Source: Candidatus Danuiimicrobium aquiferis (GTDB lineage: Bacteria > Omnitrophota > Omnitrophia > Omnitrophales > Danuiimicrobiaceae). Taken from it: a stretch of 64,000 bases of DNA. The DNA lies in assembly GCA_001804285.1 (NCBI GenBank), contig MHFR01000068.1:103230-167229 (forward strand), in the 5' to 3' direction. Under the pieces are notes generated by a model. The model saw nothing but the letters and a program-made list of their open reading frames with translations. It did no database searches and was not told the DNA's origin. Below, piece by piece: positions 1-64,000 of this stretch (positions within the stretch are counted from its first letter, which is position 1; each line of letters begins with the position of its first letter). A program made the position numbers and the translations under genes.

Positions 1-1
1 C

Positions 2-949
2 CGGCTTCAAATCAGCAATGTCCGGTTTATCAAACGTGCGGATCCGCCCATGTCTCCGAGCGGGCCCGACCGTAAGAAGCTTCTTCTCATTGTCGTTTTA
101 GGATACTTATTTGCCAGCAGTTTGATCGTTATTTTGTTGGATCAATTTGATGATCGGATTAAAGGGCAGGAAGATATTGAAAGATATTTGCATCTTCCGT
201 ATTTGGGACATCTGCCACTTATCCGGAAACAGGATGTAAAGTCGAATCAGGAAAGAGCGCTTTATTCGCATCACAAACCGGATTCGGAAGTGGCCGAAGC
301 GATTCGATATATTCGTGTTGGAATTAATTTTTCTGCGCCGCCTGAAATATTAAGATGCTTACTTGTAACCAGTTCACTTCCGCAGGAAGGAAAATCGTTT
401 ACGGCCGCGAATCTTGCGGTATCCATGGCGCTTGATGGCAATAAAGTGCTTTTAATTGATGCAGATTCGAGGCGACCGGTTGGGCATCGGATTTTTCAAC
501 TTCGTAACGAGGTCGGTTTGATTAATTTCTTAACTTCAAATATTTCATTCGAATCTGTCATCCAACCGTCCGGGGTGAATGAGCATTTGTTTGTTATGCC
601 AAGTGGGCCCACCTCACCCAATCCTTCCGAGCTTTTTGCATCGGGCCGAATGAAGGAACTTGTTCAGTTGGCCCGGACTCAATATGACCGTGTTGTGATT
701 GATGCGCCGCCTTTAACCGGCATTGGTGACGGGTTTGTTTTGGGCGGGGTGGTGGGGCATTTGATTCTTATCGTGATGGCGGGAAAGACAAGCCGTTATG
801 CGGTTTCTGCGATTAAACATCGATTAGTTGATTCCAATATTAAAATTGTCGGTGTGATACTCAACAGTTTGGATGTCGAGCGAGAGCGCTACGGCTATTA
901 TCGTTACCATTATTACACTTACCAGCGTTATTACGGGAAGAAAAAATAA
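2..949 (+). CDS. Wzc-like polysaccharide co-polymerase / BY-family tyrosine kinase, C-terminal part; the 5' end lies outside the window.
   Basis: The frame is open back to base 2. A transmembrane segment (LLLIVVLGYLFASSLIVILL) is followed by a Walker A-like SLPQEGKSFTAANLA motif and a Walker B-like VLLIDADSRRP motif. The C-terminus is a Tyr-rich tail (YGYYRYHYYTYQRYYGKKK), typical of BY-kinase autophosphorylation clusters. Confidence 0.8.
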   Translation, partial: RLQISNVRFIKRADPPMSPSGPDRKKLLLIVVLGYLFASSLIVILLDQFDDRIKGQEDIERYLHLPYLGHLPLIRKQDVKSNQERALYSHHKPDSEVAEAIRYIRVGINFSAPPEILRCLLVTSSLPQEGKSFTAANLAVSMALDGNKVLLIDADSRRPVGHRIFQLRNEVGLINFLTSNISFESVIQPSGVNEHLFVMPSGPTSPNPSELFASGRMKELVQLARTQYDRVVIDAPPLTGIGDGFVLGGVVGHLILIVMAGKTSRYAVSAIKHRLVDSNIKIVGVILNSLDVERERYGYYRYHYYTYQRYYGKKK

Positions 950-961
950 GCCAGGCTCTGT

Positions 962-1197
962 AAAACAAAACGACTTCGCTTTCGTCAGCAAGTTTTGTTT
1001 TGCCGTAATCTAACCCGCCTTTCTCATCGATTTTGTGAATCGACGAGAAAGGCGCTTTGGGCGCAATCAGTTGCGCCCAAAGTTTTGCGCCCTTGTTAAA
1101 TCAGGGCGCAAAAGATAAGCCCTGCGTCGCAAAGATGCAAATCATCTTTGCGCCACAGCTCTTGCGTGCGGAATTTCTCATTAGCGATGAGAAATCC
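962..1197. repeat. Cluster of six consecutive stem-loops in the wzc-ligase intergenic region (962-1001, 1018-1052, 1055-1082, 1084-1112, 1130-1152, 1171-1197).
   Basis: The inverted repeats were read directly, for example ctttgggcgcaa/ttgcgcccaaag, ttttgcgccc/gggcgcaaaa, cctttctcatcgat/atcgacgagaaagg and gcaaagatg/catctttgc. Confidence 0.55.
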
Positions 1198-1219
1198 GGG
1201 CTAAACTTCTCAATCACAT

Positions 1220-3223
1220 ATGTTTATTGAACGCCTATTGATCCATTTTGCATTATTCGAAATTTCCATTTTGATCTTGGTCCTCCCCATTTCTTATGGC
1301 TGGAATCATCTTTTCCGGCTTTCAATCACAAGCTTTATTTTAACTTTGCCGGCTTTTTTGTTGTGTCTCCGGATGGCTTTAAAGGGCAGGTTCCTTTGGT
1401 ATCGGTCTGCTTCAAATGTCTGGTTTACCTTACTTCTCATCGTTGGATTTTTTCAGCTGTCCGGGGCATTTATATTTCCTACGGGAACCAAGTGGTTTCC
1501 GGCATCCTTATATGCTGAAGCTACGGTTGTCGAAACGATAAAATGGTTTTCATTCGGCTCTTTGATTTTCCTTTTTTCAACGTGTTTGCGAGAACGAAAA
1601 GATATTCAGCAGCTTATTCGAGTTTTATATTTTTCAGCCTATGTGGTCGCTCTTATTTTTTTGCTGCAATTTATCGCAGGGAAGTCATTTGTTCGCGGAT
1701 GGGTCATCCAATATCCTTGGCTTTCGTTTTTTGGGATTCATTCCAACCGGAATTATTTAGCTGCTTATTTCGGAATGATGATTCCGATGGTTGTGTCGGG
1801 GTTGATTTATCGTATTCTTCGGCATGAGGATCGTTTGCACGCGGGGAGTTTGCATTATTTAGGCGATTCTAAATTGTTGTTTCAATTTTCGCTGCTGATT
1901 TTTCTCACGGCCTCATTTTTTCTGACGGGTTCCAGAACGTCAGTTTTCAGTTTTGTGATTATGGTTTTGTGTTTCGGGTTGCTGTCTGTTTTGAAAAAAC
2001 AAAAGAAAAAAAATATCGCCATTGTTTTGATGATTGGGGCAGTTTTGTGCTTTATTTTACTGTTGTGGCTCGGAAAGACTTTTTTGATTCAAAGTCATCG
2101 GATTTTAGGAGATCTCGATGCCTACCGACATTTGCATGGACGATTTCCGATATGGAATAATGCATTTCAATTGTTTAAAGTGTTTCCGGCATTTGGTGTG
2201 GGACTTGGTGTTTTTTCTTCAGCATTTTCCAACTTGCATATCATTCGATCCAATGTATTAACTCAGCATGTGTTAAACGATTACTTGGAAATTTTGACAG
2301 AAACAGGACTGATCGGTTTTTTGTGTATTGTATTTGGTTGTTTCTTTATGGTTGTGAAAGGGATTTTTGCTTTTCGGAAAACAGAAAGCCGGTTTAAAGG
2401 AATAATGGGAGCGGGTTGCTTGTTCAGCTTGATGATGTGTGCGATTCATGGCATGACCGTGTCGAATTTTTATGATTTAAATAATTCCTTTTTCATTTTA
2501 TTGATCTTATGCCTCTTTATGAATTTGCCCACGCTATCAAGACGTCCGATCAATGATGATTATGAAGTGGCGCAAAATAATGTACGGCATATCGATATTC
2601 CTTCCCGCGCGATGCGGGGAATCCTTTTAATTTTTCTTGTTGTAGGGTTTTGTTTTTTTTCTTACCAGGTTTTTAAGATTGGGGTGAGCGATTATTTTGT
2701 GAGCCGCGATACGATGGATGACTTAAAAAAAGCATCGCGAATTAATCATCATGATGCCGAAATTCCAGCGCGTATCGCAGAGAAATATTTTATCAAATCG
2801 AATTTGGCAGGGGGAATGCCCGAAGAAAAAAGCCGGAATTGTGCACTTGCGAGATCTTATTTCGAAGAAGCGCGAAAATTGAATCCGTATAATAGTCACT
2901 ATTGGTTCCGTGTTCTGGAAATGGATCGAGAGCTTGGACAGTTTGAAGTCGGCCTTATGGAGTTCGAAAAATATTTTCAACTGGTTCCGTTTGATGTGAA
3001 AGCGTATGTTGATTATGCAACAATGTGTTTTGCATATTCGTCAGGTTTGAATATTAAAGAGAATGAAAACGTTTATTTCGATAAAGGTCTCTGGGCTGTT
3101 CGCAAGGCTCTGAAGCTCGATGTGTCCCGCTCAATTTTATTTTTTAAAGATGTTTCGAATACATGGCCATCTGAGATTATGTCCCGAGTTCAGGAATTGA
3201 CACGGCTTAAAATTATGAGATAA
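1220..3223 (+). CDS. O-antigen ligase/polymerase (Wzy/WaaL-like) polytopic membrane protein with a C-terminal soluble TPR-like domain.
   Basis: The 667 aa ORF has about 12 hydrophobic helices in the first ~430 aa. The tail is hydrophilic with TPR-like helices (RSYFEEARKLNPYNSHYWFRVLE...). It sits in a glycan-biosynthesis locus. Confidence 0.65.
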   Translation: MFIERLLIHFALFEISILILVLPISYGWNHLFRLSITSFILTLPAFLLCLRMALKGRFLWYRSASNVWFTLLLIVGFFQLSGAFIFPTGTKWFPASLYAEATVVETIKWFSFGSLIFLFSTCLRERKDIQQLIRVLYFSAYVVALIFLLQFIAGKSFVRGWVIQYPWLSFFGIHSNRNYLAAYFGMMIPMVVSGLIYRILRHEDRLHAGSLHYLGDSKLLFQFSLLIFLTASFFLTGSRTSVFSFVIMVLCFGLLSVLKKQKKKNIAIVLMIGAVLCFILLLWLGKTFLIQSHRILGDLDAYRHLHGRFPIWNNAFQLFKVFPAFGVGLGVFSSAFSNLHIIRSNVLTQHVLNDYLEILTETGLIGFLCIVFGCFFMVVKGIFAFRKTESRFKGIMGAGCLFSLMMCAIHGMTVSNFYDLNNSFFILLILCLFMNLPTLSRRPINDDYEVAQNNVRHIDIPSRAMRGILLIFLVVGFCFFSYQVFKIGVSDYFVSRDTMDDLKKASRINHHDAEIPARIAEKYFIKSNLAGGMPEEKSRNCALARSYFEEARKLNPYNSHYWFRVLEMDRELGQFEVGLMEFEKYFQLVPFDVKAYVDYATMCFAYSSGLNIKENENVYFDKGLWAVRKALKLDVSRSILFFKDVSNTWPSEIMSRVQELTRLKIMR

Positions 3224-3254
3224 TAAGATCAAGAAATTTTGTTAATTTTGTAAG

Positions 3255-4199
3255 TTGTTGTCAATAAACAAGTTAAGATATTTCGCTCCTATAAAGTTAC
3301 CTCCAGAATTATATTTCCGGGGTTGTATGACTTCAAAATGTAAAGAAAAATTTATTACTAATCCACCGGATCTTCTTTCCGGTGTAAGATATATTGTTGC
3401 AGTCGCAAGCGGGAAGGGCGGCGTTGGTAAATCCACCGTAGCGTCAAATCTTGCGCTTGGCGTGTCGAAATTCGGCTCGAAAGTGGCGATTCTTGACTGT
3501 GATATTTATGGGCCTAGTATTCCCTTAATGTTTGGCTTATTGAATAGCTCGGTGAAAATGAATGCAGAACAAAAAATGTTTCCGCTGGAATCACACGGTG
3601 TTAAATTGATGTCACTGGGATTTGTTTCTAATGATCAGACCCCGATCATTTGGCGCGGGCCGATGGTTCACCAAATTCTTATTCAATTTCTATCGTCTAT
3701 TGTGTGGGGCGATTTGGATTATTTATTTTTGGATTTACCTCCCGGAACAGGCGATGCGCAATTGACGATTACGCAGTCAATCCGGTTGAGCGGGGCCGTT
3801 ATTGTAACAACGCCTCAAGAAGTGAGCCTGATTGATGCGCGGAAGGCTTTAAAAATGTTTCAGAAGGTGAATGTGCCGGTTTTGGGTTTGATTGAAAATA
3901 TGAGTTATTTTATTTGTCCAGATTGCGCAAAGACTTCTGAGATTTTCAAACGCGGCGGCGGCCGTCGAATTAGCGAAGAACTTCAAGTGCCTTTTCTCGG
4001 AGAAATTCCGATTGATTCTGAGGTTGTGAAATCGGGGGATGAGGGAACCCCGATAGTTGCCAAGCAACCCGATTCGGTGGTTTCGAAAAGATATTCAGAA
4101 ATTGGGATTGCGATCGGAATACAACTTAAAGTCATGGAGCGTAATCGTCATCGCGACAAGAATGATTTGGTCCAGATTGAAATGAAGAAAAATAAATAA
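3255..4199 (+). CDS. apbC: Mrp/ApbC/NBP35-family Fe-S cluster carrier ATPase. The likely true start is the ATG at 3327 (MTSKC...).
   Basis: It has a deviant Walker A (VAVASGKGGVGKST) and the CPDC metal-binding motif (ICPDCAKTSEIF). Confidence 0.88.
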   Translation: MLSINKLRYFAPIKLPPELYFRGCMTSKCKEKFITNPPDLLSGVRYIVAVASGKGGVGKSTVASNLALGVSKFGSKVAILDCDIYGPSIPLMFGLLNSSVKMNAEQKMFPLESHGVKLMSLGFVSNDQTPIIWRGPMVHQILIQFLSSIVWGDLDYLFLDLPPGTGDAQLTITQSIRLSGAVIVTTPQEVSLIDARKALKMFQKVNVPVLGLIENMSYFICPDCAKTSEIFKRGGGRRISEELQVPFLGEIPIDSEVVKSGDEGTPIVAKQPDSVVSKRYSEIGIAIGIQLKVMERNRHRDKNDLVQIEMKKNK

Positions 4200-4223
4200 A
4201 TCATATTTGACGAAGAGGGCACT

Positions 4224-4796
4224 ATGTCTGACGAAACGAATGAACTTAAAATAGAATCTTTAATCAAGGAAATGTTGGTTCAATTGGGAGAAAACCCGAA
4301 TCGTGAAGGATTGCTCAAAACGCCAAAGCGTGTTGCGGCCTCTTTCAAATATTTAACACGCGGGTATAGGCAAGATATTGATCAGGTGGTGAACGGCGCC
4401 ATTTTTCAGGAAAATTATGATGAAATGGTGCTCGTGAAAGAAATTGATCTTTTTAGTTTGTGTGAACATCATCTCCTTCCGTTTTATGGGAAAGTACATG
4501 TTGCGTATTTTCCGAATGGCAAAGTGATCGGACTGAGTAAAATCCCCCGGATTGTTGATGTTTTCGCCCAGAGGTTACAACTTCAAGAGCGGCTGACGAG
4601 TCAAATTGCAGACTGTCTGATGCATTATTTGAATCCCAAAGGGGTCGCAGTTGTGATTGAAGCTTACCATTTATGTATGGCCATGCGGGGGGTGGAGAAA
4701 AAGGATGCATTTTGTACGACGAGTGCCATGCTGGGTATGTTTCGCAAAGATCCGCGCTCGAGAGCGGAATTTTTGAATTTAATTGCGCGGAAATAA
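4224..4796 (+). CDS. folE: GTP cyclohydrolase I.
   Basis: It carries the FolE signatures [19 protein letters not shown] and [46 protein letters not shown]. Confidence 0.92.
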
Positions 4797-4815
4797 TTCT
4801 TAGGAAATCAACGGT

Positions 4816-5913
4816 TTATTGTTTTGTTTCTTCTTTTTTTAAATTTTCAATCTGTTTTTCAAGTTCTTCTACGCGTTTTTTGAGCTCCCTTACCGTTTGT
4901 GTTGTTTCTGCGATTCGGAGTTGTGCACCGACTTGTTTTCGCATTTCCTGATAAGGCCGGGCAGGTGTGCCGATCCATATTTGCTTGGGCGGGATTTTCT
5001 TTCCGGGCGGAACGCCGGATTCCGCTCCCAGCATGACTTGATCTCCGATTTCGACATGATCCGCTAAGCCGACACGGCCGCCCATGGTGACAAAATTTCC
5101 GACTTTCGAACTTCCTGCGATTCCGGTTTGAGCGGATAAACAACTGTGCTGACCGATCTCGACATTATGTGCGATTTGAACAAGGTTATCGATCTTTGTG
5201 CCCTTACCGATGATCGTTGAGCCGATCGTAGCGCGGTCGATTGTCACACAACCGCCGATTTCGACGTCGTCCTCAATAATTACATTACCTACTTGCGGAA
5301 CTTTTAAATGTTTTTGACCGTCAAAAACATAGCCAAACCCGTCTGTCCCAATCACTGTGCCCGCATGAATGGCAACGTTATGGCCAATCTTTGTGTTTGG
5401 ATATAGCACGACGCCGGGATGAATCACCGTATTTTTACCGATGGAAGTTCCTTCATCGATATACGAATGGGAGCGGATGACAGAATCCTCATCTATTGTC
5501 ACGTTTTCGCCGATATATGAAAATGGTTCAATCGTGACATTTTTACCGATTTTAGCGCTTTTAGCGATAAATGCTTGATTGGAAATGATTTTCGGAAATG
5601 TACGGGCTGGATTAAAAAGACCAAGCACAATAGCCCAAGCCACTTTTGGGTGAGGATGTTGGATAACAGGTTTTACGGTCGATTGAATTTCTGGAGGAAC
5701 AATTAAGGCCGCAAGACAGGTTTTCTCGATTTCAGATAGTTTTTTTGCATCCGTGATATAAGCAAGGCAACCTTCTTTAGGAGATTCAATGCTGGTGATG
5801 CCGATAATTTCGATATCACCATTACCGACAATGGTTCCTTTGATTAGGATAGCAATCTCATTTAATGTTTTTTCCATGAGGGACATTATAAAGGGCATGT
5901 TTCTTCTTGTCAA
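4816..5913 (-). CDS. lpxD: UDP-3-O-acylglucosamine N-acyltransferase.
   Basis: An N-terminal LpxD-type domain is followed by a long run of hexapeptide left-handed beta-helix repeats and a C-terminal coiled-coil tail. It is convergent with folE. Confidence 0.88.
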
Positions 5914-6097
5914 ATCCGGTCGGAAGCTAAGACGATCTGCGATTATATTGATTTTTAGCCAATTTCCGAGAAAAGAGAGGAAGAATTCAAGGGCGATACT
6001 GAAGATAATTTTTTGAAAGCGGAATGAAAATGTTTAATTTCAAGTGTTTGATAAATTTAAAAGCAACTTATAAATTGTATCATCCGGATGTTTTTAT

Positions 6098-7273
6098 ATG
6101 AAAAAAATTCTGGCTATTTTAGGGCGGGTCGGGACGACATATGGTGGTGCCGAACTTCATATGCTGGAACTCTGTTCGTTTTTGAAACTCAAGTACGAAA
6201 TAAGAGTAGCGGCGGAGTTTGTTCAAGATGAATATCGTCATGTATTTTCGAGCTTAGTGTTTCGTCGTCTAAAAATCACCTCATTTTTTTATTTTTTGCG
6301 CCAAAAACTGAAATTTCGTGGATTCGGAAGATTAGGCATGTGGGTTGATGCTTGCTATAAATTCTTTCAATTGATCAAATATAGCAAAGGTTCTGACGCG
6401 ATTATGACTCCCTATTATAGCTATGATAATTCATTGGTTTTAGCTGCTGTTTGGTTGTCGAAATTAATCAAGAAGCCCCTTATTTTACGGCTGTTTGCCC
6501 ATTTTTCAACTTTCGGAAGTGATGAATTCAAAAGAAGATCGAAAGCTTTTTGGGAAAGTTCATTTCTTAAATACATTTATAAGAATTCAAATTTTATTAT
6601 AGTTTGCACGCAAGCAGAGAAAAAGTGGCTTTCTCAATTTGTGTTGCCGTCGAAACTTGCTATCGTTGGAGTATCGCCCTATTTGGTTGAGTCGGGACAG
6701 CGTATTTCGGTTAGAAAAAAATTAAATATTGAGAAAGAGATGGTGCTGTTCATTGGCCGGAAACAGTTGTACAAAGGATTCGGGGTATTATTGGAAGCGG
6801 CTCAATTAGTCTGGAAATCATTCGATCGATGTTGTTTTGTTTTTATAGGGGCTGATACGGTTGATTCTCATTGTTTGTTTGAGAACGTTTGTGATACAAG
6901 GATTATCAATTTAGGTCTTGTGTCGCAAGAGGATAAACTTGCGGCATTATCCGAATGTGATATTTTTTGTATGCCTTCGCAAGCCGAGAGCTTCGGGATT
7001 GTCTTTTTGGAGGCATGGGCTTTTAAGAAGCCCGTTATTGCGGCTGAATTAGAGCCGTTACGTGATATCATTAAGCACCGAGAGAACGGTTTCCTAATTC
7101 AGCCTGACGCTGTGAGCGTTGCCAATGCGATCATAGAATTGCTTAAAGATTCCGGCTTGCGGAATCGACTGGGAGAAAACGGATATCGATTGTTTCACGA
7201 AGAATATTCTTCTGACGTTATTTCGCGAAAGTATTTGGCCTTGTTTGATGAATGGTTGAATAAGGAAAAGTAG
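6098..7273 (+). CDS. Glycosyltransferase family 1 (GT4-type).
   Basis: The C-terminal GT-B motif FCMPSQAESFGIVFLEAWAFKKPVIAAE is present. Confidence 0.8.
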   Translation: MKKILAILGRVGTTYGGAELHMLELCSFLKLKYEIRVAAEFVQDEYRHVFSSLVFRRLKITSFFYFLRQKLKFRGFGRLGMWVDACYKFFQLIKYSKGSDAIMTPYYSYDNSLVLAAVWLSKLIKKPLILRLFAHFSTFGSDEFKRRSKAFWESSFLKYIYKNSNFIIVCTQAEKKWLSQFVLPSKLAIVGVSPYLVESGQRISVRKKLNIEKEMVLFIGRKQLYKGFGVLLEAAQLVWKSFDRCCFVFIGADTVDSHCLFENVCDTRIINLGLVSQEDKLAALSECDIFCMPSQAESFGIVFLEAWAFKKPVIAAELEPLRDIIKHRENGFLIQPDAVSVANAIIELLKDSGLRNRLGENGYRLFHEEYSSDVISRKYLALFDEWLNKEK

Positions 7274-7411
7274 ATAATTCATAGAAAATGACGTGGTGCA
7301 AATGAAAAATATTCCAAAACAAGAAGTTTATTTACATTGAGGGAAATCGTATTCACAAAGGCGTAAAGCGTAGTTGCTCATGTCTTTTGAGGGAACACTT
7401 GGGTGTGAAGA

Positions 7412-8329
7412 ATGAAATTTAGTATTATTATTCCAGTTTATAATGGGCTTGATTTTTTGAAAGATGCTATCGATAGCGTTATTGAGCAGACATTTTCTGA
7501 CTATGAAATCATTATCGTCGATGATTTTTCAGAACAGGATATTGAGGAGTTCCTCAAAAGCAACTACTCTGAATTCCTTGCGAAACAGGCAGTCCGATAT
7601 TTCAGGAATTCAAAAAGGATGGAGCGGTCTTTTAGTCGTAATTGCGGTGTCGAATATGCGCGGGGAGAAATTTTGGCATTTCTTGATCACGATGACTGTT
7701 TTAAGAAAAATCATTTATCGGAAGTTTACGAGGCCTTTTTAAAATACCCCGACATAGAACTAGTTTATTCTGTCCTTGAAGAATTGATTGATTATTCAAA
7801 TCGCGTTGTGTCTTTTAGCCCACACAAATTCAAAGATCAAGATCTAATTCAAGCAGCTTTGCAAGCTTCGTTTATTACATCGGGTATTTCTATCAAAAAA
7901 AAATCTTTCTTTCGAATCGGCCGGTTCGAAGAACGTTTAACTCAAAGAGAAGATTATGAGTTGCTGTGCCGCGGATTGATGGAGTGCGACTTAAGGGTTA
8001 TGTTGTTATGGGGGAATTCAATTCAAGTCAGGAGAGTCAAAAAGCCGGGGCGGTCATCAAGGAAATACATTCCAGACGATCCGTATCTGGAAAATACAAA
8101 GTTAGCAAAAAAAATCATCGGACAATATCAGTTTATGCATGATTGCCAGAAAGCAAGGCACTATCTTCCATATTTATATTATGAAGTAGCGAACGTTTCC
8201 ATTACCTATCACGATTTGAGCTATGCTTTTAGGGTGATATTGAAATTAATAATGATGAAACCTTTTGGCTTCGGTTATATTAAACTTGTCATGCGCTGGC
8301 TATATCATCGATTAGCGTTAGAAGCCTAA
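7412..8329 (+). CDS. Glycosyltransferase family 2.
   Basis: The N-terminal GT-A signature KFSIIIPVYNGLDFLKDAIDSVIEQTFSDYEIIIVDDFS and a DHDD motif are present. Confidence 0.8.
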   Translation: MKFSIIIPVYNGLDFLKDAIDSVIEQTFSDYEIIIVDDFSEQDIEEFLKSNYSEFLAKQAVRYFRNSKRMERSFSRNCGVEYARGEILAFLDHDDCFKKNHLSEVYEAFLKYPDIELVYSVLEELIDYSNRVVSFSPHKFKDQDLIQAALQASFITSGISIKKKSFFRIGRFEERLTQREDYELLCRGLMECDLRVMLLWGNSIQVRRVKKPGRSSRKYIPDDPYLENTKLAKKIIGQYQFMHDCQKARHYLPYLYYEVANVSITYHDLSYAFRVILKLIMMKPFGFGYIKLVMRWLYHRLALEA

Positions 8330-8345
8330 TTGCCGATAAATAGTA

Positions 8346-8497
8346 TTTGTTTAGCGCTTTGAAGTGATTATCTATAAAAGGTCGTCCGCTTTTTTGTCAT
8401 TCCCGCGAAAGCGGGAATCCAGCAACTATGGATGCCCGCTTAAAGCATGCGGGCATGACACGAACTGGCGTGTTCACCACTTCAAAACGCTAAATAG
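8346..8497. mobile_element. MITE-like element. Imperfect ~17-bp terminal inverted repeats (8350-8366 and 8478-8494) flank two internal hairpins.
   Basis: The terminal inverted repeats were read directly. The core contains the GTCATTCCCGC-GCGGGAATCC hairpin (8396-8420) and a second hairpin, ATGCCCGC/GCGGGCAT (8430-8459). The same core recurs at 37281 inside the giant ORF. Confidence 0.5.
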
Positions 8498-8543
8498 ACA
8501 CGATAAATAAGGATTGTGGGTTTAAATAAGGAAAGAAAGGAAA

Positions 8544-10364
8544 TTGATGAGAAGACAGTATTACAGGCTAAAGAGGTATCTCCAATTTTTAAATTCTTTA
8601 TCAGTGAAACCCGTTTATTTTTTGATTCCTGCCTTTTTTGCTTTATTGGCTTCATTGTTTGAAGGGATTAGTGTCGGATTGCTTGTCCCTTTGGCTCAGT
8701 CAATTATTAGCAGAGATTTTGAATCTATCCAAAATATCCCCGTATTTTCTAATTTAATTAAACTAATTCCTTTTATTTCATTAAAACAGTCGTATTTATT
8801 TTCGTTTTTGATCGGGGTTATTTTAATTGCGGCAATATTTAAAAACATTTTGCAATACGGTTCAGTTGTGTCTGGCGCCTTTGTCGTTCGACGTTTTGCG
8901 AACAATCTTAGGAAGCTCATTTTTGGCCGTTATTTGAGTTTTGGAAAATTATTTTTTGATCGAAATAACACCGGCCAACTTCATCATATCCTCATGGCGT
9001 TCACACAGGAGATTGCGGCAAACTTGTTGGAATTGGTCCATATGCTTAATTCTTTATTTATGATGGTTGTATATTTAGTGATTATGTTTTTAATTTCTTG
9101 GAAATTAAGCTTGATTACTATATTTTTGTTTCCTGTTTTGCACTTTAGTTTGGAGTGGATTATCAAAAAAGTAAATATTGCTTCAGAGGCATATGCGCAG
9201 TCTCAGAAAGCGCTTAGTGAGAAGATTTATAATGTCCTCTCGTGTATCCCTCTCGTTAAATCGTATGCCTGTGAGGCGGATGAGTCGAAACGCTTTGGAG
9301 AAATGAGCAATTCAGTGGAATGCTTGCAATTGAATATCGATCGAAAACATAAGCTTATTCAACCTTTGCAGGAAATTATCATGTTATTGGCTTTTATTTT
9401 ATTAATCATTGGAATGGCTTTTATGATGATGACGAGGGCGGAACATCGTTCGATCGGTAGTTTTTTAATTTTCTTTTATGTGATTCGCCGAGCATCTAAT
9501 TGTTTTGGTGTGGTTGAACGGATGCGTTCCTCTATGGCTGTCGTTCGCGGTGCGCTATCTTCAGTCGCTAAAATATTTGACGATAAAGATAAACATTTTA
9601 TTCCCAACGGGACGGTGATTTTCGATGGAATTAAAAAGAATATGATGATTGAAAATTTAAATTTTGCTTATGATGAGAAAATCCCTATTTTAAAAGGGAT
9701 GAATCTTACGATTGAAAGAGGGAAAATGGCGGCGATTGTCGGCCCAACAGGTGTCGGGAAAACGACACTTATTCATTTGATGATGCGTTTTTATGATAGC
9801 ATGCCCGGCGAGATTAAAATTGATGATATAGACATACGCGAGTTCGATCTAAAGTCCCTCAGAAATAAGATTGCAATCGTAAGCCAGGACGTGCATTTAT
9901 TTAATGATACCATCCGAGCAAATTTAATTTACGGATTGCCACGGGAGGTAGGTGAGGATGAACTGGTTGAAGTAGCCAAAAAAGCAAGGCTTTATGAATT
10001 TATTGAAAAATTGCCACTGCAATTCAATTCATTCGTGGGTGACCGCGGAGTCCGTCTGTCAGGGGGTGAGAAACAGCGGGTTTCCATAGCCCGAGCGCTT
10101 TTAAAACACGCTGATATTCTCATTCTTGATGAAGCGACAAGTGCGCTGGATACCGCTACTGAGAAATTGATCCAACGAGCGATCGAAGAGTTGATCTGCG
10201 ATAGAACCACCATTGTTATTGCACATCGGCTTTCAACGATTAAGAATGCGGACAAGATAGTTGTGATGGAAGGTGGTGCTGTAGCTGAAGAAGGAACTCT
10301 TGAGGAATTGCTTAAGCGGAAAGAGAAATTTTATCGTTATTGGGAAGAACAAAAGTTTTATTAA
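8544..10364 (+). CDS. Fused TMD-NBD ABC exporter (MsbA/PglK-like), a candidate lipid-linked glycan flippase.
   Basis: Six N-terminal TM helices are followed by Walker A (GPTGVGKTT), the ABC signature (LSGGEKQRVSIARAL) and Walker B (ILILDEATSALD). The gene is embedded among glycosyltransferases. Confidence 0.88.
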   Translation: MMRRQYYRLKRYLQFLNSLSVKPVYFLIPAFFALLASLFEGISVGLLVPLAQSIISRDFESIQNIPVFSNLIKLIPFISLKQSYLFSFLIGVILIAAIFKNILQYGSVVSGAFVVRRFANNLRKLIFGRYLSFGKLFFDRNNTGQLHHILMAFTQEIAANLLELVHMLNSLFMMVVYLVIMFLISWKLSLITIFLFPVLHFSLEWIIKKVNIASEAYAQSQKALSEKIYNVLSCIPLVKSYACEADESKRFGEMSNSVECLQLNIDRKHKLIQPLQEIIMLLAFILLIIGMAFMMMTRAEHRSIGSFLIFFYVIRRASNCFGVVERMRSSMAVVRGALSSVAKIFDDKDKHFIPNGTVIFDGIKKNMMIENLNFAYDEKIPILKGMNLTIERGKMAAIVGPTGVGKTTLIHLMMRFYDSMPGEIKIDDIDIREFDLKSLRNKIAIVSQDVHLFNDTIRANLIYGLPREVGEDELVEVAKKARLYEFIEKLPLQFNSFVGDRGVRLSGGEKQRVSIARALLKHADILILDEATSALDTATEKLIQRAIEELICDRTTIVIAHRLSTIKNADKIVVMEGGAVAEEGTLEELLKRKEKFYRYWEEQKFY

Positions 10365-10369
10365 TTTAG

Positions 10370-11461
10370 ATGACCATGAAAATACTTGCGCTTGTGACGG
10401 ACGCTTTTGGCGGCGAATTCGGGATTGCAGAATACAATCGCTGTCTTTTAGAGGCGATGGCTGAGGTAAGTGAAGATGCTGAAGTTATTGTTTTGCCGAG
10501 GTTGAAACAGAGATTTGCGAGTGAAATTCCGGGGAGAATTTCGCAAAAAGATGTGATTTCGAATAAATTTCTTTATGTCATCAATGTCATAAAAGTACTT
10601 TGCTTGGACGGTCCATTTGACCTTGTTTTTTGCGGGCATATTCATCTATCTTCAACTTCAATGTTTATATCAAAAATTTTCAGAATTCCTTTTTGGATTC
10701 AACTGCACGGTGTTGAAGGATGGGAGAAACACGGCTTTTTTCAAAAACTTGCGGCGAATTGTGCCGATTTGATTTTATCGGTAAGTCAATATACGAAGGA
10801 GAGATTTTTACAGTCAGTTCCTATTAGCTCGGAAAAGGTCAGGGTTCTCCCAAACATGGTGAGAAAATGTTTTATTCCTGGGGTCAAGCCTGTTCAATTG
10901 CTCGAAAAATATGGCTTGAAAGATAAAAAAATTATTTTGACGGTCGCCCGGCTCGACCGGAAAGACCGCGACAAAGGAATTGCGCTTATGATTGAAATCC
11001 TTCCCGAGCTTATTAAGCATTTCCAGGACTTGGTTTATGTTGTTGTCGGCGATGGGGACGATCGTAGCTATTTGGAAAGCCTGTCAAGAAAGCATAATGT
11101 TTCAGCATGCGTTGTTTTCGCAGGGAAGATAACAGAAAGAAGTTTGCCCGATTTTTACCGGATGGCGGATCTTTTTGTTATGCCAAGTACCAAGGAAGGT
11201 TTTGGGATCGTCTACCTTGAATCGATGGCCTGCGGGATTCCTGCGATAGGGAGCGGGGTTGATGGGAGTCGCGACTTATTAAAGCATGGTTTAATAGCAG
11301 GATCTGCCGATCAAGGAGCTTTGTGCCGTTTGATTCTACAAAAATTAAGCGAAGGGCATTTGCCTGATTTTTTAATGTCGGAACGGATCCACCAGGAATT
11401 CGGAAGAGAACAATTTTTAAGCCGTGTAAAAAAAATATTCCATGAACAAAGGCTGATTTAA
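10370..11461 (+). CDS. Glycosyltransferase family 1.
   Basis: It has the GT-B C-terminal motif (FVMPSTKEGFGIVYLESMACGIPAIGS). Confidence 0.8.
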   Translation: MTMKILALVTDAFGGEFGIAEYNRCLLEAMAEVSEDAEVIVLPRLKQRFASEIPGRISQKDVISNKFLYVINVIKVLCLDGPFDLVFCGHIHLSSTSMFISKIFRIPFWIQLHGVEGWEKHGFFQKLAANCADLILSVSQYTKERFLQSVPISSEKVRVLPNMVRKCFIPGVKPVQLLEKYGLKDKKIILTVARLDRKDRDKGIALMIEILPELIKHFQDLVYVVVGDGDDRSYLESLSRKHNVSACVVFAGKITERSLPDFYRMADLFVMPSTKEGFGIVYLESMACGIPAIGSGVDGSRDLLKHGLIAGSADQGALCRLILQKLSEGHLPDFLMSERIHQEFGREQFLSRVKKIFHEQRLI

Positions 11462-11477
11462 TAGAATTGCCACTATC

Positions 11478-12977
11478 TTGTTTGATTGGAGCAATATGAG
11501 AATAAAAAAATACAAAATGTCGCAATTCATAACAACGATTATTATAGGGTTTTTGCTCAATATTATTTTCATTCGTTATGCGTCAAAGAACACGGGAGCG
11601 ATTAATAGTTCCAATCTGACAGAAATTCAGTTTCTATGTATTCTTGCCGCCATTGCTGCCATTTTTGGGGTTTGGAATTGGAGGCTTAATGTCAAGTTTG
11701 TGCTTTTCTTGTTGTTATTCGAGGGTGCGTTAAGAAAATGGGTTTTTTTATCTTATTCTTCGAGCATTTATATGGCAAAAGACATATTTATCATTTTAGC
11801 GTATTTGGGATATTTTTTCTCGTCTTTGAAAAATAAGAAAAAAATAAAGATAAAGATGAACTTGACAACATGGCGCATTTCAAATTATTTATTGGCCGTT
11901 TTTCTGCTTTATGGAATTGTTGAATTATTCAACCCGCGAACGCCTGTTTTATTAGGCCTATTTGGATTTAAGGCTTATTTTCTTTATATTCCATTAACAT
12001 GGTTAACATTTCAAATGTTTGAAACTTCGGAAGATCTCATCAATTTCTTGTATCAAATTCTGCTTCTTGCGATTCCAATGGGAGTTCTAGGCGGGATTCA
12101 GTTTTTTGAAAGTCCATTGCATCCATTGAATCGTTATGCGGCTGAGGGAGTGATCGCTACCTTTGGGGCCGGGGGAAAAGCGAGAGTTTCGGGCACGTTT
12201 GCTTTTGTGACGGGGAATGGCGTATTTTTCTTTTTTGTTTTTTGCCTTGTTATCGGATTCATTATTTATCGTAGGAATAAAAGCCTTAAGATGATTCCGA
12301 GTTTAATCGTATTAATATTTTCGGTCGGGAATATATTGATGACAGGGTATCGTGCCTATGTTTTACAATCGATTGTTGCAACAGTCTTTTTCTTGCTTTC
12401 GTTGATTGCCGGTTCGATAAAATTTATTCGGGCGCATTTCTTGAAAATGGTAATCGTCATTGCAGTCATTGGAATTTCTTTATCGCGTTTTTTTCCGAAC
12501 GCGCTTGAGATGTTTCAAATGCGGTTAGATAGCTTAGGTATGGAAGATCTATCGGATCGAGTGAAGGAGAGTACAAGATTTCCTTCGGAAGAAATGGAAT
12601 TGGCGGGTGGTATTGGGTTTGGGTTAGGTTCAACCCAGCATGGAAAGGACGCAATTTTAGATAAGATGGGAATAAGTACGGATATTATACCAACCGGCAT
12701 TGGATACGAAGAAGAACCGGAGCGAATTATGCTTGAATTAGGTTCGGTTGGTTTTTCGATTTATTATTTGTTCCGGGTATTTATATTAATTGGAATGTTT
12801 AATCTGCTCAAATTGCTTTTACGATGCGAGACTTATCCCATTGCCTTTGGTTTATTTATGTTCATGTTGTTGAATGGCTTGACGCCGCTTGTGTTTAATC
12901 ACATTTTTAATGTTTTATTTTGGTTCTCAGCAGGTGTGATTCTTGCCCTTTATCAATTTAATCAACAAAAAACCTGA
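11478..12977 (+). CDS. Polytopic membrane protein, possibly an oligosaccharide repeat-unit polymerase or ligase (Wzy-like).
   Basis: The 499 aa ORF has about 10-12 hydrophobic helices, sits in the glycan locus and carries no enzymatic motif I recognise. Confidence 0.5.
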   Translation: MFDWSNMRIKKYKMSQFITTIIIGFLLNIIFIRYASKNTGAINSSNLTEIQFLCILAAIAAIFGVWNWRLNVKFVLFLLLFEGALRKWVFLSYSSSIYMAKDIFIILAYLGYFFSSLKNKKKIKIKMNLTTWRISNYLLAVFLLYGIVELFNPRTPVLLGLFGFKAYFLYIPLTWLTFQMFETSEDLINFLYQILLLAIPMGVLGGIQFFESPLHPLNRYAAEGVIATFGAGGKARVSGTFAFVTGNGVFFFFVFCLVIGFIIYRRNKSLKMIPSLIVLIFSVGNILMTGYRAYVLQSIVATVFFLLSLIAGSIKFIRAHFLKMVIVIAVIGISLSRFFPNALEMFQMRLDSLGMEDLSDRVKESTRFPSEEMELAGGIGFGLGSTQHGKDAILDKMGISTDIIPTGIGYEEEPERIMLELGSVGFSIYYLFRVFILIGMFNLLKLLLRCETYPIAFGLFMFMLLNGLTPLVFNHIFNVLFWFSAGVILALYQFNQQKT

Positions 12978-12988
12978 TAAGTGAAAAT

Positions 12989-14158
12989 ATGAACGTCTTG
13001 CATGTGATCCCTTCCGCGGATATCCATCTGGGTGGGCCTGTTAATGTGATTAAACCAATGCTCGCCGCATTAATTTCGTTAGGGATTCGGATTGCGTTAG
13101 TTGCTACTTCGCCTGCAAGAGGAATTGACAACTGCTATCCTTGCGAAGTTAAATATCCAGTGTATAAGTTTCCGAGCATATTGGGGCATCAGTGGGGAAT
13201 TTCGCCGGGATGTGCAAAATGGTTAAATGAGCATGTCCAGGATTATGATTTGGTGCATATACATTCAATTTTTACTTTTACAACGTTAGCAACAAGTCAT
13301 GCCTGTCAAAAACGAAAAGTTCCCTATTTAATACGTCCTTGTGGGGTATTGAGTTATATTGGGCTCCATCAAAAACAATTTAAAAAGATGCTGTATATGA
13401 AATTGTTGGAGAGAAATAACTTAAACAAAGCATCTGCTATTCATTGCGCATCGGCATCCGAGGCTGAGGCTGTTTCGCGGTGGGTGCCCTGCCGGAAAGT
13501 TAAAATTGTTCCGCTGGGAACTGCCGAACCGCATCTCTTAGCCAGCCAAGCGACATCACCTTTTGAATCACTGAAAGCGGGTCGGAAACAACCGATTGTT
13601 TTTATGAGCAGAATTGCTCCCGGGAAGGGAGTTGAATTGTTAATAGAAACAGCAGATATTTTAAGAAAAAGACGTTCGGATTTTATTTTTGTCATTTGCG
13701 GAAGCCAAAACTCTCTTTATGAGAGGCGGCTAAAAAAGATGATTTATGATAAAGGTCTTTTAATGTACTTTAAATTTTTGGATTTTTTGGATGGCCCTTT
13801 GAAATCACGAGTATTACAGGACGCCGTATGTTTTGTATTGCCATCGATAAACGAAAGTTTTGGTGTTTCCGTTATTGAGGCAATGGCATGCGGGGCTCCG
13901 GTTGTTATATCAAAACAGGTTGGAATTGCTGAGCAAATCAGTGCTTCGGGGGCTGGGCTTGTCGTTGATTGTAATCCGAACGAGTTTGCGAATGCTGTCG
14001 AACTTTTGTTGGTTGATCCTCAAAAACGTTTATTGTTTGCAGACCGGGGGAAAACGTTGGTGAGTGAAAAGTTCCGTTGGGAAAAAGTAGCTCCTCAGAT
14101 AGTTGACATGTATCGCGAAATATTGAATGAAAAAGGCGGAAAGGTGACCGATGCCTGA
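12989..14158 (+). CDS. Glycosyltransferase family 1.
   Basis: It has the GT-B motif (FVLPSINESFGVSVIEAMACGAPVVIS). Confidence 0.8.
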   Translation: MNVLHVIPSADIHLGGPVNVIKPMLAALISLGIRIALVATSPARGIDNCYPCEVKYPVYKFPSILGHQWGISPGCAKWLNEHVQDYDLVHIHSIFTFTTLATSHACQKRKVPYLIRPCGVLSYIGLHQKQFKKMLYMKLLERNNLNKASAIHCASASEAEAVSRWVPCRKVKIVPLGTAEPHLLASQATSPFESLKAGRKQPIVFMSRIAPGKGVELLIETADILRKRRSDFIFVICGSQNSLYERRLKKMIYDKGLLMYFKFLDFLDGPLKSRVLQDAVCFVLPSINESFGVSVIEAMACGAPVVISKQVGIAEQISASGAGLVVDCNPNEFANAVELLLVDPQKRLLFADRGKTLVSEKFRWEKVAPQIVDMYREILNEKGGKVTDA

Positions 14159-15002
14159 CCTTTCGGTGATTGTAATTACCTATAATGAAGAAAAAAATAT
14201 TGAAGCGTGTTTGAAAAGTGTGCAAGGTTTGGCTTCGGAGATTTATATCGTTGATTCGTTCAGCAGCGATGGAACACTATCGATCGCAGAGAGATACAAG
14301 GCTAAGGTTTGCCGGCATGAATTCAAAACGCATGCGTGTCAGTGGCAGTGGGCCTTGCAACATTTACCGTTACAAACGGAATGGGTATTGGCGCTTGATG
14401 CCGATCAAAGATTGTCAAATGAGCTTCGGGATGAGATTTGTTTGTTTTTCAATCAAAACATTTCAGATTATGACGGGATCTATATTAACCGGCGCAATTA
14501 TTTTTTCGGTAAATGGATCCGGTATGGTGGATACTATCCAAAATATATGCTAAAACTTTTTCGGCGCAGCAAGGTTTTTATGGATCCATCTGAGTATGTT
14601 GATGCGCATTTTTATTTAAATTCCGGAAAAGTTCTGTGCCTTAAAAATGATTTAATCGAAGAAAATTTAAAAGACGATCGGTTAGCCGTATGGATTGATA
14701 AACATAAAAAATATGCCAAGTTGCAAGCCCGTGAAGAATATGAGGTCACATGTTCAGGGGGGCGGAAGTGGCCTGTTGAGCCCAGAATGGCTGGAAATCC
14801 AAATGAAAGGACCCTGTGGTTGAAAAAAGGGTGGTACGCATCACCGCGGTACTTGAGAGCATTTATATATTTTTTTTATAGATTTTTTATTCGATTGGGC
14901 TTCTTAGACGGTTTCGCTGGCGTTATTTTTCATGTTTTGCAGGGATTATGGTATCGGTTGCTTATTGATTATTATATTGGGCAAATAAAAAGAACATCTT
15001 AA
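14151..15002 (+). CDS. Glycosyltransferase family 2 with a C-terminal membrane anchor.
   Basis: The N-terminus reads MPDLSVIVITYNEEKNIEACLKSV. A DADQ motif is present and the C-terminus is hydrophobic. The start overlaps the upstream gene by 8 nt. Confidence 0.75.
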   Translation: MPDLSVIVITYNEEKNIEACLKSVQGLASEIYIVDSFSSDGTLSIAERYKAKVCRHEFKTHACQWQWALQHLPLQTEWVLALDADQRLSNELRDEICLFFNQNISDYDGIYINRRNYFFGKWIRYGGYYPKYMLKLFRRSKVFMDPSEYVDAHFYLNSGKVLCLKNDLIEENLKDDRLAVWIDKHKKYAKLQAREEYEVTCSGGRKWPVEPRMAGNPNERTLWLKKGWYASPRYLRAFIYFFYRFFIRLGFLDGFAGVIFHVLQGLWYRLLIDYYIGQIKRTS

Positions 15003-15015
15003 CAAAATTGATTTT

Positions 15016-16749
15016 ATGATTATTCTCGGTGTTAATATTTTTCATGGGGATGCGGCGGCTGTATTGTTGAAGGACGGCAAGCTGATTGCCGCGGCGGAAG
15101 AAGAACGGTTTACGCGAATTAAACACTATGCCGGATTTCCAACATACGCCATCCGATATTGTCTTCGGGAAGCAAATATTGATTTTAATGATATCGACTA
15201 CCTTGCTATTTCAAGAGATCCAAGTGCTCATTTAGCGAGTCGCATTTGGTTTAATTTAAAAAAGGCCATTCAAAATCAATCCCTCTCATGGGCTACTGAT
15301 CGTTTGCGTCAAGTCGTGAGATTATCAAACATAGCCGGATTGATCAGAAAATCGTTTAACCTGAAATCGATTAAAGCGAAAATACATTATGTTGAACATC
15401 ACCTTGCCCATGTCGCTAGCGCTTTTTATGCTTCTGGTTTTTCAGAAGCCGCCGTGATGTCTATAGATGCCTTTGGGGATTTTGTTAGCACAAAATGGGG
15501 GATCGGCAGCAAAGGGAAAATTCATATTCAGGGTGAAGTGACTTATCCTGATTCTCTCGGGATCGTTTATACGGCATTGACACAATTTCTCGGATTTCCT
15601 AATTACGGAGACGAATACAAAGTCATGGCATTAGCCTCTTACGGGAAACCTGTCTATGAAAAAGAATTTCAGACGATATTGAAACTGAAAGCAAACGGCC
15701 GTTTTTCAATAGGCTTGGATTGTTTCCGCCACCATTCCGAAGGGATTGAGATGGAGTGGGAAGACGGAGCTCCCGAACTTGGGAGAATTTATTCCGATAA
15801 ATTAATCGATTTGTTAGGGAAGCCAAGGAATCCGGAAGATCCAATAGAAAGAAGGCATCAAGATATTGCCGCTTCTTTGCAGTTCAGTGTGGAAAATGCG
15901 GTCTATCATTTACTTAATCATCTTCACAAAAAAACGGGAATGACTAAATTATGTTTGGCGGGCGGAGTGGCTTTTAATAGCGTTGCAAACGGGAAAATTT
16001 GCAAGCGCACGCCTTTTTGTGAGATTTTTATTCAGCCTGCGGCGGGTGATGCTGGTACGGCTTTAGGAGCAGCGCTATATACGTCCCATGAATTGTTACA
16101 TGCTCATCAGGGCTGGAGAATGGATCATGCTTATTGGGGGGCAAAATATTCGGCAAGGGATATTCAAGTTTATTTAGCTGAGAACGGTATTGAATTCCGG
16201 CAACTGAACGATGAAGAGCTTTTACCATGGCTAGCGGGAGAGCTTGCGGGTGGGAAAATGATTGGTTGGTTTCAGGGAAGAATGGAATGGGGACCGCGAG
16301 CGCTTGGTAATCGCAGTATTTTGATCGATCCGAGAAATGAGGTGTTGAAAGATGAATTAAATAGGCGAATTAAGAAACGGGAAACATTTCGTCCTTTTGC
16401 GCCGGCCGTTTTACAAGAACGGGCAAATGAATTTTTTGAAATGGATGTGTGGGGGTCGCCTTTTATGCTGGAAGTTTATCCCGTCCGTAAACAGATGCGC
16501 GAAAAAATCCCTGCGGTGACGCATATAGATGGGACCGCACGCGTTCAGACAGTTAATCATTATCAAAACCCACGCTTTTATGATTTGATTAAGAAATTCG
16601 GAGAAAAAACTGGAATTCCAGTTCTACTCAATACATCATTTAACGAAAATGAGCCGATCGTTGAAAATCCGGGTCAAGCGATTGCGTGTTTTAAACGGAA
16701 TGCCTTGGACATTCTTATTTTAGAAGATTGCGTTATTGAGAAAGTATGA
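15016..16749 (+). CDS. Carbamoyltransferase (NodU/CmcH family).
   Basis: The N-terminus (ILGVNIFHGDAAAVLLKDGKLIAAAEEERFTRIKHYAGFP) is characteristic of NodU-family O-carbamoyltransferases. The length is 577 aa. Confidence 0.88.
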   Translation: MIILGVNIFHGDAAAVLLKDGKLIAAAEEERFTRIKHYAGFPTYAIRYCLREANIDFNDIDYLAISRDPSAHLASRIWFNLKKAIQNQSLSWATDRLRQVVRLSNIAGLIRKSFNLKSIKAKIHYVEHHLAHVASAFYASGFSEAAVMSIDAFGDFVSTKWGIGSKGKIHIQGEVTYPDSLGIVYTALTQFLGFPNYGDEYKVMALASYGKPVYEKEFQTILKLKANGRFSIGLDCFRHHSEGIEMEWEDGAPELGRIYSDKLIDLLGKPRNPEDPIERRHQDIAASLQFSVENAVYHLLNHLHKKTGMTKLCLAGGVAFNSVANGKICKRTPFCEIFIQPAAGDAGTALGAALYTSHELLHAHQGWRMDHAYWGAKYSARDIQVYLAENGIEFRQLNDEELLPWLAGELAGGKMIGWFQGRMEWGPRALGNRSILIDPRNEVLKDELNRRIKKRETFRPFAPAVLQERANEFFEMDVWGSPFMLEVYPVRKQMREKIPAVTHIDGTARVQTVNHYQNPRFYDLIKKFGEKTGIPVLLNTSFNENEPIVENPGQAIACFKRNALDILILEDCVIEKV

Positions 16750-17954
16750 AAATTTTATTGATTAATCAGGTTTTTTATCCCGACTGTGTATCGACGGCGC
16801 AGCATTTGACGGATCTCGCACTTTACCTGGTTTCACACGGGCACGAGGTGACGGTTTTGTGCGGAAATAGGGCTTATGCTGACGAGAAAAAAAAATATTC
16901 AAAATTTGAAGTTTACCGAAAAATTAATATCCATCGCGTTTCTTATTTCCCTGTGCGAAAAAATGGGAAAATTCCCCGGATTGTAAGTTCCGTGAGTTTT
17001 ATATTAACTGCGATAGGTAAACTGCTATTCACGAATAAGCAGGATGTTGTTATCTGCCTCACTTCACCGCCTTTGATTGGATTAGCAGCTGTTTTATTCA
17101 GCCGTTTAAAAGGTGCAAAGTGTGTTGAATGGGTTATGGATTTAAATCCCGACGAGGCGATTGCAGCAGGCTGGATTCAGTCCGATTCGTTGCTCACCGT
17201 CTGGCTTCGACGGATGACACGTTTTATTTTTCGCAGTAGCCAAAAAATCATTGTGCTTGATCAGTTCATGAAAGAACGGCTTGCGGCAAGCGGTGTTCCG
17301 GAAAATAAAATTCAAATTATTTCACCCTGGGCACATGACGCAACAGTTCATCCGGTCAATCATGAGGAGAACCATTTTAGAAAACAATATCAACTCGAGA
17401 ATAAATTTGTGGTGATGTATTCCGGAAACCATAGTTTGTGTCATCCGTTGGATACCTTGCTTGGGGTGGCTTTGCGTTTGAGAAATGAGCCCGCTATTTT
17501 GTTTTATTTTATCGGTGGCGGCGCGAGAATATGTGATGTGCGTGATTTCAAATTGAAACACGGGCTTGATCATATCATTCAACTTGACTATCAGCCGATG
17601 GAAGGCTTGAGTGAATCGCTTTCCGCAGCTGATTTGCATGTTGTGACCATGGGGGATGAATTTGTAGGAATGGTCCACCCCTGTAAAATTTATGACATTT
17701 TAGCTGTTGGCCGGCCGTTTATTTTTATCGGGCCGTCGAAAAGCCACATTGGAGAAATAGTTTGTGAACATCGAATTGGATATCATGTTGAACACGGAAA
17801 TATCGACGGCCTTGTCCAAATTATTCAAAAAGTTCGCACATTAAGAATTGAAGAAAAAGCGGAAATCTTACGCACAAGTATGTCGATAATCAATAATAAA
17901 TTCAGCCAAAAAAAAATGTGTGAAACAATTGAAAATTTAATTCAACAAATATAA
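16746..17954 (+). CDS. Glycosyltransferase family 1 (WcaI-like).
   Basis: It has a GT-B architecture and its start overlaps the previous stop in an ATGA. Confidence 0.75.
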   Translation: MKILLINQVFYPDCVSTAQHLTDLALYLVSHGHEVTVLCGNRAYADEKKKYSKFEVYRKINIHRVSYFPVRKNGKIPRIVSSVSFILTAIGKLLFTNKQDVVICLTSPPLIGLAAVLFSRLKGAKCVEWVMDLNPDEAIAAGWIQSDSLLTVWLRRMTRFIFRSSQKIIVLDQFMKERLAASGVPENKIQIISPWAHDATVHPVNHEENHFRKQYQLENKFVVMYSGNHSLCHPLDTLLGVALRLRNEPAILFYFIGGGARICDVRDFKLKHGLDHIIQLDYQPMEGLSESLSAADLHVVTMGDEFVGMVHPCKIYDILAVGRPFIFIGPSKSHIGEIVCEHRIGYHVEHGNIDGLVQIIQKVRTLRIEEKAEILRTSMSIINNKFSQKKMCETIENLIQQI

Positions 17955-17975
17955 TTTCCCGGGATTTTTCTTTAC

Positions 17976-19004
17976 ATGGGTATAGACTTTCCGATTTTCT
18001 TATGCGTGGCTGCGGGCCTGTCAGCACTCTCAACCTATGGACTCATTTTGCTATTTCGAAAAAGGGGATTGCCCCGCCGCTTGACTGAAAAAACGGCATA
18101 TCGGAAAAAGAAAGTGATTCCTGCTTATGGCGGGATAGCGATTTATTTATCAGTATGGCTGACTTTGGGAATCATTTCATTAAAAAATGGTTTTTTTCCG
18201 CGCGAAATGATGGGGCTGTGGATTGCTTCCTCTTTGATTCTATTACTTGGAATTTGGGATGATACTTGTAAGGTGAATTATTTTATCAAGTTTATTTTTC
18301 AGATCTTTTCTGCGCTTATTCTTTATTGCTATGGTTTCCGCGCGGAATATTTTACGCATCCGTTTACCGGAGAATCAGTACCGTTGGGGTTTATGTCGAT
18401 TTTTGCTACGGTGTTTTGGTATCTTTTGATTATTAATGCGATTAATTTGATTGATGGATTGGATGGACTTGCAACCGGAGTTTCTGCCATTGCTTTTTGG
18501 GTGTTGAATGCTTTGAGCCATTTCGGAAATGTGATTACCGGTGTTCTTTTGGGAGCCCTGATTGGATTTCTACCGTTTAATTTTTTTCCTGCAAGAATAT
18601 TTTTAGGTGATACGGGCAGTCAACTGCTGGGATTGCTTCTTGCGGCGATGATTCTTCTCGGTTCTTTTAAGGCGTCGGTTTCGATTGCATTATCTATTCC
18701 GCTTTCCATCCTGATGATTCCGGTGATTAATACCCTATTAATTGCGATTGTCCGGGTCGGGCAGGGAAGGAATCCCTTTCAATCAAAAGGCGGTTTTCAT
18801 TTACATTATATGCTTATTCGCATGGGATTGACACACCGGCTGACGGTTCTGATTTTATATTTAGTTTCGCTCTTTTTCGGATATATCGCGTTGTGGATGC
18901 TCAGACATGCTTCGCGGCCGGTTTCGTTTTGGGTAACGGTTGCCAGTATTTTGTTGCTTGCGGTTGTGTATTTCGGAATTGATCGTGTAAGACAACGGCA
19001 TTAA
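17976..19004 (+). CDS. wecA: Undecaprenyl-phosphate alpha-N-acetylhexosaminyl-1-phosphate transferase (WecA/MraY family), the initiating enzyme of the glycan pathway.
   Basis: It has the MraY/WecA motifs IWDD and NLIDGLDGLA plus multiple TM helices. Confidence 0.85.
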   Translation: MGIDFPIFLCVAAGLSALSTYGLILLFRKRGLPRRLTEKTAYRKKKVIPAYGGIAIYLSVWLTLGIISLKNGFFPREMMGLWIASSLILLLGIWDDTCKVNYFIKFIFQIFSALILYCYGFRAEYFTHPFTGESVPLGFMSIFATVFWYLLIINAINLIDGLDGLATGVSAIAFWVLNALSHFGNVITGVLLGALIGFLPFNFFPARIFLGDTGSQLLGLLLAAMILLGSFKASVSIALSIPLSILMIPVINTLLIAIVRVGQGRNPFQSKGGFHLHYMLIRMGLTHRLTVLILYLVSLFFGYIALWMLRHASRPVSFWVTVASILLLAVVYFGIDRVRQRH

Positions 19005-19102
19005 ATGGCCGATATAAACTTGTTGAAATTATTTCTAAAATCGGCATAATTCGACCACTTAAGAAGATTAAACGAACATAAAGAGAGGGTTAAAGTAAAT
19101 AA

Positions 19103-19909
19103 ATGTCAAAACGAAATCATATTTCTTTTTTTCTTAGTAGATTAGTGCCTATTTTTATTCTAACGCCTATTTTATTATGGGGTTGTTCGGGATCCGGGGC
19201 TTATGCCCCACCTATCGGGCCTGAGCCAACTCAAATGGCAGCTCTTCCTGGACAGTATGGCGTTGCAGTTCAGCCGTTGGGTGACGTGTATCATGAAGTC
19301 GGACCGATGGAAACGATATGGCGGATCAGCAAAATGTATGGAGTTGAACAAGCCGATATTATGCGAGCGAACAATATTCAAAATGCGGGGAAACTCAAAA
19401 TTGGTCAGAAACTTTTGATTCCGCAAGCGGAAAGACCAAGGGATGTCGTTCCTCTCTATAATGTGCGTCCCTGGAGTTATATGATTGTTCATCACACGGC
19501 GACGGACATCGGAAATGCGAAACTGATAGATAAATCGCATCACAATCGCGGTTGGGTAGAGGGGTTGGGTTATCATTTTCTGATAGATAACGGAACGTTA
19601 GGAAAAGGCAATGGCCAGATTGAAGTGGGGCCGCGTTGGGTGAAACAAATGGATGGCGCGCACACAAAAGCCGGCAATATGAATTCAGTGGGAATTGGGG
19701 TTAGCGTGGTTGGGAATTTTTCTGAAGCGTATGTCTCGGAACAACAAATGCAATCATTGGTTTCGCTGATCAATATTCTCAGGAACCACTATCACATTCC
19801 ATTAAATCACGTGATGGGGCATAGAGATGTCCCCGGGGCTCAAACAGAATGTCCCGGCAAAATGTTTCCATGGTCCGAATTAATGCGAAGGTTGCGGAGT
19901 TCGCAATAA
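19103..19909 (+). CDS. Lipoprotein carrying a LysM domain and an N-acetylmuramoyl-L-alanine amidase (amidase_2/PGRP) domain.
   Basis: A lipobox (LLWGCSG) is followed by a LysM region (TIWRISKMYGVEQADIMRANNI...GQKLLIP). The amidase_2 domain reads IVHHTAT...GYHFLID...MGHRDVPGAQTECPG. Confidence 0.85.
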   Translation: MSKRNHISFFLSRLVPIFILTPILLWGCSGSGAYAPPIGPEPTQMAALPGQYGVAVQPLGDVYHEVGPMETIWRISKMYGVEQADIMRANNIQNAGKLKIGQKLLIPQAERPRDVVPLYNVRPWSYMIVHHTATDIGNAKLIDKSHHNRGWVEGLGYHFLIDNGTLGKGNGQIEVGPRWVKQMDGAHTKAGNMNSVGIGVSVVGNFSEAYVSEQQMQSLVSLINILRNHYHIPLNHVMGHRDVPGAQTECPGKMFPWSELMRRLRSSQ

Positions 19910-19937
19910 TTCAGCGAATTTCTCTTTAATGAACATT

Positions 19938-19967
19938 TTGACCTAACCAGCCTTCATGTAATATACT
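19938..19967 (+). promoter_or_regulatory. Candidate sigma70 promoter of the feoA operon.
   Basis: TTGACC (19938-19943) is followed by a 17-18 nt spacer and ATATAC/TATACT (19961-19967). It lies about 175 nt upstream of feoA. Confidence 0.4.
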
Positions 19968-20141
19968 CTTACCTTAAATTAACCGCGTTTTTTTTGCCAA
20001 GATCGGCTACCTATGGCAGAACTTATTGCGAAAATCTTTAATTTTTCACTTTTTCTGCCACACAGCGAAGCAGTGCTGCTTCGCAGGCAAGTTGTTGGCG
20101 GATCCGCCTCTGGCGGAAACTTTTTAGGGGCGAGTTAAACC

Positions 20142-20417
20142 ATGCCTATTCGAATCAATTTGAACAAAGAATTTCTTTCCCTCGACCAACTCAAACCGGG
20201 TGAAATCGGAATGATTCAAGATTATAAGGGGATGGGTGAGATTAGCGGTCGAATTAAAGAATTGGGTTTGATTCGGGGTTCTCTTGTACTGGTTAAAAAA
20301 TATGCACCTTTTAACGATCCATTAGAAATTGTTGTCCGAGGTTCTCATTTATCACTTCGAAAGAAAGAAGCTTCTCAAATTGTCGTTATCAAAGTCTTGC
20401 CGAAGATTGAGCCATGA
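20142..20417 (+). CDS. feoA: FeoA-domain protein.
   Basis: It is a small SH3-like protein (LKPGEIGMIQDYKGMGEISGRIKELGLIRGSLVLVKK) directly upstream of feoB and overlapping it. Confidence 0.85.
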   Translation: MPIRINLNKEFLSLDQLKPGEIGMIQDYKGMGEISGRIKELGLIRGSLVLVKKYAPFNDPLEIVVRGSHLSLRKKEASQIVVIKVLPKIEP

Positions 20418-22639
20418 TGAATAAACAACCGAAAATAAAGCGAAAAGAAATTGCACTGGTTGGTAATCCCAATTCGGGAAAAACAACGATTTTCAATGCG
20501 TTGACCGGATTGCGGCATAAAACTGCTAATTATCCCGGCGTGACAGTGGAGAAAAAAGAAGGGATTCTGGCTTTGCCATTAAGTCGCGAACAGGTGACCG
20601 TGATTGACTTGCCGGGGGCTTACAGCCTTACTCCTACTTCGACTGATGAAGAAATCGTTCACGAGGTATTGCTTGGAAGAGTAGTCGGGACCCCTCCGCC
20701 GGATCTTGTTGTGATTATCGTTGACGCAAGCAATTTGGAGCGGAATTTATTTTTTGCAGGGCAAGTTATCGAGACGAGCACGCGTGCGATTATGGTTCTC
20801 AATATGTGGGATTTGGCTTTGAAAAATGGGTTAGATATTGATCTTCAGCAATTATCACGGCGTTATGGAATTCCGGTCGTTCCGGCGATTGGCGGTCAAA
20901 AAGGAGGAATGGAGCGCTTGAAAGTTGCGATTGAAAAGCAACTTTCGCTTGAGCCCGCAAAGGCCAAAGTGAGCCCTGAAAATTGTCATCTACCGCTGCC
21001 GCTTGAAGTCAAAGATATGAGAGGAAGAATCGAACGGTTTATTAAATTTATGTTTAAGCATAATCCGCATGCTGCGCAAGGTGAGGCGTTAAGGTTAATC
21101 GGAGATAGTTATTTCCGGAGCCCTTTATTTCGGGAGATGGGTGAACAATTGAAACAGGTGGTGATAGCCGTACGCAAACGTCTTGAACATGTGCGCATAG
21201 ACTGGTCGTCAGTTGAAGCGGAAAACCGCTACGAATTTATCAAAGCGATTTATGACCAGGCGGTGCCGACGTCCGAAGTCAAGAGAGTCAAAACGTCTGA
21301 CCGGATTGATCGGATACTAACGCATCCTTTTTGGGGATTGATTTTTTTTGGTTTGATGATGGCCGCTATTTTTCAGGCCATTTTCTCGTGGGCGAATTAT
21401 CCCATGGAGATGATTTCCACTTGTATCACGAAGATGAGTGAATGGTTTGGGCAAATTCTTCCGGACGGACAGTTAAAAAGCCTTGCGATTGACGGAATTA
21501 TGGCGGGAGTCGGAGGGATTGTTATCTTTTTGCCGCAGATTCTTTTTTTATTTTTTTTTATTGCGTTATTTGAAGATTCCGGATACATGGCGCGCGCGGC
21601 GTTTCTGCTTGACCGGATTATGAGAAGTGTCGGGTTGAGCGGGAAATCATTTATTCCGCTTTTAAGTTCTTTCGCCTGTGCTGTTCCCGGAATTATGGCA
21701 ACACGAACGGTTGAAGATAAAAATGACCGGCTCGCGACCATTCTGGTTGTGCCGCTCATGAGCTGCAGTGCGAGGCTTCCCGTTTATACATTGATGATTG
21801 CTGCCTTTATTCCGCCGGCGAAAATATTAGGTATTTTTGATTTAAAAGGAGTGACGTTGTTTTCCTTGTATGTTTTAAGTGTTGTTGCGGGTTTAATAGC
21901 AGCTTGGATTTTTAGAAAAACAATTCTCAGGAAAAGTTTGACGCCATTTATTTTAGAATTGCCTCCGTATCGCATTCCGCAATGGAGAACCGTCCTGCAT
22001 CTGATGTGGGACCGGGCGAAAGTTTTTTTGAGCCGTGCCGGTACGATTATCTTTGCTTTTTCGATCATTTTATGGTTTTTGATCAGCTATCCGCGGAATC
22101 CGGCGGTGGAGCAACGTTTCGACTCTGCAAGAGTTGCTGCGAGCCAGACTCTTCAGGGTGATGAATTAGCACATCGGTTGTCTTATATTGATGCCGAACA
22201 AAAAGGCGAGGAAATTCGGATCAGTTTTGCGGGTTGGATCGGCCGCTCCATTGAGCCTGTTATCAAACCTCTTGGTTTCACTTGGGAAATAGGGATTGGG
22301 TTGGTCGCTTCTTTCGTCGCCCGAGAATTAATGGTGAGTACGCTTGCAATTTTAAATCATGTTGAAGATAAAAGTGGTGGTGAGTCGAGAGAGCTTGTTC
22401 AGGCGTTGCAAGAACAAGTGTCGATATCGAGCGGGAAACGGGTTTATACACCGCTTGTAGCGGTATCGCTGATGGTGTTTTTTCTTTTTGCATGCCAATG
22501 TATTTCAACGCTTGCGATTGTCAAACGTGAAACAAACGGTTGGCGTTGGCCCCTTTTTATGGTGGCTTATATGACGACGCTTGCGTGGGTGGCTTCTTTT
22601 CTTGTTTATCAAGGCGGTAAAATATTGGGGTTTGAATGA
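20414..22639 (+). CDS. feoB: Ferrous iron transporter B.
   Basis: An N-terminal G-domain (VGNPNSGKTTIFNALTG) is followed by a polytopic membrane domain. The length is 741 aa. Confidence 0.93.
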   Translation: MMNKQPKIKRKEIALVGNPNSGKTTIFNALTGLRHKTANYPGVTVEKKEGILALPLSREQVTVIDLPGAYSLTPTSTDEEIVHEVLLGRVVGTPPPDLVVIIVDASNLERNLFFAGQVIETSTRAIMVLNMWDLALKNGLDIDLQQLSRRYGIPVVPAIGGQKGGMERLKVAIEKQLSLEPAKAKVSPENCHLPLPLEVKDMRGRIERFIKFMFKHNPHAAQGEALRLIGDSYFRSPLFREMGEQLKQVVIAVRKRLEHVRIDWSSVEAENRYEFIKAIYDQAVPTSEVKRVKTSDRIDRILTHPFWGLIFFGLMMAAIFQAIFSWANYPMEMISTCITKMSEWFGQILPDGQLKSLAIDGIMAGVGGIVIFLPQILFLFFFIALFEDSGYMARAAFLLDRIMRSVGLSGKSFIPLLSSFACAVPGIMATRTVEDKNDRLATILVVPLMSCSARLPVYTLMIAAFIPPAKILGIFDLKGVTLFSLYVLSVVAGLIAAWIFRKTILRKSLTPFILELPPYRIPQWRTVLHLMWDRAKVFLSRAGTIIFAFSIILWFLISYPRNPAVEQRFDSARVAASQTLQGDELAHRLSYIDAEQKGEEIRISFAGWIGRSIEPVIKPLGFTWEIGIGLVASFVARELMVSTLAILNHVEDKSGGESRELVQALQEQVSISSGKRVYTPLVAVSLMVFFLFACQCISTLAIVKRETNGWRWPLFMVAYMTTLAWVASFLVYQGGKILGFE

Positions 22640-22818
22640 TGAAAACGGATTTATCAGAAATCATTGCACTGATGATTGTTGGCATTGCCGTTTATTTTGT
22701 GATTCGCAGGTTTGTATCAAAAAGAAAAAAAGGAAGCTGTTGTGACGAGGGTTGTCATCCGGCAAAGCAAAAAAATCCTGATGGCAAGTTATATCAAATA
22801 ATGGATAACGAATCATGA
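22636..22818 (+). CDS. FeoB-associated Cys-rich small membrane protein.
   Basis: The 60 aa ORF has one TM helix followed by CCDEGCH. Both its ends overlap the neighbouring genes in an ATGA. Confidence 0.65.
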   Translation: MMKTDLSEIIALMIVGIAVYFVIRRFVSKRKKGSCCDEGCHPAKQKNPDGKLYQIMDNES

Positions 22819-24266
22819 AACGGATTGTCATTGTCGGCGGTGGAATTTCCGGCCTCACGGTTGCTTACCGTTTGCACGAGCTCAGTTGCGAGAAAGAGAT
22901 CCCGATCGATATGACGCTTCTTGAGGGCAGAAGTCGATTGGGCGGGGTGATCGAAACGCAATCGAAGGATGGGTTTTTACTGGAATATGGTCCTGATGCT
23001 TTGATGACCGATAGACCTTGGAGTATCAATTTGTGTAAGCGGCTTGGAATAGAGTCCGAATTAATCGGAATGCAAAAAGAAGCCGATCATAGTTACATTG
23101 TTTGCAAAGGAAAGATGTGCAGGATTCCCACCGGCTTTTATCTGCTTGCACCTTCCAATATCAAAGCCTTGGTGCAAAGTCATTTCCTTAGCTCGGCGGG
23201 AAAATTGAGGCTTGCCGCAGAACTCTTTATCCCAAAAAGAAAAAGCAAAGATGACGAAAGTGTCGGATCTTTTATCAGAAGGCGTTTTGGACGTGAAGTC
23301 CTTGAGCGGTTAGGCGAACCGCTGCTCGCAGGAATTTATACGGCCCATCCGGACCAACTCAGTATGCAGGCAGTCCTTCCTCATTTTCGGGAAATGGAAT
23401 CCAAATATGGAAGTGTGACCCGCGGTTTGTGGGCGCTCAGGGAAAAGCATGGCATGAAGGATTGCACTGAAGAAAATTCGCGAAAAATGTTTGTAACTTT
23501 TAAAGATGGCATGAGACGACTCATTCATGCATTGATTGAAAATATGCCCGACGTTTCTTTCGCGACTTCTACACCCGTTGAAAAAATCGCTTTCGATCAT
23601 ATGCGTATATTAGAAGTGACAATTCAAGGCGGAGCTGTTATTGAAGCCGACGCGGTTTGCTTGGCCCTTCCGGCAATGCGTTCATCTGAAATTGTAAATT
23701 CATTTTCGCCCCGGCTTGCGGAAAAACTTGCCGATATAAAATATGAGTCCGTTGTGACGGTGAATGTTGCGTATGACGAGTTGGCATTCCCGAAACGGCT
23801 TGATGGGGCGGGTTTTGTCATTCCGTCTGTTGAAAACCGCCGCCTCGTTGGTTCTATTTTTTCGAGCATAAAATTTGACGGCCGTGCTCCGAAGGGAGCG
23901 GTTTTGATTCGCACTTTTCTTGGAAACGCGATTCAGCGAAATAATGTCGATTTGGATGATCAAGAAATGAGACAGCTTGTGACGGAAGAACTGAGGGACA
24001 TTCTTGGCGTAACTCGCGAGCCTCTTTTTATTGATATTCAGCGATATGAAATGTCGATACCGCAGTACGGGCTCAATTATCAGAAGCTTTTAAAAGCGAT
24101 AGAATCTGAACGGGCGGAATGTCCCGGCCTTTTTCTGACCGGGAATGCTTTTGCGGGCGTCGGATTAACATCTTGTATTCACCAGGCAGAGTTGATAGCC
24201 GAAAAAATGTTTTTACAATTCTGCGAAACAACCGAAAATCATGTGCAAACTGTCGGACAGGTCTAA
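22815..24266 (+). CDS. hemY: Protoporphyrinogen/coproporphyrinogen oxidase (HemY-type FAD amine-oxidase fold).
   Basis: An N-terminal FAD Rossmann motif (IVIVGGGISGLTVAYRL) is present and the length is 483 aa. Confidence 0.75.
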   Translation: MKRIVIVGGGISGLTVAYRLHELSCEKEIPIDMTLLEGRSRLGGVIETQSKDGFLLEYGPDALMTDRPWSINLCKRLGIESELIGMQKEADHSYIVCKGKMCRIPTGFYLLAPSNIKALVQSHFLSSAGKLRLAAELFIPKRKSKDDESVGSFIRRRFGREVLERLGEPLLAGIYTAHPDQLSMQAVLPHFREMESKYGSVTRGLWALREKHGMKDCTEENSRKMFVTFKDGMRRLIHALIENMPDVSFATSTPVEKIAFDHMRILEVTIQGGAVIEADAVCLALPAMRSSEIVNSFSPRLAEKLADIKYESVVTVNVAYDELAFPKRLDGAGFVIPSVENRRLVGSIFSSIKFDGRAPKGAVLIRTFLGNAIQRNNVDLDDQEMRQLVTEELRDILGVTREPLFIDIQRYEMSIPQYGLNYQKLLKAIESERAECPGLFLTGNAFAGVGLTSCIHQAELIAEKMFLQFCETTENHVQTVGQV

Positions 24267-24269
24267 GGG

Positions 24270-25223
24270 ATGTTAAAAAGAAGAATCCTTATCATTTTTC
24301 TGGTTCTATGTATTGCAGTGTTTTTTTTCTATATCTTATGGTCCTATGGTTTAATTTTAAAACCGAAAAGCGTGCCGAAAAATGGGGCTTCGCTAATGGC
24401 TACCGGACAGTTGAGCCGGATTGATTTTAACCAACCGGACGAATTGAAAAACTGGAAAGAATACAAGTCGAGCGGAAGTACGACCTATGAGATAAAACCG
24501 AATCCAGAAGGAGAAATGGTACTTTACGCCGAAAGTCACGGGAAATCATCGGCGCTTTGTAAAGAGATGCGTGTTTCGGTTCAGAGCAATCCGCAACTGA
24601 TTTGGGAGTGGCGGGCGCTGAAATTTCCGACGAATAAGGAAAATAAAACATTTGGCGCATCGAAAGATAGTGATTATGCGGGACGTGTGTATGTGATGTT
24701 TGATGGCTTGAATCCTTTATTTTCTGAGATCATTCAGTACATCTGGGATGACCATTTTCCCGAAGGAACGCAGACTTCAAGTCCTTATACAAAGAGGGTC
24801 AAGCTGCTTGTTGTGCGAAGTGGGCCGTCCAGTGAATGGAAGACAGAAAAGCGGGATATCGTCAGCGACTATAAAATGCTTTACGGGAAAACACCAAAAT
24901 CGAATATCCGGGGAATTGCGGTGATGACCGATTCGGATGATACGGGAACCGATTCCGCTCTTGAAGTGCGATATATCGGGATTGAGAAAAGCATGGAATA
25001 TTTAACGAAAGAAGCCGAAACCGAAGAGAAAAGAAAACATAAATTTGATTTTTTAATGAAAATCGTAGATACGGTAAAGGATATAAAACTGCCGAAAATA
25101 GAGATTCCCGCAGCATCGAAAATTTCTTTACCTGCAAATCCGTTTAAGGGGCTTTTTCGATCAAAACATACGACTCAAACTGAACTTTCCAGTCCAAGAT
25201 TACCCGAACCGTCAGAATCGTAG
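24270..25223 (+). CDS. Hypothetical membrane-anchored or secreted protein.
   Basis: An N-terminal TM or signal anchor is present. I recognise no catalytic motif. Confidence 0.55.
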   Translation: MLKRRILIIFLVLCIAVFFFYILWSYGLILKPKSVPKNGASLMATGQLSRIDFNQPDELKNWKEYKSSGSTTYEIKPNPEGEMVLYAESHGKSSALCKEMRVSVQSNPQLIWEWRALKFPTNKENKTFGASKDSDYAGRVYVMFDGLNPLFSEIIQYIWDDHFPEGTQTSSPYTKRVKLLVVRSGPSSEWKTEKRDIVSDYKMLYGKTPKSNIRGIAVMTDSDDTGTDSALEVRYIGIEKSMEYLTKEAETEEKRKHKFDFLMKIVDTVKDIKLPKIEIPAASKISLPANPFKGLFRSKHTTQTELSSPRLPEPSES

Positions 25224-25533
25224 GCTCTTCAACGGCAAATTGTGTGGGAAATAGATGTTTGTGCCAGCGAAATAAGACGTTGTTAGTCACGGGCTCAATA
25301 TCCATGGGAGGGCTTTTATAGGATTTTCCGTTTGCTGTGGTGTATTCAATCACTTCTTTATGAAAACGTTTGTCCTTCCGCCAACAGGTGATGACGTATA
25401 GTTGGTTGAAATAATGAGGGAATTGCGTAATATAAAGATTGCTTAAGACTCCCTCAACCGTGTATTGGTCTTGGTCTTTCTGCTGGAAATCTTTACAGAT
25501 GATAAATTGAAGAAGCTGGATTTCATTGTTCAT
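25144..25533 (-). CDS. Hypothetical small protein. It is convergent with, and overlaps by 80 nt, the 3' end of the upstream gene.
   Basis: The 129 aa ORF has non-repetitive composition and fills an otherwise ~450 bp gap. An AT-rich region lies upstream of its start. Confidence 0.4.
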   Translation of the reverse strand: MNNEIQLLQFIICKDFQQKDQDQYTVEGVLSNLYITQFPHYFNQLYVITCWRKDKRFHKEVIEYTTANGKSYKSPPMDIEPVTNNVLFRWHKHLFPTQFAVEEPTILTVRVILDWKVQFESYVLIEKAP

Positions 25534-25675
25534 AAGTTTATTATACTCAAAATTACGTTGGCTTCAACAGAGCTATTTTGATTGAATTTAGTTTTGAATG
25601 CATTACGAAAATAAGCATAATCAAGAGTCCATTATGCTATGATTAATAACGTGAATTTATTTAAGGAGTGTTATT

Positions 25676-27439
25676 TTGAAAAAGGTCATTGTTGTTTCAG
25701 GGATCATTTTTTTCCTCTTGATTGCGGCCATTGCAGCGTTTGTTTTAACTTTTAATGTTGATCGGTATCGTCCTTTGCTTTGCACAAAACTGGAATCCGT
25801 TTTAGGAAATCCTGTTCAGCTTGATTCTGTCAAATTGGGATTCAGGGGAGGGATCGCGCTTGAGCTGAAGGGGTTGAGGCTCTATCCCGGTTCTACGCAG
25901 AAGAGTCGTCCTTATTTTCAATTAAAAGCTTTAAGCGCCCGACTCAAGTTAGAACCCCTTTTGCGAAGAGAAATAAAGGTAGGTTCCGTTCTGCTGGATG
26001 AGCCGGTTTTTTCATTAGTCCGTCAAGGGGATGGAGGCGTAGAACCCTTGGACGGATATAAAGGTTATTCTGGTAATATAAGCAATACAAGTCATCCAAA
26101 AAACAATTCCAACAAGCCATTGGCGGTTTCACAGGCAGCTTCGCTATCGTTGTTTGTTGATGAAATTAAAATCAGAAATGGCATCGTTAGTTTTATTGAT
26201 TATTCTTCAAAGACTCCCGCCCCAATTACGATGGATCGTATCGACATTGACTTGGCAGACGTTTCCCTCATGCAACCGATACAGGCGAAAGGCAAAGCGG
26301 CATTTTACAGCACTGAACAAAATGTAAATGCTGAAGTTGAGATAGTGCTTAAGCTGGCTGAAAAAATGGTTGTGTTGCGTAATCTGAATGTCAAAAGCGA
26401 TTTGAAGAGTTTGAGCCTGGAAACATTAGCGGAACGGTTTCTGCCGGTTGAGAAGATGAGTTTGCGCGATCCCGTTGAAGGGGTGCTGACGATTGCTGCG
26501 AAAGAGATTCAAATTCCTTTTTCGGAAAAAGCAGATTTTAATTTGTTAGGACACCTTGCGGACGGAAAAATTGTTTCTAACTTGATTCAGTCACCGTTTA
26601 AACACGTGACGGCGGATTTCACCATTGATCCGCAACAAATTCATCTATCGCGCTTTTCCGGGGATTTTTCGCGGGGCTTGGTTCATGGAGAAGGAAGATT
26701 TTTCTATTCGGCGAAAGAACCAAGCGTCGCGATCGATTTAGCTGCTGAAAATATTGATATGAGCACATTGCTGCCGCCGTTTCCGGAAAATGCACCTCAA
26801 CTAAAAGGCGGTTTGTCGGTTTCGGTTCGAGGGATTGCCTCCTTGGCGGAAAATGCTACGATGGGCCAAGCTTTCGATGGGCAAGGGGTGATTTCTCTTC
26901 GAGATGGTGTTTTGACGAATTTCAACTTACTAAAAGAAGTATTCAGTAAGCTTTCGATTATTCCGGGAGTCGTGGACACTTTGAAATCCCGGTTAACGCC
27001 CGAATATGAACAAAAATTATCGGCGCGGGACACGGTTTTTTTACCGGTCGAATGGCCGTTCACATTGAATCAAGGCACATTTTCCTTTAAAGATGTCCGT
27101 CTGGAAACAGATTCCCTTGAATTGATCGGTTCCGGATTCTTTTCAACGAATTTATACCTCCAATTAACGAGCATTTTATTTATCGATCCGGAGCTTTCGC
27201 TTGCGATGATTAAGAGTGTTAATGAATTACAGACTCTTACGGATACGACCGGGCGGCTTAAAATTCCGGTTAAAATACAAGGCCAGGTTCCCCGTGTGAA
27301 GGTCGTTCCGGATGTCTCGTCGGTTGCGACCGCGCTTGTGGTGACAAAAGCACAGGATTTAATTGGGAATTTCCTGAAAAAAACCTTGGAAAAAGAAGGA
27401 ATAATTCAGAAGCAGGCTCAGGGAACTGCGCAAAGCTGA
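25676..27439 (+). CDS. AsmA-family protein (outer-membrane assembly / lipid transport).
   Basis: An N-terminal signal anchor is followed by the AsmA-like N-terminal region (LTFNVDRYRPLLCTKLESVLGNPVQLDSVKLGFRGGIALELKGLRLY). Confidence 0.7.
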   Translation: MKKVIVVSGIIFFLLIAAIAAFVLTFNVDRYRPLLCTKLESVLGNPVQLDSVKLGFRGGIALELKGLRLYPGSTQKSRPYFQLKALSARLKLEPLLRREIKVGSVLLDEPVFSLVRQGDGGVEPLDGYKGYSGNISNTSHPKNNSNKPLAVSQAASLSLFVDEIKIRNGIVSFIDYSSKTPAPITMDRIDIDLADVSLMQPIQAKGKAAFYSTEQNVNAEVEIVLKLAEKMVVLRNLNVKSDLKSLSLETLAERFLPVEKMSLRDPVEGVLTIAAKEIQIPFSEKADFNLLGHLADGKIVSNLIQSPFKHVTADFTIDPQQIHLSRFSGDFSRGLVHGEGRFFYSAKEPSVAIDLAAENIDMSTLLPPFPENAPQLKGGLSVSVRGIASLAENATMGQAFDGQGVISLRDGVLTNFNLLKEVFSKLSIIPGVVDTLKSRLTPEYEQKLSARDTVFLPVEWPFTLNQGTFSFKDVRLETDSLELIGSGFFSTNLYLQLTSILFIDPELSLAMIKSVNELQTLTDTTGRLKIPVKIQGQVPRVKVVPDVSSVATALVVTKAQDLIGNFLKKTLEKEGIIQKQAQGTAQS

Positions 27440-27510
27440 AGTCTATCTTCAACGCAGTCAGCAGAATCGGTTCCGGTTCGCACAACGGGCGAATAGGTTT
27501 GTTAATAAAT

Positions 27511-27555
27511 CCCCTCACCCCGCCCTCTCCCTGAGGGAGAGGGCGGGGTGAGGGG
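27511..27555. terminator. Perfect 21-bp-stem, GC-rich palindrome after the asmA-like gene. No U-tract follows, so it may be a REP-like or factor-dependent terminator.
   Basis: The sequence reads cccctcaccccgccctctccc-tga-gggagagggcggggtgagggg. Confidence 0.55.
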
Positions 27556-27611
27556 TGATAGGCAACTTCAGGACGCTAAATAGATGCGATTGATATTAAA
27601 ATAGAAATTTT

Positions 27612-28502
27612 ATGAAAAAAGAAAAATCCGGAAAAGTAAAACATAATATTGTAGCGCTGGTTTACGATTTCGACGGCACGCTTTCCCCGAACAATATGCA
27701 GGAAGACACGATTTTCAAAGCCTATAAAATCGATAAAAAGAAATTTTGGGAAAAAGCGCACAAATTAGTCGTCGAAAAAGGTTATGAACGAACGCTTGCT
27801 TATTTGAAACTGCTTATCTGGGATCCGGCTTTTCGGAAGAAGCCGATTCGGCAGGATGATTTGAGGAAACTTGCTTCGCAAATTGAATATTATCCGGGTG
27901 TTCAAGATTATTTCGACCGGATCGGAAATTTTGTCAAAAAGATTCCGGAAGTGCGCGAGTGGGATATTCAATTGGAACACTATATCGTATCCGGAGGAAT
28001 CAAAGACATATTGGATGGATGCGATATTATCAAACATTTCAAAAAAGTCTATGCCTGTGAGTATGAATATCAAAATGGAATCCCGGTTTTCCCTAAGCTC
28101 GTGATCAACGATACCAATAAAACGCAGTTTTTATTCCGGATCAATAAGGGGAAACTGAGTTTAAGTCAGAGTATCAATACCCATATGCCGGCGACGCAGC
28201 GGCGTATTCCATTCCGGAATATGATCTATATCGGAGATGGAATTACGGACGTTCCCTCGATGACGGTGACTCAAAAAAACGGCGGATCTGCTATTGCGGT
28301 GTTTGATCCGCGGAAGAAAGTTCCTTCAACGGTTCGGGATATGGTTCGGGAAAAACGTGCCGATCATTTCGCACCGGCCGATTTCCGCGAAGGAAGCCTT
28401 TTGATTAAAATTTTAAAACGGGCCATTCAGAAAGTCGTTCAACATATTTCTTATCAATCATCTGCGAATTTGTCCTACGACTGGGTGAGCCGGCACGGTT
28501 AG
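27612..28502 (+). CDS. HAD-superfamily hydrolase.
   Basis: Motif I (VYDFDGTL) and motif IV (IGDGITD) are present. Confidence 0.75.
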   Translation: MKKEKSGKVKHNIVALVYDFDGTLSPNNMQEDTIFKAYKIDKKKFWEKAHKLVVEKGYERTLAYLKLLIWDPAFRKKPIRQDDLRKLASQIEYYPGVQDYFDRIGNFVKKIPEVREWDIQLEHYIVSGGIKDILDGCDIIKHFKKVYACEYEYQNGIPVFPKLVINDTNKTQFLFRINKGKLSLSQSINTHMPATQRRIPFRNMIYIGDGITDVPSMTVTQKNGGSAIAVFDPRKKVPSTVRDMVREKRADHFAPADFREGSLLIKILKRAIQKVVQHISYQSSANLSYDWVSRHG

Positions 28503-28707
28503 CCCGGATTTCCCGTCGATTCACAAAATCGTTGAGAAAGTCGGGTTAAATGAAATCGTTGTGTTAATATAAAATATTTCTTTCGGTATAATGATATTTC
28601 CATTTTCTTATCGTTTACTGTAAGATAAAGCATAGAATTGATCAAACTTAAATCAAGGGGACGATTGATCAAAAATCATCTCCATTTATAATGACAGGGA
28701 AATAAAC

Positions 28708-30120
28708 ATGGAAGCAATACAAACTGAAATTGTCGTTATCGGTGCGGGGCCCGGCGGTTATTCGGCGGCGTTTTATGCCGCAGATCGGGGGAAAAAAGTT
28801 ATCCTCGTTGAACAAAATCAAAACTTGGGCGGTGTTTGTCTGAATTATGGTTGTATTCCGTCAAAAGCGTTTCTCTATGCCACGCAACTGATCCGTGACG
28901 CCAAAGAATCCAAGAACCGCGGGATTAGTTTTCAAGAACCAAGGATTGATCTAAGTCAACTGAATGCCTGGAAAGGTTCGGTTGTTTCAAAACTTTCTCA
29001 AGGGGTCACAAGCTTGGCTCAGAGAAGAAATATTCAGATGATTCACGGGACTGCCCGTTTCGAGCCGGACAATTTATTAAAAGTGGAAACGAGGGAAGGC
29101 GACAGGATGATTCAATTTCATAAAGCGATTATTGCCGTTGGATCCCGGCCGTCGCTTCCGAAGGCTTTTGATATCGGAAGCAAACGGGTGATGACGTCAA
29201 CGGAAGCTCTTGAAATGGCGGATATTCCCGCAGAACTTCTCATCGTCGGCGGCGGTTATATTGGAATGGAACTCGGGACGGTGTATGCGACGCTCGGAAG
29301 CCGGGTGGTAGTGGCGGAAGCGTTAAGTGACATTTTAGCCGGCGCGGATTCGGATATGGTGCGTTATGTTAAAAACAATGCGGAAAAAATATTTAAAGAA
29401 ATTCGGGTTAAAACAAAAGTGCTCGAGATGAGCCTTGCCGGAGAAAAGATTAAAGTGCTGATGGAAAAGGACGGTCAGAAGATTGACGAATTATATGACA
29501 AGGTTTTAGTTTCCGTAGGCAGGATGCCAAACGGGGACGAATTAGGTTTGGAGAATACAAAAGTGGTCCGTGATGAGAGAGGTTTCATTGAAGTGAATGA
29601 TCAACAGCGGACGGCGGAACCGTCCATTTATGCCATCGGGGATGTTGTGGGCGGAGTGCTTCTCGCGCATAAAGCTTCGAAAGAGGCAAGAATTGCGGTG
29701 GATGATATGTTGGGTGAGAATCATAGCCTGGAGGATTATGTAATTCCATCAGTTGTTTATACGGATCCCGAAATTGCGTGGTGCGGAATGACCGAAAATG
29801 AAGCGAAACAAAAAGGAATGAGAGTCGAAGTGGTCAAGTTCCCGTGGGCTGCATCAGGCCGGGCCATGACGCATGACCGGACGGACGGCGCGACGAAATT
29901 AATTGTGGAGCCGGGCACGGAACATATTTTGGGAATCGGAATTTGCGGACATGGCGCAGGGGAGTTGATTGGAGAAGCGGTGCTCGCGATGGAAATGGGT
30001 GCGTCTGCCAGAGACCTTGCGCAGACGATTCATGCGCATCCGACACTGTCAGAGACGTTAATGGAATGCGCAGAGTTGTATTATGGACATGCGACGCATG
30101 CGTTTGTAAGGAAAAGATAA
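28708..30120 (+). CDS. lpd: Dihydrolipoyl dehydrogenase.
   Basis: FAD binding (IGAGPGGY) and the redox-active disulfide motif (GGVCLNYGCIPSK) are present. The length is 470 aa. Confidence 0.93.
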   Translation: MEAIQTEIVVIGAGPGGYSAAFYAADRGKKVILVEQNQNLGGVCLNYGCIPSKAFLYATQLIRDAKESKNRGISFQEPRIDLSQLNAWKGSVVSKLSQGVTSLAQRRNIQMIHGTARFEPDNLLKVETREGDRMIQFHKAIIAVGSRPSLPKAFDIGSKRVMTSTEALEMADIPAELLIVGGGYIGMELGTVYATLGSRVVVAEALSDILAGADSDMVRYVKNNAEKIFKEIRVKTKVLEMSLAGEKIKVLMEKDGQKIDELYDKVLVSVGRMPNGDELGLENTKVVRDERGFIEVNDQQRTAEPSIYAIGDVVGGVLLAHKASKEARIAVDDMLGENHSLEDYVIPSVVYTDPEIAWCGMTENEAKQKGMRVEVVKFPWAASGRAMTHDRTDGATKLIVEPGTEHILGIGICGHGAGELIGEAVLAMEMGASARDLAQTIHAHPTLSETLMECAELYYGHATHAFVRKR

Positions 30121-30123
30121 TGA

Positions 30124-30684
30124 TTGGGGGGAACCATGGTTTCAAAGCGGCGTAAAGATAATATGATTTGGATTGATATGGAAATGACGGGACTTTTTCC
30201 CGAGAAACATCATATTATCGAAATGGCGACGATTGTGACGGATAAGGATTTGAGCATTCTTGCGGAAGGGCCTCATATTGCGATTTATCAGCCGCCTAAA
30301 ATTCTTGCGGACATGGATAGCTGGAACCGAAAACAGCACGGGAAATCGGGGTTGATTGATTTAATTCAAGAGTCGAAGATCGGTCTCGCAAAAGCGGAAG
30401 ATTTGACGCTTCAATTTTTGAAAAAGTATTGTTATTTCCACGAGTCCCCGCTCTGTGGTAATGCGGTTCACCACGACCGGCGGTTTATCAAAAAATACAT
30501 GCACCGCCTTGACCGGTTTCTTCATTACCGGCACGTTGATGTCAGTACCGTTAAGATATTGGTAAAAAACTGGTATCCGAAAATCAAAAAACGTCATTCG
30601 AAAAAAGATGCCCATCGCGCGCTCGATGATATTCGTGAATCCATTGAAGAATTGAAGTTCTACCGGAAACACTATTTTGTGTGA
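30124..30684 (+). CDS. orn: Oligoribonuclease.
   Basis: DEDDh exonuclease motifs are present (IWIDMEMTGL, the H of HRALDDI). The length is 186 aa. Confidence 0.9.
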   Translation: MGGTMVSKRRKDNMIWIDMEMTGLFPEKHHIIEMATIVTDKDLSILAEGPHIAIYQPPKILADMDSWNRKQHGKSGLIDLIQESKIGLAKAEDLTLQFLKKYCYFHESPLCGNAVHHDRRFIKKYMHRLDRFLHYRHVDVSTVKILVKNWYPKIKKRHSKKDAHRALDDIRESIEELKFYRKHYFV

Positions 30685-30723
30685 AATGACAAATATCAAA
30701 ATTGTTCAAGTTGAGCGCTTTGG

Positions 30724-30832
30724 TGTCATTCCCGCAAGCCGTAGGCGGGAATCTCATGCCTTTGGATTCCCGACTACCCCGGAAAAGCTGGGGCCGGCCC
30801 TTTCTTTCCCAAGGGAAGCATTCGGGAATGAC
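30724..30832. repeat. Structured palindromic element of the GTCATTCCCGC family, in the orn-helicase intergenic region.
   Basis: It has a local hairpin (attcccgc-aagccgtag-gcgggaat). It also has a long-range inverted repeat (gtcattcccg at 30724, cgggaatgac at 30823). Confidence 0.5.
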
Positions 30833-30910
30833 AAGAAAACATTGAATTTGTTTCATATTCTTTGTCATTTGCGCTTTGATATTGGTCATTTGGAATAAAG
30901 CGAACGATCC

Positions 30911-32845
30911 ATGTCCGACAAAATTGTCATCACAACCGAATCCGATCAATATTTTGACCGACTCACCGATCTTCTGCGTCTCGAAGAGGTAGAAGAAAAG
31001 CGTGAGTATGAAGAACAGTTTCTTAGAAAGAGTCCGGATCAGCGGGAAAAAGCGGGAAAGTCTCTTCTGAAATTAGTCGTCAGTGATATTCATTTTAGCG
31101 GCGGCGGACATCAATTGGTTTCATTCGGGTATGAAAATGGAAGGCCCCTCCCGATCTACTCGTTTGATGTCGGTGATGTTGTCAGTTTATCGCGAGAGCT
31201 GAAAGCGCTTGAAAATCTTCCGGTTGGAACGGTTTATGATAGAACATCGTCTGAAATCACACTTGCGTTCAACCGGCGGCTTCCCGATTGGATTAATGAC
31301 GAAAGCCTTTTCTATTTGAATGAAGCTTCTCCTCGGGAATCATTCCAAAAAATGTTCGATTCGATCAAAAGAGTGAAAGAAGCGCAGCATGATCGCTTGG
31401 CCTATTTTAGAAATTTAAGTTTCGGAGAAAAAAAACCGATGACGGGCGATCCGATTCCGATCGATCGCATCCGGTTTAATAATCCCGGTTTAAATCAGTG
31501 GCAAAAAATAGCGGTTCAAAAAGCGCTCGAGGCGTTGGATATAGCGGTGATCCACGGGCCGCCGGGAACCGGGAAGACAACGGTTCTCGTCGAGATTATT
31601 CGCCAGGCCGTCAGCGCCGAACAACTGATATTTGTGACAGCGCCCAGTAATACGGCTTGTGATCATCTTCTCAACTGCCTGGTTCGGAGTGGGATCAAGG
31701 CGGTTCGTTTAGGCCATCCTGCACGGATTATGGATCATCTTAAAGTACATACGCTTGATTTTAAACTCGCGAATCACGTTTATTCCAAAGTGGCAGACGA
31801 TCTACTCGGAGAGTTAAAAAGATTATTCAGGCAGAAGGCGCGGAAAAAAGAAAGGCGCCCGTTAACAACGGAAGAAAAAATTGAATTGGATGAGAAAATC
31901 CGGAGCACACGGAACGAAATTGATGCGCTCGAAGAAAATGTGTGGAGCCAGGTTGTTGACGGTGCTCAAGTATGGGTTGGAACGCATACGAGCGGCAATG
32001 ACCGGGTGTTTGAAAACAAAACATTTGATTTACTGGTGATTGATGAAGCGACGCAGGGCGTCGAGCCGAGCACCTGGATTCCGATGGCGAAAGCGAAGAA
32101 GGTCATTCTCGCCGGTGATCACAAACAACTTCCGCCGACGGTGATGTGCGAAGATGCGAAGCGGAAAGGTTTGGATGTGACGCTTTTTGAACGATTCAAA
32201 AAAATACTCGGACCTGATCATCAGATGATGCTCAAGCTTCAATACCGGATGCATGAGAAAATTATGAGCTTTTCATCGAAGAAGTTTTACGGCGGGGAGC
32301 TCGTTGCCGATGAATCTGTGCGTTTGCACACGCTCGCGGATTTAAGTGGAGTCAAGCGAACTCCTGAGATTGAACAACCGTTTGTTTTTCTGGATACAGT
32401 CGGACGCGGATTTGAAGAAAAATTAGAGCCGGGAAGCGGAAGTAAATTTAATATTGAAGAGGCAGCCTTTGTTGTCGGAGAATTAAACCGCTTAATTGAT
32501 GCGGGTGTAAAAGCGGAGGATATTGCCGTTATCAGTCCATATAGTGCGCAGGTCCGTCTGCTGGAAAGTCAGATACAAATTTCTGGTGTTGAAATCGCAA
32601 GCATCGACAGTTTCCAAGGCCGCGAAAAGGAAGCCGTCATTATTTCCCTTGTCCGGTCGAATACCGAAGGCAAAATGGGATTTCTTACGGATGTCCGGCG
32701 AATGAATGTGGCGCTGACCCGTGCGAGGCGAAAACTTTTTGTGGTCGGCGATAGCGGAACGCTCGCGACGATTCCGTTTTATAAAGCTTTTATTGAATAT
32801 GCCGAGGCTGTCGGCGGTTACAAGAGTTCGTGGGAAGAAGTATAA
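30911..32845 (+). CDS. Superfamily-1 helicase of the Upf1/IGHMBP2-like family (AAA_11/AAA_12).
   Basis: Walker A (IHGPPGTGKTT), Walker B (LLVIDEATQ) and C-terminal SF1 motifs (QGREKEAVIISLVRSN, VALTRARRKLFVVGD) are present. Confidence 0.85.
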   Translation: MSDKIVITTESDQYFDRLTDLLRLEEVEEKREYEEQFLRKSPDQREKAGKSLLKLVVSDIHFSGGGHQLVSFGYENGRPLPIYSFDVGDVVSLSRELKALENLPVGTVYDRTSSEITLAFNRRLPDWINDESLFYLNEASPRESFQKMFDSIKRVKEAQHDRLAYFRNLSFGEKKPMTGDPIPIDRIRFNNPGLNQWQKIAVQKALEALDIAVIHGPPGTGKTTVLVEIIRQAVSAEQLIFVTAPSNTACDHLLNCLVRSGIKAVRLGHPARIMDHLKVHTLDFKLANHVYSKVADDLLGELKRLFRQKARKKERRPLTTEEKIELDEKIRSTRNEIDALEENVWSQVVDGAQVWVGTHTSGNDRVFENKTFDLLVIDEATQGVEPSTWIPMAKAKKVILAGDHKQLPPTVMCEDAKRKGLDVTLFERFKKILGPDHQMMLKLQYRMHEKIMSFSSKKFYGGELVADESVRLHTLADLSGVKRTPEIEQPFVFLDTVGRGFEEKLEPGSGSKFNIEEAAFVVGELNRLIDAGVKAEDIAVISPYSAQVRLLESQIQISGVEIASIDSFQGREKEAVIISLVRSNTEGKMGFLTDVRRMNVALTRARRKLFVVGDSGTLATIPFYKAFIEYAEAVGGYKSSWEEV

Positions 32846-32976
32846 GCGAAGAGCGTCAAGCCGTACATTTGGTACGGGGTACCGGGTTATGTTATAAATC
32901 AGTGCATCGCAATATGCCGGACACTTTATTGTGGGCCATTTAATGCTACCTTAACAACGGGTGGAAAAATAGCGGT

Positions 32977-34482
32977 ATGGCAAGATATAAACTGCGGAAA
33001 TTGATGGTTTATCTTTTTATTTTTATTGCGATGGGATACCTTTTTTTTGTCAAAGGATTACCGTGGGTGGAAGCGGATTATCAGCTTACAGTCGCAAAAA
33101 ATTTTGTGCAAGGAAAGTCCTTTTTACTTGCTGAGAAGTTTTCGGACATTGCCGTTCAACACGGTAATGAATGGGGCGATTTTCATGGTTTGGTTAATGT
33201 GCTGTCGTTTATTCCGTTTGCATTCATCGATCATGGGTTGCCGAAAAATTTCATTTCGAATCATGACCAACTTATTTCATTCCTCGTTGCCTTATCGGGC
33301 GTATTTATCAATGCAGCGACATGTGTCGTGTACTTCCGGTTTTTAGTGGTTATTTTTGGGGTGGCAGTGCCCCGGTCGGTTTACAGTGCGTTGGCGCTTG
33401 CTTTTCTTACCATTTTATTTCCATATGCATCGACAAATTACGAAGGAAATTGGGAAACTTTGTTTCTGCTGTGTGCTACGTATTATCTTTTTTCGTATCA
33501 CAGGGATCTCAAATTATCAAAAGCGGTTAAGCTTGGAATCATGCTTGGCGTGCTCCTTAATACCCGGGAGACGGCGCTCATTTTTGTTCCCATATGTGCA
33601 ATTTGTTTTCTTTTTAACGCATTTCACGAGAAAAGAACAAATCACAGTATAGGGTGGGTGCTTGGCTGCGCTCCAGGGGTCGTACTTTGGTTGTATTATA
33701 ATTGGGCCAGAACGGGAAATGCATTTTTATCACCGCTGATGGATGGAATTATTTTTCACAAGCCATTGGTGCAGGCGCGGATGCCGACCTCTCATATTTT
33801 TCGAGGGTTTTTTGGGATTTTGTTAAGCCCGGGTGGAAGCATGTTTATTTATTCTCCTATCTTTTTAGTTGCGCTGATGGGCTGGAAGAACTTAATGATG
33901 CGATTTAAATTTGAGACCTTCTTTATCCTCAGCTATGTTTTATTTTCCATCGTCTGCAATGCTTCTGTCAAAGAATGGTTTGGTTTGTTTGGATGGGGGC
34001 CGCGTTACACGTTACATTTGACGCCGCTCGTCATGTTAGCACTGCCGTTTGCTCTTCATTATTTCATGAGTCAGGTATTGAGAAAGCTCATTTTGATAAT
34101 GATAAGCATATCCGCGGTTGTCATCCAATTAGCGGGAGTATTAACAAACTGGCACGCCAGGCTGGGGCTTTTGCTTGCCCGGTGCGGCGAGAAGGATTTA
34201 TTTTACACGGTAGCATGTTCTCAATGGTGGGACAGTGTGAAGATTCTTTTTATCAATGTGTGGAATTTATGGTTCGGCCGGTTGTTGTTTTTTAAAAGCC
34301 CCGAATACGACAGTCATTTGTCTTGGGTGAGTTTGCAAACATCCCAAACAGTAAGCGCCTGGTGGAACCGACTGATGGTCATGGGCGTTGATCCGCGAGG
34401 AGTAGGTTTTTTGATGTTGGTTGGAGCTTTTATTTTTGTGATTTGCTGGGTTCGAATTTCTTATTTGATAAGAAGCGAATAA
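32977..34482 (+). CDS. Polytopic membrane protein, possibly a GT-C-like glycosyltransferase.
   Basis: The 501 aa ORF has at least 10 hydrophobic helices and no soluble-enzyme motif. Confidence 0.5.
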   Translation: MARYKLRKLMVYLFIFIAMGYLFFVKGLPWVEADYQLTVAKNFVQGKSFLLAEKFSDIAVQHGNEWGDFHGLVNVLSFIPFAFIDHGLPKNFISNHDQLISFLVALSGVFINAATCVVYFRFLVVIFGVAVPRSVYSALALAFLTILFPYASTNYEGNWETLFLLCATYYLFSYHRDLKLSKAVKLGIMLGVLLNTRETALIFVPICAICFLFNAFHEKRTNHSIGWVLGCAPGVVLWLYYNWARTGNAFLSPLMDGIIFHKPLVQARMPTSHIFRGFFGILLSPGGSMFIYSPIFLVALMGWKNLMMRFKFETFFILSYVLFSIVCNASVKEWFGLFGWGPRYTLHLTPLVMLALPFALHYFMSQVLRKLILIMISISAVVIQLAGVLTNWHARLGLLLARCGEKDLFYTVACSQWWDSVKILFINVWNLWFGRLLFFKSPEYDSHLSWVSLQTSQTVSAWWNRLMVMGVDPRGVGFLMLVGAFIFVICWVRISYLIRSE

Positions 34483-34636
34483 GAGCGAGAGGTGTTACTG
34501 TGGGTACCACGCTGATGTGAAAAAGTAAAAACAGCCTGGCACTTGATAGTAACGCCGCCAACCATTATGTAAGCAAAGAGCGTTAAGCGTATAGCGGATA
34601 GATGTGGAAAAGAAATCTTTCCGGCCATGATTTTTC

Positions 34637-35617
34637 CTAAACGCTATCCACTGCCGGTTCAAATTCCTCGAGAAATTTACTTATATCTGCTGCTGAATGA
34701 GCGCGGTTGACTTTGTCCCGGAGACGCGCGATGCCCGGTGTTTTTTTGAAATACCAGGTTACGAGTTTTCTTGCGAGAAGTACGCCGATCCGATCACCCA
34801 TCGTTTCTATTTCCAATTTAAAATGATCGAGTGCTGCTTTCTTTTGTTCCGCGAATGACGGAGCCGGGGGGATCGGGCGTTTGTTAAGTGCCGCATCAAT
34901 CGCTTTATAAATCCACGGATTTCCGAGAGCTCCCCGTCCGATCATAATGGCATCACAGCCGCTGATATCAGTGATTTTGATCGCATCTTGCGGAGTGATC
35001 ACGTCTCCGTTTCCGATGACCGGAATTTTGACAGCTTCTTTCACGTGCCGAATCGCTTGCCAATCGGCCTTGCCGGTATATCCTTGCGATTGAGTTCTGC
35101 CGTGAACGGTAATTGCTGCGAGTCCGGAGTGTTCAGCGATTTTCGCAATGTGGACCGCTTCTTTTCCCGTCGGATCTTTGAAGCCAATCCGCATTTTGCA
35201 GGTGACCGGAACCCGTTTGACGCTTTTGACGACTGCTTCAAAAAGTTTCTCTGATAGATCCGGTTGCGCGAGCAGTGCCGAACCTTCGCCTCTTCTGACC
35301 ACCTTTTTAACAGGGCAACCAAGATTAAGATCGACAACTTCGAACCCCATTTCTTCAAGCAGGCATGCCGCGATTGCCATCGACTCAGGGTCTTTTCCGA
35401 TTAACTGAGCGCCGAGCGGAGAGTCACCGGGTACTGTTTTTAAAACCTCAAAGGTTTTTCTGTGCCGTTTGGCAAGAGGCGTTGCATGCACCATTTCCAG
35501 AAAAGCGAATTCCATCCCGTAATGGCGGGCAATCAGGCGAAACGCTAAGTCGGTGCATCCGGCCATCGGCGCCTGAATCACTTTTGATTTGAGTTTTAAA
35601 GTTCCTATTTTAAACAT
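34637..35617 (-). CDS. dus: tRNA-dihydrouridine synthase.
   Basis: The N-terminus (LKSKVIQAPMAGCTDLAFRLIARHYG) and a TIM-barrel FMN-binding pattern identify it. Confidence 0.9.
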   Translation of the reverse strand: MFKIGTLKLKSKVIQAPMAGCTDLAFRLIARHYGMEFAFLEMVHATPLAKRHRKTFEVLKTVPGDSPLGAQLIGKDPESMAIAACLLEEMGFEVVDLNLGCPVKKVVRRGEGSALLAQPDLSEKLFEAVVKSVKRVPVTCKMRIGFKDPTGKEAVHIAKIAEHSGLAAITVHGRTQSQGYTGKADWQAIRHVKEAVKIPVIGNGDVITPQDAIKITDISGCDAIMIGRGALGNPWIYKAIDAALNKRPIPPAPSFAEQKKAALDHFKLEIETMGDRIGVLLARKLVTWYFKKTPGIARLRDKVNRAHSAADISKFLEEFEPAVDSV

Positions 35618-35857
35618 AACTCAAATAGTATATCATGTAGTGGGTAAACACGCGTCAAAACCCCAATAGTCAATTACGCAATGACCAAATAAATCCCAAA
35701 CGGAATAATTCCCAATTGTGATTTGACAACTTGAAACTTTCTTGGTCATTGCCTGCCCGCCATGTTTTTTGGCGGGGGATTTGGTCATTGAAATTTTCTG
35801 TATATTACCAATAATAAATGATAGCAACATAATTATTTTTCAAGTAAAGGACCCCTT

Positions 35858-36163
35858 ATGAAACCTATTGATCTTAAAAATGATGTGAAATATTCCAAAA
35901 ATTCAATTGTCAGCAAAACATTGGTTGATAAAAAGGCGGGAACGCTCACATTATTTGCCTTTGATGTCGGGCAAGGGCTAAGTGAACATAAAGCTCCGTA
36001 CGATGCTATTGTCCAAGTTGTGGACGGAAAAGGTGAATTTTTTATCGCAAATAAGAAGACAGAGGTAACGGCCGGCGAGTTGATGATTATGCCAGCTAAT
36101 ATACCCCATTCCGTTCGAGCCAAAGAAAAGTTTAAGATGTTGCTGACAATGATTAGGTCTTAA
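35858..36163 (+). CDS. Cupin-domain protein.
   Basis: The 101 aa ORF carries a cupin_2-like G(X)5HXH...E motif region (GQGLSEHKAPYDAIVQVVDGKGEF). Confidence 0.7.
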   Translation: MKPIDLKNDVKYSKNSIVSKTLVDKKAGTLTLFAFDVGQGLSEHKAPYDAIVQVVDGKGEFFIANKKTEVTAGELMIMPANIPHSVRAKEKFKMLLTMIRS

Positions 36164-36243
36164 AGCCATAAGTTGTTTGCCTGATTATAATTAAGATAAA
36201 AAAGGAATTAGGCAAAAAAACACCTAAAATATAGCCCGTTCCA

Positions 36244-36272
36244 TTGCAAAATAACACCTTATCTGGTATACT
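36244..36272 (+). promoter_or_regulatory. Candidate sigma70 promoter of the giant gene.
   Basis: TTGCAA (36244-36249) is followed by a 17 nt spacer and TATACT (36267-36272). It lies about 147 nt upstream of the ATG at 36419. Confidence 0.4.
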
Positions 36273-36418
36273 TTCTTCACGCCTTTAAAAAGGCTCACGC
36301 CAAGGTTTAAAAAAGGGTTATCAAAATTATTAATTTCTCACAGGGGGAAATTTTTTTACTTTTTTATTGTTTATTGGGTGAAGAATTTAACGAAAGGACT
36401 ATTTTGTAAATATCCTTC

Positions 36419-39400
36419 ATGGCAGGTTCGACGAAACAGTTTATCTTAAGAATTATTGCGGGCGTTACATTATTGGCATTTTCAGTCAACCAAATTGGTT
36501 ATTCCAACCCAAGCCCGACTAATTTTTCAGCCCAACCGGTTACAGAGGTTCCGCTTCCGAATCCGGGATTCCAATTTTCGATTCCTCCAGAATTGGGGAC
36601 CGTTCAAAACCTGACATCCGGGTCGGGCGGCACGATCGTTCACATTCAAACCGCGCACGGAAATTACGAAGCCGAGAAACAAATTCAAGCGATTCTTCAG
36701 CATCTTCATGATCATTACGGATTTAATCTTTTACTTCTTGAAGGCGCCGGTGTCAAACTGAAACCGGAATTACTTCAATTTTTTCCTCAGAACAAAATCA
36801 AGACGTTTGAGCTTGCCGACAAGTTAACACACAAATCGCTCATGAAGGGTGCTGAACTATTTCTCATGCGGGCAAAGCGCGCGAAAGCATTCGGAATCGA
36901 AGACCTTAAAATATACCGGAGGAACCGGCGCGCCTTTTCGAGAGTCATGATGCGGAAAAAAGAAGCCGACGGGTTTTTGGAACAAATTGACCGGGGGATT
37001 AAACATTTTTCAGCTTTGTATTTGAATAAAGAACTGAGGACATTTTTAAATGAGTCGGAAGATTATGAAATGGGCAAGACGCCGCTTTTAGCATGGATCC
37101 GGTCGCTACAAAAAAATGCGGAGATTTTTTTAGATCTGGATTTATCCGATCCGAAAAATCAATTTCATTGGCCGATGACGCTTCGCCTGTTGAAATTGCA
37201 GGAGCTTGAGTCAAAGATTGATACGGAAAAGCTGGCGGAGGAGAAACGGAATTTTTTAAAGAAAATAAAACCTTTATTTGTGTCATTCCCGCAAAAGCGG
37301 GAATCCAGAATGATGGATCCCCACTTTCGTGGGGATGACAAGCAGTCTCGGATTGCATCGCCAATGTCCGGGACGACGGCTCGCAATGACGGCCGTCAGA
37401 ATAGGGGACAGGCAGTTCATCTGCCTGTCCCCTATTCTGGCCTGTACACCCAAATCGAATCCTTGCTCACGTCTCCCGCAAATATCCAGAATGAATTACC
37501 GGATCCCGAAACCGGACTTCTGTTCGAGAGGATGGCATCAAAACTTCCGAGGAATTTTAATTATCGCATGTACCCAAACCTGAATTATTTCATCGGCCGG
37601 TTAATTCTCCAAAGTGAAATTAAGGGGGAACTGTTACTTGCGGAAACCAATCATCTCGAAGAGTTGATTGTGAACCGCTTAGCGCAAAAAGAAGACGAAA
37701 AACAGCTTATGGAATTGCTCCGCGATTTTCATCTTTTAAAACGGTTATTCGCTTTAGCGCTTACGCCGGAAGATTACGAACAAATGACGAGCGATATCGT
37801 CCGTCATCCTGAGCCCCCAAAGGGCGAAGGATATGAGGAAAAGAGATTCTTCGCACTTCGCGCTCAAAATGACAGATTTCGTCCGAGAAACATGCTGCAA
37901 TCTTTTAACGCTTTAAACAAGGATAATCATGTTCAGAATTTACAAGTTGCTGGAATAAAAGATATCGATCTGCTCTATGAATCGGCTCTCGAATTTTATC
38001 GAATAGCGAAAAACCGTGATTGGGAAATGCTCGAAAATATTCAGAAGCGGATGAATCGGCTCGGTGAACGAAAAGCGATTGTCATTACTGGCGGTTTTCA
38101 TGCAACACCCTTCAAGAATTTCTTTTCTGAACACGGATATAGCTATGCGCAGGTTCGCCCCAAAATTTCCTCAACGGACGGATTCCAATCCTACATCGAC
38201 GCCATGCTTCAAAAATCCACGCTCGAGTCCCCGTATGTTTTCAGTATTCCGCCGGCAGAATGGATAAGGCACGGAATCAATCCAAGTTGGGTGAGACAAC
38301 AATTTTCTGCTGCGATGCGGGGGATGGCGGAGCGAAATCGGTCTGAAACGCGAAACAAAACAGGTTTACAAAAAGGGGACAGGCAATTGCTCAACAGGAG
38401 TCATATGCCTGTCCCCTTTTTGACTGACCAAAGCGCGCAAGAGTCCTCGATACGTTCCAAGGAGCATGTATCGAGGGCCGAAGCGCGCGGAAGAGAAGTC
38501 ACCAGTCGCCAGTCACTGGTCAATAGTGTTCCAGTGTCTAGTGATTTAGTATTTCAGGTAAGGGCTGAAGATTCCCGCCAGGGGCATGCGGGAATGACAG
38601 TAGAGCTCCATCGCAATGACGGTGCGTCAAGGGCCGAAGTCCGTCAGACGAAACAGGCGGAAATTGATACCCCGGCGTTTTATGCGGAATTGCCTAAAGC
38701 GCAATTAAGAAAAGTGGCATTTGCAATTCAGTTTTTGTTTGAAGATTCGTTTGCATGGCTTCCTCACGAAAAAACAGACATCAGCATCCCCAATATTGAG
38801 TCCGAACTGAAACGTTTACCGAATTACAAACTTAGGAACGAAGAAGAACTCGAGCGGATGCTTCCCAAACTGCGCCTCACAAACAGGGCAGCGCTTGTAC
38901 AATTTCTGGCGGTGTTAGTTGCATTGTTTGACAAAAAGGATGAAGAACGTGAGGCGGCGGAAAAGGCTGTGACGGAAACGGCTGAGGTGAAAAGCATAGA
39001 TGCTTCTACAGATGTTTCTCCTGAAGCGAAAAAATCGAAGTTATTCCATTTCGCTTTGCGTTTTATGGGGTTGGAAGAGCTTGTGCGATTTCGGACGATG
39101 AGGCGGACGAGCGGAGCGAGTAAGGAAGAGGAGAGGGCAGAAGATAAAAAAACGGATGCTTCGGTTGAAGCAGGTGAAGGAAAAGAACCGGATCAACCCG
39201 TTGACCGGCGGCCAACGAACGAAAAAGACGCTGCATTTTATACTCGAGATCTATATTTAACAGGCGGGCTGTCCCATCAAAACGCCTTGTCTAAAATTCT
39301 TGCATATCTTAAGGCCGGAATCGGTGATGTTGAAAGTGATTTGTTAAGGCAGCCGGTGTCGGATGTCCTTAAAACCTATGAGGATGATTTTCATCAGCGG

Positions 39401-42400
39401 GTTTTGAGCAGGGAGAAAATGCCATATTTTCAGGAAGTGGTTCCGGGTTTTGAGTGGCGCACTACCGTCCGGGATTTTCTTACATTGCATTGGAACCGGA
39501 TTCATTGGCCCGTTGTTTTATATCGTTTTATAGGATCGGATCCGGGCCGTTTTTTATTTTCAGCGCCTGTTTGGTTCATGATCGGTTCCTTTATCGGAGG
39601 GCTGACTGTCGCCGCTGCCTTTGCCGTCATTGTCAGGTATGTCTTGCGGCCGCTCTATGAAGGCGTGCTGTTTAACTTGGAAGCCAAAGCGATGAAACGC
39701 TATCGCGCAATGGCGTATGAGCCTTTTCCATACGGCCCGCATTTTATTTTTCAAGGAGATGATCTTTGGCGGAATGTCCGTCAAACCTATTTTCAAAGTG
39801 AATCGCTGATGCTTCCTAATGAGAAAAGTAATTCAGTCTTGAAGCTTTATGCGTTGGAACATGTATTGAAAAAATATCCTGGAACAAGGAAATATCGCTC
39901 CATTGTCCGTCGAGTGCGTGAGAGATTGTCATCCTCGTCTGAGTGGCCTGATATTCATGATGCGTGGACGATGGTTCATAATGCTGCAGTGCGCCAACGA
40001 ATTCAGATGAGTGATCCGGGCGTTAAGCTTATTCTTTATGTTCTTGAATTACCGGTAAGAGCGCCGCCGGCGACAGAAGCCCAAAGTCCACAAGGAAGGC
40101 GCAATTTTTATCAGCGATTGGTGCTGTTGATCCGCCGTTTGATTTTGATTGCTATTCAAAATGCAATTCTTCAACCCTTCCGGATATTGAGATCGTCTGT
40201 CTACTCTTTGAATTTGCGCGCAACTGCCCGGTTGATTGAGAAAATCGAAAATCGCATTAAAGCGTTTTTTAAATATCCTATCCGGGAATATTCAAGTGAA
40301 ATGTTCTCAAGCCGCAGCAATACGCAGGTTAAGAGTGTCATGGGCCTCCCTGATGAAGAGAAACGAAAACAAGAACTCATTCAATACTTAAAACAATTCA
40401 ACATTTCCGAGCTTGATCCTTTGATTGCGGAAATAGATCAAAGGCTCCATCTGAAATTCGACCGGTTTTTTGACAAGGAATGGTTCTCTCAAGCATTTTG
40501 GAATACGTTAACGGGGAACAGAGTTGTTTCCAATAAGAAAAGGAAAAATAAGAGCGAGGAAGCTATTGCTGAAAAACTTAGAGTTTTAAACGCACAATAT
40601 GAGTTTGATTTAGCCAATCACACGGTACTCCTCAATACCGAAATGCCGCTTTTTCTGAATGCGTTCATTTTGGTCAAGTTGGCCTCTCAACTTTATCAAC
40701 ACCATGTTGTGCGCGGAGAACGGGAAAATATCCATCTTCCTCCCGAAGAGTTGGAAAGCATTCCGAAGAAAATGTTGATGAAACTTTTCTGGGATGCGTT
40801 TAGAAACGGTAAGAAATATTTTAGTGACACGAAACAGCCGTATATGGGCAACTTGGCGATTTTTATCCTGATGATGGTGAAAGCGTGGGGTTGTAAAGTT
40901 TACTCATCGAATGACAAGCCGGGGATTCTTTACATTAAAACACATCGCATTACGATGCGTGCCATGATCAAGGCTAAAGAAGGGTTTGTTATCGGGAGCC
41001 ATTATCTTTTAGGAAAACGTTATCTTGGGATTACAAATCAAAAAAATTATCCTTTGGCAGAAAAAAAACACGGAGTTAGCAAGAAATTAAGTGCCGTATA
41101 TTCTATCCTTAAACCATTTTTTCCGATCCTCTCACAATTTGCCTGGATGCTGGGCTATTTGACTGCGGTGGTTGCGCTATTTAGCGGATTTTTTCTGCAC
41201 CTTGATTTAAGTTTCGTGATGCACTATTTGGATCAACTTATTCAGTGGCTGTCCACCATTGATTTTTTTGATATTGGGCCGATGATTGCGGCGATCTGGC
41301 ATTCAATTCAATCTGCGTACCATGATCTTGCGGCTGCGTTCAGCCAGATCCTTCATTATTTATTCGATATTGATCTGACATGGCTGAAACAGTTTTTCCA
41401 TGACCTGTGGCAAAGCCTTGAGCCTGTCCGTGCGTTTGTTGAAGATTATCTGGTGCCGTTTTTTTATCAATTTCTCGTACCCGCCCTGATTTTTGGATGG
41501 GGAATGATTTCCGGATTTCTTGCTTATAAAGTGCAATTAAGACAAAGGTTAATTCAAGTGGGAGATTACTTTATCTCTTTCGGAGCTCCAAAGTTGATTG
41601 CCTGGTTCATAACGGTTCCCGCTGTAATAGCTGCAACAACCCTGAATTTGAATACGGATAAAATTTTTGAATTTCGGGAACGGATTGAATCCGCACTTCA
41701 GACGAAATACATCGTTAAACCATTAAGTTTGATTTGGCATATGTTGGCCAATCTATTGTATGCAGGTTCTTTTCTCTTCGGCGTTGGTCTTTACTTTTTT
41801 ATGATGTGGCTGATTATTGATCCACAGCTTGGATTGTCGGGTTTAGCGGGCGGATTGCAGAGCTTAGGTTTGCCGGTACCGCCGATTGTGTTAATTGCCT
41901 ATGTGGCCGGCGTTGTTAGTCTTCCTTTTTCTTTTGTGTATGTTGTCTCGGATTTATTGATGAAAAAATTACCGGAACGCGGATTGTTTTCGGGCCGGCG
42001 AACTGTGTGGGGAATGATTGCGTTTTTGGGCGTGTTTGCCGTGATTACGCCGGTGGCTTTGAATTATACATTTCGTTCAAATTGGATGCGGTCAGATTAC
42101 GTTGCGAAAGAAAAGGCCAGGACGCTTTATGCAAAGCCGAGTATGGTTTATCACTATAGTTTGATGGGCAAAGAAGAGGCAAAGTTGAAAATTGAAGAAA
42201 TGAAAAAGGAACAAACTCAAAAAATTGAAGAAGTGAAAAAGGAACAAACTCAAAAAATCGAAGCGTTTAAAGCACAAATAGAACAAGCAGCGAGTCAACC
42301 GGCATATCCGTCAACGATAAGCCGGTTTAAGAAAAAAATAGAAGAGTTTTTTAAGCAGGACGACAAGAAAAAAAAGGTGAACGCGGTTGAAAGCAATAAA

Positions 42401-45400
42401 ACCGCAGAAGATATGCAAGCCTTCGTCCATTTCTTTTTCGAACGATTTTATCGATTTCAGAAGTATAAGGGTATGGAAAATATTGTTGATCCGGAAAACG
42501 GCATCCTGCTGGTCAAGACTATAGACGAGTTGAAATTGCATAAACAGGATATTTTGACAGCGATACAAAATAAGAATCGCGCAGTATATGGCAATATGCT
42601 TTTTTGGGAAGGACTATTCCGAACATTTGCTGTAAACGGTCCTGGTTTTTATGATGCGTTTACACCTGACGAATGGAAAACCGTTCTCAATCATGTTTTT
42701 GATGTGTTGGAGGGGAAAGTGCATTATCGGCATTTTCGCCAGCGTTATTTTGAAGAGAGGAAAGCACTCAATGTTATTGATTATTTTCTGTGGGGTAATT
42801 TATCGAGCTTGCACCGATTGCATCTTTATTTTGAGGGTGTTGGGACGGTGAAAGGCGATTTTCAGAAAGTATCCATTCTCTATCTAATGATGGCTGATAG
42901 TCCGTGGGGGTATGTTTTCCCAAGTGCGGATCATTTTACCGTATTAGATCCCGATCGTTCGGGTCTATATCTATCATTTTTTGAAGATCCGTCGATTGCG
43001 GTGGGGATTCCGGAAAATCCTTGGGCAAAATCCAATTCTAAGGGGGGGCTTCCTACTGCAAAAGCACCGCGTGTTGCCGTAAACGTTTCACCGGAAATTC
43101 GGAGTTTAATGGTTGAAACGATTGAGCGCCTTGTCAAAACAAAAACAGGGGATCAAGATGTTCAGTCTTTTATTTATTCCAGAAACCTTTGGTTTAATGG
43201 ACACAATACTGCCGATTTTTTGAAATCAGATCTGTTAAAGCAGGCTGCTCCGGTGAGGCCGAAACCGCTCAGCACAAAACCTTACACAACAACCAAGCCG
43301 GCAGAACGATCCGGAAACGTTCAGAGCCAGGGGCGGGCTGAAGTGCGCAATGTCACGCCAAAAACGGGGACAGGTTCTGTATCAGTGAAACCAGAACCTG
43401 TCCCCGTTCTGGCGAGGGCTGAAACTCGCGACGAAGCGTTGGGAGGGCGAGTGAGCGTGAAGGAAGAAGATGTCTTTAAAGGATCGAAACTTCTTAAATG
43501 GCTTGGTGCCGCGTTTTGGGGGTTGGGTTGTGCGGCGTTTCTTTATGGCGCATACGGCGTTATTTCGCTTTCGGATCTTTTTGTTTCCTACTTGCCGGTG
43601 CTTCTTGAGGGCTGGCTTATTATTGGAACTGCCGTGCTTGTCAGCCATTACAAAAATCAGTTGCAATATTGGACGCGGCTTTCATTGATGACCGGTGCAA
43701 CCGTGTCCGTTTTCTTGCTCTTTCACAAACTCGCCGCTTACTACTGGCCGGTGTTTGGTTTGAATCCCGACATAAAGCTGTCAACAAGCATGATCGTCCG
43801 CTTGCCATCTATCTTTTGCGGAGTTTTTATCAACGAGTTGATTCGGGTAAAAAGATTTTTTAATTTCGAATTCAAATTAGGCTGGGAAGAAGCGAAGCCC
43901 CATTTTATCAAGGCATTTAAATGGGCGATTTCTTACGGAGCGATTACGGGATATTATTTTTATGTTGTTTTGTACGGCTTTATCGGACCGTATATTCCAC
44001 AGGCGAATTATTTTCCGATGATGACACCTGATATGGGGACGGCGATGATGAAAATGTTTTTTGACCTCGCGGTGACGACGCCCCTTGTCAATATTTGGAC
44101 CGTAAGTGCGGTTAGTGTGGCCTTCGGAGAAGAGGTGGATGTTGCCCAAAATTGGAGAAACCAGCTGGAGGGTTTTCTGTTATTTTATCCTTTAACATCT
44201 CTTTATTGGATGGTCGCGCTTTCTATATCATGGTTTCTCTTCCCGGATGGCCTGGATGGTTTTCAGGCCTCTCATGCGCTTTTTTCCACTCTTTGGCAGA
44301 TAGCATTGCCGGTATTTATTGTTAAGTTTTATATCGGAAACGGAAAACGCGGCAAGTTGACCGGTCAAAAGCCTGCTCCGGTTCCTCATCTCATATGGGA
44401 AAACCAATCGGTTTCCGCAATATCCCGCAGAGTGGACGTGCGTCCCAAGAACGCAAACACAGGAATTACGGTAAACCGCAGCCATCTTCGTGCTTTGGCA
44501 ATCAATATGGTATTTGCCGGAGGAGCTGTGGCGGATAAAGCGGCTCAATGGGCGCTGAGTAAAACATTGCCTGTAGCGGCGAAATTGCTTTGGCCCGGAA
44601 AACCGCGGCGATCAAAGACGTCAGACCGTTCCGAAGTTCGCAACAATGAAAATAATGCCAAAACGATTGTTGATCGAGGCGAACAAGAGTCCTCGATACG
44701 TAGAGGGCTTGTATCGAGGGCCGAAGCGCGGCAGGAGGAATATGAAGTCGCGAGTCAACCGGCGGCTCCACATATCAGGAATTTGAAGCAAGTAGTCACT
44801 GATGTTCAAACAGCGGTTTCCGAACTCAATATTCGCGGCCTGGAGGTTTTTGTTTTCGGTTCGCGGGCAAATGGGAAACCAAGGGATGGTAGCGACTTGG
44901 ATTTGATCGTTTTAGTTTCCGAGACCATGGATCAGGCTGCTGCCATGGCGATTATTTGGCAAAATGATGAAATTGAAAAACGACTTTCAGAAAAGCTTAA
45001 AACAAAAAGAGATTACCGTGTGCAATTTCACGATATTAATCCGGCAACCCGGCGGCACTATTTTTATTTGTGGAAGACTCGACAGTTTTTTAAAAAAAAT
45101 ACCTATCTTTGGTTTGTTCAGGCAAATTCAATTCAAGGGTTTGAATTGCATGCAGATGGAGTTGTTCCGGTGGATCTTGATCGACTGGAAAGTTTAACGC
45201 CGCTGCCGATCAATCTTGCGAACGATATAGCAGGCTTATCTCCTGAACAATCTCGGAGTGAAACGCGGCAAATGGGATTCGCAGAAGAGGACGAGGAAGA
45301 CTCTGACGATGACTTCATGCTCGATGGTGAAGACCTGGATATAATGCCTGGCGAATTTTCAGTGAAGCCCCAACCGCCTTCCGGGGCTGCCAATCAATTG

Positions 45401-48400
45401 AGTGGCGGCAAAGAAGAAAAAAATAAGGGAAAAAGATTTCCAGCGGCGCGTCCTGATGATTATCCCTCTCCGGTTCGATCCATCATTTCCAGTGGACTTA
45501 AAATTGACGAGGACACCTCGCTTCCTTCTGCCCGACGGTCCGAAGTTCGCCTCAAAAAAGATAGTACAGAAGCGATGCTTCATCAAGGCGCACGAGTGTC
45601 CTCGATACATCCCAAGGGGCCTGTATCGAGATCCGAAGCGCGCAACATTTTACAAAAAGGGGACAGGCATATGACTCCTATTGAACAATTGCCTGTCCCC
45701 TTTTTGACTGACCAAAGCGAACGAGAGTCCTCGCAGTTGCGGCGAGGGCCAAAGGATGCCGCTGCGAGGGCCGAAGTTCGGTCGGATTTCAACAACGCGA
45801 CAGATGAACAAATCATGACTGCGCTAAAACAAATCGGGTTATCCGAGCGGCAAACCCGGAACCTTTCCACTTATCTTTCGAAAATCAAACGCGTTTTGGC
45901 ATCGGGCCGGCGGTTTCGATCGCATGAAGAACTCCGCGTATTCATGGCGGGTGTTTTGGGGGTGCCTGAATTGGCGGCGAAATTCGCAGATCATTTCTTT
46001 GAAAAGTCTGCTTCTCAGCCTGCGGCAAAGCCCAACAAAGCTCCTTCAAAATCATTTCAATTTAATAGAACAGTTGAACAGGTGATCGGCAAGATGCCTT
46101 TTAGCGTGAATGTTTTGTCAGGTCCGAACAGGAAAAAACTTTATGACGGAAAATACGTTCCCAATGTTGTTCAGGTTGCCAGCCTTGGCGTGAGAGAAAG
46201 AATAGCAGCAAGGCACATCGTCTATTCTAAATTTCTTGATGTGTTGGAAGAGTATACACACCTGACAGAAGCAGAATTGCTTCATATGGGTTTTGTCTAC
46301 AGGCAGGGACCTTCATCTTTATATCTTTCAGAAGTGGTTCGTCCTATTCTCCAATCAACCGGAGCAAGTCATGAAGCGCAATCGGCTTTGGCTCCGGCTA
46401 TTCTGGAAATTGCCAAAAGCATGCGCGAAGCCAAAGCGCTCAGCGGGGATGAAGTGCTTAAAGCCATTTTTTCTAATTTGGGTGGGATCGATGGACAATT
46501 CAGCCAGCTCATCGCCTATTTGAACCACATTCAATTTAACAAAGGGAAAAATCCGCGGCTGAAAGTGCCGGATGAGAAAGTACAAGAAATAAAATCCATT
46601 GGTGAAGTGGAAGAGATAACGATTTGGTTTGTTAAAGCCGGGTTCCTTACGAGTGTCGCAATGGCAGAAGTTAAATTCAAAAGTAGTACAAATCGAGCGC
46701 CCATTCGTTTTGCGATTAATGTCGCTAACGATAGAACGATTTCCGCGGAGAAAGTGAGGAATGCATATCGTCATATGCGAGCTGATTATGATTTAGATTC
46801 CCGGTTTGTTGCTGAACCGATTGGGTTGGGAACCGAGATTGCGCCGGTGATCATCAGTGAGTGGGTCGAACAGAGTGACGAACTTCATTTGTATGCGGAT
46901 ACCGGATTTCAGCAATTCCAGGTTTGGAGCGGCCAAAATATGCACAACAACCAAAAAGTTTCGCTTCAGGACTCCCGGAAAATTTGGCGACAAATTATTC
47001 AGATACAAACGATGTATTCCGGGGTGAGGCCTGACGGTGCCGGGATGTCACGGCCATGGATCAATCGCGGGGATTTTGTGCTGACGCGTGATTCGCAAGG
47101 GGAACCGCGTGTTGTATTAATTTGGGATGACAGAAGTAATCTTGTTACGGGACAGAAGATTCCGTGGGACGCTATTGATAGCGTTGTCAACAGTTTGATT
47201 TGGGGGGAAGTTGACCCGGACAGCGGAAAATATATTTGGGCAGATGATCCGGAATTAGCGATTCGAGCGATTGAAGACGGGTATTTAGAGCATAGGCAAG
47301 ATAAGATGGAGGCGAAAGCTGAACTGATCGAAATTCTTAAGATGGTCTATAGAAATAGACTTCCTGAAATTATTAGGCAGCCTTCTGTCATTTCGGCGGG
47401 TTTTGATGATTTTGATCCTGCTGAACTGGATCATTTTATTTCTGTCGCTAAGCATGCACACAAAGTGCTGGGCGAATTTTTGCAGCAACGTTCTGAAGTT
47501 CGGGAAGAATCTTTTGCGGTTGACGGTGAAAAAGACCTCACCATTGAAGAAATCGATGCGCAAATGAAGACGGACGGCTTTCCGGAAATGGAATGGTTAT
47601 GGAAGACATTCAAAGGGATGAAAATATGGAAGGGCGTAAAACTCCGGCGTATCAACTTAGCCGATATTGATCCCGGAAAAATTCAAGAGATGCGCACCAG
47701 GCATATGGGCGGTTTATTGGCGCGTCCTTTGGTCATGGCTTTGATGTCGGTTTCCATTATGTGTATTGCACTGTCCGTTTTTATGCTTTCCGTTTCTGCT
47801 CTGCAAGATGTCATGCTTTCGCTGCAGGGCTATCCTGTGGGTGATTGGCATAGTTTCTGGAAGAATAATGTCGAACCGATTTTTCGGATGTTTCGCAATC
47901 CGCTGATATGGATGGCGCTTTTATTTTCAACGCCGGTGGTTTTTTTGCCGGCAACGGCAATCAAGCGGGCGTTTCTGCTGTCCTGGAAGAAAATTTCCGC
48001 ATTGGACCTTGCGTTTATGTTAAGCAAACGGAATTACCGGGAATGGTTCGAGCAGACGCCGGGGGCGCAACAAACGGTCGCCAAACTTCGCGGCATGGGA
48101 ATCAATGAAAACTTTGATAATCCTGATTATGCTCGCCGCTATCGCGCCACGACCAAAGGTGTTGTGGAAGTGCCGATTCCTGCTGTCCCCAACGTTCATG
48201 CCGTTCTGAAGGAGGTACTCGGGGAAGTGCGTGATGGAAAATACGAGCGGGGCAACTACACGACCAGTCTAAAACACGGAAGGAAATCCGTGACGGCTTT
48301 TGTCGCGCAGAATAAAAGGGAGGTTGAGCTCAGCAAGCCGCCGAGGCCCAGGTATGCGTGGCCTATCCCTACGTTCATCGGCTTGCTCATGGGTTTTTAT

Positions 48401-51400
48401 TCGATCGTTTATTTCCCGAGGACGCCTATGTGGGGTCTTTATTTGGTCGTGATGTCCATTATAGCGCCCGGAATATATTTTGTAAGTACTGCGCTTAACA
48501 TTGCTCCCGGAATTTTATATTACAAAAGAACGCGAACCTACTTGTCTCAAATCATTGCGGGAAACCGCCCCAAGTCTGGAATTGAAATTAACATGGAACA
48601 ATTGGGGATTAATGTTCTGGAATATGAAAAAGAAAAAGTGTATGAAAATCGCGAAGCAGGGACGCGAATTGTTATCAGAAATAAGAAGACATTGGAAGGA
48701 GCCGTTAAATTTTTAACTTCGAGTGAGGATATCGGCAACTGTATTGCGCTTCATAATTTTGTGTCATGGGTCCTTCCGACTTTACTTGATGATGATGGCA
48801 TTCAACTGGCCGACATCTATTTCAAAGGGACGCACGATGTTTATACTCATCGGGCCCAAATGTGGATGGTCGCGGCGCAGGAAAATGGGGTTCCCGTATT
48901 AACGGTGAATAGTTTTGAATTCAATAATGACGGTTCCACACACATTAACCGCTTAATGCCGGAAGCGATTAAGGCGTTACAAGATGTTGCGGTAAGGACA
49001 GGGTTCAAGAAGCACATTTATGTGGGAATTTCAGAATTTGGGCGCGAATATCTGGATAGTCATTTTCCCCAGGGCAAAACACAGAATGACATTGAAAAGA
49101 TTCATCATCCTGACGCCGGCTACAGATACTATTTCGATTCCTATGCGTTGAGGGGATTTCCTTGGGGCCATAGGCGATATGTGTTTTTGAAAGAGAGAAG
49201 TCTGACTAAACGAATTTACGCGGTTATCTTTGGCATCATTGAGGTGTTTAAAGGAAATTTTTCAAAGGCCAAAGCATTTATTAGCAGCGCAAAAAACGTT
49301 CATAATTTCTGGGAAATTCCGGTGGAGAATGCTGGCCAAGCCATTAAAGAAACTGAAGAGGCTCGTTCTGAAGTGAGAACGCAAAGGCTGCTGGATGATA
49401 TTGGCCAGAATTCCGGAGATATTGTTCAGCGTTTGCATGACAGCCAGATCAGATATTTGGAGAAACAGGGTGTTGAAAAAAATTTTCTTGAAAGAGTCTC
49501 AAGGCTGCCGGTCGATGAATTGTTTTCCGAAGCAATTAATTATTTATTGGCGAGGGAAATCAAAAAAACAGGGGTCCGGCTCCTTCCTCAAGCCGAAGAA
49601 ATAGTTGATTTCATTTTACGGCAGAATCTTCCCGTGTTGATGATGACAGGGACACCGCATGACTATGTGAATTTGAGAATTGCCCATCATCCTCTTGCTA
49701 AGCGGATAGCCGAAAGTGCGGGGATTTGGGGCGCTCATGAAGACGAAATTCGTATGGGTTATCCCGGTAATAAACTTGGCGGCATACGGGCCTTATCCAG
49801 GGATCCGAAATACGGGGCGGGAAGAATTCTGAGTATCGGTGACGGCGAAGCGGAGAAACAGGCGGCAAGCAAGACAGGGAATCCGTTCGTTTTGATTGAT
49901 CCTTTGGTGCAGGAAAATATGACCGCGGTGCTTCCCGAAAAACCCATGATCGTTCACGATCTCGCCCGGTGGCGCGAATGGCTTCCAAATTTATTGGAAA
50001 AGCAGAATATTAAAATTGTGGTTTTTGATTGGGATGGAACATTGTCTGACAGTCAGTCGGCCGTTGAAGAAGTTCAGACAAGGCTTCTTTACGGGATATG
50101 GAAAGGTTTCAATGATGAAGCTTTAGAAGAACCCGAAATCATAGCAGAACTTTATGAAACATCTTTTGGGAGAGAAGCTCTGCGGATGATGCAAAGTATC
50201 CGCGGACTTTCAGCGCAACGAAGTTTCAGCGAATATTTTATGCCGTTGCTGATCAAACCCGCCCGTGCCGAGGTTCGGGAAAATGAAAATGAGTTACCTG
50301 AGGTGCCTGAACCGCCATTAGAGTTGGAATTAACGGGGAGTGCTTCGGTTTCCGATGAGACAGTGATTCTTCCTCCTGATGTGACTTCTTCACAAGGTGA
50401 ACAGCCGGAAGATGTAAAATCGGCGGAAGATCAGGTCCGGTTTGAAGACGAGGTTATCGAACCGGATGGCCAGATAGATACTGAAAAGTTAAATATTCAC
50501 ACTGCGATCTACGAACCAACCGGGAGTGGCTTACTTGATGAAGTTGATGAACAACGGGAATCAGTGGCGCCCGGAAATAATGATACGGTGGTGTTGGCAA
50601 GCCCTGTTTTGGATTTGTCGGGCGATTTGCCTGCGACATCGTTGAATATTGAAAATTTTATTAAAGCAGATCTTAAGCTGGGGATGCTTTCCGACAATTT
50701 AAAACAGTATGAAATTAGACATCATCAATCGGATTGGCTGATTGAACATGAGATTCGTGTGGCGGTGCTTGTGTTTCAACTCGGCAAACAATTGAAATGG
50801 GATCCGGACGAGTTAAGAGAACTTGTTTTTGCCGCGAGATTTCATGACATCGGAAAAACCGATTCGTCTATCAATCCGCTTATTGTTAATAAACCGGAAG
50901 CATTGACGCCATCTGAGAGAGACTTGATGCGTCGGCATCCGCTTTATGGCGCCAGGATTCTGGAAGAAGCCGGTGTCGATTCCAAACAGATTTTAGATGC
51001 GATGTATATGCATCACGAGGCGCTCGACGGAACGGGTTATCCGAGCCAGCTTAAAGGAGATTTGATTGATCGGGGCGGAAGAATTCTAAAAATCGCAGAT
51101 TCATTTGACGCAATGGCATTTGCCCGCCCTTATTCACAGCCGAAATCGCTCGAAACCATTTTGAAGGAATTAGAATCCGACCGCGGTTCACATTTCGATC
51201 CGGATTTGGTTAGGGAATTTGTGAAATTGGAAACTTTCCCCGCAGGTGGACGTGCCGAAGTACGTGACATGACGCCCAAAACTGGGACAGGCAATCGTTT
51301 CCTTTTCATTGGATTGTCAGACCAAAAAGGGGACAGGCATATGACTCCTGTTGAGCAATTGCCTGTCCCCTTTTTGACTGCCAAAGAGCTTGTATCAAGG

Positions 51401-54400
51401 TCTGAAGCGCGGCAGGACCATGTTGCAGATGAAATAAGGGCTGAGTTCCAAACTATCGTAGCTGTCGCGAAAGGGAAACCGAAAAGAATCAAAGGATTGA
51501 GTTCTATTGTTGATTTTGAAAGCGGACGGCTCAGGGCCAATTTCCCGAGGCCAATCGGTGATACCGTTGGAAAGACGAAAACGATCGGCCCCGTCAAAAA
51601 CCTTGCTGATTTGGAACTTGAAATTTTCAACCTTGCGACCGGCGAATTCCGGATGGATTTCTATTATAAGAAAACCGGTGAGAAGAAATTTGAGAAGGAT
51701 CCTTTGAGGATGTATTGGGTTCCTGAAAAGAAAGCGTTTCTTGTTGAGCGTGAATATCAGCTGGAAAGAGTCAACGCGGCTTTCCGCCGGCTGCGCGAAA
51801 CGAAACAAAAGGGTACTGAAGAAATCAGAGAAACAATAGGTGACATTAGCGCGTTTATGAATTTACAGGTTGGTGGCACTCCGGAAGCATTTCAGACGCC
51901 GGATGGCGAGTCCGTGGAAAAACCATTTTTTACCGGTGCGGGTGTCGATCTCGACAGGATGTCGCTTGTGATTGTCAAGGAATCGCAGGACCGCTATCGG
52001 TTGGAATTTGGTTATGTGTATACGGTTGAGGATGAAGAAAGCCATGAAAAAATAAAAAAAGAGGGTATTGCGGTTGTCTTATGGGAACGAAACAAGAAAG
52101 CAGATGATTATAAAGGCTACATCCGCCGAAAAGATAAACAAATTGAAGAACTTCGGAATGCGTTCAAAGAATTATTAAATCCCGCATTGCCGGTTGGTTC
52201 TGCCCGCGATATAGAGGATGTGCGGGAGCTTTTTCACTTGCCGACGGGCCTCATGCAGATCGCTTTCCCGACACCCGACGGAGGAAATATTGGTGGCGGA
52301 AAATCTGAAGAGGAAGGCAGGAGAGGCATCGGGGCGTCTGCGGACCTGGAATTTATTTCGGCGCGTGTTGTTAAAACGGCCGATGAACAGCTGCGGGTTG
52401 ATTTTTATTATAAGACTCGGAAAGACAAAATTATCCGCGAGGAACCGGCAAGCATTGCTTGGGACGGACTCAGTTACATATTCCCATCGGATGACATGGG
52501 GTTGACGGACAAGGAATTTCGCATGCGTGTTCTCAAAGGGCGTATTCTCGAAGAACTTTTATATCGATTTTTTGCGAAAAAGCAGAGCGACACAATGTCA
52601 TCCTCCGGCTTGACCGGAGGATCCATGGATTCCCGCTTGCGCGGGAATGACAGAGGATCGCGGATAGAATTCGAAAGAGAGTTTCTTGTAGATGAGTTTA
52701 CGAAAGAGTACCGTTACCCGACTTTTTTTGTGGAAGGTGAGTTTGTCGGCGCCTGCAAATGGGGTCGCAGCGCACATAGCATTGTTGAGACGGTCCTGAA
52801 ATTATCCCGGCTCCAGAAGTTGAGCGGGCGCACGGAGCCCATTCGGTTGATTGTGTTTGATGCCGCGAAAGTGGACGAAGCCATGGAGGCGCTCAGAGCT
52901 ACGCAAATCAACGGAATTCCGTACGAAATTATTCCTGCCAGTGAGTTGCTGAAACGGACCGGCCCGCCGAATGGCGATGCTGTTTCGATGCTCGAGACAT
53001 TAAAGGATGTCCGTCAGAAAGAGCTTGCAGGCGATGAAACAGGTCTTGAGAAAATGTATGCGTCGTTACGTGAAGAAAGTGGTGCTCCGGTCCGCCGTTA
53101 CAAAAAAGGGCTTCAACTTCAGCATGAGGCCGACTGGCAAAGTCATTTGATCAATCATTATATCGAGGAAGGGCCGGAGAAAATTCTTTCTGTGCTTGAT
53201 TCCATTCAAGAACATCAGTCCCCATACTGGGAATGGGCCTACCATTTGCGCTTAATTGCGTTTCTTTCTTATTTGTATCAAAAAGTTGAAGACGGCCGCG
53301 TGAGAAAGCGGATTCTGGAAATTTATCCTGATATTGAAAAAGATCCCGGCGCATGGCAGAAGATCGTTCAATATTACAAACTGCGGGAATATGGCCCCGA
53401 CGCCGAGGCGCGGATTCATGCGCTTATTCGGACGCAAGAACTCGATGAGAGTGAAGACATAGAAGAGGCTGAAGAAGTTCCGGCGCCCGCGGCCGAAAGA
53501 AAATCGCGGATGACTCATGCGGCTGCGTTTGATTTTGGAAGGTTTGAAGTGACCGTTGATCGAACGATCAGCCGGCAGATGAAGCGGCACCACATCACTG
53601 ATTTAGATAAGGCCGTTCCGGCGGTCGATATGGCAGTCACGCCGGATGTCAAGGCTGCCACACTTTTGGAGACCATTGCCGAATTCCGGAAGTTATTTGC
53701 AAGAGTGACCGACCCTTACGACCCCTTCCAGCGGATGAGCCTCTTTTTGTCGCAAAAGAAGGAAGACCTCAAAGATATTCCGGCGGCCGAGAGGCATGCT
53801 TTGTTACGGCAAGTTGTGCAGGCGTTTGTCATGTATTTTATCGATGTGAAGCGGTTTAATGACAGCCGGTATAAATTTTTTACGGGATATAAAGGCGGTT
53901 TGGGGAATGTCGGATTCGGGGACTTCTTACGGTCTCTTGATGCCACCGGCAATCTTATTTTGGTCGAAGATGATTTTGGGCCCGGCGTGAGCGGCTCTCG
54001 TTTGTTAAACGAATTCGAAACCTTTGCCAAAACGCTTGGTATCCCAGTCCCTCGTCTAAGTTTCGATCCGCATGCAGCTGCAGCTTCGGGAAATGTTCCG
54101 ATTCCGGCAGCTGTTTTCTTTGCTGATGAAATTATCCGGAGAGCCGATCGCGGCAAACTTGTAAGAACACCGGAGGATCGAAGGGTGATCCTCGATTTTA
54201 TCGGGGCGATTAAAAGCGATCAACAGCGAGTGGTTAAACTTGCGGCGGCGGCAAAAGGCGGAGTCAATACGAATCAAGTCGGTTTTAATGAAGCGGTGGT
54301 CAAAGATCTCCACGATCAAGTAAAACGGACAGGACCTCAAAGTTTTCCCGAGAAGTTGGAAGAGAGAATCGTAAAGTTTGCTCAAGGGATTATTCAAATA

Positions 54401-57400
54401 TTTTCGCATGAAGGGTTGGCGCAGCCTTCGATGTACAATGCGGCGAACAATGCTTTGGATCTCCGGGTGAAAAACATAGCGCGCATGAAAGAGCTTCTGC
54501 ATGCGATTCCTCAGGATGAAATTGATGAGAAGGAACTGGAAATTCTTCTCCAGGTTTACATTGCGTCTGTCTCGACGATCTTCGGGGTGGCGTTTGGAAA
54601 AGCCTGGGACCGGGAAGATTTCGATCAACTAAAAGTACTGCTTGACGGCAAAGGGATTATTTCACGAAAAGTACTGGATCAGCTTGGTGCGGAGGGAAAT
54701 GTCCGGCCTGTCAAAGAAGCGATCCCGATCGCCGCGCTCAATGAAAGGTCCTTTGAATTTTCGCTTTCCTATTTCTTTCCCGAATTATCACCCGAACGCG
54801 TTTTGCATCTCGCGGTTTTGGGTTACGAGCTTTTTGATCGCATTGCCCGGGAAAACGTGATCGCCAACCGCACGTATGATGCCTGGCTGCTATTGAATAT
54901 GGTTTCAAGCCGTTCCTTTGATTCAAACAAAAATGTGAGAAATCACAGGGGGCTGATTAACAACCGTTTTCACACCGCGCCGATGGTTAAGGCGCTTGAT
55001 GATCTTCACGCCTGGCTGAAAAAACAAAATATAGATACCTCAACGGTAACGTATCCATTTTCCGGAACGGATTTGACCACAGCGCTTTTACTGACGGATG
55101 CATCAACTATCAGAATGTATGATGCGCTTCCGTTTGGAATGGATATGAATCCGCGTGACTATGAAGCCTATAAAATTTCCTATGTCGCGCATAAAGCGGC
55201 AAGCGGAATTATTCTCGACAATGTGGCGAGCGCGATCGGACACGCAAAAACGCCGCTCTTATGGGAGCTCGAGGCGATCGGGGCAAAAGACATTAAGATC
55301 GAGTTGGACGATGAAGACGTGAATATGTACCGCATTCATTTCAAATGGGCCTACGACAAAGATTCCCCTCTCAAGGAGCGGGTAATTGAATACCGGGAAT
55401 GGATTTTTGAAGAGCAGGAAGACTTTGACGGGGCCGTGGATCCGAAACGCGATACCGTTTATTTGCATAAAGGAACGATGGCAAGCGGGATTTATAGTTC
55501 CAAACTTCCGAACGTGATTATTTCTTTCGGCGGTGAGACCGTCAAGGGTTATCAAAAGATTCCGGTAAAGCGGATTATCCAAATTCCGGACCCGAAAAAG
55601 TTGGCGCCTGCCCACACATTCCGGTATCCCCAAATTTCGGAAGCGGCTGTGCTTATCAAATCAAAAGTTCCCCTTGAGCTTGCTTTACGCCCGGAAGAGG
55701 AAGAGGGAATTCAACCGCTGACAGCCGAGGAAAAGGACGCGATCCAAAAAAGCATTTCAATTTCTAACGGTGTCGCTGAGGTTTTGCGGGAAGACAAAGG
55801 AAGTATTTTGTTAACGGGTGAAACCGATTCGGCCCATCTTTTTGGAAAACGCCTGCAGTATCGCCAGATACCGGATGATTTAAAAGTTTCTGCGGTTCCG
55901 GCCGAATTGTACAAAGGCAAAAATGTTTTGGTGGTGCCCGGATATGGAAATCTTCCGTTCACATTAAAAGAATTGGGCGCCAGAAGTGTTGTAGCCATAG
56001 ATAAAGATCCGGGTGTTATAGCGTGGCAGCGAGCCAAACAGATTTACGCGGGCGATCCTTCAGTCCAAGCGATGAACCGCGATGAGGCCAAAGATCCGAA
56101 TGAATCACTGGAACGGCTTCACGAACTGGTCATGACGGACGCTGAGCCGATTGAGCCTGTGGACGGAATCCGTTTTGCAGCTGCTGATCTGACAGAAAGA
56201 CTACCGATTGAAGACGACAGCATGGATTTGATTGTCGTTCCTTATTTGTTTGGATTTGAGCGCGGGATTACGACGGTGGATGGTTTCGAACGCGGCCTTG
56301 CCGAAATTTTGCGCGTCGCGAAGCCGGATGCTACGATTATCATTTTGCCTTCCGGACTTTCAGACGAAGCGCAGTATGTGAAGGGAAGTAAACTTCCTGA
56401 ATTTTGTCGCTGGCTTCGGGCACAGCAGGGATTAGTCATTCAGGAAAGCGCGCCAATCCCGCTCTATAATTATTTAGATGATCCGGCACGGCAGACTACG
56501 CCGCCGCTCGGCCATTACGCGGCGATTTCCAATCAAGGGCCTTCTATTTTTTATGGAGACACCTACGGAAAGTTAACGCCTTCTGCAGGATCCTTTTTCA
56601 GGTCATTAAATCAGGAAATCGGCGGCTATCACAGCAAATTTCCGCAATATTACCGTGACCACATTGCAAACAGCCATGGTCAGATTCTGAAAGGTGCGGA
56701 AGGCTTGTCAGGGATGGCTGTGGTGCTGGGCCTCGGGAATGGAATCGATATTCCGTTGAAATTGTTGGCAAAGCAGTTTGACCGCGTCATTGTAATTGAT
56801 TTAGACGCGGAAACGGTGAAACAGACCGTGGCGAAATTGGACGAAAATCTGCGGCGCAAAATCGAAATCAGGGTGGACGACCTTTCCGGGATTCTGCCGG
56901 AATTCTCGCACGAGGTGGATAAAATTGTAGCAGAGGCTCCGAGTCCGGAGTCGGCGAGGGAACGCATTCTATCGTTGGCGAAATCGATAGAAATCAGGAA
57001 GAACGCTCTGGCGGGCGTTAAAGCATCTTATGTTACGTCGTCTGTTGTTCTTTCACAGCTTATTTTTACTGCGCATCAATATGCGGTGGATCAAATGCGA
57101 AAGCGGTTTAGCGTTGATGAATCGTTTCTGACCAGCTTTCTGGATTATCGAAAAGCATTCTTGTATGACTTAATGGTCAAGGTGGCGTCTCATTATTTGA
57201 GCAGCATTCATGGAACTGTTCAGCCTTCCGGACGTGTTTATTTTGCGGACGGGCTTCACGAAACACCCGTTGAGGAAAATGCTATAGGCGTCAGGCGCGG
57301 GCTTGCTCAGCCTGAGCCAAAGATTCCGGTTACGGTTTTTGAACTGATCGAACAATGGTTTACAAGGGACATTGCTCAGCACACGTATTGGGTGTGGGAC

Positions 57401-60400
57401 AATAAACCGCCTAAAGTAACCCAAGATCACAAGGGCTCTGTTTTGCAGGAAGTAAGCGATATCCTTTTGCCGAAACCCGCGGGCAGAACACAAACGACAT
57501 TGATCTATTCGCCTCCGGGGGGTGTTGATCGCAGCAGTGATCCCGCTTGGCAGAGTCTTAAGAAGAAAGCTGATTTGTATATTCATCTTTGGGACGAGCC
57601 GCTGGTCAAGAAATTTCAGCGTTTGAAACCGGAGCGTCTTGCGCCGACGGGCCGGAATTATTCTCATCATGACTATTCGCCCAATGTTTTTGGGGCGGAA
57701 GAAGAGAGAATCCATAAAGAGGCCATCCGGTATACGGAGAAAGGCGTGACTTTTTCAGAGGATTTTCAAGGCTCGGCCTTTGTTCTCATGGAACCGGGCG
57801 AAAATGATGTGATAGCGACGGCCATTGAACAGCCCGGTTTTGATGATCCTGAGATTGCTTTTATCGGAGAGAAAAACGGAAAATTAGTTGTCGGCGGAAC
57901 GCAATATTTTAATCCATTGTACTACCGGTACGATGACTTTCTGAAATTTCTATTAACAATGATTCAGGATCAGGGGATCCAATTGAAAGGACTCATGATC
58001 GGACATGAGGATTCGCCGAAACAGGATAACGCTGCCCGGCATTTTGTTGAAGAAGTGACTCGAATGGGAATTCCAACTGTCAGTTTTCCGCCCAGAAAAG
58101 AACCCGGTACGATTTTAGTGACGAAAGAGGGGATTGCGCGGCTTCACTTCAAAAAACGGGAGCATGCCCAGACTGTGCGAGGACCGAAAGCGGATCAAAG
58201 CGATGCTCGTTTGGAATTAGAGGTGGATCGATCGGCTACGGATCTCCGTTTGTGGAAAGATTTATTTCCTGAAGAGAAGACTTCTGACACACAACCGGTG
58301 AAACGTGACGTCTCGGGCGATGATTTGGTCAGAAAACGTTATTTGGAACTTCTCGATGACATGGAAAAAAGATTAGCTGAGCCGGTTGAATCTGAGAAGA
58401 CGTTACAGGCGCGGCTGGTCCGGGATGAAAATGAATTATCGCTTCGCGTGACCTATCAAAGAGAAGATCGCGTGTCTCATGTCGTTGTACGGTTTGATCG
58501 GCAGAAAGAGAAGGCGGAGGTGCGCGGATTTGCGGAATTGGTCGGTGAAGAGGACGTGACAGCCGCCGGAGTTAGAGGACGCATTGGCGTTCCGCTCGGT
58601 GAAGTGGATATTTTAGCGGCACGATACCGATTTGAGGGGGAAGTATCCCTGAGTGAAAGTGAAAGCAATTTTCGTAAGGGTTTAATGGACATCCTTCGGG
58701 CTGCAAGAGTAAAGGTGCTGGCGCATCTCTATCCGGAATTATCCCGCCCGCAGGATCGAACGGTAAAAGACAGTTCAGAACAGCCGAGATATCCTGTGCC
58801 TGGGAAAGAAGAAATCATCGAATTTTATGAAAAGCATGGCGATGATGGTTTTATCTATTTACCAAACGGTGCAAAGGTTCCGGTCGGAATTTATCAGCTG
58901 GATGACAAGACGCTGACGTGGTACCGGGGTTTGATTAATGAGTTCGGAAGGAATCTTAAAATTCTTTCCTTGGGTTCCGGCCGCGGAAAATTGGAATCAT
59001 TGCTCAAAGAAGACGGTCATCAAGTGACGGCCGTCGATTTAAGTCCTAAGAATGCGAGATACGCCGAAAAAGTGGGAGTTGAAACCGTCCTTGCCGATGC
59101 ACATCACCTGTCGCTTCCCGAAAAGGATTATGATTTGGTGATCGTTGTGGATTCTCTTGGTCAAATGGATCCGCCCGTCATTTTCCAACGGGCCAAAGAG
59201 CATCTCAAGGCCGGCGGATGGCTCTTTGTGACGATGGTGAGAACGGAAGCGAAACAGACACGGGAGGGATACGAAGTGACCAAATATATTCTCTACCCCC
59301 GGGGGTATCTCAATCATGAACTCACGAAAGCCGGTTTTGCCCCGACGTCAGAAGGGATGCTTCCGACGTTTGGTGATCCGCGCGGAATTACGTTTGAGTA
59401 TCACAATGCCGTGTATCAGCCTGCCCGTTCCGAAGCGCGGGCGCTTAAGCCGTTTTCCAACCTTTTTTGGTGGAGGAGTGAAAGCAATAAAAGGTTGAGA
59501 GAAGTGAAACATCAATGGAGTCGCCTTGAGCGGTTACTTATCAAGAAAGGAGCTAAACTTCAGGTTCAATTGGCGAGTTTTTGGCATGAAGAAGGCGAGC
59601 ATACGGATTTGCCGGATATGGATGTTTTGGCAGTGAAAAGTCTTTACAGCGGAACTGCTTTTGCGAGCTTTGAACTGCCGCAAGGCGCAATTACACATTT
59701 TTTGAAGGACGAAGAAACCTCGCTTGTCGCGAGGGGAAATCCGTTTTGGGCAAAATTTATGAGAGTCGCGAATGAAACTGTTTCTGAAAAAATGTTTGGG
59801 GTTGACGATTTTCGGGAAGCGTGGCGGACATTGAGAAGGTTGCGGCTCGAATATCGAAGGAAGGAAAAAAAGGAGCCGGTGCCTTTTAAAGTCAATCTTG
59901 CCGATCCGGTCATTTCCTACCGGAGTCTTGGTGTCGAATCAGATGGTTCAATTCGTCGCGATGATTTATTTGATTACTTAAAGCTCTCCGATAAACAAAG
60001 AGAGGAATTGGCCAGATATAAGATCGTCGAGATTTCTTCCGAGCAAAATCCGTCGGGCCGGGGAAAACTGATTTTATATTATCCCGTTAGCGCGGAAACG
60101 AAGAAATTAATCGAGAGGATCAAATCGCGATATAAAGAAGATTTGCGACAGCTTGGTTTTGCGGGCGGAGAAGCGGCGGATGAATTTATTCTTGAGCAAT
60201 TTCTTACGCCGGTGTTGATTGCTTTACGGGATGTGGTTCAAGTCCGCAAGCTTGCGGATGTGATTGCGCGGTATTTAAATGAACAAGGCAGTTCGAAAAT
60301 GCCGAAGGAGATGAAGGTCGTTCATGTCGGCGGGCTTTATCATTATCGAAGCTTGCAGAAAATTCTGGAGGCAACGGGGCTTTTCGAAGACGGATTGGTT

Positions 60401-63400
60401 TTTGAATTACTTGATCCTATTTTTGAATCGCGCGAACATATTCCGGATTCTGAAAAAGGAGTGCAGTTTTTTGCGGATCGAATTCCGGACTTAATTGATC
60501 ATACGTCATCAAATGGCAGTGAAATCCTTTTTGGCGATGCGTATTTTCTCAAGTTGTTCGGCGACTTCCTTAGAGAAACGGATTTTTGGTATTATCTGGG
60601 CGTTCTCAATCTGAAAGATAAACAATACGCGGCCTCCGTGAAAGCATTTGAAAAAGCGTTAGAACTTCACCCCGACGATCCGAGGATCCGGCAAGTGACG
60701 AAGACCTTCAAAAGGGCTGCTCCTGCATTCCACAACCTCGCGTTTATCGAACAAAGCCGGAAAGATTTCATCTTAGCGGCCGGTCATTATCGAACAGCCG
60801 TGGCTTTAGATCCTTCTTTGTTTCACGCATGGTTTAATCTGGGCAGAAGTTTGGGAAAATTAGAAAGGTTTCTCGATGCTGCGGAAGCGTTTCAGAATGG
60901 GTTGCGAGCTCTCAATGATCGCGAAAAAGAAGATCAAAAATTAGCAAGAGACTTTTGGGAACATCTTGCGGATGCCTATTCCCGGGCCGGAAAAGTGAAA
61001 GCAAAGGATTACATTTTAAATGAAGTACTCCGAAAGAGAACGCAACTTCCCACTAAACAAGAGTTGTCAGTCTTGTTTGAGAAATTAAATACTGTCGGCG
61101 AAAAACGTGCCGAAGTGCGTCACAATGAAAATAATGCCGAAGGGATCATTGACCAAAACGCACGAGTGTCCTCGATACGCTCCAAAGGGCCTGTATCGAG
61201 GGCCGAAGTGCGTTCGCACGCTCCTTATATTCCTATTTTTTCTACACGAACTGAAATTGCCCGTGCTCATGCTGTGATTAAACGGAGTACGGCCCGGAAT
61301 AAAAAAGTAAAAGAATCGAAAGCGATGATGGTATTGCTGCCGACAAAAGACGGGGGTGATAAGCTTCCTCTTTGGTTTGAAAGAACGATGGCGGATTTGA
61401 ATAAATTAAAAGGCTACCATATTGAATTGATGATTGCGTCGAACGGGTCCAGTCCCACGGATAACGCTCATGAAGTGATTAAAAATATAGCAGCGCAATA
61501 TATTCCCGAAGGAATTCCTGTTACATATATCCATATCGAACCGGACGTTGGCAAAAACGCCACTATTAATGTTCTGTATGAAGAAGCGTTAAAACGTTAT
61601 CAGGAAATTAAAGCGGAAAAACAAGCAGCAAAAAGTAAAAAGGGAACTTCTGATTTCAAAATGTTTCTTCATTTCCTTGATGACGATGTTTATTTTGGTC
61701 AAGACACCGAGTCGCAAATCGGAAAGAATATCAAACTTTTGGAGGATCCTGAATTCGCGCAGAAACGTACTGGTGTTGTTCCGAAGATTGTTAGTACAAC
61801 GCCTGTTTCACCGGTTATTCGCGGTGGGTGGAGTTTGTTGGACACTTGGAAATATTATTTTCAGCGCATGACGAATATCCGGAAGCAAGCTTTGGGCATT
61901 CCGCTTGTGCAAATTTACGGGCAATCATACACTATTGATATCGAAGATTTTCCCAAGAGCGGTATTCCTGACGTGCTGAGTTATGAAGACGCTTATTTAT
62001 CGGCGTTCTTTTATCCACATATGGTGACCAATCCTGATGCTACTCATGAACACGCTGAGCCTGCGACATGGGGCGTTTTTATGTCCCGTTATTTGAGGGA
62101 CGTCCGTCATCGTGCCGAATTAGGAAAGTTTTTTAGTTATGATCCGGCATTGAAAGAAAATTTTGACCGGTTTATCGAAGAGAGAAGAAAAAGCCATCGT
62201 GTACTGACCGAGGCATTAAAGCAGAAATTTCAGTTTTCTCCGATTGATCGAATGTTACTCAAGCTGAATTTGGGGTTGAAACATAGGCTTGACAAAATTT
62301 ATGCACAAGGGAAGGCGGAAAAATATTTGGAGCAAGAAGGGCCAATGATCAGAGGGACGAATGTGGGCAATGTGGACTTGATTAGCGTGAATCCAAAAAC
62401 CTATGGAATTGCCACGAAAGAAGGTGTGATTTATACGGAGCCCGAGCAGTTATGGAATACGGTTGTCGCGATGGGGCTTGATACGGATTTGAACAGACGT
62501 CTAAACATGGGCGAAGTTTTGAAAACGATTGCCGACAACCGAAATTTAAGCGAGGAAGATAAAGTTCATTTGAAGCAAACATTGGAAGAAATTTGGCAAA
62601 GCTTTGGAAGAACACCCGCGGAGGAATTGACAATTGAGGAATTTGCCGTATTTCTTAATGATCAGCGAAACCTTGGTCCGGGAGCACGGTTTCTTACCGA
62701 ATATTTAATTAATCAAAAATTATTTTTGCTTTATCATGCCAGCCATCAACGTGATGATTGGTTGCTTGCCTATTCTGCCATGATTAAATTGATCGGTTTT
62801 ATCCGTGAAGAGGCAACGATTGAAGATTTGCGTGAATTGCTTCGGATTGCAAGAAAATCAAATATTCCGATCGCATATAGATTATTGGCAGAAGTGATGG
62901 ATCGGGTCATGCAATTGGAGGAACCTATCGAAATAGCGGGACAATCTTATCGAGTCATGGAAAAAATAGAAGGCGGATTTGTGCTGGCCGATGGTGATCC
63001 TCAAAAGTTTGAGCCGACTAGGTATTATGTGGCGAGTCATATTGTTCCTGCTGAACATGCCCGGTTACAGCGGATGAGCGAATTGGAGCCCGTTCATTTT
63101 GTAAAACCCATTGTTTATGATGAAGTACTCCGAATTCAGGTGGCAGACAGAGTGAACGGTCAGGGGTTTAATGATTATGTGAATCGCTGGCACCGCGTAT
63201 GCAGCTGGCTGGAAATTGCTATTCAGATCACCAAATCGGCAATCGCTATGCATCAGCAAGGATATGTTCATGGTGATCTCGCGCGGCCGTATGGTGTTGT
63301 TACTTTGGATCCGGAGCAATCGGATCAAGTGGTGTTGACAAATACCGGTCTGGCCGAATGGGCCGGGCATTTATCCGAGCGGGCGGATGTTTATGGAATT

Positions 63401-64000
63401 GGAAGCCTGCTTTACTATGGATTTACTTACCGGTATCCGATCCTTGGAGGAGTATATCAATCAATTACGTTAGTCCCTCCGATCGTCAACGAAATTCTCA
63501 GAAAGGCGCTTGAACAGAAATCGAACGATCCCGCCGGCAAGTATGAATCTATGACAGCGTTGCTTTCAGATCTCGAAGCTGCGCAAAAAGAAATCACAGA
63601 ATGGCGAAAACAAGAGCCGGTATATACCCAGAAGCTTGTAAATCAATTTAAGAGAAATCTGGATATTTCTTTTGATGTCCGGTTTGATCGTAAAATATAT
63701 GAAATTAGTTTTTTACGTGAAAATGAAAGATTTTCTGACAGGGACCTTGATTATTTGTTGTCGATTCAAAATGATGCGTTTTGGGCTGAAAGCCGGTTTG
63801 CGGTCAGAATGCTTGTTCAATATGTTAAAGATTTCCCTTCGGAAATAGGCCGTATCATGGAAAGAGCGGTGTCGCAGCGGATACCTCTTCATGCTGAAAT
63901 TGTCAGGGATATTTTACTCAGTGCTTTTAAATCAAAAATAGAAATTACTATTAATGGGCATCGATACAGGTTAACTGAAAAAGAAACAAGATGGGCTTAT
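36419..64000 (+). CDS. Giant multidomain membrane protein of at least 9,194 codons. It is partial: the frame is still open at the window end.
   Basis: The ATG at 36419 directly follows an in-frame TAA at 36407-36409. No stop occurs in this frame up to 64000. The ORF track lists no M-to-stop ORF in this frame in the interval, and every + strand ORF listed here lies in another frame. Hand translation gives a signal-like N-terminus (MAGSTKQFILRIIAGVTLLAFSV). Recognisable domains at 41138, 44831, 50720, 58958 and 63221 all read in the same frame. Confidence 0.85.
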   Translation, partial: MAGSTKQFILRIIAGVTLLAFSVNQIGYSNPSPTNFSAQPVTEVPLPNPGFQFSIPPELGTVQNLTSGSGGTIVHIQTAHGNYEAEKQIQAILQHLHDHYGFNLLLLEGAGVKLKPELLQFFPQNKIKTFELADKLTHKSLMKGAELFLMRAKRAKAFGIEDLKIYRRNRRAFSRVMMRKKEADGFLEQIDRGIKHFSALYLNKELRTFLNESEDYEMGKTPLLAWIRSLQKNAEIFLDLDLSDPKNQFHWPMTLRLLKLQELESKIDTEKLAEEKRNFLKKIKPLFVSFPQKRESRMMDPHFRGDDKQSRIASPMSGTTARNDGRQNRGQAVHLPVPYSGLYTQIESLLTSPANIQNELPDPETGLLFERMASKLPRNFNYRMYPNLNYFIGRLILQSEIKGELLLAETNHLEELIVNRLAQKEDEKQLMELLRDFHLLKRLFALALTPEDYEQMTSDIVRHPEPPKGEGYEEKRFFALRAQNDRFRPRNMLQSFNALNKDNHVQNLQVAGIKDIDLLYESALEFYRIAKNRDWEMLENIQKRMNRLGERKAIVITGGFHATPFKNFFSEHGYSYAQVRPKISSTDGFQSYIDAMLQKSTLESPYVFSIPPAEWIRHGINPSWVRQQFSAAMRGMAERNRSETRNKTGLQKGDRQLLNRSHMPVPFLTDQSAQESSIRSKEHVSRAEARGREVTSRQSLVNSVPVSSDLVFQVRAEDSRQGHAGMTVELHRNDGASRAEVRQTKQAEIDTPAFYAELPKAQLRKVAFAIQFLFEDSFAWLPHEKTDISIPNIESELKRLPNYKLRNEEELERMLPKLRLTNRAALVQFLAVLVALFDKKDEEREAAEKAVTETAEVKSIDASTDVSPEAKKSKLFHFALRFMGLEELVRFRTMRRTSGASKEEERAEDKKTDASVEAGEGKEPDQPVDRRPTNEKDAAFYTRDLYLTGGLSHQNALSKILAYLKAGIGDVESDLLRQPVSDVLKTYEDDFHQRVLSREKMPYFQEVVPGFEWRTTVRDFLTLHWNRIHWPVVLYRFIGSDPGRFLFSAPVWFMIGSFIGGLTVAAAFAVIVRYVLRPLYEGVLFNLEAKAMKRYRAMAYEPFPYGPHFIFQGDDLWRNVRQTYFQSESLMLPNEKSNSVLKLYALEHVLKKYPGTRKYRSIVRRVRERLSSSSEWPDIHDAWTMVHNAAVRQRIQMSDPGVKLILYVLELPVRAPPATEAQSPQGRRNFYQRLVLLIRRLILIAIQNAILQPFRILRSSVYSLNLRATARLIEKIENRIKAFFKYPIREYSSEMFSSRSNTQVKSVMGLPDEEKRKQELIQYLKQFNISELDPLIAEIDQRLHLKFDRFFDKEWFSQAFWNTLTGNRVVSNKKRKNKSEEAIAEKLRVLNAQYEFDLANHTVLLNTEMPLFLNAFILVKLASQLYQHHVVRGERENIHLPPEELESIPKKMLMKLFWDAFRNGKKYFSDTKQPYMGNLAIFILMMVKAWGCKVYSSNDKPGILYIKTHRITMRAMIKAKEGFVIGSHYLLGKRYLGITNQKNYPLAEKKHGVSKKLSAVYSILKPFFPILSQFAWMLGYLTAVVALFSGFFLHLDLSFVMHYLDQLIQWLSTIDFFDIGPMIAAIWHSIQSAYHDLAAAFSQILHYLFDIDLTWLKQFFHDLWQSLEPVRAFVEDYLVPFFYQFLVPALIFGWGMISGFLAYKVQLRQRLIQVGDYFISFGAPKLIAWFITVPAVIAATTLNLNTDKIFEFRERIESALQTKYIVKPLSLIWHMLANLLYAGSFLFGVGLYFFMMWLIIDPQLGLSGLAGGLQSLGLPVPPIVLIAYVAGVVSLPFSFVYVVSDLLMKKLPERGLFSGRRTVWGMIAFLGVFAVITPVALNYTFRSNWMRSDYVAKEKARTLYAKPSMVYHYSLMGKEEAKLKIEEMKKEQTQKIEEVKKEQTQKIEAFKAQIEQAASQPAYPSTISRFKKKIEEFFKQDDKKKKVNAVESNKTAEDMQAFVHFFFERFYRFQKYKGMENIVDPENGILLVKTIDELKLHKQDILTAIQNKNRAVYGNMLFWEGLFRTFAVNGPGFYDAFTPDEWKTVLNHVFDVLEGKVHYRHFRQRYFEERKALNVIDYFLWGNLSSLHRLHLYFEGVGTVKGDFQKVSILYLMMADSPWGYVFPSADHFTVLDPDRSGLYLSFFEDPSIAVGIPENPWAKSNSKGGLPTAKAPRVAVNVSPEIRSLMVETIERLVKTKTGDQDVQSFIYSRNLWFNGHNTADFLKSDLLKQAAPVRPKPLSTKPYTTTKPAERSGNVQSQGRAEVRNVTPKTGTGSVSVKPEPVPVLARAETRDEALGGRVSVKEEDVFKGSKLLKWLGAAFWGLGCAAFLYGAYGVISLSDLFVSYLPVLLEGWLIIGTAVLVSHYKNQLQYWTRLSLMTGATVSVFLLFHKLAAYYWPVFGLNPDIKLSTSMIVRLPSIFCGVFINELIRVKRFFNFEFKLGWEEAKPHFIKAFKWAISYGAITGYYFYVVLYGFIGPYIPQANYFPMMTPDMGTAMMKMFFDLAVTTPLVNIWTVSAVSVAFGEEVDVAQNWRNQLEGFLLFYPLTSLYWMVALSISWFLFPDGLDGFQASHALFSTLWQIALPVFIVKFYIGNGKRGKLTGQKPAPVPHLIWENQSVSAISRRVDVRPKNANTGITVNRSHLRALAINMVFAGGAVADKAAQWALSKTLPVAAKLLWPGKPRRSKTSDRSEVRNNENNAKTIVDRGEQESSIRRGLVSRAEARQEEYEVASQPAAPHIRNLKQVVTDVQTAVSELNIRGLEVFVFGSRANGKPRDGSDLDLIVLVSETMDQAAAMAIIWQNDEIEKRLSEKLKTKRDYRVQFHDINPATRRHYFYLWKTRQFFKKNTYLWFVQANSIQGFELHADGVVPVDLDRLESLTPLPINLANDIAGLSPEQSRSETRQMGFAEEDEEDSDDDFMLDGEDLDIMPGEFSVKPQPPSGAANQLSGGKEEKNKGKRFPAARPDDYPSPVRSIISSGLKIDEDTSLPSARRSEVRLKKDSTEAMLHQGARVSSIHPKGPVSRSEARNILQKGDRHMTPIEQLPVPFLTDQSERESSQLRRGPKDAAARAEVRSDFNNATDEQIMTALKQIGLSERQTRNLSTYLSKIKRVLASGRRFRSHEELRVFMAGVLGVPELAAKFADHFFEKSASQPAAKPNKAPSKSFQFNRTVEQVIGKMPFSVNVLSGPNRKKLYDGKYVPNVVQVASLGVRERIAARHIVYSKFLDVLEEYTHLTEAELLHMGFVYRQGPSSLYLSEVVRPILQSTGASHEAQSALAPAILEIAKSMREAKALSGDEVLKAIFSNLGGIDGQFSQLIAYLNHIQFNKGKNPRLKVPDEKVQEIKSIGEVEEITIWFVKAGFLTSVAMAEVKFKSSTNRAPIRFAINVANDRTISAEKVRNAYRHMRADYDLDSRFVAEPIGLGTEIAPVIISEWVEQSDELHLYADTGFQQFQVWSGQNMHNNQKVSLQDSRKIWRQIIQIQTMYSGVRPDGAGMSRPWINRGDFVLTRDSQGEPRVVLIWDDRSNLVTGQKIPWDAIDSVVNSLIWGEVDPDSGKYIWADDPELAIRAIEDGYLEHRQDKMEAKAELIEILKMVYRNRLPEIIRQPSVISAGFDDFDPAELDHFISVAKHAHKVLGEFLQQRSEVREESFAVDGEKDLTIEEIDAQMKTDGFPEMEWLWKTFKGMKIWKGVKLRRINLADIDPGKIQEMRTRHMGGLLARPLVMALMSVSIMCIALSVFMLSVSALQDVMLSLQGYPVGDWHSFWKNNVEPIFRMFRNPLIWMALLFSTPVVFLPATAIKRAFLLSWKKISALDLAFMLSKRNYREWFEQTPGAQQTVAKLRGMGINENFDNPDYARRYRATTKGVVEVPIPAVPNVHAVLKEVLGEVRDGKYERGNYTTSLKHGRKSVTAFVAQNKREVELSKPPRPRYAWPIPTFIGLLMGFYSIVYFPRTPMWGLYLVVMSIIAPGIYFVSTALNIAPGILYYKRTRTYLSQIIAGNRPKSGIEINMEQLGINVLEYEKEKVYENREAGTRIVIRNKKTLEGAVKFLTSSEDIGNCIALHNFVSWVLPTLLDDDGIQLADIYFKGTHDVYTHRAQMWMVAAQENGVPVLTVNSFEFNNDGSTHINRLMPEAIKALQDVAVRTGFKKHIYVGISEFGREYLDSHFPQGKTQNDIEKIHHPDAGYRYYFDSYALRGFPWGHRRYVFLKERSLTKRIYAVIFGIIEVFKGNFSKAKAFISSAKNVHNFWEIPVENAGQAIKETEEARSEVRTQRLLDDIGQNSGDIVQRLHDSQIRYLEKQGVEKNFLERVSRLPVDELFSEAINYLLAREIKKTGVRLLPQAEEIVDFILRQNLPVLMMTGTPHDYVNLRIAHHPLAKRIAESAGIWGAHEDEIRMGYPGNKLGGIRALSRDPKYGAGRILSIGDGEAEKQAASKTGNPFVLIDPLVQENMTAVLPEKPMIVHDLARWREWLPNLLEKQNIKIVVFDWDGTLSDSQSAVEEVQTRLLYGIWKGFNDEALEEPEIIAELYETSFGREALRMMQSIRGLSAQRSFSEYFMPLLIKPARAEVRENENELPEVPEPPLELELTGSASVSDETVILPPDVTSSQGEQPEDVKSAEDQVRFEDEVIEPDGQIDTEKLNIHTAIYEPTGSGLLDEVDEQRESVAPGNNDTVVLASPVLDLSGDLPATSLNIENFIKADLKLGMLSDNLKQYEIRHHQSDWLIEHEIRVAVLVFQLGKQLKWDPDELRELVFAARFHDIGKTDSSINPLIVNKPEALTPSERDLMRRHPLYGARILEEAGVDSKQILDAMYMHHEALDGTGYPSQLKGDLIDRGGRILKIADSFDAMAFARPYSQPKSLETILKELESDRGSHFDPDLVREFVKLETFPAGGRAEVRDMTPKTGTGNRFLFIGLSDQKGDRHMTPVEQLPVPFLTAKELVSRSEARQDHVADEIRAEFQTIVAVAKGKPKRIKGLSSIVDFESGRLRANFPRPIGDTVGKTKTIGPVKNLADLELEIFNLATGEFRMDFYYKKTGEKKFEKDPLRMYWVPEKKAFLVEREYQLERVNAAFRRLRETKQKGTEEIRETIGDISAFMNLQVGGTPEAFQTPDGESVEKPFFTGAGVDLDRMSLVIVKESQDRYRLEFGYVYTVEDEESHEKIKKEGIAVVLWERNKKADDYKGYIRRKDKQIEELRNAFKELLNPALPVGSARDIEDVRELFHLPTGLMQIAFPTPDGGNIGGGKSEEEGRRGIGASADLEFISARVVKTADEQLRVDFYYKTRKDKIIREEPASIAWDGLSYIFPSDDMGLTDKEFRMRVLKGRILEELLYRFFAKKQSDTMSSSGLTGGSMDSRLRGNDRGSRIEFEREFLVDEFTKEYRYPTFFVEGEFVGACKWGRSAHSIVETVLKLSRLQKLSGRTEPIRLIVFDAAKVDEAMEALRATQINGIPYEIIPASELLKRTGPPNGDAVSMLETLKDVRQKELAGDETGLEKMYASLREESGAPVRRYKKGLQLQHEADWQSHLINHYIEEGPEKILSVLDSIQEHQSPYWEWAYHLRLIAFLSYLYQKVEDGRVRKRILEIYPDIEKDPGAWQKIVQYYKLREYGPDAEARIHALIRTQELDESEDIEEAEEVPAPAAERKSRMTHAAAFDFGRFEVTVDRTISRQMKRHHITDLDKAVPAVDMAVTPDVKAATLLETIAEFRKLFARVTDPYDPFQRMSLFLSQKKEDLKDIPAAERHALLRQVVQAFVMYFIDVKRFNDSRYKFFTGYKGGLGNVGFGDFLRSLDATGNLILVEDDFGPGVSGSRLLNEFETFAKTLGIPVPRLSFDPHAAAASGNVPIPAAVFFADEIIRRADRGKLVRTPEDRRVILDFIGAIKSDQQRVVKLAAAAKGGVNTNQVGFNEAVVKDLHDQVKRTGPQSFPEKLEERIVKFAQGIIQIFSHEGLAQPSMYNAANNALDLRVKNIARMKELLHAIPQDEIDEKELEILLQVYIASVSTIFGVAFGKAWDREDFDQLKVLLDGKGIISRKVLDQLGAEGNVRPVKEAIPIAALNERSFEFSLSYFFPELSPERVLHLAVLGYELFDRIARENVIANRTYDAWLLLNMVSSRSFDSNKNVRNHRGLINNRFHTAPMVKALDDLHAWLKKQNIDTSTVTYPFSGTDLTTALLLTDASTIRMYDALPFGMDMNPRDYEAYKISYVAHKAASGIILDNVASAIGHAKTPLLWELEAIGAKDIKIELDDEDVNMYRIHFKWAYDKDSPLKERVIEYREWIFEEQEDFDGAVDPKRDTVYLHKGTMASGIYSSKLPNVIISFGGETVKGYQKIPVKRIIQIPDPKKLAPAHTFRYPQISEAAVLIKSKVPLELALRPEEEEGIQPLTAEEKDAIQKSISISNGVAEVLREDKGSILLTGETDSAHLFGKRLQYRQIPDDLKVSAVPAELYKGKNVLVVPGYGNLPFTLKELGARSVVAIDKDPGVIAWQRAKQIYAGDPSVQAMNRDEAKDPNESLERLHELVMTDAEPIEPVDGIRFAAADLTERLPIEDDSMDLIVVPYLFGFERGITTVDGFERGLAEILRVAKPDATIIILPSGLSDEAQYVKGSKLPEFCRWLRAQQGLVIQESAPIPLYNYLDDPARQTTPPLGHYAAISNQGPSIFYGDTYGKLTPSAGSFFRSLNQEIGGYHSKFPQYYRDHIANSHGQILKGAEGLSGMAVVLGLGNGIDIPLKLLAKQFDRVIVIDLDAETVKQTVAKLDENLRRKIEIRVDDLSGILPEFSHEVDKIVAEAPSPESARERILSLAKSIEIRKNALAGVKASYVTSSVVLSQLIFTAHQYAVDQMRKRFSVDESFLTSFLDYRKAFLYDLMVKVASHYLSSIHGTVQPSGRVYFADGLHETPVEENAIGVRRGLAQPEPKIPVTVFELIEQWFTRDIAQHTYWVWDNKPPKVTQDHKGSVLQEVSDILLPKPAGRTQTTLIYSPPGGVDRSSDPAWQSLKKKADLYIHLWDEPLVKKFQRLKPERLAPTGRNYSHHDYSPNVFGAEEERIHKEAIRYTEKGVTFSEDFQGSAFVLMEPGENDVIATAIEQPGFDDPEIAFIGEKNGKLVVGGTQYFNPLYYRYDDFLKFLLTMIQDQGIQLKGLMIGHEDSPKQDNAARHFVEEVTRMGIPTVSFPPRKEPGTILVTKEGIARLHFKKREHAQTVRGPKADQSDARLELEVDRSATDLRLWKDLFPEEKTSDTQPVKRDVSGDDLVRKRYLELLDDMEKRLAEPVESEKTLQARLVRDENELSLRVTYQREDRVSHVVVRFDRQKEKAEVRGFAELVGEEDVTAAGVRGRIGVPLGEVDILAARYRFEGEVSLSESESNFRKGLMDILRAARVKVLAHLYPELSRPQDRTVKDSSEQPRYPVPGKEEIIEFYEKHGDDGFIYLPNGAKVPVGIYQLDDKTLTWYRGLINEFGRNLKILSLGSGRGKLESLLKEDGHQVTAVDLSPKNARYAEKVGVETVLADAHHLSLPEKDYDLVIVVDSLGQMDPPVIFQRAKEHLKAGGWLFVTMVRTEAKQTREGYEVTKYILYPRGYLNHELTKAGFAPTSEGMLPTFGDPRGITFEYHNAVYQPARSEARALKPFSNLFWWRSESNKRLREVKHQWSRLERLLIKKGAKLQVQLASFWHEEGEHTDLPDMDVLAVKSLYSGTAFASFELPQGAITHFLKDEETSLVARGNPFWAKFMRVANETVSEKMFGVDDFREAWRTLRRLRLEYRRKEKKEPVPFKVNLADPVISYRSLGVESDGSIRRDDLFDYLKLSDKQREELARYKIVEISSEQNPSGRGKLILYYPVSAETKKLIERIKSRYKEDLRQLGFAGGEAADEFILEQFLTPVLIALRDVVQVRKLADVIARYLNEQGSSKMPKEMKVVHVGGLYHYRSLQKILEATGLFEDGLVFELLDPIFESREHIPDSEKGVQFFADRIPDLIDHTSSNGSEILFGDAYFLKLFGDFLRETDFWYYLGVLNLKDKQYAASVKAFEKALELHPDDPRIRQVTKTFKRAAPAFHNLAFIEQSRKDFILAAGHYRTAVALDPSLFHAWFNLGRSLGKLERFLDAAEAFQNGLRALNDREKEDQKLARDFWEHLADAYSRAGKVKAKDYILNEVLRKRTQLPTKQELSVLFEKLNTVGEKRAEVRHNENNAEGIIDQNARVSSIRSKGPVSRAEVRSHAPYIPIFSTRTEIARAHAVIKRSTARNKKVKESKAMMVLLPTKDGGDKLPLWFERTMADLNKLKGYHIELMIASNGSSPTDNAHEVIKNIAAQYIPEGIPVTYIHIEPDVGKNATINVLYEEALKRYQEIKAEKQAAKSKKGTSDFKMFLHFLDDDVYFGQDTESQIGKNIKLLEDPEFAQKRTGVVPKIVSTTPVSPVIRGGWSLLDTWKYYFQRMTNIRKQALGIPLVQIYGQSYTIDIEDFPKSGIPDVLSYEDAYLSAFFYPHMVTNPDATHEHAEPATWGVFMSRYLRDVRHRAELGKFFSYDPALKENFDRFIEERRKSHRVLTEALKQKFQFSPIDRMLLKLNLGLKHRLDKIYAQGKAEKYLEQEGPMIRGTNVGNVDLISVNPKTYGIATKEGVIYTEPEQLWNTVVAMGLDTDLNRRLNMGEVLKTIADNRNLSEEDKVHLKQTLEEIWQSFGRTPAEELTIEEFAVFLNDQRNLGPGARFLTEYLINQKLFLLYHASHQRDDWLLAYSAMIKLIGFIREEATIEDLRELLRIARKSNIPIAYRLLAEVMDRVMQLEEPIEIAGQSYRVMEKIEGGFVLADGDPQKFEPTRYYVASHIVPAEHARLQRMSELEPVHFVKPIVYDEVLRIQVADRVNGQGFNDYVNRWHRVCSWLEIAIQITKSAIAMHQQGYVHGDLARPYGVVTLDPEQSDQVVLTNTGLAEWAGHLSERADVYGIGSLLYYGFTYRYPILGGVYQSITLVPPIVNEILRKALEQKSNDPAGKYESMTALLSDLEAAQKEITEWRKQEPVYTQKLVNQFKRNLDISFDVRFDRKIYEISFLRENERFSDRDLDYLLSIQNDAFWAESRFAVRMLVQYVKDFPSEIGRIMERAVSQRIPLHAEIVRDILLSAFKSKIEITINGHRYRLTEKETRWAY
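37281..37340. repeat. Class A palindromic element (GTCATTCCCGC-aaaa-GCGGGAATCC plus ATCCCCAC/GTGGGGAT hairpin), in frame within the giant ORF.
   Basis: The core is near-identical to the intergenic copy at 8396-8459, with compensatory changes in the second stem. Confidence 0.7.
37401..37435. repeat. Class B hairpin (ataGGGGACAGGCAg-ttcat-cTGCCTGTCCCCtat), in frame within the giant ORF.
   Basis: A perfect 15-nt inverted repeat was read directly. Confidence 0.7.
38371..38420. repeat. Class B hairpin (AAAAGGGGACAGGCA-20 nt-TGCCTGTCCCCTTTT). The loop is in inverted orientation relative to the copies at 45654 and 51324.
   Basis: The loop caattgctcaacaggagtcatatg is the reverse complement of the loop in the other two copies. 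Confidence 0.7.
38444..38477. repeat. Class C hairpin (TCCTCGATAC-14 nt-GTATCGAGG) followed by GCCGAAGCGCG (RAEAR).
   Basis: Read directly from the sequence. Confidence 0.7.
38571..38599. repeat. Class A hairpin (ATTCCCGC-caggggcat-GCGGGAATGACA), in frame.
   Basis: Read directly from the sequence. Confidence 0.65.
42187..42252 (+). repeat. 33-nt direct tandem repeat, two full copies plus a partial third. It encodes KIEE[MV]KKEQTQ heptad-like repeats.
   Basis: The units are aaaattgaagaaatgaaaaaggaacaaactcaa and aaaattgaagaagtgaaaaaggaacaaactcaa. Confidence 0.8.
43363..43408. repeat. Class B-variant hairpin (AACGGGGACAGGTTCTG-12 nt-CAGAACCTGTCCCCGTT), preceded by RAEVRNVTPKTGTG.
   Basis: A 17-nt perfect inverted repeat. 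Confidence 0.65.
44689..44718. repeat. Class C hairpin (GTCCTCGATAC-gtagagggctt-GTATCGAGGGCCGAAGCGCG).
   Basis: Read directly. It is part of a ~115-nt module that begins with TCCGAAGTTCGCAACAATGAAAATAATGCC at 44626. Confidence 0.7.
44790..45120 (+). other. Nucleotidyltransferase (pol-beta superfamily, MNT-like) domain inside the giant protein.
   Basis: The motif LEVFVFGSRANGKPRDGSDLDLIVLV matches the hG[GS]x9-13DhD signature. Confidence 0.6.
45598..45630. repeat. Class C hairpin (GTCCTCGATAC-atcccaaggggcct-GTATCGAG).
   Basis: Read directly from the sequence. Confidence 0.7.
45654..45705. repeat. Class B hairpin (AAAAAGGGGACAGGCA-tatgactcctattgaacaattg-CCTGTCCCCTTTTT).
   Basis: Read directly from the sequence. 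Confidence 0.7.
45727..45770. repeat. Class C variant hairpin in which both stem halves are changed (TCCTCGCAG ... CTGCGAGG).
   Basis: Compensatory substitution of the stem relative to TCCTCGATAC/GTATCGAGG. The position relative to the class B element is the same as at 38444. Confidence 0.6.
50023..50060 (+). other. HAD motif I (VVFDWDGTLSD) inside the giant protein. A GDG motif-IV-like segment (SIGDGEAE) lies about 200 nt upstream.
   Basis: Read from the translation. Confidence 0.45.
50714..51240 (+). other. HD-GYP domain (candidate c-di-GMP phosphodiesterase module) inside the giant protein.
   Basis: It shows H...FHDIGK...RRHPLYG...MYMHHEALDGTGYP...KIADSFDAMAFARPY. Confidence 0.75.
51324..51375. 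repeat. Class B hairpin (AAAAAGGGGACAGGCA-tatgactcctgttgagcaattg-CCTGTCCCCTTTTT).
   Basis: Read directly. It is preceded by RAEVRDMTPKTGTG (51250-51290), as the 43363 copy is. Confidence 0.7.
52629..52652. repeat. Class A hairpin (ATTCCCGC-ttgc-GCGGGAATGACA), in frame; it encodes DSRLRGNDR.
   Basis: Read directly from the sequence. Confidence 0.65.
58958..59255 (+). other. Class I SAM-dependent methyltransferase-like domain inside the giant protein.
   Basis: Motif I (KILSLGSGRGKL), motif II (VTAVDLSP), motif III (YDLVIVVDSL) and GGWLFVT are present. Two further Rossmann MTase-like segments lie at ~55900-56400 and ~56700-56900. Confidence 0.65.
60570..60960 (+). other. TPR-repeat region inside the giant protein.
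   Basis: It contains AFEKALELHPDDP, HYRTAVALDPSLFHAWFNLGRSLGKLERFLDAAEAFQNGL. Confidence 0.55.
61168..61202. repeat. Class C hairpin (GTCCTCGATAC-gctccaaagggcct-GTATCGAGGGCCGAAGTGCG).
   Basis: Read directly. It is part of a ~115-nt module starting at 61106 (GCCGAAGTGCGTCACAATGAAAATAATGCC) that parallels the one at 44626. Confidence 0.7.
61325..61710 (+). other. GT-A fold (family-2-like) glycosyltransferase domain inside the giant protein.
   Basis: It shows MMVLLPTKDGGDKL...LMIASNGS...FLDDDVYF with a DxD-type motif. Confidence 0.5.
63020..63590 (+). other. Protein-kinase-like catalytic-fold domain (possibly degenerate) at the C-terminal end of the visible part of the giant protein.
   Basis: HQQGYVHGDLARPYGVV is HRD-like, ADVYGIGSLLYYGF resembles the kinase DVYS(L/F)G region and KYESMTALLSDLEAA resembles the kinase C-lobe. 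Confidence 0.45.

Follow-up and report, generated by a model that had tools for sequence, protein, structure and literature searches.

A hairpin cluster between a Wzc-like kinase gene and a Wzy_C gene in Candidatus Danuiimicrobium aquiferis is very probably a miniature inverted-repeat transposable element with IS1380-type ends

Bacterial miniature inverted-repeat transposable elements (MITEs), such as Correia of Neisseria, ERIC/IRU of enterobacteria and RUP of Streptococcus pneumoniae, are non-coding elements of 100-300 bp with terminal inverted repeats. They occur as tens of dispersed intergenic copies with strong predicted structure, and internal insertion or deletion gives rise to length variants. 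Correia elements duplicate TA. Elements of the IS1380 family in ISfinder make duplications of 4-5 bp. The eukaryotic element piggyBac has the target TTAA, and its ends begin with CCC and finish with GGG. REP/BIME elements and the REPINs moved by RAYTs are interspersed extragenic hairpin palindromes; REPs are units of 20-40 nt with a GTAG-like head and a link to a Y1 transposase. IS1380 serves as the prokaryotic outgroup of the piggyBac transposases (PMC10813416), and IS1380-family elements are able to influence neighbouring genes via outward promoters and to mobilise adjacent DNA (PMC9330008).

The window, by which we mean the whole 64,000-nt stretch of DNA analysed, carries near its start the 3' part of a gene for a Wzc-like tyrosine kinase, followed on the same strand by a gene for an O-antigen ligase/polymerase-like protein with a long C-terminal extension, hereafter the ligase gene (Table 1). 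The full kinase gene encodes 590 aa (L001:3958-5730), and its homologues are named polysaccharide biosynthesis tyrosine autokinase. The intergenic spacer between the two genes (950-1219) measures 270 bp. A sequence-only reading had reported six consecutive stem-loops in this spacer, which we call H1 to H6. All six are present, and the ends assigned here differ by at most 2 nt from those first proposed. The same reading regarded the structure as atypically dense, and this is borne out by folding. The RNA fold of 945-1225 has an energy of -116.5 kcal/mol on the plus strand, compared with -71.5 +/- 5.1 kcal/mol for shuffled sequences (z -8.75), and of -128.3 kcal/mol on the minus strand (z -10.5); on neither strand did any of 200 shuffles reach so stable a fold. 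The 64-kb window contains about 17 distinct hairpins with perfect stems of at least 9 bp, and six of them lie inside the 236-bp block. The GCGCCC / TTGCGCC motif said to be shared among the hairpins is also real, since GGGCGCAA or its complement occurs four times within 1059-1111 and once in the remainder of the window. Because 945-1225 folds on both strands, the signal is one of DNA palindromes, and folding alone does not indicate an RNA.

Table 1. Positions of the genes, hairpins and element parts discussed in the text (window coordinates).
Feature	Position	Strand	Description or basis
Wzc-like P-loop tyrosine-kinase gene, 3' part	50-949	+	ORF; Pfam AAA_31/CbiA/ParA
H1	962-1001	+	10-bp stem, 20-nt loop; weak A-tract/T-tract hairpin, outside the mobile element
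CTAA, left copy of presumed 4-bp target-site duplication	1010-1013	+	Flank comparison across copies
Putative MITE, holding H2-H6	1014-1200, 187 bp (1011-1204, 194 bp, when counted TAA...TAA)	+	nhmmer profile
Left terminal inverted repeat CCCGCCTTTCTCATCGATT	1014-1032	+	Inverted repeat I1; also the 5' arm of H2
H2	1016-1054	+	17 bp, one A-C mismatch; left inverted repeat folded onto its inner inverted copy
H3	1055-1082	+	12 bp; GGGCGCAA/TTGCGCCC palindrome, perfect here, with a C-A mismatch in most other copies
H4	1083-1113	+	11 bp, perfect; TTTTGCGCCC/GGGCGCAAAA palindrome; most conserved stem, 99% of cells paired
H5	1117-1163 (core 1128-1152)	+	Core of 10 bp; imperfect 21-bp inverted repeat; most variable part
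H6	1171-1197	+	9-11 bp; right terminal inverted repeat folded onto an inner inverted copy
Right terminal inverted repeat, minus-strand reading CCCGGATTTCTCATCGCTA	1182-1200	-	Match to IS1380-family left end
CTAA, right copy of presumed target-site duplication	1201-1204	+	Flank comparison across copies
Wzy_C (O-antigen ligase/polymerase-like) gene, long C-terminal extension	1220-3223	+	PF04932, 70.9 bits
Second, short copy, 50 bp	28499-28548	-	H2 joined directly to the block's final 14 nt; the two inverted repeats flank a loop of 5 nt

Our data indicate that H2-H6 is very probably a single copy of a non-autonomous transposable element, a MITE, inserted at CTAA in a formerly short spacer. A search of the JGI metagenomes with the 18-nt core of H2 as query returned 48 loci, and in about 27 of these the core is embedded in a whole H2-H3-H4-H5-H6 unit between unrelated flanks. 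The borders of the unit are sharp, with a left edge at TAACCCG and a right edge at CCGGGCTAA. Fifteen distinct full-length copies align over 194 columns with a mean identity of 96%, and the order of the modules is fixed. The genes flanking two other copies, for LigA in L028 and a ferredoxin-type protein in L037, bear the same MAG names as the ligase gene of the window, so the copies belong to one organism. At least 20 insertion sites with unrelated flanks were found in Candidatus Danuiimicrobium aquiferis (Omnitrophota), a dispersal of the kind expected of a MITE, and all copies sit between ORFs. In the window the profile matches 1011-1204 with an E value of 8e-70, and the element, oriented like both genes, is separated by 61 nt from the stop codon of the kinase gene upstream and by 15 nt from the start codon of the ligase gene downstream.

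H1 does not belong to this unit. All other copies of the repeat begin at TAACCCG, equivalent to position 1011 of the window, and H1 is therefore part of the flank. Its fold, taken alone, is matched by 23 of 200 shuffles (z -1.29) and so does not exceed chance. The stem pairs an A-tract with a T-tract and has a weak inner helix (-13 kcal/mol), and the terminator scan did not flag it. H1 is possibly the native terminator of the kinase gene, and we list it as a candidate for that role.

The profile search also found long forms of 290 bp, in which a 96-bp segment is inserted in H5, and short forms of 47-97 bp, which are essentially both ends of the element around a 5-nt loop. Long forms were seen at L045:3338-3627 and L046:14414-14703, and their 96-bp insert has no counterpart in shorter copies. 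A tandem pair is present in L060, where a 194-bp copy (2715-2908) and a 290-bp copy (3006-3295) are separated by 97 bp. As judged from the sequences, the short forms would be explained by deletion between the direct repeats CGAYGAGAAA, which lie in the 3' arms of H2 and H6. The window itself holds a second, short copy (Table 1), which came to light when the spacer was compared with the remaining window sequence by short-word blastn (92.5% identity over 40 nt, E 2e-10).

The features of a MITE are also found within the unit. It is small (187-194 bp) and non-coding; Pfam gives no match to the one ORF inside it (1057-1230, 57 aa, TTG start), which extends into the unique flank. Its ends are inverted repeats, with CCCGCCTTTCTCATCG at 1014-1029 corresponding to the complement of 1185-1200, CCCGGATTTCTCATCG. 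These terminal repeats are about 19 bp long, imperfect and of the CCCGGATTTCTCATCG type, and every copy preserves the ends; over the 29 nt of the longer inverted repeat I1, complementarity is 76%. The outer arms of H2 and H6 are mutually inverted, CCCG(A/C)CTTTCTCATCG against the complement CCCGGATTTCTCATCG, and agree at 11 of 13 positions in addition to TA[A/G]CCCG. Each terminal repeat would pair with an adjacent inner inverted copy of itself to form H2 or H6, and the core would consist of three palindromic modules, H3-H5, with shared GCGCCC/TTGCGCC words. The density of hairpins that drew attention to the spacer is thus a by-product of the architecture of the element.

The flanks of the copies were also compared. 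Among 18 full or long copies, 14, that of the window being one, are bordered left and right by CTAA, and unequal flanks were seen in five full-length copies, four with TTAA/CTAA and one with CTAA/CTGA. The short copy at 28499-28548 has TTAA on the left and CTAA on the right. Since the flank hardly varies from CTAA in D. aquiferis, a duplication is inseparable from a fixed part of the element when this genome alone is considered. The terminal TTAG of the short copy, read on the plus strand, supplies the TAG stop codon of ORF 27612-28502, and the copies at L014, L028/L047, L030 and L046 are similar in that their terminal TAA or TAG overlaps the upstream gene's stop codon. Such overlap of element ends with stop codons is to be expected if YTAR targets include stop codons.

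Two copies, L028:7448-7640 and L047:808-1000, have a common left flank, the 3' end of ligA, and two different right flanks joined through the MITE. This represents either recombination between copies or a chimeric assembly at the repeat. The LigA protein variants P0244 and P0245, which were compared for insertion polymorphism, are identical. At the kinase-ligase spacer an empty site was not found within the species, as all nine assemblies carry the insertion, and the spacer is identical across them save for one SNP.

A family of insertion sequences that uses the same kind of end was found outside the host phylum. A degenerate 19-mer of the ends, TARCCCGRMTTTCTCATCG, was scanned against one genome per GTDB species. 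At least 102 stretches match it, mostly in MAGs of Acidobacteriota (Bryobacterales), and many of these form inverted pairs 160-195 bp apart. Among the matches listed there are 66 distinct bounded elements, 57 of MITE size (100-250 bp) and nine of 1,747 bp. The 4-nt flanks are identical in 54 of the 66 elements listed (CTAG in 23, TTAG in 12, CTAA in 11 and TTAA in 6), which shows that a target of 4 bp, YTAR, is duplicated. The 1,747-bp element, exemplified by L086:500-2246 in a Bryobacterales MAG, encodes a 471-aa protein that is an IS1380-family transposase (NCBIfam NF033539, 393 bits against a cut-off of 180; Pfam PF13701, E 5.5e-153), and at least nine copies with an identical transposase are present in one MAG. 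Its inverted repeats are CTAG|CCCGGATTTCTCATCGCGG and, on the complement, CTAG|CCCGCATTTCTCATCGATT. The right end of the window element matches the left repeat of the insertion sequence, CTAG|CCCGGATTTCTCATCGCGG (L086:500-515), at 16 of 16 nt, and the left end matches the right repeat CCCGCATTTCTCATCGATT at 17 of 19 positions. By this comparison the window element has its ends in common with an autonomous insertion sequence. The link consists of the 16-19-nt ends alone, as the interiors of the Omnitrophota MITE and of the Bryobacterales insertion sequence and Acidobacteriota MITEs are unrelated.

Some further observations were made on the Acidobacteriota elements. In several of these MAGs (L063-L164, e.g. 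L065:431-605) there is an abundant family of GC-rich MITEs, about 175-189 bp long, that have the same ends and occur alongside the copies of the 1,747-bp element. The 1,747-bp element of L086 apparently interrupts an ORF. Two longer end pairs, in L126 (1.19 kb) and L119 (2.9 kb), were considered as autonomous elements and rejected, as they enclose ordinary genes and represent neighbouring MITEs. A TA or TAA duplication and an IS5-type origin were considered for the window element and were dropped after the IS1380-family element with its 4-bp YTAR duplication was found.

The window element encodes no transposase and is not itself an autonomous member of the IS1380 family; having only the ends in common with that family, it is a derivative or a hitch-hiker. 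No IS1380-family transposase was detected by tblastn in the window and loci L001-L062 (about 0.4 Mb of the same organism), and of at least 8000 homologues of the Bryobacterales transposase, the best 120 are all at least 70% identical and none of these 120 is labelled Omnitrophota. We infer that the family is mobilised in this host by an IS1380-type transposase. An IS1380-family DDE transposase acting in trans would bind the ends, excise or copy the element and integrate it at YTAR, where 4 bp would be duplicated. The occurrence of these ends on insertion sequences of another phylum, the Acidobacteriota, implies that one transposase-end system may have spread across phyla.

The hairpins at the two ends could also be read as the signature of a different enzyme. 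In a REP/BIME-type or IS200/IS605-derived element, a Y1 (HUH) transposase would move single-stranded DNA, cut beside YTAA and read H2 and H6. Subterminal hairpins do occur at each end, solo palindromic short forms exist and there is a mild orientation trend. The C or T before the left TAA varies and the right CTAA is fixed, which resembles the arrangement of a left target site and a right cleavage site. However, the outer arms of H2 and H6 are genuinely inverted with respect to each other, at the 11 of 13 positions and TA[A/G]CCCG noted above, and their sequence is that of the inverted repeats in an IS1380-family element of DDE type, which produces duplications of 4 bp. The GTAG-type REP head is absent from the sequence, and what is repeated is the whole unit of 187-194 bp with a fixed module order and DDE-type ends, not a unit of 20-40 nt. 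We therefore consider movement by a Y1 transposase very improbable. An array of REP-like elements had been one of the three options offered by the sequence-only reading, and it came closest of the three. The part that stood is that this is interspersed repetitive DNA; the block is a single 187-bp MITE and not a REP array.

The other two options were a structured RNA or leader with a regulatory role and an array of protein-binding sites in control of the ligase/polymerase gene; both were examined by comparing the locus with its relatives. Twenty-three contigs of metagenomes and MAGs from the Rifle aquifer (GCA_001805325.1 and others) encode the ligase protein in identical form; they come from Omnitrophica bacterium RIFCSPLOWO2_12_FULL_44_17 and Candidatus Danuiimicrobium aquiferis, both Omnitrophota. 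Homologues of this protein gave three matches only, and it had no match in the GTDB genomes; because they are so few, relatives were reached via the kinase gene. L012 is the nearest relative that keeps the gene pair, with a kinase 66% identical and a ligase 34% identical (E 6e-51), and its kinase-ligase spacer is 20 bp long and lacks the element. In L011 a toxin-antitoxin pair lies downstream of the kinase gene. The short spacer of L012 and the different neighbour in L011 show that the hairpin block is lineage-specific. A fragment 96% identical, P0030, covers only the 5' part of the kinase gene, and the spacer lies outside it. In L062 (ENA scaffold_6997), a 3.4-kb contig, positions 1873-2916 encode a product of 347 aa, with 96% identity to the Wzc-like kinase in the part that matches. 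It carries a precomputed CorA Pfam label (PF01544), and the next called gene starts 4 nt later; either a sequencing error or a kinase gene that is frameshifted or otherwise split in a related strain could account for it.

These comparisons bear directly on the proposal that a leader, riboswitch, attenuator or transcription-factor array specific to this locus controls the Wzy_C gene. The hairpin region does lie directly upstream of that gene, and overlapping alternative pairings exist among the GGGCGCAA repeats (I6, I10, I11). Nevertheless, the identical unit stands beside unrelated genes at 20 or more other sites, and the orthologous spacer in L012 is without it, so that the intergenic region is not conserved in relatives, an outcome which the sequence-only reading had itself named as speaking against regulation. 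A covariance search with Rfam gave no match at gathering thresholds anywhere in the window; the best score in the region was 16.3 bits against a threshold of 125 bits, and nothing rose above noise even at E = 10. Both options lack support on these grounds, and we give control of the ligase gene by a device of this kind almost no credence. The element of H2-H6 is an ordinary selfish insertion and not a regulator built for the downstream gene.

An inserted MITE could still have been put to use after its arrival. Its hairpins might serve as a 5'-UTR or intercistronic RNA module, with a possible role in processing, stability, partial termination or the gating of translation, and the copy next to the ligase gene would then tune that gene relative to the kinase gene. 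We consider such co-option unlikely on the present data. The arrangement of copies provides some support. The downstream gene is on the strand of the element in 14 of 19 cases, and a bias of 14 against 5 is not predicted by pure selfish insertion; however, the trend is non-significant (binomial p = 0.06) and is based on naive ORF calls. A start codon often follows the right end at a distance of 1-40 nt (15, 37, 23, 1, 19, 31 and 28 nt). IS1380-family elements are known to affect neighbouring genes via outward promoters (PMC9330008), but no sigma-70-like promoter was found in the three copies scanned. Terminator-like matches in the three copies scanned amounted to a 6-bp hairpin only, at chance frequency.

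The structure of the copies was considered in the same light. Some 88% of stem cells are paired, and H2 contains one compensatory change from A-T to C-G, at pair 8-42, which is A-T in 12 copies and C-G in 3, including the window copy. The identity of 96% among copies means, however, that this conservation of stems is explained by recent amplification. Across the 15 copies two pairs change on both sides, and the percentage paired is 87.7% compared with 87.3% in column shuffles; covariation is uninformative on selection for structure because the copies are too similar. The minus strand folds better than the plus strand by about 10 kcal/mol in 14 of 15 copies, so the strand that is usually transcribed folds worse than its complement. 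Mismatches in the stems of the plus strand are mainly A-C (71 cells) and not G-U (16 cells), and an A-C mismatch on the plus strand is a G-U pair on the minus strand. Both the better fold of the minus strand and the A-C mismatches argue against selection for an RNA structure on the plus strand. The window copy folds best of the 15, at -99.3 kcal/mol on the plus strand and -107.9 kcal/mol on the minus strand. Five stable hairpins 15 nt before the ligase start would probably perturb read-through, processing or translation of a joint transcript. There is a small chance that the family as a whole has been retained as a transcribed multi-hairpin module, sense-oriented upstream of starts or placed on stops, that sets the relative expression of its neighbours. 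If the orientation trend is true in a closed genome, the family becomes a candidate for a co-opted module acting at the RNA level.

The interpretation of H2-H6 as a MITE removes a false lead, since the structure upstream of the polysaccharide ligase/polymerase gene is the footprint of a transposon and not a riboswitch-like regulator. It also adds a previously undescribed MITE family in an uncultivated Omnitrophota species, tied by its ends to the IS1380 family, which is itself related to piggyBac. A full-text search of the literature gave no paper combining Omnitrophica with 'miniature inverted-repeat', and no IS1380-derived MITE family appeared in those titles and abstracts examined of papers that mention both IS1380 and MITE. 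The repeats are likely points of breakage or chimerism in metagenome assemblies of D. aquiferis, as in L028 and L047.

Other repeats and palindromes were observed elsewhere in the window. A perfect 21-bp GC-rich hairpin, CCCCTCACCCCGCCCTCTCCC tga GGGAGAGGGCGGGGTGAGGGG, lies at 27511-27555 between ORFs 25676-27439 and 27612-28502, and it may be a terminator or another repeat. One uninterrupted frame on the plus strand covers 36410-64000 and runs past the end of the window, making a giant gene of at least 9,197 codons. This ORF holds perfect palindromes with 17-19-bp stems, CAAAAAGGGGACAGGCA ...20 nt... TGCCTGTCCCCTTTTTG, at 38369-38422, 45653-45706 and 51323-51376, and further palindromes at 37397-37439 and 43363-43408. 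The three main palindromes have a common codon phase, and their 20-nt loop is present in both orientations, copy 1 being the exact reverse complement of copy 3. The frame is open through the loop either way, as QKGDRQLLNRSHMPVPFL or QKGDRHMTPVEQLPVPFL. These palindromes could be an in-frame insertion of a palindromic repeat or a small invertible segment. A second repeat in the giant ORF, of about 63-108 nt with a CCTCGATAC...GTATCGAGG hairpin, occurs at 38425-38487, 44627-44700, 45535-45642 and 61105-61212 with 74-86% identity, and is probably a repeated coding module.

Compared with the known systems, the family resembles the bacterial MITEs in size, in its non-coding nature and terminal inverted repeats, in its tens of dispersed intergenic copies, in its strong predicted structure and in its length variants. 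It differs from them in that its sequence is unrelated, its ends are of IS1380 type, its presumed target is the 4-bp YTAR and its host is an uncultivated member of the Omnitrophota; in addition, each terminal repeat of the window element folds onto an inner copy of itself. Like REP/BIME elements and REPINs it is made of interspersed extragenic palindromes, and D. aquiferis has short solo palindromic forms, but the unit of 187-194 bp carries DDE-type inverted repeats where REPs have a GTAG-like head and a Y1 transposase link. With the IS1380 family (ISEcp1, IS1380, ISPme1 and L086:500-2246) it shares the terminal 16-19 nt CCCGGATTTCTCATCG..., the CC start and, presumably, the 4-bp duplication at YTAR; unlike these elements it has no transposase gene, its interior is dissimilar, and no autonomous partner is present in the roughly 0.4 Mb searched. 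The window element is also bacterial and without a transposase where piggyBac is a eukaryotic element, and its presumed target is YTAR rather than strictly TTAA. Even so, both have a 4-bp target that contains TA, and the arrangement YTAR|CCC...GGG|YTAR at the ends of the window family is comparable to that of piggyBac at TTAA.

Follow-up and report, generated by a model that had tools for sequence, protein, structure and literature searches.

Compensated hairpins in the linkers of an Omnitrophota giant gene are probably non-autonomous mobile palindromic repeats

The 64,000-nucleotide stretch of DNA analysed here (the window) holds one stop-free open reading frame (ORF) that starts at an ATG at 36419 on the plus strand and runs to 64000, past the window end, giving at least 9,193 codons. 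Pfam domains (NTP_transf_2, HAD, HD_5, methyltransferase and TPR) lie in frame along it, its N-terminal 640 aa have homologues in Omnitrophota, and it houses most of the palindromic elements of the window. We distinguish class A hairpins of the REP/REPIN type, class B hairpins, and class C, a cassette of 90-102 nt with two helices (H1 and H2). The features are as follows, with fold z-scores for nine of the ten elements that were compared with dinucleotide shuffles; all ten fold (z = -2.9 to -10.2).

8396..8460, no strand assigned: class A doublet (REPIN-like), intergenic; z = -5.6
30725..30832, no strand assigned: 108-nt intergenic element, same termini (GTCATTCCCGC ... CGGGAATGAC), hairpins inside
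36419..64000, plus: giant ORF; open frame with Pfam domains and Omnitrophota homologues of its N-terminal part
37282..37340, plus: class A doublet in the giant ORF, second stem ATCCCCAC/GTGGGGAT; z = -7.3
37341..37396, plus: remnant of another palindromic family (...GGCTCGCAATGAC) between A and B elements, part of the same inserted block
37397..37439, plus: class B hairpin, 19-bp perfect stem CAGAATAGGGGACAGGCAG / CTGCCTGTCCCCTATTCTG; z = -10.2
37803..37873, plus: 71-nt element, GTCATCCTGAGC...GCTCAAAATGAC, second in-frame insertion of the N-terminal domain
38369..38422, plus: class B hairpin, 17-bp stem, 20-nt loop; z = -9.2
38421..38488, plus: 3' two-thirds of a class C cassette, H2 CCTCGATAC/GTATCGAGG plus GGCCGAAG, fused behind the B hairpin
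38571..38598, plus: single class A hairpin in the ORF, ATTCCCGC-caggggcat-GCGGGAAT-GAC, read ...HAGMT
43334..43429, plus: single-hairpin cassette, 81 nt: RAEVR, B-type hairpin, RAETR; z = -7.8
44626..44733, plus: full class C cassette bounded by RSEVR and RAEAR; z = -3.0
45535..45645, plus: full class C cassette, H2 start 45600/45623; z = -3.1
45653..45706, plus: class B hairpin directly 3' of RSEAR
45705..45783, plus: class C variant, H2 CCTCGCAG-tt-GCGGC / GCCGC-TGCGAGG, outer pairing CGAAC/GTTCG
51323..51415, plus: class B hairpin (51323-51376), then a truncated class C 3' end (GTATCAAGG TCTGAAG)
52597..52651, plus: class A doublet in the ORF; z = -4.2
61105..61215, plus: full class C cassette; z = -2.9

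An earlier note on this DNA had claimed that compensatory substitutions preserve hairpin stems inside coding sequence, and every stem that it cited is present, 1-3 nt from where it had been placed. The coding context applies to all cited copies but one: the 8396-8460 doublet is intergenic, between ORFs 7412-8329 and 8544-10364, and the others lie in the giant ORF.

By sequence, class A is the REP/REPIN hairpin known from Neisseria. Its layout is GTC-ATTCCCGC-N4-GCGGGAAT-CCAG, frequently as inverted doublets, and the core ATTCCCGC-N4-GCGGGAAT occurs three times in the window with up to two mismatches, against 0.05 expected. The intergenic doublet reads GTC-ATTCCCGC-gaaa-GCGGGAAT-ccagcaactatgg-ATGCCCGC-ttaaagcat-GCGGGCAT-GAC, and its first hairpin differs from the Neisseria REPIN 21-mer in nothing but the loop. 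Within the ORF, the doublet at 37282-37340 is translated as VSFPQKRESRMMDPHFRGDD, and that at 52597-52651 carries ATCCTCCGG/CCGGAGGAT in place of the first stem and ATTCCCGC/GCGGGAAT as the second. The second hairpin was said to covary between the intergenic and giant-ORF copies, and it does: ATGCCCGC (8432-8439) / GCGGGCAT (8449-8456) and ATCCCCAC (37317-37324) / GTGGGGAT (37329-37336) differ at two positions, both compensated. The class is found on more than 120 viral contigs and several proteobacterial replicons. Among its unique copies with two mismatches from consensus, 58 of 76 carry a single compensated pair, where about 2% are expected; these 58 represent 11 distinct types (p ~1e-79, or 4e-11 by type). 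With each distinct stem counted once, compensated cells number 8 against 0.9 in shuffled data, and none of 500 shuffles reaches the observed covariation.

Class C was found only in giant ORFs of this lineage. Stem CCTCGATAC/GTATCGAGG of H2, which the earlier note had placed at four sites, is fully present at three (38445/38468, 44691/44711 and 61170/61193), but the copy at 45600/45623 forms eight of nine pairs, with a single C-A mismatch. H1 pairs GTTCGC (44636) with GCGAAC (44679) in the first full cassette, GTTCGC (45545) with GCGCAC (45588) in the second, with one mismatch, and GTGCGT (61115) with ACGCAC (61158) in the third. The changed stem reported at 45727-45770 is real (CCTCGCAG at 45729, CTGCGAGG at 45762), but it is no case of simple point changes: this copy represents a sub-family whose stem is longer and interrupted, and a covarying sister copy, CCTGGCAG-tt-GTGGC/GCCAC-TGCCAGG, occurs in L267. 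Across 18 copies, H1 is 97% paired and covaries in three of six pairs (UA10/CG7; GC9/UA5/CG1; CG9/UA9), and H2 covaries in seven of nine. The observed values are reached by 0/500 shuffles, pairing is 88% compared with at most 49% in slid controls, and RNAalifold recovers the same helices unaided. All 18 H2 segments fold (z < -2) though their stem sequences are very different. Selection on nucleic-acid structure thus holds on independent, larger copy sets in both classes: paired changes that keep the stems imply a constraint on the nucleic acid even inside coding sequence, and mismatches are not as frequent as matched changes, the unique class A copies contributing 58 compensated doubles and 16 changes on one side only.

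Every class C cassette lies at a recurrent five-residue linker motif, R[AS]E[AV]R, between RAE and VR, and in the coding sequence between ...GAA-G and the V/A codon. All 19 units lie on the sense strand in the same codon phase, other frames often being open, and their lengths are multiples of three. At its 5' end the cassette has its own 'VR' codons, which form the 5' arm of H1, and its 3' end brings its own AGG-GCC-GAA-G, so that the motif stands on both sides; the middle arm has the 5' motif, rather than the 3' motif, as its partner. At the cassette 3' end the motif is spelled AGG GCC GAA (18/23 and 21/23, against 12/56 and 14/56 at solo sites; p = 5e-6 and 9e-8), and its last Arg at the 5' end is CGY in 17/17 cases against 27/56 at solo sites (p = 4e-5). 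Solo sites use varied synonymous codons, including all six Arg codons and both Ser codon families. A second cassette type has class B hairpins in the H1 position; that at 43334-43429 holds AACGGGGACAGGTTCTG / CAGAACCTGTCCCCGTT at 43363-43408, read as PKTGTG. We found no relevant paper on RAEVR, RSEVR, RAEAR or RSEAR.

Several observations bear on how the elements arrived. The A+B block in the N-terminal domain, which includes 37282-37340, is missing from five of eight homologues, and the segment matching the 37803-37873 element (aa ~455-490) from most homologues of that domain; in other homologues these two loops are occupied by different palindromes, and the family of the 37341-37396 remnant (GTCATTGCGA...TCGCAATGA) occurs at the equivalent loop of homologue P0001. 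Two 102-nt class C copies on one contig are 100% identical with unrelated flanks, and genomes whose host ORFs have at most 40% aa identity, or nothing in common, contain elements that are 80-100% identical. The class B hairpin at 38369-38422 is identical over its full length to L270 6215-6268, and the intergenic element at 30725-30832 has 88% and 81% identical copies within the giant ORF of relative L275. Class B is present in both orientations: the loop of the 38369-38422 copy is reverse-complementary to those at 45653 and 51323, which marks that copy as opposite. Elements are also nested within or fused to one another. The window and the neighbouring ORFs scanned yielded no transposase or RAYT gene.

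We propose that the hairpins are probably non-autonomous mobile palindromic repeats, tolerated in giant-protein linkers, whose stems persist because copying depends on a single-stranded hairpin. Several families of small palindromic elements would have colonised intergenic spacers and giant-ORF linkers, where they are carried in frame, with selection on the host ORF presumably preserving the reading frame. Recognition and copying would require single-stranded hairpin folding, most likely by a strand- and site-specific HUH/Y1 single-strand transposase of the RAYT or IS200-IS605 kind, and propagation would be limited to copies with intact stems, so that surviving variants would show compensated pairs. 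Compensatory changes have been described as common in REPINs (PMC3116915), and in vitro TnpAREP cleavage suffers when the stem is mismatched (PMC8266576). Among the roles listed in the earlier note, transposition intermediate or nicking site fits best, given that class A is a known REP/REPIN type and that identical class C copies have unrelated flanks.

That the pairing is a by-product of codon choice in a duplicated peptide linker is extremely improbable, even though selection at the protein level clearly acts on the motif (84 sites where 0.2 are expected, with every Arg codon in use) and unit lengths keep the frame. The conserved 5' arm of H2, GAGTCCTCG, is read in two frames among copies (ESSI or SPRE), as is the class B core (QKGDRH or PKTGTG), and the residues encoded by the 3' arm of H1 are unrelated among copies while its complementarity to the 5' arm is kept; the pairing is therefore not a protein-level effect. 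AGG-to-CGT swaps of Arg codons are likewise mirrored in the opposite arm, and a profile of the unit peptides had no match among 5.8 billion proteins. Neutral upkeep, in which quasi-palindromes are perfected during replication by intra-strand template switching or arm-to-arm conversion, so that a compensated pair appears as a single event and structure is not selected, would account for the perfection of most stems and for multi-base replacements mirrored in both arms (e.g., ATAC/GTAT vs CAGTTGCGGC/GCCGCTG), for which one templated event suffices. We consider it quite improbable, since the H1 arms lie ~37 nt apart with seven covarying combinations spread across H2 sub-families, G-U is tolerated more than A-C, and neither the exact class A 27-mer conserved across phyla nor the sharp cassette boundaries would be explained.

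A function in the host RNA deserves more weight, though we hold it rather unlikely: the cassettes might be structured modules at domain boundaries of a giant transcript, acting as sites of RNase processing or stabilisation, or pausing translation so as to aid co-translational folding or membrane insertion, with selection acting on host mRNA. All class C and B-type cassettes share the sense strand and a single phase and are placed at RxExR sites that lie between Pfam domains; folding of the sense strand would predict that G-U pairs (~6) outnumber A-C or C-A (~2) in the helices and that 17 of 18 copies retain a U-G at the base of H2, as they do; and the processing of giant transcripts or proteins is an open question (10.1101/2023.11.21.568195). 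However, strand-specific single-strand transposition likewise predicts a sense-strand bias, and the one strand and phase of class C fit site-specific insertion and a host-selected RNA or protein role equally. Moreover, the cassette is absent at 56 of ~92 RxExR sites, nesting and identical copies in unrelated flanks resemble selfish spread, and A and B hairpins are found between genes, too, and across many unrelated phyla. Selection is more likely to act on the element's own propagation than on host mRNA function.

If they are mobile repeats, these elements occupy an unusual habitat. The host ORF, which runs for >27 kb without a stop and has enzyme and TPR domains dispersed along it, resembles the Archaeovorin-type, multi-enzyme giant proteins of Omnitrophota, in whose literature the terms 'palindrom', 'hairpin' and 'linker' did not occur in the texts searched. 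Class A agrees with the RAYT (TnpAREP)-mobilised Neisseria REPIN (ATTCCCGCGCAGGCGGGAATC) in stem and flank, the loop being the only difference in sequence; like REPINs it forms inverted doublets able to fold as one long hairpin, shares their common compensated stem changes (PMC3116915), and occurs in many bacteria. REP/REPIN sequences are extragenic and mobilised by RAYT, whereas here the host is an Omnitrophota bacterium, most copies are intragenic and in frame, no RAYT gene turned up in the DNA scanned, and the GTAG tetranucleotide of characterised REPs is absent, the class A flanks being GTC and CCAG.

The IS200/IS605 family and its miniature derivatives have two hairpins and insert strand-specifically beside a short conserved sequence. 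Class C shares both properties and likewise ends in the adjoining conserved sequence, with no obvious target duplication beyond. It differs in being exactly in frame and 30-34 codons long, no TnpA was found in the window or scanned neighbouring ORFs, and its H2 stem is far more variable than one cognate transposase would predict, a diversity that makes sequence-specific recognition by a single transposase unlikely. Rickettsia palindromic elements are ~50-150 nt palindromic repeats that sit in frame within ORFs, contributing short peptides where these are tolerated (PMC10969869), and the elements here, likened to them by description and not by sequence, likewise include in-frame insertions, as comparison with homologues of the N-terminal domain shows. 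The Rickettsia elements are scattered over many ordinary genes, whereas here ordinary genes are spared and giant-gene linkers occupied; and site-, strand- and phase-specificity at the coding sequence of a peptide motif, undescribed for them, are all found in class C. Class A is a known type, and the paired changes are now tied to repeat families in giant-gene linkers, one of them always at R[AS]E[AV]R.

Ordinary genes on the + strand fill the first 36 kb of the window (glycosyltransferases, an ABC transporter, FeoAB, Dus and others), beyond which a frame without stop codons starts at the ATG at 36419 and continues for at least 9,193 codons, up to the window end. Since this frame is open, contains in-frame Pfam domains (nucleotidyltransferase, HAD, HD, methyltransferase and TPR) and has homologues of its N-terminal 640 residues annotated as Candidatus Omnitrophica, we conclude that it is a real giant gene of the type reported for Omnitrophota (10.1101/2023.11.21.568195; 10.64898/2026.06.07.730766). 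The last 1,200 residues that fall in the window (60398-63997) had no match, the protein itself included, in a collection of 5.8 billion proteins, so the giant protein is absent from that collection and the region has no detectable homologues there. A tRNA scan returned no tRNA. Within the giant ORF, 42188-42253 is a near-perfect 33-nt tandem duplication (KIEEMKKEQTQ x2), and the spacer of the first two ORFs of the window (950-1219) is dense in overlapping hairpins, e.g., GCTTTGGGCGCA/TTGCGCCCAAAG and GTTTTGCGCCC/GGGCGCAAAA, possibly a further repeat family or a cluster of terminators. Elements of the window include the following:

8396-8460, intergenic: class A (REP/REPIN-type hairpin), inverted doublet
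27511-27555, intergenic spacer: perfect 22-bp palindrome CCCCTCACCCCGCCCTCTCCCT / AGGGAGAGGGCGGGGTGAGGGG with a 1-nt loop
30725, intergenic: class A hairpin
37282-37439, giant ORF: class A doublet, GTCATTGCGA-type palindrome remnant and class B hairpin (a separate family with 17-19-bp stems)
37803-37873, giant ORF: palindromic element GTCATCCTGAGC...GCTCAAAATGAC
38571, giant ORF: class A hairpin
45600, giant ORF: class C stem (two-helix cassette)
45729/45762, giant ORF: class C variant
52597, giant ORF: class A doublet

No ordinary gene of the window contains a member of the element families; the members lie in the giant ORF or between genes (8396, 27511, 30725). The 27511-27555 palindrome has an 87% identical copy inside the giant ORF of a fetched relative (L275, 6097-6142).

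The elements proved to be discrete units that were copied, with stems under structural constraint. The first hairpin of class A with its flanks reads GTCATTCCCGC-N4-GCGGGAATCCAG, and window 8399-8419 (ATTCCCGCGAAAGCGGGAATC) differs only in the loop from the Neisseria REPIN master ATTCCCGCGCAGGCGGGAATC, which is linked to a Group 2 RAYT transposase, stem and 3' flank being identical. The exact class A 27-mer occurs in more than 120 IMG/VR viral contigs and in replicons of Azospirillum, Neisseria, Sphingopyxis, Sphingomonas and Photobacterium. Seven inverted doublets of 54-96 nt were found in the window and relatives, with stems ATTCCCGC, ATGCCCGC, ATCCCCAC, ATCCCCGC, ATCCCCGA, ATTCCCGA and ATCCTCCGG; the minimum-energy fold of the doublet at 37282-37340 is one long hairpin of -36 kcal/mol. 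A copy set was drawn from 1.15 Mb of fetched loci plus the window, taking all sequences with up to four mismatches over 16 stem positions and treating every position alike. It held 187 unique copies with no mismatch, 16 with one and 76 with two, and 58 of these 76 carried one fully compensated Watson-Crick pair, against ~2% expected under independence. The compensated pairs fell into 11 distinct types and involved six stem positions; with distinct stems counted once, eight compensated cells in five of eight pairs compared with 0.9 +/- 0.8 in shuffled sets (0/500), and slid controls collapsed. Compensatory stem changes are common in REPINs (PMC3116915).

The earlier note had proposed structural constraint from paired stem changes in copies inside coding sequence. 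All the stems it cited are present, displaced by 1-3 nt at most, and the proposed constraint is borne out by the larger class A and class C copy sets, which covary where shuffled and slid controls fail. Given the 58 compensated copies of 76 and 0/500 shuffles, the covariation signal survives in the larger class A set, in which stem mismatches are not as frequent as matched changes (16 one-mismatch copies vs 58 compensated pairs). The coding location does not extend to 8396-8460, which is intergenic; the class C stem at 45600 is present with one mismatch; and the stem at 45729/45762 is real, though it belongs to a longer interrupted-stem sub-family and did not arise as a copy with point mutations. 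Each of ten elements tested folded far better than its dinucleotide shuffles (z = -2.9 to -10.2). Rfam 15 gave no match over the whole window at the gathering threshold, and at E <= 1 the element regions matched generic hairpins (miRNA precursors) alone, far under threshold.

Class C copies were gathered from metagenomes with a scan that fixed only the outer stem bases and 3' flank. Of nine stretches returned, seven fall within giant ORFs (4-14.7 kb, without stop codons) that come from three JGI samples, and two are chance matches; two of the resulting loci, L268 and L275, are the same sequence. Iterated nhmmer yielded 19 full units plus partial ones; the remaining 2.3 Mb of fetched loci, other Omnitrophota included, had none. 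All 19 units lie on the sense strand in one codon phase. Other frames are often open at these units, which rules out stop-codon filtering as the cause, and random placement among open frames gives the pattern at p ~1e-8. Every unit has R[AS]E[AV]R on both sides. The first helix, H1, pairs G-Y-K-C-G-Y with R-C-G-M-R-C ~37 nt downstream, its 5' arm starting at the final G of the Glu-Val junction (GAA-G) and taking in the V/A and R codons of the 5' motif, and the second, H2, is a hairpin of widely varying sequence, with stems such as:

CCTCGATAC/GTATCGAGG
CCTCGC.../...GCGAGG
CCTTGGCG/CGCCAAGG
CCTGGCAG-tt-GTGGC/GCCAC-TGCCAGG
TTTGAATGTTTC/GAAACATTCAAA

Across an 18-copy alignment H1 is 97% paired, with three of six pairs covarying (UA10/CG7; GC9/UA5/CG1; CG9/UA9), and seven of nine H2 pairs covary. 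Overall pairing was 88% vs 71% in shuffles, compensated cells 53 vs 19 and the score 0.50 vs 0.20, none of 500 shuffles reaching the observed values; sliding the partner by 1-3 columns reduced pairing to 49% or less. RNAalifold recovered the same two helices unaided, and z was below -2 for the fold of each of the 18 H2 segments. The middle arm showed no covariation when matched to the 3' motif in place of the 5' motif, and that alternative was rejected. Class C is no protein repeat: translation of its conserved 5' arm GAGTCCTCG gives E-S-S-I in some copies and S-P-R-E in others, the residues encoded by the H1 3' arm are unrelated from copy to copy, and in one H2 sub-family AGG is replaced by CGT as the Arg codon of the 3' motif, with the opposite arm altered to match. 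A profile of the class C peptides had no match among the 5.8 billion proteins, and the class C arms occurred in a single viral contig, judged to be about chance level.

The flanking motif is itself a property of the giant ORFs: R[AS]E[AV]R occurs at 84 sites in 27,632 residues (window 36419-64000 plus relatives' loci L267, L268 and L270-L273) against 0.2 expected from composition, or at 93 sites with T or I allowed at the fourth position, and residue -1 is most often small (A, S, P, G). Matches to the nucleotide motif are in frame in 77 of 79 cases, and only two are antisense. At solo sites, i.e., those without a cassette, every one of the six Arg codons and both families of Ser codons occur, so the peptide itself is under selection. 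Distances between consecutive sites fall at 21-65 aa in 27 of 86 cases and at about 140-660 aa in 43, the rest being scattered with a few longer, and sites flank Pfam domains, e.g., HD at ~4770-4930 between sites 4616 and 4945. This suggests that RxExR delimits modules of a polyprotein; the motif may mark the borders between modules or be a site of processing. We found no relevant paper on an RAEVR-type motif in the searchable literature.

Codon usage at the motif places the cassette boundaries. Sites at cassette 3' ends are almost always AGG GCC GAA (p = 5e-6 and 9e-8 vs solo sites), with a last Arg resembling that of solo sites, and at 5' ends the last Arg is CGY in 17/17 vs 27/56 solo sites (p = 4e-5). 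From this bias, a cassette spans from just after the host GAA-G through its own ...AGGGCCGAAG (its end also given as ...GGGCCGAAG), with lengths of 90, 93 or 102 nt. On one contig, two copies match at 100% over 102 nt, and their flanks are unrelated exactly from the cassette limits. Between the window and relatives, host ORFs share at most 40% amino acid identity over short domains, or nothing, and elements share 80-100% nucleotide identity; no orthologous filled and empty sites were found between them, the host ORFs being too diverged or nonhomologous. Class C is specific to one site, strand and phase.

Alignment of the giant ORF N-terminal domain with eight homologues shows that elements were inserted: block 37282-37439 is absent from five of the eight and element 37803-37873 from most. 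In P0001, a homologue on locus L276, these two loops are occupied by another palindromic family; they are permissive sites that were hit independently. Termini GTCAT...ATGAC recur in otherwise different palindromic families (GTCATTCCCGC, GTCATTGCGA, GTCATCCTGAGC) at 37282-37439, 37803-37873 and 30725-30832 in the window and at about 5500-5640 and 5920-6040 of L276, and may be a common cleavage or guide sequence. P0001, of ordinary size (1,055 aa), also has two RxExR sites 44 residues apart (L276 6411-6560), and the intervening DNA, which contains CGAGAGAGTCCACGG, similar to the core of class C (CGAGAGTCCTCG), could represent a diverged cassette in a gene of nongiant size.

The core of class B is read as QKGDRH or PKTGTG. 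A second cassette type has a B hairpin at the H1 position, and single-hairpin cassettes are also present. Class B has an A-run, a GC stem and a T-run, and its loops are 20 nt long, where an intrinsic terminator has a short-loop GC-rich stem ahead of a T tract. None of the class B hairpins was called by a terminator scan, and terminator-like sites in 36000-55900 match shuffle expectation (29 vs 24.2 +/- 4.8); a terminator or promoter reading of the hairpins was ruled out for lack of enrichment. Class B arms occurred in 29 viral contigs, one inverted pair among them, judged about chance level. The core GGGGACAGGCA...TGCCTGTCCCC was seen in >115 GTDB contigs (L152-L266) of many phyla, the source genome not being among the contigs matched by the two-arm pattern. 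Extension to GGGGACAGGCACC and nesting within longer palindromes specific to the genome are frequent, and there are several copies per genome in a Lachnospiraceae MAG, Olsenella, Caulobacter and Omnitrophica RIFOXYB12_FULL_50_7. Because the collection holds hundreds of millions of hairpins, part of these matches is expected by chance, and we do not take class B as one cross-phylum family.

We propose that copying would require a single-stranded hairpin recognized by an HUH/Y1 transposase, either RAYT or IS200/IS605-like. Such a mechanism would explain the stems, the strand specificity, the short sequence found at both target and element end, and the tandem arrays. In vitro, cleavage by TnpAREP is reduced by stem mismatches (PMC8266576). 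Among 26 ORFs of the window and relatives, neighboring ORFs included, a scan detected no transposase or RAYT domain. A role of the cassettes in host mRNA at domain boundaries is a live alternative, with which the sense-strand bias of G-U over A-C pairs is consistent. Neutral template switching could also make stems and accounts for the perfect short ones, but it leaves H1, the boundaries and the cross-phylum conservation unexplained. A self-cleaving ribozyme was rejected for want of an Rfam match, an integron attC site since the end motifs are direct and not inverted, and a CRISPR array since the spacing is not regular; a DGR was set aside with them.

Compensated stems in REP-like repeats are already known, as are in-frame palindromic insertions. 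Papers on giant genes of Omnitrophota (10.1101/2023.11.21.568195; 10.64898/2026.06.07.730766) mention neither palindromes, hairpins nor linkers, and, with the motif literature equally silent, the habitat of these elements is new to the searchable literature: in frame within a bacterial giant gene while ordinary neighbors are spared. Also new to it are a cassette specific to site and phase where a linker peptide is encoded, and its threefold constraint by pairing, reading frame and motif; the cassettes offer a clean natural case in which an RNA/DNA-structure code and a protein code overlap. The abundance and spacing of R[AS]E[AV]R make it a testable candidate for cut sites in giant Omnitrophota proteins or transcripts, whose cutting was left open by the describing authors (10.1101/2023.11.21.568195). 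A bolder reading, which we consider improbable, is that class C/B-type cassettes are an undescribed selfish element homing, on one strand and in one phase, into R[AS]E[AV]R coding sequence and rebuilding the peptide on both sides. Selfish homing, if true, implies that the giant ORFs are polyproteins, and, if RxExR were a proteolytic processing site, the inserted peptide of 27-34 residues would be cut out with the linkers, making insertion nearly cost-free and the excised peptide a protein-level analogue of an intein or intron.

Among known systems, class A resembles REP/REPIN elements in being a short palindrome in many copies, and its doublets match the REPIN arrangement of two inverted REPs with a short spacer folding as one hairpin. 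Its flanks (GTC...CCAG; CTGG on the other strand) contain no GTAG, the tetranucleotide characteristic 5' of the palindrome in REPs (PMC8266576), and the extragenic habit of REPs is not matched, since three of the five class A loci in the window (37282, 38571, 52597) lie inside the giant ORF and only two (8396, 30725) are intergenic. Rickettsia palindromic elements (RPEs) are known as in-frame palindromic insertions (PMC10969869) after which the ORF stays open, a manner of insertion also seen here, where the frame is kept over >9,193 codons and the inserted blocks are missing in homologues. Miniature elements derived from IS200/IS605 have hairpins near both ends and insert strand- and site-specifically 3' of a short conserved sequence, and class C may be of this kind: H1 lies at the 5' end of the unit and H2 close to the 3' end, and the units stand in one orientation (19/19) beside ...CCGAAG and themselves end in CCGAAG.

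Follow-up and report, generated by a model that had tools for sequence, protein, structure and literature searches.

Among the closest described relatives of the hairpin repeat reported here are the CGTC-1 REPs, which carry the tag CGTC (TGTC in many repeats), occur mostly as dimers and have intragenic copies in several species (PMC3733652). The counterparts of this family are dRS3 in Neisseria and RPE-6 in Rickettsia, the latter being equated with CGTC REPs by Di Nocera et al. along with RPE-4 (PMC3733652). A nuclease that acts on such hairpins has also been described: SsnA, a GIY-YIG protein of 94 aa, binds the hairpin and cuts beside it in single-stranded DNA only, and not in RNA. Hairpin cleavage has been demonstrated for the Neisseria and Wolbachia Ssn enzymes, and the ssn gene is typically flanked by the motif (PMC11893778). 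Among insertion sequences (ISs), ISDge4, an IS66-family member of the ISBst12 group, has one ORF of 449 aa, the ends GTGACTACTCAGCA / GTAACTGCTCAGCA and an 8-bp direct repeat (PMC12898284).

Here, we analysed a 64-kb stretch of DNA (the window) and characterized a short repeat-bounded element in it. It is very probably a MITE of an Omnitrophota bacterium that has IS66-type arms and carries an NTS/SRM hairpin dimer as a passenger.

Borders, copies and target sites of the element

The element separates two plus-strand genes, for a GT2 glycosyltransferase (7412-8329) and an ABC exporter (8547-10364), in agreement with the placement given by the first-pass annotation of this DNA. That annotation had put the borders at 8346-8497, with 17-bp arms. 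Both arms (TTTAGCGCTTTGAAGTG at 8350-8366 and CACTTCAAAACGCTAAA at 8478-8494) were found, and the repeat reaches further outward: an alignment of 19 copies of 154-160 bp from different loci shifted the borders by about 3 bases on each side and gave an element of 159 bp instead (Table 1). The terminal inverted repeats are 24 nt long with 20 of 24 positions complementary, the longest inverted-repeat alignment at the ends covers 27 nt (81%), and the arm consensus after alignment is GT(A/G)T(C/T)T(A/G)TTTAGCG(C/T)TTTGAAGTG ... (C/T)AC. Target-site duplications, which had been proposed as a check, are present as a perfect 8-bp direct repeat, GATAAATA, directly abutting both arms on the outside. Only 5 nt separate the GT2 stop from this duplication, and 37 nt lie between the right copy of the duplication and the ABC-exporter start. 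ORFs overlapping the element have only 48-57 aa, and a Pfam search of eight flanking ORFs revealed no transposase in the window; the element is therefore non-autonomous, as had been supposed.

Table 1. Positions of the element, its parts and related repeats in the window
Feature	Position	Strand	Basis
Left target-site duplication GATAAATA	8335..8342	.	direct reading; identical 8-mer at 8502-8509
Whole MITE	8343..8501	+	alignment of copies at different loci
Left terminal inverted repeat GTATTTGTTTAGCGCTTTGAAGTG	8343..8366	+	resembles ends of IS66-family ISs L189, L209, L211
Hairpin unit 1, TGTC-ATTCCCGC-GAAA-GCGGGAAT-CCAG	8395..8422	+	fits SRM motif; one mismatch to NTS consensus
Hairpin unit 2, inverted, 9-nt loop, TGTCATGCCCGC-ATGCTTTAA-GCGGGCATCCAT	8428..8460	-	fits SRM motif; stem covaries
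Right terminal inverted repeat, reverse complement GTGTCTATTTAGCGTTTTGAAGTG	8478..8501	-	pairing with left arm, copy alignment
Right target-site duplication GATAAATA	8502..8509	.	direct reading
Truncated sibling MITE, 114-bp type; cargo palindrome 27511-27555; right arm 27564-27587 intact, left arm lost	27494..27587	+	aligns to L149, L139, L154
Bare intergenic dimer, long variant, 39-nt two-hairpin module in unit 2 loop	30724..30833	+	looser pattern; module as in 197-198-bp MITEs
Bare dimer, no arms or duplication, in frame in giant ORF, read SFPQKRESRMMDPHFRGDD	37281..37340	+	motif recurrence, translation
Single SRM-type hairpin inside giant ORF	38567..38599	-	looser pattern; SRM motif
Bare dimer, opposite orientation, in frame in giant ORF, read MSSSGLTGGSMDSRLRGND	52596..52652	-	motif recurrence, SRM fit, translation

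Within the window, arms were found at this locus only, plus one degenerate arm (27564-27587, four mismatches), and a similarity of 31 nt (81%) connects 8479-8509 with 27565-27595. The right-end motif ACGCTAAATAGA, previously noticed at 27573, is indeed there; it is shared because 27494-27587 is a truncated sibling of the MITE, and it forms part of the sibling's right arm.

Metagenome contigs were scanned with the arm pattern ACTTCARRRCGCTAAAYARA, which covers all three arms in the window, and at least 79 stretches were retrieved. None of the fetched loci overlaps the window, whose own sites lie outside the scan results. Pairing of the arms (motif GTRTYTRTTTAGCGYTTTGAAGTG, at most four mismatches) yielded at least 40 elements. 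The first-pass annotation had let its reading stand or fall with further copies having the same termini, and at least 37 of these metagenomic elements are distinct by their flanks, with different sites and mostly similar interiors. One copy (L159, 2028-2186) is 100% identical to that of the window and sits at another site, with the duplication AGAATGAA; four more (L143, L158, L192 and L156) are 97-99% identical, again at other sites and with different duplications, and the remaining subfamilies show 82-92% identity to the window copy. The 8-bp duplication is perfect in 21 of the 37 distinct copies and has one mismatch in another 6; the perfect ones all differ from each other, and the duplicated target sites are 72% A+T. 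Several copies are present on contigs attributed to the same MAG (the Ga0155201 contigs, by shared organism name). In viral contigs scanned with the arm motif, only two single arms were found, and the one compared (L202) duplicates a metagenome locus (L160).

Empty sites, a further check suggested at first pass, could be found for one kind only. The MITE copy at 7719-7872 of locus L148 interrupts another repeat, which is intact at 1009-1082 of the window and in about 10 loci: CATCGATT is present on both sides of the insert and only once in the intact repeat copies, which makes these a paralogous empty site. On the other hand, no orthologous empty site for the window copy was found among the six contigs carrying the GT2 gene, all of which hold the MITE or break in it. 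The interrupted repeat belongs to a family, CTAACCCGnCTTTCTCATCGATTTTGTGAATCGACGAGAAAGnCGCTTTGGGCGCAATCAGTTGCGnCCAAAG, that we observed at 1009-1082 and 28509-28551 (reverse) of the window and in about 10 related loci. Arms of L148 lying 3.9 kb apart were also considered as the ends of one large element; this candidate was rejected, as they belong to two separate MITEs.

The same arms at 37 or more sites, the 8-bp duplications and the paralogous empty site all bear out the MITE interpretation, and together they imply that the element transposes with a staggered cut of 8 bp.

Over 14,617 nt the window has the same sequence as GCA_001804245.1, whose proteins are named Omnitrophica bacterium RIFCSPLOWO2_12_FULL_44_17, and over 14.4-18.3 kb it is identical to the contigs with an identical GT2 protein, which come from that NCBI assembly and from the Rifle-aquifer metagenome. 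Three of the six GT2-bearing contigs (L004, L005 and L006, from independent assemblies) end 107-153 nt past the GT2 stop, inside the MITE, as would be expected at a multi-copy repeat. Two 198-bp copies (L130, 680-877 and L200, 995-1192) have the same left flank and different right flanks, and one of them lacks a duplication, pointing to recombination between copies or to chimerism of the assembly.

IS66-family insertion sequences as candidate source of the arms

When arm pairs at wide spacing were searched for, an IS of 1738 bp was identified (L189, 1694-3431) that has the duplication GGAAGTAA on both sides and ends with GTATCTGTTTAGCC... and, as reverse complement, GTAATTATTTAGCCGTTTGAAGTT. 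Its single ORF of 457 aa matches DDE_Tnp_IS66 (PF03050, E = 1.2e-45) plus the IS66 zinc finger, and it shares a 30.6-kb contig with two MITE copies (loci L168 and L189). Two additional ISs were identified: one of 1907 bp from the same field site (L209/L210, 1-1907), which starts with GTATCTATTTAGCGTATTGAA and matches some MITE arms at 20 of 21 positions, and one of 1436 bp (L211, 1-1436) with the ends GTAACTGTTTAGCC. All three are full-length, single-ORF members of the IS66 family with 8-bp duplications.

The best IS ends are only 75-95% identical to the MITE arms, so the actual mobiliser may be another member of the family. Homologues of the L189 transposase are numerous (1412 matches) and mostly located on short unbinned contigs of 1.4-2 kb; the MAG of the window was absent from the 120 of these 1412 matches that were listed, and no transposase cluster with several copies emerged when the proteins of the MITE loci were clustered. 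Many of the contigs with such homologues begin and stop exactly at the ends of the IS. Given the presence of IS66 ISs with related ends in the same aquifer and the 8-bp duplications, the MITE is best read as the non-autonomous partner of single-ORF IS66-family elements, and which of them moves it we can only infer. To judge from their ends and 8-bp duplications, the single-ORF ISs of this aquifer are the likely source of the transposase. An IS66-family (ISBst12-group) DDE transposase would move the MITE in trans, its staggered 8-bp cut generating the duplicated GATAAATA.

The arms might instead be something other than transposon ends. According to Di Nocera et al., the CGTC-1 dimers of Halothiobacillus neapolitanus all lie inside a palindrome of 41 bp (PMC3733652), and the arms described here always enclose some palindromic module. 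The outer inverted repeat might thus be a palindromic target into which REP dimers insert, as those authors proposed for H. neapolitanus. However, such a target is at odds with the perfect 8-bp repeats that directly flank the arms of 21 of 37 copies, with the joint copying of arms and cargo to new sites at 97-100% identity, with the interrupted repeat of L148, which marks the insertion of a whole unit, and with the existence of ISs that have related ends and encode an IS66 transposase. Moreover, no arm pair without cargo was seen among the MITE copies found. Such an origin of the arms is extremely unlikely in our view, and we hereafter treat them as the ends of an IS66-type MITE.

The hairpin dimer inside and outside the element

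The two hairpins that had been claimed for the core between the arms can both be read directly. The core (8395-8460) is an inverted hairpin dimer closed by TGTC/GACA, with the layout TGTC-ATTCCCGC-GAAA-GCGGGAAT-CCA...TGG-ATGCCCGC-TTAAAGCAT-GCGGGCAT-GACA, in which hairpin 1 (ATTCCCGC-GAAA-GCGGGAAT) occupies 8399-8418 and hairpin 2 (ATGCCCGC-N9-GCGGGCAT) 8432-8456; the tags point outward and the CCA tails inward. Unit 1 possesses all features of CGTC-1 REPs (TGTC tag, 8-bp stem starting with AT, 4-nt loop and CCA tail) and is one base off the NTS consensus CGTCATTCCCGCGMAVGCGGGAATCYRG (consensus from PMC11893778). Unit 2 keeps the CGTC-1 tag, stem and tail, and its loop has 9 nt. The published SRM search motif, HGTCWYN(0-2)YYVSBRHN(0-5)WNVSBRGN(0-2)RNCYNB (PMC11893778), has 6 matches in the window versus 0.14 expected, and both units of the core fit it. 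In plasmid and mislabelled chromosome records, matches to the MITE were confined to the part of hairpin 1; they were found in Azospirillum, N. gonorrhoeae, Sphingopyxis (inside ileS), Sphingomonas and Photobacterium. By its sequence features, the core is a member of the CGTC-1 REP / dRS3 / NTS / Ssn-related-motif class, distinct from the MITE shell. A string shared with 30871, GCGCTTTGA, was rejected as being within chance.

The predicted fold of the MITE region is very stable (RNA, -66.5 kcal/mol and z = -7.7; DNA, z = -5.7, both relative to shuffles). Considering also that the element stands between two co-oriented genes and that REPs have been reported to affect mRNA stability (PMC3733652), it could be argued that it is primarily a structured regulatory RNA or a terminator for a GT2-ABC exporter operon, repetition being secondary. 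However, the window has no Rfam match at gathering thresholds, and a promoter and terminator scan of 8200-8650 predicted nothing within the MITE; copies are found in both orientations, within ORFs and beside unrelated genes, and it is single-stranded DNA rather than RNA on which SsnA works (PMC11893778). A primary role as RNA is thus very unlikely, and a mobile element with a hairpin passenger is retained as the better explanation.

Ssn-like ORFs, all single-domain GIY-YIG proteins of 92-96 aa, were detected in the loci retrieved by the scans for dimers and for MITEs. P0003, a paralogue of one of them, is encoded by a gene for 94 aa (3001-3285) on contig MHFP01000064.1 of GCA_001804245.1 (L204, 166-5189), between mutS and mutL, and is surrounded by SRMs at 2964-2991 (+) and 3286-3313 (-): TGTCATTCCCGCGAAAGCGGGAATCCAT, identical to unit 1 of the MITE, is 9 nt ahead of its start, and an inverted SRM follows right after its stop. 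A further SRM was observed within the mutS ORF (L204, 691-718). P0003 is a paralogue, 82% identical, of P0001, the protein of L142/L199 named from RIFCSPLOWO2_12_FULL_44_17; the PF01541 domain was confirmed by hmmscan for P0001 and taken from a precomputed assignment for P0003. P0001 is 60.5% identical to the product of a single N. gonorrhoeae locus, 117 nt from the best NTS match there, and in Omnitrophota nzgw330 an ssn-like gene is flanked by four SRMs. By analogy with the characterized enzymes, we infer that a local Ssn would cut the core hairpins. The MITE carries, as a passenger repeat, two inverted Ssn-related units that would then serve as sites for small GIY-YIG Ssn nucleases on single-stranded DNA.

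The inverted pair of REP-like hairpins also matches the architecture of REPINs (PMC3116915, PMC3337134) and might have been spread as a REP doublet by RAYT, an IS200/IS605-like tyrosine transposase. Yet the tag is TGTC/CGTC instead of GTAG, Di Nocera et al. could identify no transposase dedicated to CGTC REPs (PMC3733652), and the hairpin-flanked gene, here as well as in Omnitrophota nzgw330, encodes a GIY-YIG nuclease and not RAYT. No recurrent protein family was found beside the 122 dimer copies analysed below, where the search brought up housekeeping families only and no transposase; three Ssn-like genes were picked up there by a regular expression. We therefore give the REPIN origin hardly any credence and assign the dimer to the SRM class as above.

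The same arms frame different cargoes, which fall into size classes of 114, 159, about 197 and about 292 bp. In the 114-bp copies, the cargo is the palindrome CCCCTCACCC...GGGGTGAGGGG. Copies of 186-293 bp contain extra small hairpin modules, either in the loop of unit 2 (L130, L146, L201, L193 and L162), in the loop of unit 1 (L187, 13056-13295; L139, 5796-6075; L141, 9647-9939) or in the spacer (L155 and L167). This nesting exactly in hairpin loops or in the spacer hints at an insertion process that targets hairpins. The 39-nt module in the unit 2 loop of the 197-198-bp MITE copies is also found in the bare dimer at 30724-30833.

The recurrence of the core at 37281-37340, pointed out in the first-pass annotation, is there and in frame within a giant ORF of >9197 aa that extends from 36410 past the window's end at 64000. 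Two further matches to the 26-nt motif of hairpin 1 were found, one at 37283-37308 and a reversed one at 52625-52650 (chance expectation 0.00). Looser patterns add two more window copies (Table 1), and neither these nor the reversed copy had been noticed at first pass. Each of the dimers at 37281 and 52596 has three of six frames open, and the giant gene uses an open one. In distant homologues of the N-terminus of the giant protein (23-29% identity), the stretch corresponding to the first dimer is missing, and one of them bears its own hairpin insertion elsewhere, SPRKRGSSWIPAFAGMT. As these copies have neither arms nor duplication and the homologues are devoid of the stretch, they are in-frame insertions of the bare repeat, not MITE copies. 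Thus, the link that had been drawn between intergenic and intragenic repeats holds for the common hairpin cargo, but the intragenic copies, without arms or duplications, belong to another and much more widely distributed class of repeat than the MITE.

The giant ORF also contains in-frame clusters of different hairpin modules, at 37281-37440, 38369-38650, 44627-44736, 45536-45790, 51277-51420 and 61105-61220; one module, CAAAAAGGGGACAGGCA...TGCCTGTCCCCTTTTTG, is present in both orientations. A second CGTC-tagged hairpin type, CGTCATTGCGAGC...GCTCGCAATGAC, was observed as MITE cargo in L138 (4826-4960) and at 37360-37385 (reverse), beside the giant-gene dimer. Palindromes or hairpins are not mentioned in the preprint on Omnitrophota giant genes, and in the literature searched, whose coverage was incomplete, neither this MITE nor palindromic insertions into such genes were found to be described.

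A scan of one genome per species with the full dimer pattern identified at least 116 stretches in more than 15 phyla, including Patescibacteria, Omnitrophota, Planctomycetota, Chloroflexota, Nitrospirota, Nitrospinota, Thermodesulfobacteriota and Verrucomicrobiota, as well as in Gammaproteobacteria (including Coxiellaceae), Rickettsiales and others. Their flanks are unrelated to each other, and MITE arms are present on none of the cross-phylum dimer stretches listed (at least 116). Unit 2 pairs in 105 of 122 copies, compared with 23.5 expected when the 3' halves are dealt at random, and does so with 36 different stems; it is therefore the pairing that is conserved, not the sequence. In the flank logo of bare dimers, only a weak T-rich/A-rich bias is visible, and there is no sign of a duplication. 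Approximately one-eighth of the dimer copies are within a long ORF, examples in other Omnitrophota being ORFs of 1610 aa and at least 2666 aa. One dimer (L122, 4105-4172) lies within a class-I tRNA-synthetase-like ORF (1483-4921) and, in an unrelated phylum, the Sphingopyxis indica unit in ileS, a class-I synthetase gene as well; tRNA-synthetase cases are listed by Di Nocera et al. too (PMC3733652).

Bare dimers would have spread by a second route that leaves no duplication, into intergenic DNA and, where the frame stays open, into coding DNA. It is conceivable, though we consider it unlikely, that SRM units and the other two-hairpin modules spread via Ssn-dependent targeting of single-stranded DNA hairpins, with SRM-ssn-SRM as an autonomous GIY-YIG mobile element and the bare dimers as its non-autonomous derivatives. 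The footprints of such spread would be the modules nested in loops and the duplication-free insertions in the giant gene and mutS. If this were true, the IS66-type MITE would be a second vehicle that carries Ssn target sites round the genome.

Comparison with known systems

Both layers, the MITE shell and the hairpin cargo, belong to known kinds of mobile DNA. What is new is this MITE family, its swappable palindromic cargo and the pairing of Ssn with SRMs in Omnitrophota. A DDE-transposon shell is here physically combined with the putative recognition sites of a site-specific single-stranded DNA nuclease. Sites of this kind modulate transforming-DNA uptake in Neisseria, and their multiplication by a MITE may change the places at which a genome is cut or recombined. 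That the 28-nt hairpin dimer is found in the candidate phyla radiation (Patescibacteria) and in many further phyla points to horizontal spread on a very broad scale or to strong constraint. On the practical side, these repeats fragment metagenome assemblies, produce the spurious peptides SFPRKRES, LDSRLRGND and WIPAFAGMT and lengthen giant Omnitrophota proteins by unselected stretches, and they should be masked before annotation or modelling.

With regard to the shell, the MITE arms and the single-ORF IS66 ISs have terminal inverted repeats starting with GT(A/G).CT..T.AGC, and the element shares with ISDge4 and the ISBst12 group the 8-bp duplication and ends starting with GTA/GTG...AGC. Similar to other IS-derived MITEs, it is short, lacks a transposase ORF, is present in many copies and co-occurs with full-length ISs. 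However, its interior is not the deletion remnant of an IS but swappable palindromic cargo.

With regard to the cargo, the dimer resembles CGTC-1 REPs, NTS and SRMs in the TGTC tag, the 8-bp stem starting with AT, the GNRA-like 4-nt loop, the CCA tail, the inverted dimers and the intragenic copies, and the likeness to the SRM/Ssn system extends to the ssn homologue of GCA_001804245.1 with the motif on either side. It differs from them in that one dimer is placed inside a transposon with terminal inverted repeats, that the loop of unit 2 has 9 nt and its stem varies, and that the host belongs to Omnitrophota. The dimer was also found in Patescibacteria, Planctomycetota, Chloroflexota and Nitrospirota, whereas previous studies emphasise Proteobacteria/Pseudomonadati (PMC3733652, PMC11893778). 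Rickettsia palindromic elements, to which the repeat is likened by description, are likewise palindromic repeats inserted in frame and translated in protein genes; here the host is different, and the insertions are clustered with further hairpin modules in one giant gene. REPIN/RAYT systems are comparable in their inverted REP doublets, non-autonomy and many copies, but their tag superfamily is GTAG and not CGTC, and the associated gene here encodes a GIY-YIG nuclease rather than a tyrosine transposase. Finally, Neisseria NIMEs and enterobacterial BIMEs are also mosaics of short modules that include dRS3/REP hairpins, whereas the mosaic described here is assembled between transposon arms with duplications, or in frame inside a gene.

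Follow-up and report, generated by a model that had tools for sequence, protein, structure and literature searches.

The window analysed here, a 64,000-nt stretch of DNA, carries the 5′ 59% of a real gene of 15,706 codons from Ca. Danuiimicrobium aquiferis. The product, modular and free of internal repeats, begins with a Sec-type leader or anchor; next come a conserved, possibly hydrolase-like module of 580 aa and then membrane segments interleaved with independently folding enzyme and binding modules (Table 1). The best reading, which we hold to be somewhat probable, is that the protein is exported, threads through the membrane and combines many enzymes, with possible processing at a recurrent pentapeptide, R-[SA]-E-x-R; we infer the processing from the distribution of this motif. 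R-[SA]-E-x-R may mark the cut sites of such giant proteins.

Table 1. Features of the giant gene in the window (nucleotide positions of the window; aa, residues of the product)
Feature	Position	Strand	Basis or remarks
Giant gene, first 9,194 codons (59% of 15,706)	36419..64000	+	Stop-free, codon usage, called on two assemblies
N-terminal hydrophobic helix aa 5-27, after K6	36431..36499	+	Kyte-Doolittle peak; AF2 helix 5-27
Conserved N-terminal module aa 56-640	36584..38338	+	Invariant H80, E108, E161, T557-G-G-F-H561
Genome-specific insert aa 289-340, 'SFPQKRESR..DPHFRGDDK..'	37283..37439	+	pLDDT <50 at aa 302-339
Linker cassette 1 aa 641-742	38339..38644	+	RSETR, hairpin A (38369-38422), hairpin B (38433-38488), RAEVR
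Hydrophobic-helix region aa 1054-1881	39578..42061	+	Kyte-Doolittle peaks 1054, 1234, 1570, 1685, 1726, 1782, 1823, 1863
Nucleotidyltransferase module aa 2772-2945	44732..45253	+	Pfam NTP_transf_2 aa 2798-2856; GS...DLD intact
Linker cassette aa 3040-3121	45536..45781	+	RSEVR, RSEAR, hairpin A (45653-45706), RAEVR
Three-hydrophobic-helix module aa 3692-4316	47492..49366	+	RSEVR bounds at aa 3691, aa 4316
HAD-phosphatase module aa 4321-4615	49379..50263	+	Pfam Hydrolase/HAD from aa 4531; DxDGT intact
HD-GYP module aa 4621-4944	50279..51250	+	Pfam HD_5 aa 4770-4930, E 6e-31; HDIGK + HHExxDGxGYP intact
Linker cassette aa 4945-4998	51251..51412	+	RAEVR, hairpin A (51323-51376), RSEAR
Long motif-free conserved block aa 5109-7345	51743..58453	+	Colinear with P0098, 47% identity over 2,237 aa
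Weak SAM-MTase-like segments aa 6538-6642; aa 6770-6838	56030-56344; 56726-56932	+	Pfam
SAM-dependent methyltransferase aa 7510-7644	58946..59350	+	GxGxG intact; then RSEAR aa 7670 (59426-59440)
TPR repeats aa 8042-8224	60542..61090	+	Pfam
Linker cassette aa 8230-8265	61106..61213	+	RAEVR, hairpin B (61157-61214), RAEVR
Possible GT-A/GT2-like segment aa 8320-8390	61376..61588	+	Sub-threshold Pfam Glycos_transf_2 E 0.03
Kinase-like segment aa 8850-9060	62966..63598	+	Weak matches; 'ADVYGIGSLLY'

The first-pass annotation had proposed one uninterrupted giant gene, read in a stop-free frame that the mechanical ORF list did not contain. Computed translation from the ATG at 36419 to base 64000 gave zero stops, compared to 263-617 in each of the remaining five frames (six-frame count). 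The frame opens at 36410, after a TAA at 36407-36409, and this ATG is its first start codon. The gene is missing from the list because that list omits ORFs running off the window end. In addition, a codon-usage log-likelihood trained on 27 upstream genes favoured the giant-ORF frame in every one of 60 sliding windows of 900 nt (minimum margin 38), and a 15,706-aa product starting at the same ATG has been called on an NCBI contig and on an ENA re-assembly. The single-gene proposal is thereby upheld, and its true 3′ end, which was to be located, lies according to the recorded product length ∼19.5 kb past the window, at window-equivalent 83,539. Scanning genome and metagenome contigs for the 3′ remainder with the last 700 aa returned weak Planctomycetota matches only; seven more similar places are on record besides the NCBI and ENA assemblies. 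Self-BLAST of the ORF found no internal protein repeats, a small 33-nt tandem repeat (42188-42263) being the sole such repeat in the gene, and tRNA and Rfam scans of the whole window gave no matches. The sigma70 promoter proposed at 36244-36272 was not retained: a −35/−10 match exists (9 of 12 positions) but is not promoter evidence, because such sites abound in this 900-bp AT-rich stretch (8 versus 3.7 in shuffles).

The host belongs to the Omnitrophota and comes from Rifle aquifer groundwater (Omnitrophica bacterium RIFCSPLOWO2_12_FULL_44_17, taxid 1801832). The suggested rarity of giant genes in bacteria has to be seen in this context: in this phylum, 94% of complete genomes encode proteins of at least 10 kaa, and ORFs >20 kb have been described as common (10.64898/2026.06.07.730766; PMC10066038; 10.1101/2023.11.21.568195). 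The catalogue of Nielsen & Lui lists 5,761 Omnitrophota proteins of this size (10.64898/2026.06.07.730766). The existence of the gene is thus not new; it is already in the public record and is one more example for the Omnitrophota. With 27.6 kb open in the window and 15,706 aa in all, it exceeds the sizes used to define giant ORFs of the phylum (>20 kb, Seymour 2023; at least 10 kaa, Nielsen & Lui 2026), and its 14 Kyte-Doolittle peaks, the N-terminal one included, agree with the signal peptide and/or multiple TM helices expected of such proteins.

Two published groups were compared with it. Like the 'Archaeovorin-type' giant ORFs of the same phylum (10.1101/2023.11.21.568195; PMC10066038), it consists of one very long ORF rich in hydrophobic helices, is largely unannotated, has methyltransferase, HAD, TPR and possibly glycosyltransferase domains dispersed along it, and lacks a database domain in its N-terminal region; unlike them, it stays under their defining length of >30,000 aa (10.1101/2023.11.21.568195). 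From their domain repertoire (glycosyltransferases, methyltransferases, glycoside hydrolases, peptidases and NUDIX, also HAD and TPR; 10.1101/2023.11.21.568195), the first 9,194 aa contain methyltransferases, HAD and TPR, with GT2 sub-threshold, whereas glycoside hydrolase, peptidase (C39, S8) and NUDIX domains were not found there. The divergent SecA DEAD-like domain carried by most Archaeovorin-type members (10.1101/2023.11.21.568195) had no match in these 9,194 aa either (PF07517). Archaeovorin-type genes have a T2SS/T4P-like locus upstream, and pilZ and sugar-import genes downstream (10.1101/2023.11.21.568195); the 36 kb upstream of our gene hold an EPS/O-antigen cluster, an amidase, FeoB, AsmA, a helicase, Dus and a cupin protein, and no secretion or pilus genes and no T2SS-like locus. 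The gene also resembles the 'multi-enzyme metabolic cluster' class, Pfam module 1 (methyltransferase / HAD / HD), of Nielsen & Lui 2026 (10.64898/2026.06.07.730766): the domain set matches, the length is at least 10 kaa with a signal peptide or TM helices, and many distinct Pfam families occur with none dominant (NTP_transf_2, HAD, HD_5, three Methyltransf segments, TPR). It poses the same paradox of metabolic domains on a protein with signal peptide and TM helices. A text search of that paper found no mention of the conserved N-terminal module, the linker motif or the cysteine content (10.64898/2026.06.07.730766).

The signal-like N-terminus noticed at first pass was recovered as a hydrophobic helix, predicted to be a Sec-type signal peptide or signal anchor. 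A K/R-rich n-region followed by an h-region is present in 160 of 170 family N-termini and A-x-A in 83 of 170; the leader of the giant ORF itself has an Arg within the h-region and no A-x-A. The module that follows was modelled with AF2 at pLDDT 82.6 as an alpha/beta core (aa 60-180 and 513-600) with a putative Ere/ChaN/Tiki/TraB-like fold, split by a large helical insertion. It is common to 90 large Omnitrophota proteins, in which it is always N-terminal; all named homologues are from Omnitrophota. All homologues found are <8 kaa and the giant protein itself was not among them, so that the searched database appears to have a length ceiling. H80, E108 and G558-G-F-H561 are invariant in 33 aligned sequences. 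The module displays the conserved His / Glu / GxxH pattern of the superfamily, and these residues may be equivalent to the superfamily catalytic residues.

Profile comparisons gave weak ChaN/Tiki and DUF5694 Pfam matches in 6 members each, all below cut-offs (best scores PF04187, E 0.004 in 6 of 33 members, and PF18950, E 0.02). No superfamily profile was significant, and neither NCBIfam nor a PDB-sequence profile search returned a match. An hhalign comparison with E. coli YbaP, of the TraB family, reached a probability of 0.2% and thus no significance, its sole segment pairing GGFH with YbaP GALH, and Foldseek of the AF2 model against PDB gave nothing significant. The module differs from the Erythromycin esterase / ChaN / Tiki / TraB-PrgY superfamily by a core split by a ∼330-aa helical insertion, by profiles short of significance and by its fusion to multi-kaa tails. 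The insert of Table 1 contains a perfect hairpin with 19-nt arms (37397-37439; RNA fold −43 kcal/mol, z −9.5). A profile search with the module retrieved 9,227 representatives at E ≤ 1e-3, of which 5,637 at E ≤ 1e-30. The module heads at least 9,227 protein clusters, has a model in neither Pfam nor NCBIfam, and could be defined as a new family.

Downstream, the five frame checkpoints of the first-pass annotation all fall in independently recovered features (TM block, nucleotidyltransferase, HD-GYP, methyltransferase and kinase-like segment). Pfam confirmed the nucleotidyltransferase, HAD, HD-GYP, three SAM-MTase-like segments and TPR; active-site motifs are intact in the nucleotidyltransferase, HAD, HD-GYP and methyltransferase modules. 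The transmembrane blocks hold as hydrophobic-helix blocks, located by a Kyte-Doolittle scan only (aa 8, 1054, 1234, 1570-1881, 2389, 3772-4004 and 6040), and the region aa 1054-1881 has no Pfam match. Two further assignments came out weak. The GT-A glycosyltransferase remains a sub-threshold match (14.7 bits for a cut-off of 23.3), and a search for PDB support returned none. The kinase-like domain is matched by NCBIfam Bud32 (E 7e-4, below cut-off), and its best PDB matches are kinases (E 0.024 and 0.12); it has degenerate catalytic motifs, 'HGDLARP' for HRDLKPxN and 'NTG' for DFG, and is probably inactive. A single-sequence AF2 model of aa 8262-9194, spanning both segments, was unusable (pLDDT 35.8). 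Internal blocks are kept in other giant proteins: the long block is shared with P0098 (5,942 aa, 0 Cys) and includes one hydrophobic helix, at aa 6040, and the three-hydrophobic-helix module recurs at different positions in P0094 (38-54% identity) and P0096.

What separates these modules is R-[SA]-E-x-R. The window ORF contains 19 copies compared to 0.18 in shuffles, and the neighbouring proteins none in 10,912 aa. Across 207 family proteins we counted 1,507 copies versus 18 in shuffles, an 84-fold excess; in each of two independent sets the most frequent 5-mers are forms of the motif, whose variants are no commoner than background when R is replaced by K or E by D. Copies lie at the module edges: RAEAR (aa 2767) and RSETR (aa 2946) flank the nucleotidyltransferase, RSEVR (aa 4316) and RAEVR (aa 4616) the HAD module, and RAEVR (aa 4616) and RAEVR (aa 4945) the HD-GYP module. 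In relatives, a hexokinase (P0048, 1094-1552) sits between copies at 1075 and 1561 and PGI (P0064, 3389-3896) between copies at 3331 and 3946; adenylate kinase, response regulator and UGDH are likewise bracketed. In 71 of 90 members the first copy comes directly after the N-terminal module; copies have a median spacing of 210 aa. R-[SA]-E-x-R is in this respect a recurring site between functional units, as expected of a polyprotein.

Conservation of the motif differs from that of its surroundings. Alignments between family members include 155 copies where 428 are expected. Within colinear alignments, a motif is aligned to the partner's motif in 45 of 70 cases, with identities of 0.74, 0.79 and 0.73 for R, E and R versus 0.17-0.26 in adjacent columns. 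Around it, local hydrophobicity dips and P/S/G rise. In the searchable literature the motif strings occurred only in unrelated alginate-lyase papers, and combining Omnitrophota with 'polyprotein' retrieved no paper in the literature searched.

On the reading that we prefer, the motif would be recognised so that the chain can be dealt with one module at a time, most probably through proteolysis that yields separate enzymes. The N-terminal hydrolase-like module would be a candidate for the processing activity, and the released or tethered enzymes would act at or in the host or prey cell, as proposed for Omnitrophota. In its widest form, this reading makes the motif the place where a bacterial polyprotein system is cut: thousands of Omnitrophota genes would encode Sec-exported, cysteine-free strings of complete metabolic and signalling enzymes, each headed by an Ere/Tiki-like leader hydrolase and cut into enzymes acting outside the producer cytoplasm, for example inside or on a host or prey cell; we advance this tentatively and consider it unlikely. 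The motif is not known to be related to the cleavage sites of MARTX toxins (Leu) or of viral proteases. Compared with MARTX toxins and viral polyproteins, the protein has no RTX repeats and no cysteine-protease domain, and its cleavage is putative. Several observations count against processing: the motif is missing from 19 of 90 relatives and from a 2,676-aa stretch (aa 4999-7669), and the first copy is placed by AF2 inside the terminal helix, not in a loop. As to processing by the N-terminal module, this module, if periplasmic, could not reach motifs on cytoplasmic loops. The preferred reading is further weakened by the missing T2SS-like locus upstream, by the Arg and the lack of A-x-A in this ORF's leader, and by a topology taken from a Kyte-Doolittle scan.

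The position of the first copy in a helix would also suit an uncleaved scaffold, a single membrane-threaded chain on which the motif serves as docking site for a chaperone, a secretion ATPase or a partner, or as a structural cap where each module begins. The motif stands 9-31 residues ahead of Pfam domain starts, like an N-terminal tag, published surveys describe membrane-anchored single polypeptides, and the window part contains no recognised protease domain (C39, S8). Strict R and E residues, uninformative flanks and the bracketing of whole multi-domain enzymes are, on the other hand, typical of polyprotein recognition sites. Moreover, the linkers between paired motifs tolerate junk insertions (hairpin elements), which makes most sense if such segments are cut out and lost. 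We consider the scaffold somewhat unlikely.

Where the enzymes operate can be approached from cysteine content. Cys makes up 0.087% of the giant ORF compared to 1.26% in the upstream neighbouring genes, and the family median is 0.055%; in P0051 (6,262 aa), the single Cys is the UGDH catalytic residue. Such depletion was not described for these giant proteins in the papers searched. Together, leader and Cys depletion suggest that large parts of the protein are exported or exposed outside the cytoplasm, in line with published surveys, which report giant proteins of the Omnitrophota to be secreted and membrane-anchored. Against export, enzymes needing SAM, NTPs or c-di-GMP make little sense outside the cytoplasm. 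The N-terminal helix could be an anchor only, the modules facing the producer cytoplasm as a membrane-tethered, fused metabolic or regulatory assembly line: the nucleotidyltransferase, HAD, HD-GYP and SAM-MTase modules need cytoplasmic substrates, and Nielsen & Lui considered this reading for their TM-only class (10.64898/2026.06.07.730766). We judge it unlikely, as the n-region charge and A-x-A sites of the family are those of Sec signal peptides and a family-wide loss of Cys down to catalytic residues is unexpected in ordinary cytoplasmic enzymes. Moreover, in relatives no hydrophobic helix separates leader from enzymes, as in P0048 between the leader and hexokinase plus GDH.

Another reading of the motif starts from the linkers themselves. 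Five linker cassettes of the gene are alike at the DNA level, with perfect 17-19-nt hairpins; cassette 1, in which the 3′ arm of hairpin B encodes RAEAR, has an RNA fold of −75 kcal/mol (z −10.2). Rickettsia palindromic elements are in-frame palindromic insertions in coding sequence, in surface or linker regions. The present elements are similarly perfect hairpin-forming repeats, in frame and in linker regions, but they have other sequences, are confined to the linker cassettes of one gene, and some stems include motif codons. Motif and cassettes might be DNA-level recombination joints, scars or homology patches for gene fusion and shuffling, with no protein role, and modules such as aa 3692-4316 are found at other positions in other giant proteins, the homology beginning at the motif. 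This is improbable: the five motif codons vary freely and synonymously, including CGN versus AGR and TCN versus AGY, across copies and in another species, the hairpins are missing from a homologous gene, K or D substitutions are not tolerated, and the motif is kept while its flanks diverge. Codon diversity likewise rules out a DNA repeat as general explanation of the motif, although the five cassettes are such repeats. Recombination joints might account for how the motif arose and still leave room for a protein role.

The window sequence is identical in NCBI contig MHFE01000007.1 (GCA_001805325.1, 219,972 bp), where window base 1 is base 103,219 and the gene corresponds to 139,637-186,757, and in an ENA re-assembly; two further public assemblies stop inside the gene at ∼38,470, at the hairpin repeat in linker cassette 1, and a third contig (L003) departs from the window sequence at 38,397. 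We considered whether the L003 end reflects a strain variant in which the N-terminal module continues into different sequence, and rejected this, the tail being a local duplication plus Illumina adapter. We give hardly any credence to an assembly chimera of unrelated genes, for which these interruptions would speak, since both breaks are at the hairpin repeat, two assemblers produced the identical sequence and 15,706-aa product, two thirds of random joins would disrupt the frame, codon usage is homogeneous throughout and long colinear homologues exist.

Cleavage of giant proteins has been an open question, with sites unknown, and missing cleavage points blocked analysis (10.1101/2023.11.21.568195). 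A strict motif at protein level that brackets modules offers concrete candidate boundaries for deciding whether these proteins act as one chain or as cut pieces. Such boundaries can guide proteomic searches, split giants for structure prediction and supply mutagenesis targets. The near-total loss of Cys, with catalytic Cys spared, is independent evidence on where the enzymes operate and bears on the paradox of metabolic enzymes on signal-peptide proteins. If the polyprotein reading is true, the motif would provide the first cleavage map for bacterial giant proteins.

The reading frame opens at 36410, after a TAA at 36407-36409, and its first start codon is the ATG at 36419. Translation of 36419-64000 gave 9,194 sense codons and no stop, as the first-pass annotation had claimed; the other five frames of this interval contain 263-617 stops. 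The absence of the frame from the ORF list, also pointed out there, has a sole cause: the ORF runs past the window end. With a codon-usage model trained on 27 upstream genes, log-likelihood favoured the frame in 60/60 sliding 900-nt windows (smallest margin, 38 log units), so that the ORF looks coding throughout, including the parts without database matches. The window was placed on public records by exact match of the small cupin gene just upstream of the giant gene. It corresponds to NCBI contig MHFE01000007.1 (GCA_001805325.1, 219,972 bp) and to an ENA re-assembly scaffold (219,855 bp), identical over the 20 kb compared, record base 103,219 being window base 1. Both records call the gene from the ATG at 36419, with a product of 15,706 residues; besides these calls, seven similar places are on record. 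Going by the recorded product length, the gene runs on for another 19.5 kb beyond the window and is expected to terminate at window-equivalent 83,539. Neighbouring proteins carry the source name Omnitrophica bacterium RIFCSPLOWO2_12_FULL_44_17, now Ca. Danuiimicrobium aquiferis (Omnitrophota). In three other public contigs the sequence breaks off or diverges some 2 kb past the start of the gene, and for two of them the end falls at a hairpin repeat near 38,470; these ends are assembly breaks and do not speak against contiguity, and an assembly artefact as the origin of the ORF is effectively excluded. The third of these contigs (L003, ENA ERZ27254756 k141_1073181) is the divergent one: its last ~92 bases repeat window 38302-38381 as a local duplication and then run into the Illumina adapter AGATCGGAAGAG. 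They were rejected as a sequence variant since they are an assembly artefact. This is one real giant gene: the first-pass observation is confirmed and its interpretation supported.

Using aa 1-5000 as query, 90 homologous proteins of 2.7-7.8 kaa were found, from Omnitrophota wherever named. All align to aa 6-640 of the query only, at 25-41% identity and always at their own N-terminus, and their tails carry varied complete enzymes, including hexokinase, PGI, TIM, aldolase, enolase, PGK, PGM, GDH, adenylate kinase and UGDH. Since no match was longer than 7,830 aa, and the 15,706-aa protein itself was never among them despite its entry in the contig index, very long proteins seem to be missing from the searched set, and giant homologues seem under-sampled in all homology searches. 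When 1.84 billion cluster representatives were searched with a profile of the module, 9,227 proteins matched at E <= 1e-3 (5,637 at E <= 1e-30), and in all 150 matches listed the module is N-terminal. Among 170 members with intact starts, 160 begin with a K/R-rich n-region devoid of acidic residues followed by a hydrophobic h-region, and 83 of these 160 have A-x-A after it; judged from these patterns, the leaders are Sec-type; the giant protein has a Sec-like leader. An alignment of 33 modules shows invariant H80, E108, G159/E161 and T557-G-G-F-H561. The AF2 model built from it (pLDDT 82.6) predicts an N-terminal helix, a disordered spacer and an alpha/beta core (aa 60-180 and 513-600) interrupted by a long helical insertion. 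Foldseek with this model returned nothing significant, and PDB profile and NCBIfam searches with the module gave no match; hhalign against E. coli YbaP was not significant, its sole aligned segment pairing GGFH with YbaP GALH. We consider the module, with moderate confidence, as Ere/ChaN/Tiki-like, and thus hydrolase-like, and not as a demonstrated member of that superfamily.

Domains recognised by Pfam and PDB sequence searches cover about 10% of the window ORF. The nucleotidyltransferase, HAD, HD-GYP, three methyltransferase-like segments and TPR named at first pass were all recovered, with catalytic motifs kept whole (GS...DLD, DxDGT, HDIGK + HHExxDGxGYP, GxGxG), as were the hydrophobic-helix blocks (aa 8, 1054, 1234, six in 1570-1881, 2389, 3772-4004 and 6040). 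Two further calls are weak: the GT-A glycosyltransferase is based on a sub-threshold GT2 match (E 0.03), and the kinase-like domain on a sub-cut-off Bud32 match (E 7e-4) and weak PDB kinase matches, its catalytic loop being visibly degenerate. A single-sequence AF2 model of the segment holding both (pLDDT 35.8) is too low to judge either. The kinase-like segment (62966-63598; query residues 449-565) has weak relatives (24-26% identity) in MAGs assigned to Planctomycetota (Sedimentisphaerales, Tepidisphaeraceae); these loci (L007-L009, L011, L012) were the sole matches outside Omnitrophota. No internal protein repeats were found in the window ORF. Its sole tandem repeat, at 42188-42263 (33-nt unit, 2.3 copies, 95% matches), encodes 'KIEEMKKEQTQ'.

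Coordinates of enzyme modules and linker hairpins (aa for proteins; window positions for hairpins)
Feature	Position	Strand	Evidence or setting
NTP_transf_2, window ORF	aa 2798-2856	+	Pfam/PDB sequence search
HAD, window ORF	from aa 4531	+	Pfam/PDB sequence search
HD-GYP (HD_5), window ORF	aa 4770-4930	+	E 6e-31
SAM-methyltransferase-like segments (three), window ORF	aa 6538-6642, 6770-6838, 7510-7644	+	Pfam/PDB sequence search
TPR repeats, window ORF	aa 8042-8224	+	Pfam/PDB sequence search
Hexokinase, P0048	1094-1552		between motif copies at 1075 and 1561
Adenylate kinase, P0048	3137-3313		between motif copies at 3106 and 3398
Response regulator, P0048			starts 13 aa past motif copy at 3398
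PGI, P0064	3389-3896		between motif copies at 3331 and 3946
UGDH, P0049			starts 12 aa past motif copy at 954
Hairpin type A, inverted repeats CAAAAAGGGGACAGGCA / TGCCTGTCCCCTTTTTG	38369-38422, 45653-45706, 51323-51376; variants 37397-37439, 43363-43408		in frame
Hairpin type B (..GAGTCCTCGATAC..GTATCGAGGGCCGAAG[C/T]GCG)	38433-38488, 61157-61214; related copies near 44690-44731, 45600-45643

The most frequent 5-mers of the window ORF are RAEVR and RSEVR. Counted as R-[SA]-E-[VALMITS]-R, the motif is present in 19 copies (0.18 in shuffles), and in none in the neighbouring proteins (10,912 aa); 207 family proteins totalling 760,830 aa contain 1,507 copies (18 in shuffles), and variants in which K replaces R, or D or Q replaces E, stay at background level. 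The motif accounts for the top 5-mers of the first 91 proteins and also for those of 116 further proteins taken as an independent set. Its flanks are nearly without information, small residues alone being preferred at -1 and +1; within ~10 residues hydrophobic residues fall and P/S/G rise. In 71/90 members the motif first appears after the N-terminal module (median spacing 210 aa). Inside alignments between family members, 155 copies were observed where random placement predicted 428; a motif inside a colinear alignment pairs with the partner's copy in 45/70 cases, its R, E and R columns being 73-79% identical versus 17-26% in adjoining columns. In the window ORF, copies of the motif delimit the modules for NTase, HAD, HD-GYP, the third MTase and TPR, and enzymes of the related proteins P0048, P0049 and P0064 are placed likewise (table). 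These are intact enzyme modules, set apart by a strict protein-level motif.

That the motif and its linker cassettes are DNA-level recombination joints is a main rival to a protein-level function. Queries with aa 745-5000 and aa 5001-9194 found five proteins in all. P0094 shares aa 3692-4356 (54% identity); the homology begins at the motif at aa 3691 but occupies a different place in the P0094 chain. P0098 (5,942 aa), which lacks both Cys and the motif, aligns colinearly with aa 5109-7345 (47% identity), a block also motif-free in the window ORF. The remaining matches are short, P0096 covering aa 3707-3973 and P0095 and P0097 the HD-GYP module. Otherwise unrelated giant proteins therefore share modules piecemeal. 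Five linkers of the giant gene, built as RxExR, spacer, RxExR, are alike at the DNA level and contain perfect 17-19-nt inverted repeats, their RNA folding at -33 to -75 kcal/mol (z-scores down to -10). Type A repeats are translated as 'QKGDR...PVPFLT' and confined to linkers or a low-confidence loop; the 3' arm of type B encodes the second RxExR of the cassette, and compensatory changes distinguish the outer stems of its copies (GCGCGC/GCGCGC versus ACGCAC/GUGCGU). The homologous gene in a second species lacks these hairpins. In both genes the motif codons vary freely (Arg CGN or AGR, Ser TCN or AGY), so that selection on the motif acts at the protein level. We read the hairpins as genome-specific palindromic elements tolerated in linkers; they may also act on mRNA processing or make ribosomes pause. 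Different palindromes, perfect or near-perfect, occur in upstream intergenic regions (27511-27555, with 22-nt arms 1 nt apart; 1016-1054; 1117-1163), which suggests several REP-like families of palindromic elements in this genome.

Cysteine is avoided to an extreme degree: 8 of the 9,194 residues of the window ORF (0.087%), versus 1.26% in upstream genes. The family median is 0.055% (0.096% in the independent set), and cysteine is missing altogether from many members 3-7 kaa long. The single Cys of P0051 (6,262 aa) is the nucleophile in GGSCFPKD of its UDP-glucose dehydrogenase (UGDH) module, and one of the two in P0049 (3,996 aa) is the same catalytic residue. This confinement argues that the enzymes are functional and that inessential cysteines are selected against. 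Proteins that function outside the cytoplasm, or that are translocated across membranes unfolded, commonly contain little cysteine. P0048 has no hydrophobic helix between its leader and its hexokinase/GDH. Sec-type leaders, cysteine scarcity and this arrangement in P0048 support the extracytoplasmic reading that Nielsen & Lui (10.64898/2026.06.07.730766) drew from topology prediction.

We propose that the chain would be exported or membrane-threaded and handled module by module at the motif, and that its enzymes would act at or in a partner cell. Proteolytic processing would be the likeliest form of this handling, a tentative reading to which, taken by itself, we give clearly less than even weight, with the N-terminal module as candidate protease/esterase. 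Motif-free family members and blocks count against processing, as does the AF2 prediction that the first motif lies in a helix; an uncleaved scaffold, with the motif serving for docking or capping, is a main rival here. Cofactor-dependent enzymes outside the cytoplasm are a paradox that also counts against processing, and a tethered enzyme array facing the cytoplasm is another main rival.

The upstream 36 kb encode an O-antigen/EPS cluster, an amidase, FeoB, an AsmA-like protein, a helicase, Dus and the cupin protein; unlike the surroundings of many reported giant genes, they contain no T2SS/pilus genes. The polysaccharide/O-antigen cluster (1-20000) comprises a Wzy_C ligase-like protein, four GT1/GT4, two GT2, an ABC exporter, a carbamoyltransferase and a WecA-like GT4, and is followed by a LysM-amidase_2 gene (19103-19909). 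Giant genes had been described at first pass as rare, which has to be qualified for Omnitrophota, where ORFs >20 kb are reported as common across classes (PMC10066038). West-Roberts et al. (10.1101/2023.11.21.568195) described 'Archaeovorin' and 'Dockerin' types, with N-terminal regions generally lacking identifiable domains. Nielsen & Lui (10.64898/2026.06.07.730766) catalogued 916 proteins of at least 10 kaa, 94% with TM helices or signal peptide, including a 'multi-enzyme metabolic cluster' class with a methyltransferase + HAD + HD Pfam module, which the giant gene fits. A gene of this kind, already documented and called in the public record, is no surprise to the specialist. The text of Nielsen & Lui makes no mention of motif, linker, cleavage, cysteine or polyprotein, and motif strings retrieved no relevant paper in the literature searched; the leader module, the R-[SA]-E-x-R delimiter and catalytic-only cysteines appear undescribed in the searchable literature. 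West-Roberts et al. found their divide-and-predict approach blocked by missing cleavage-point information. Together, leader module, delimiter motif and catalytic-only cysteines allow a direct test of whether giant proteins are cut, and at which sites.
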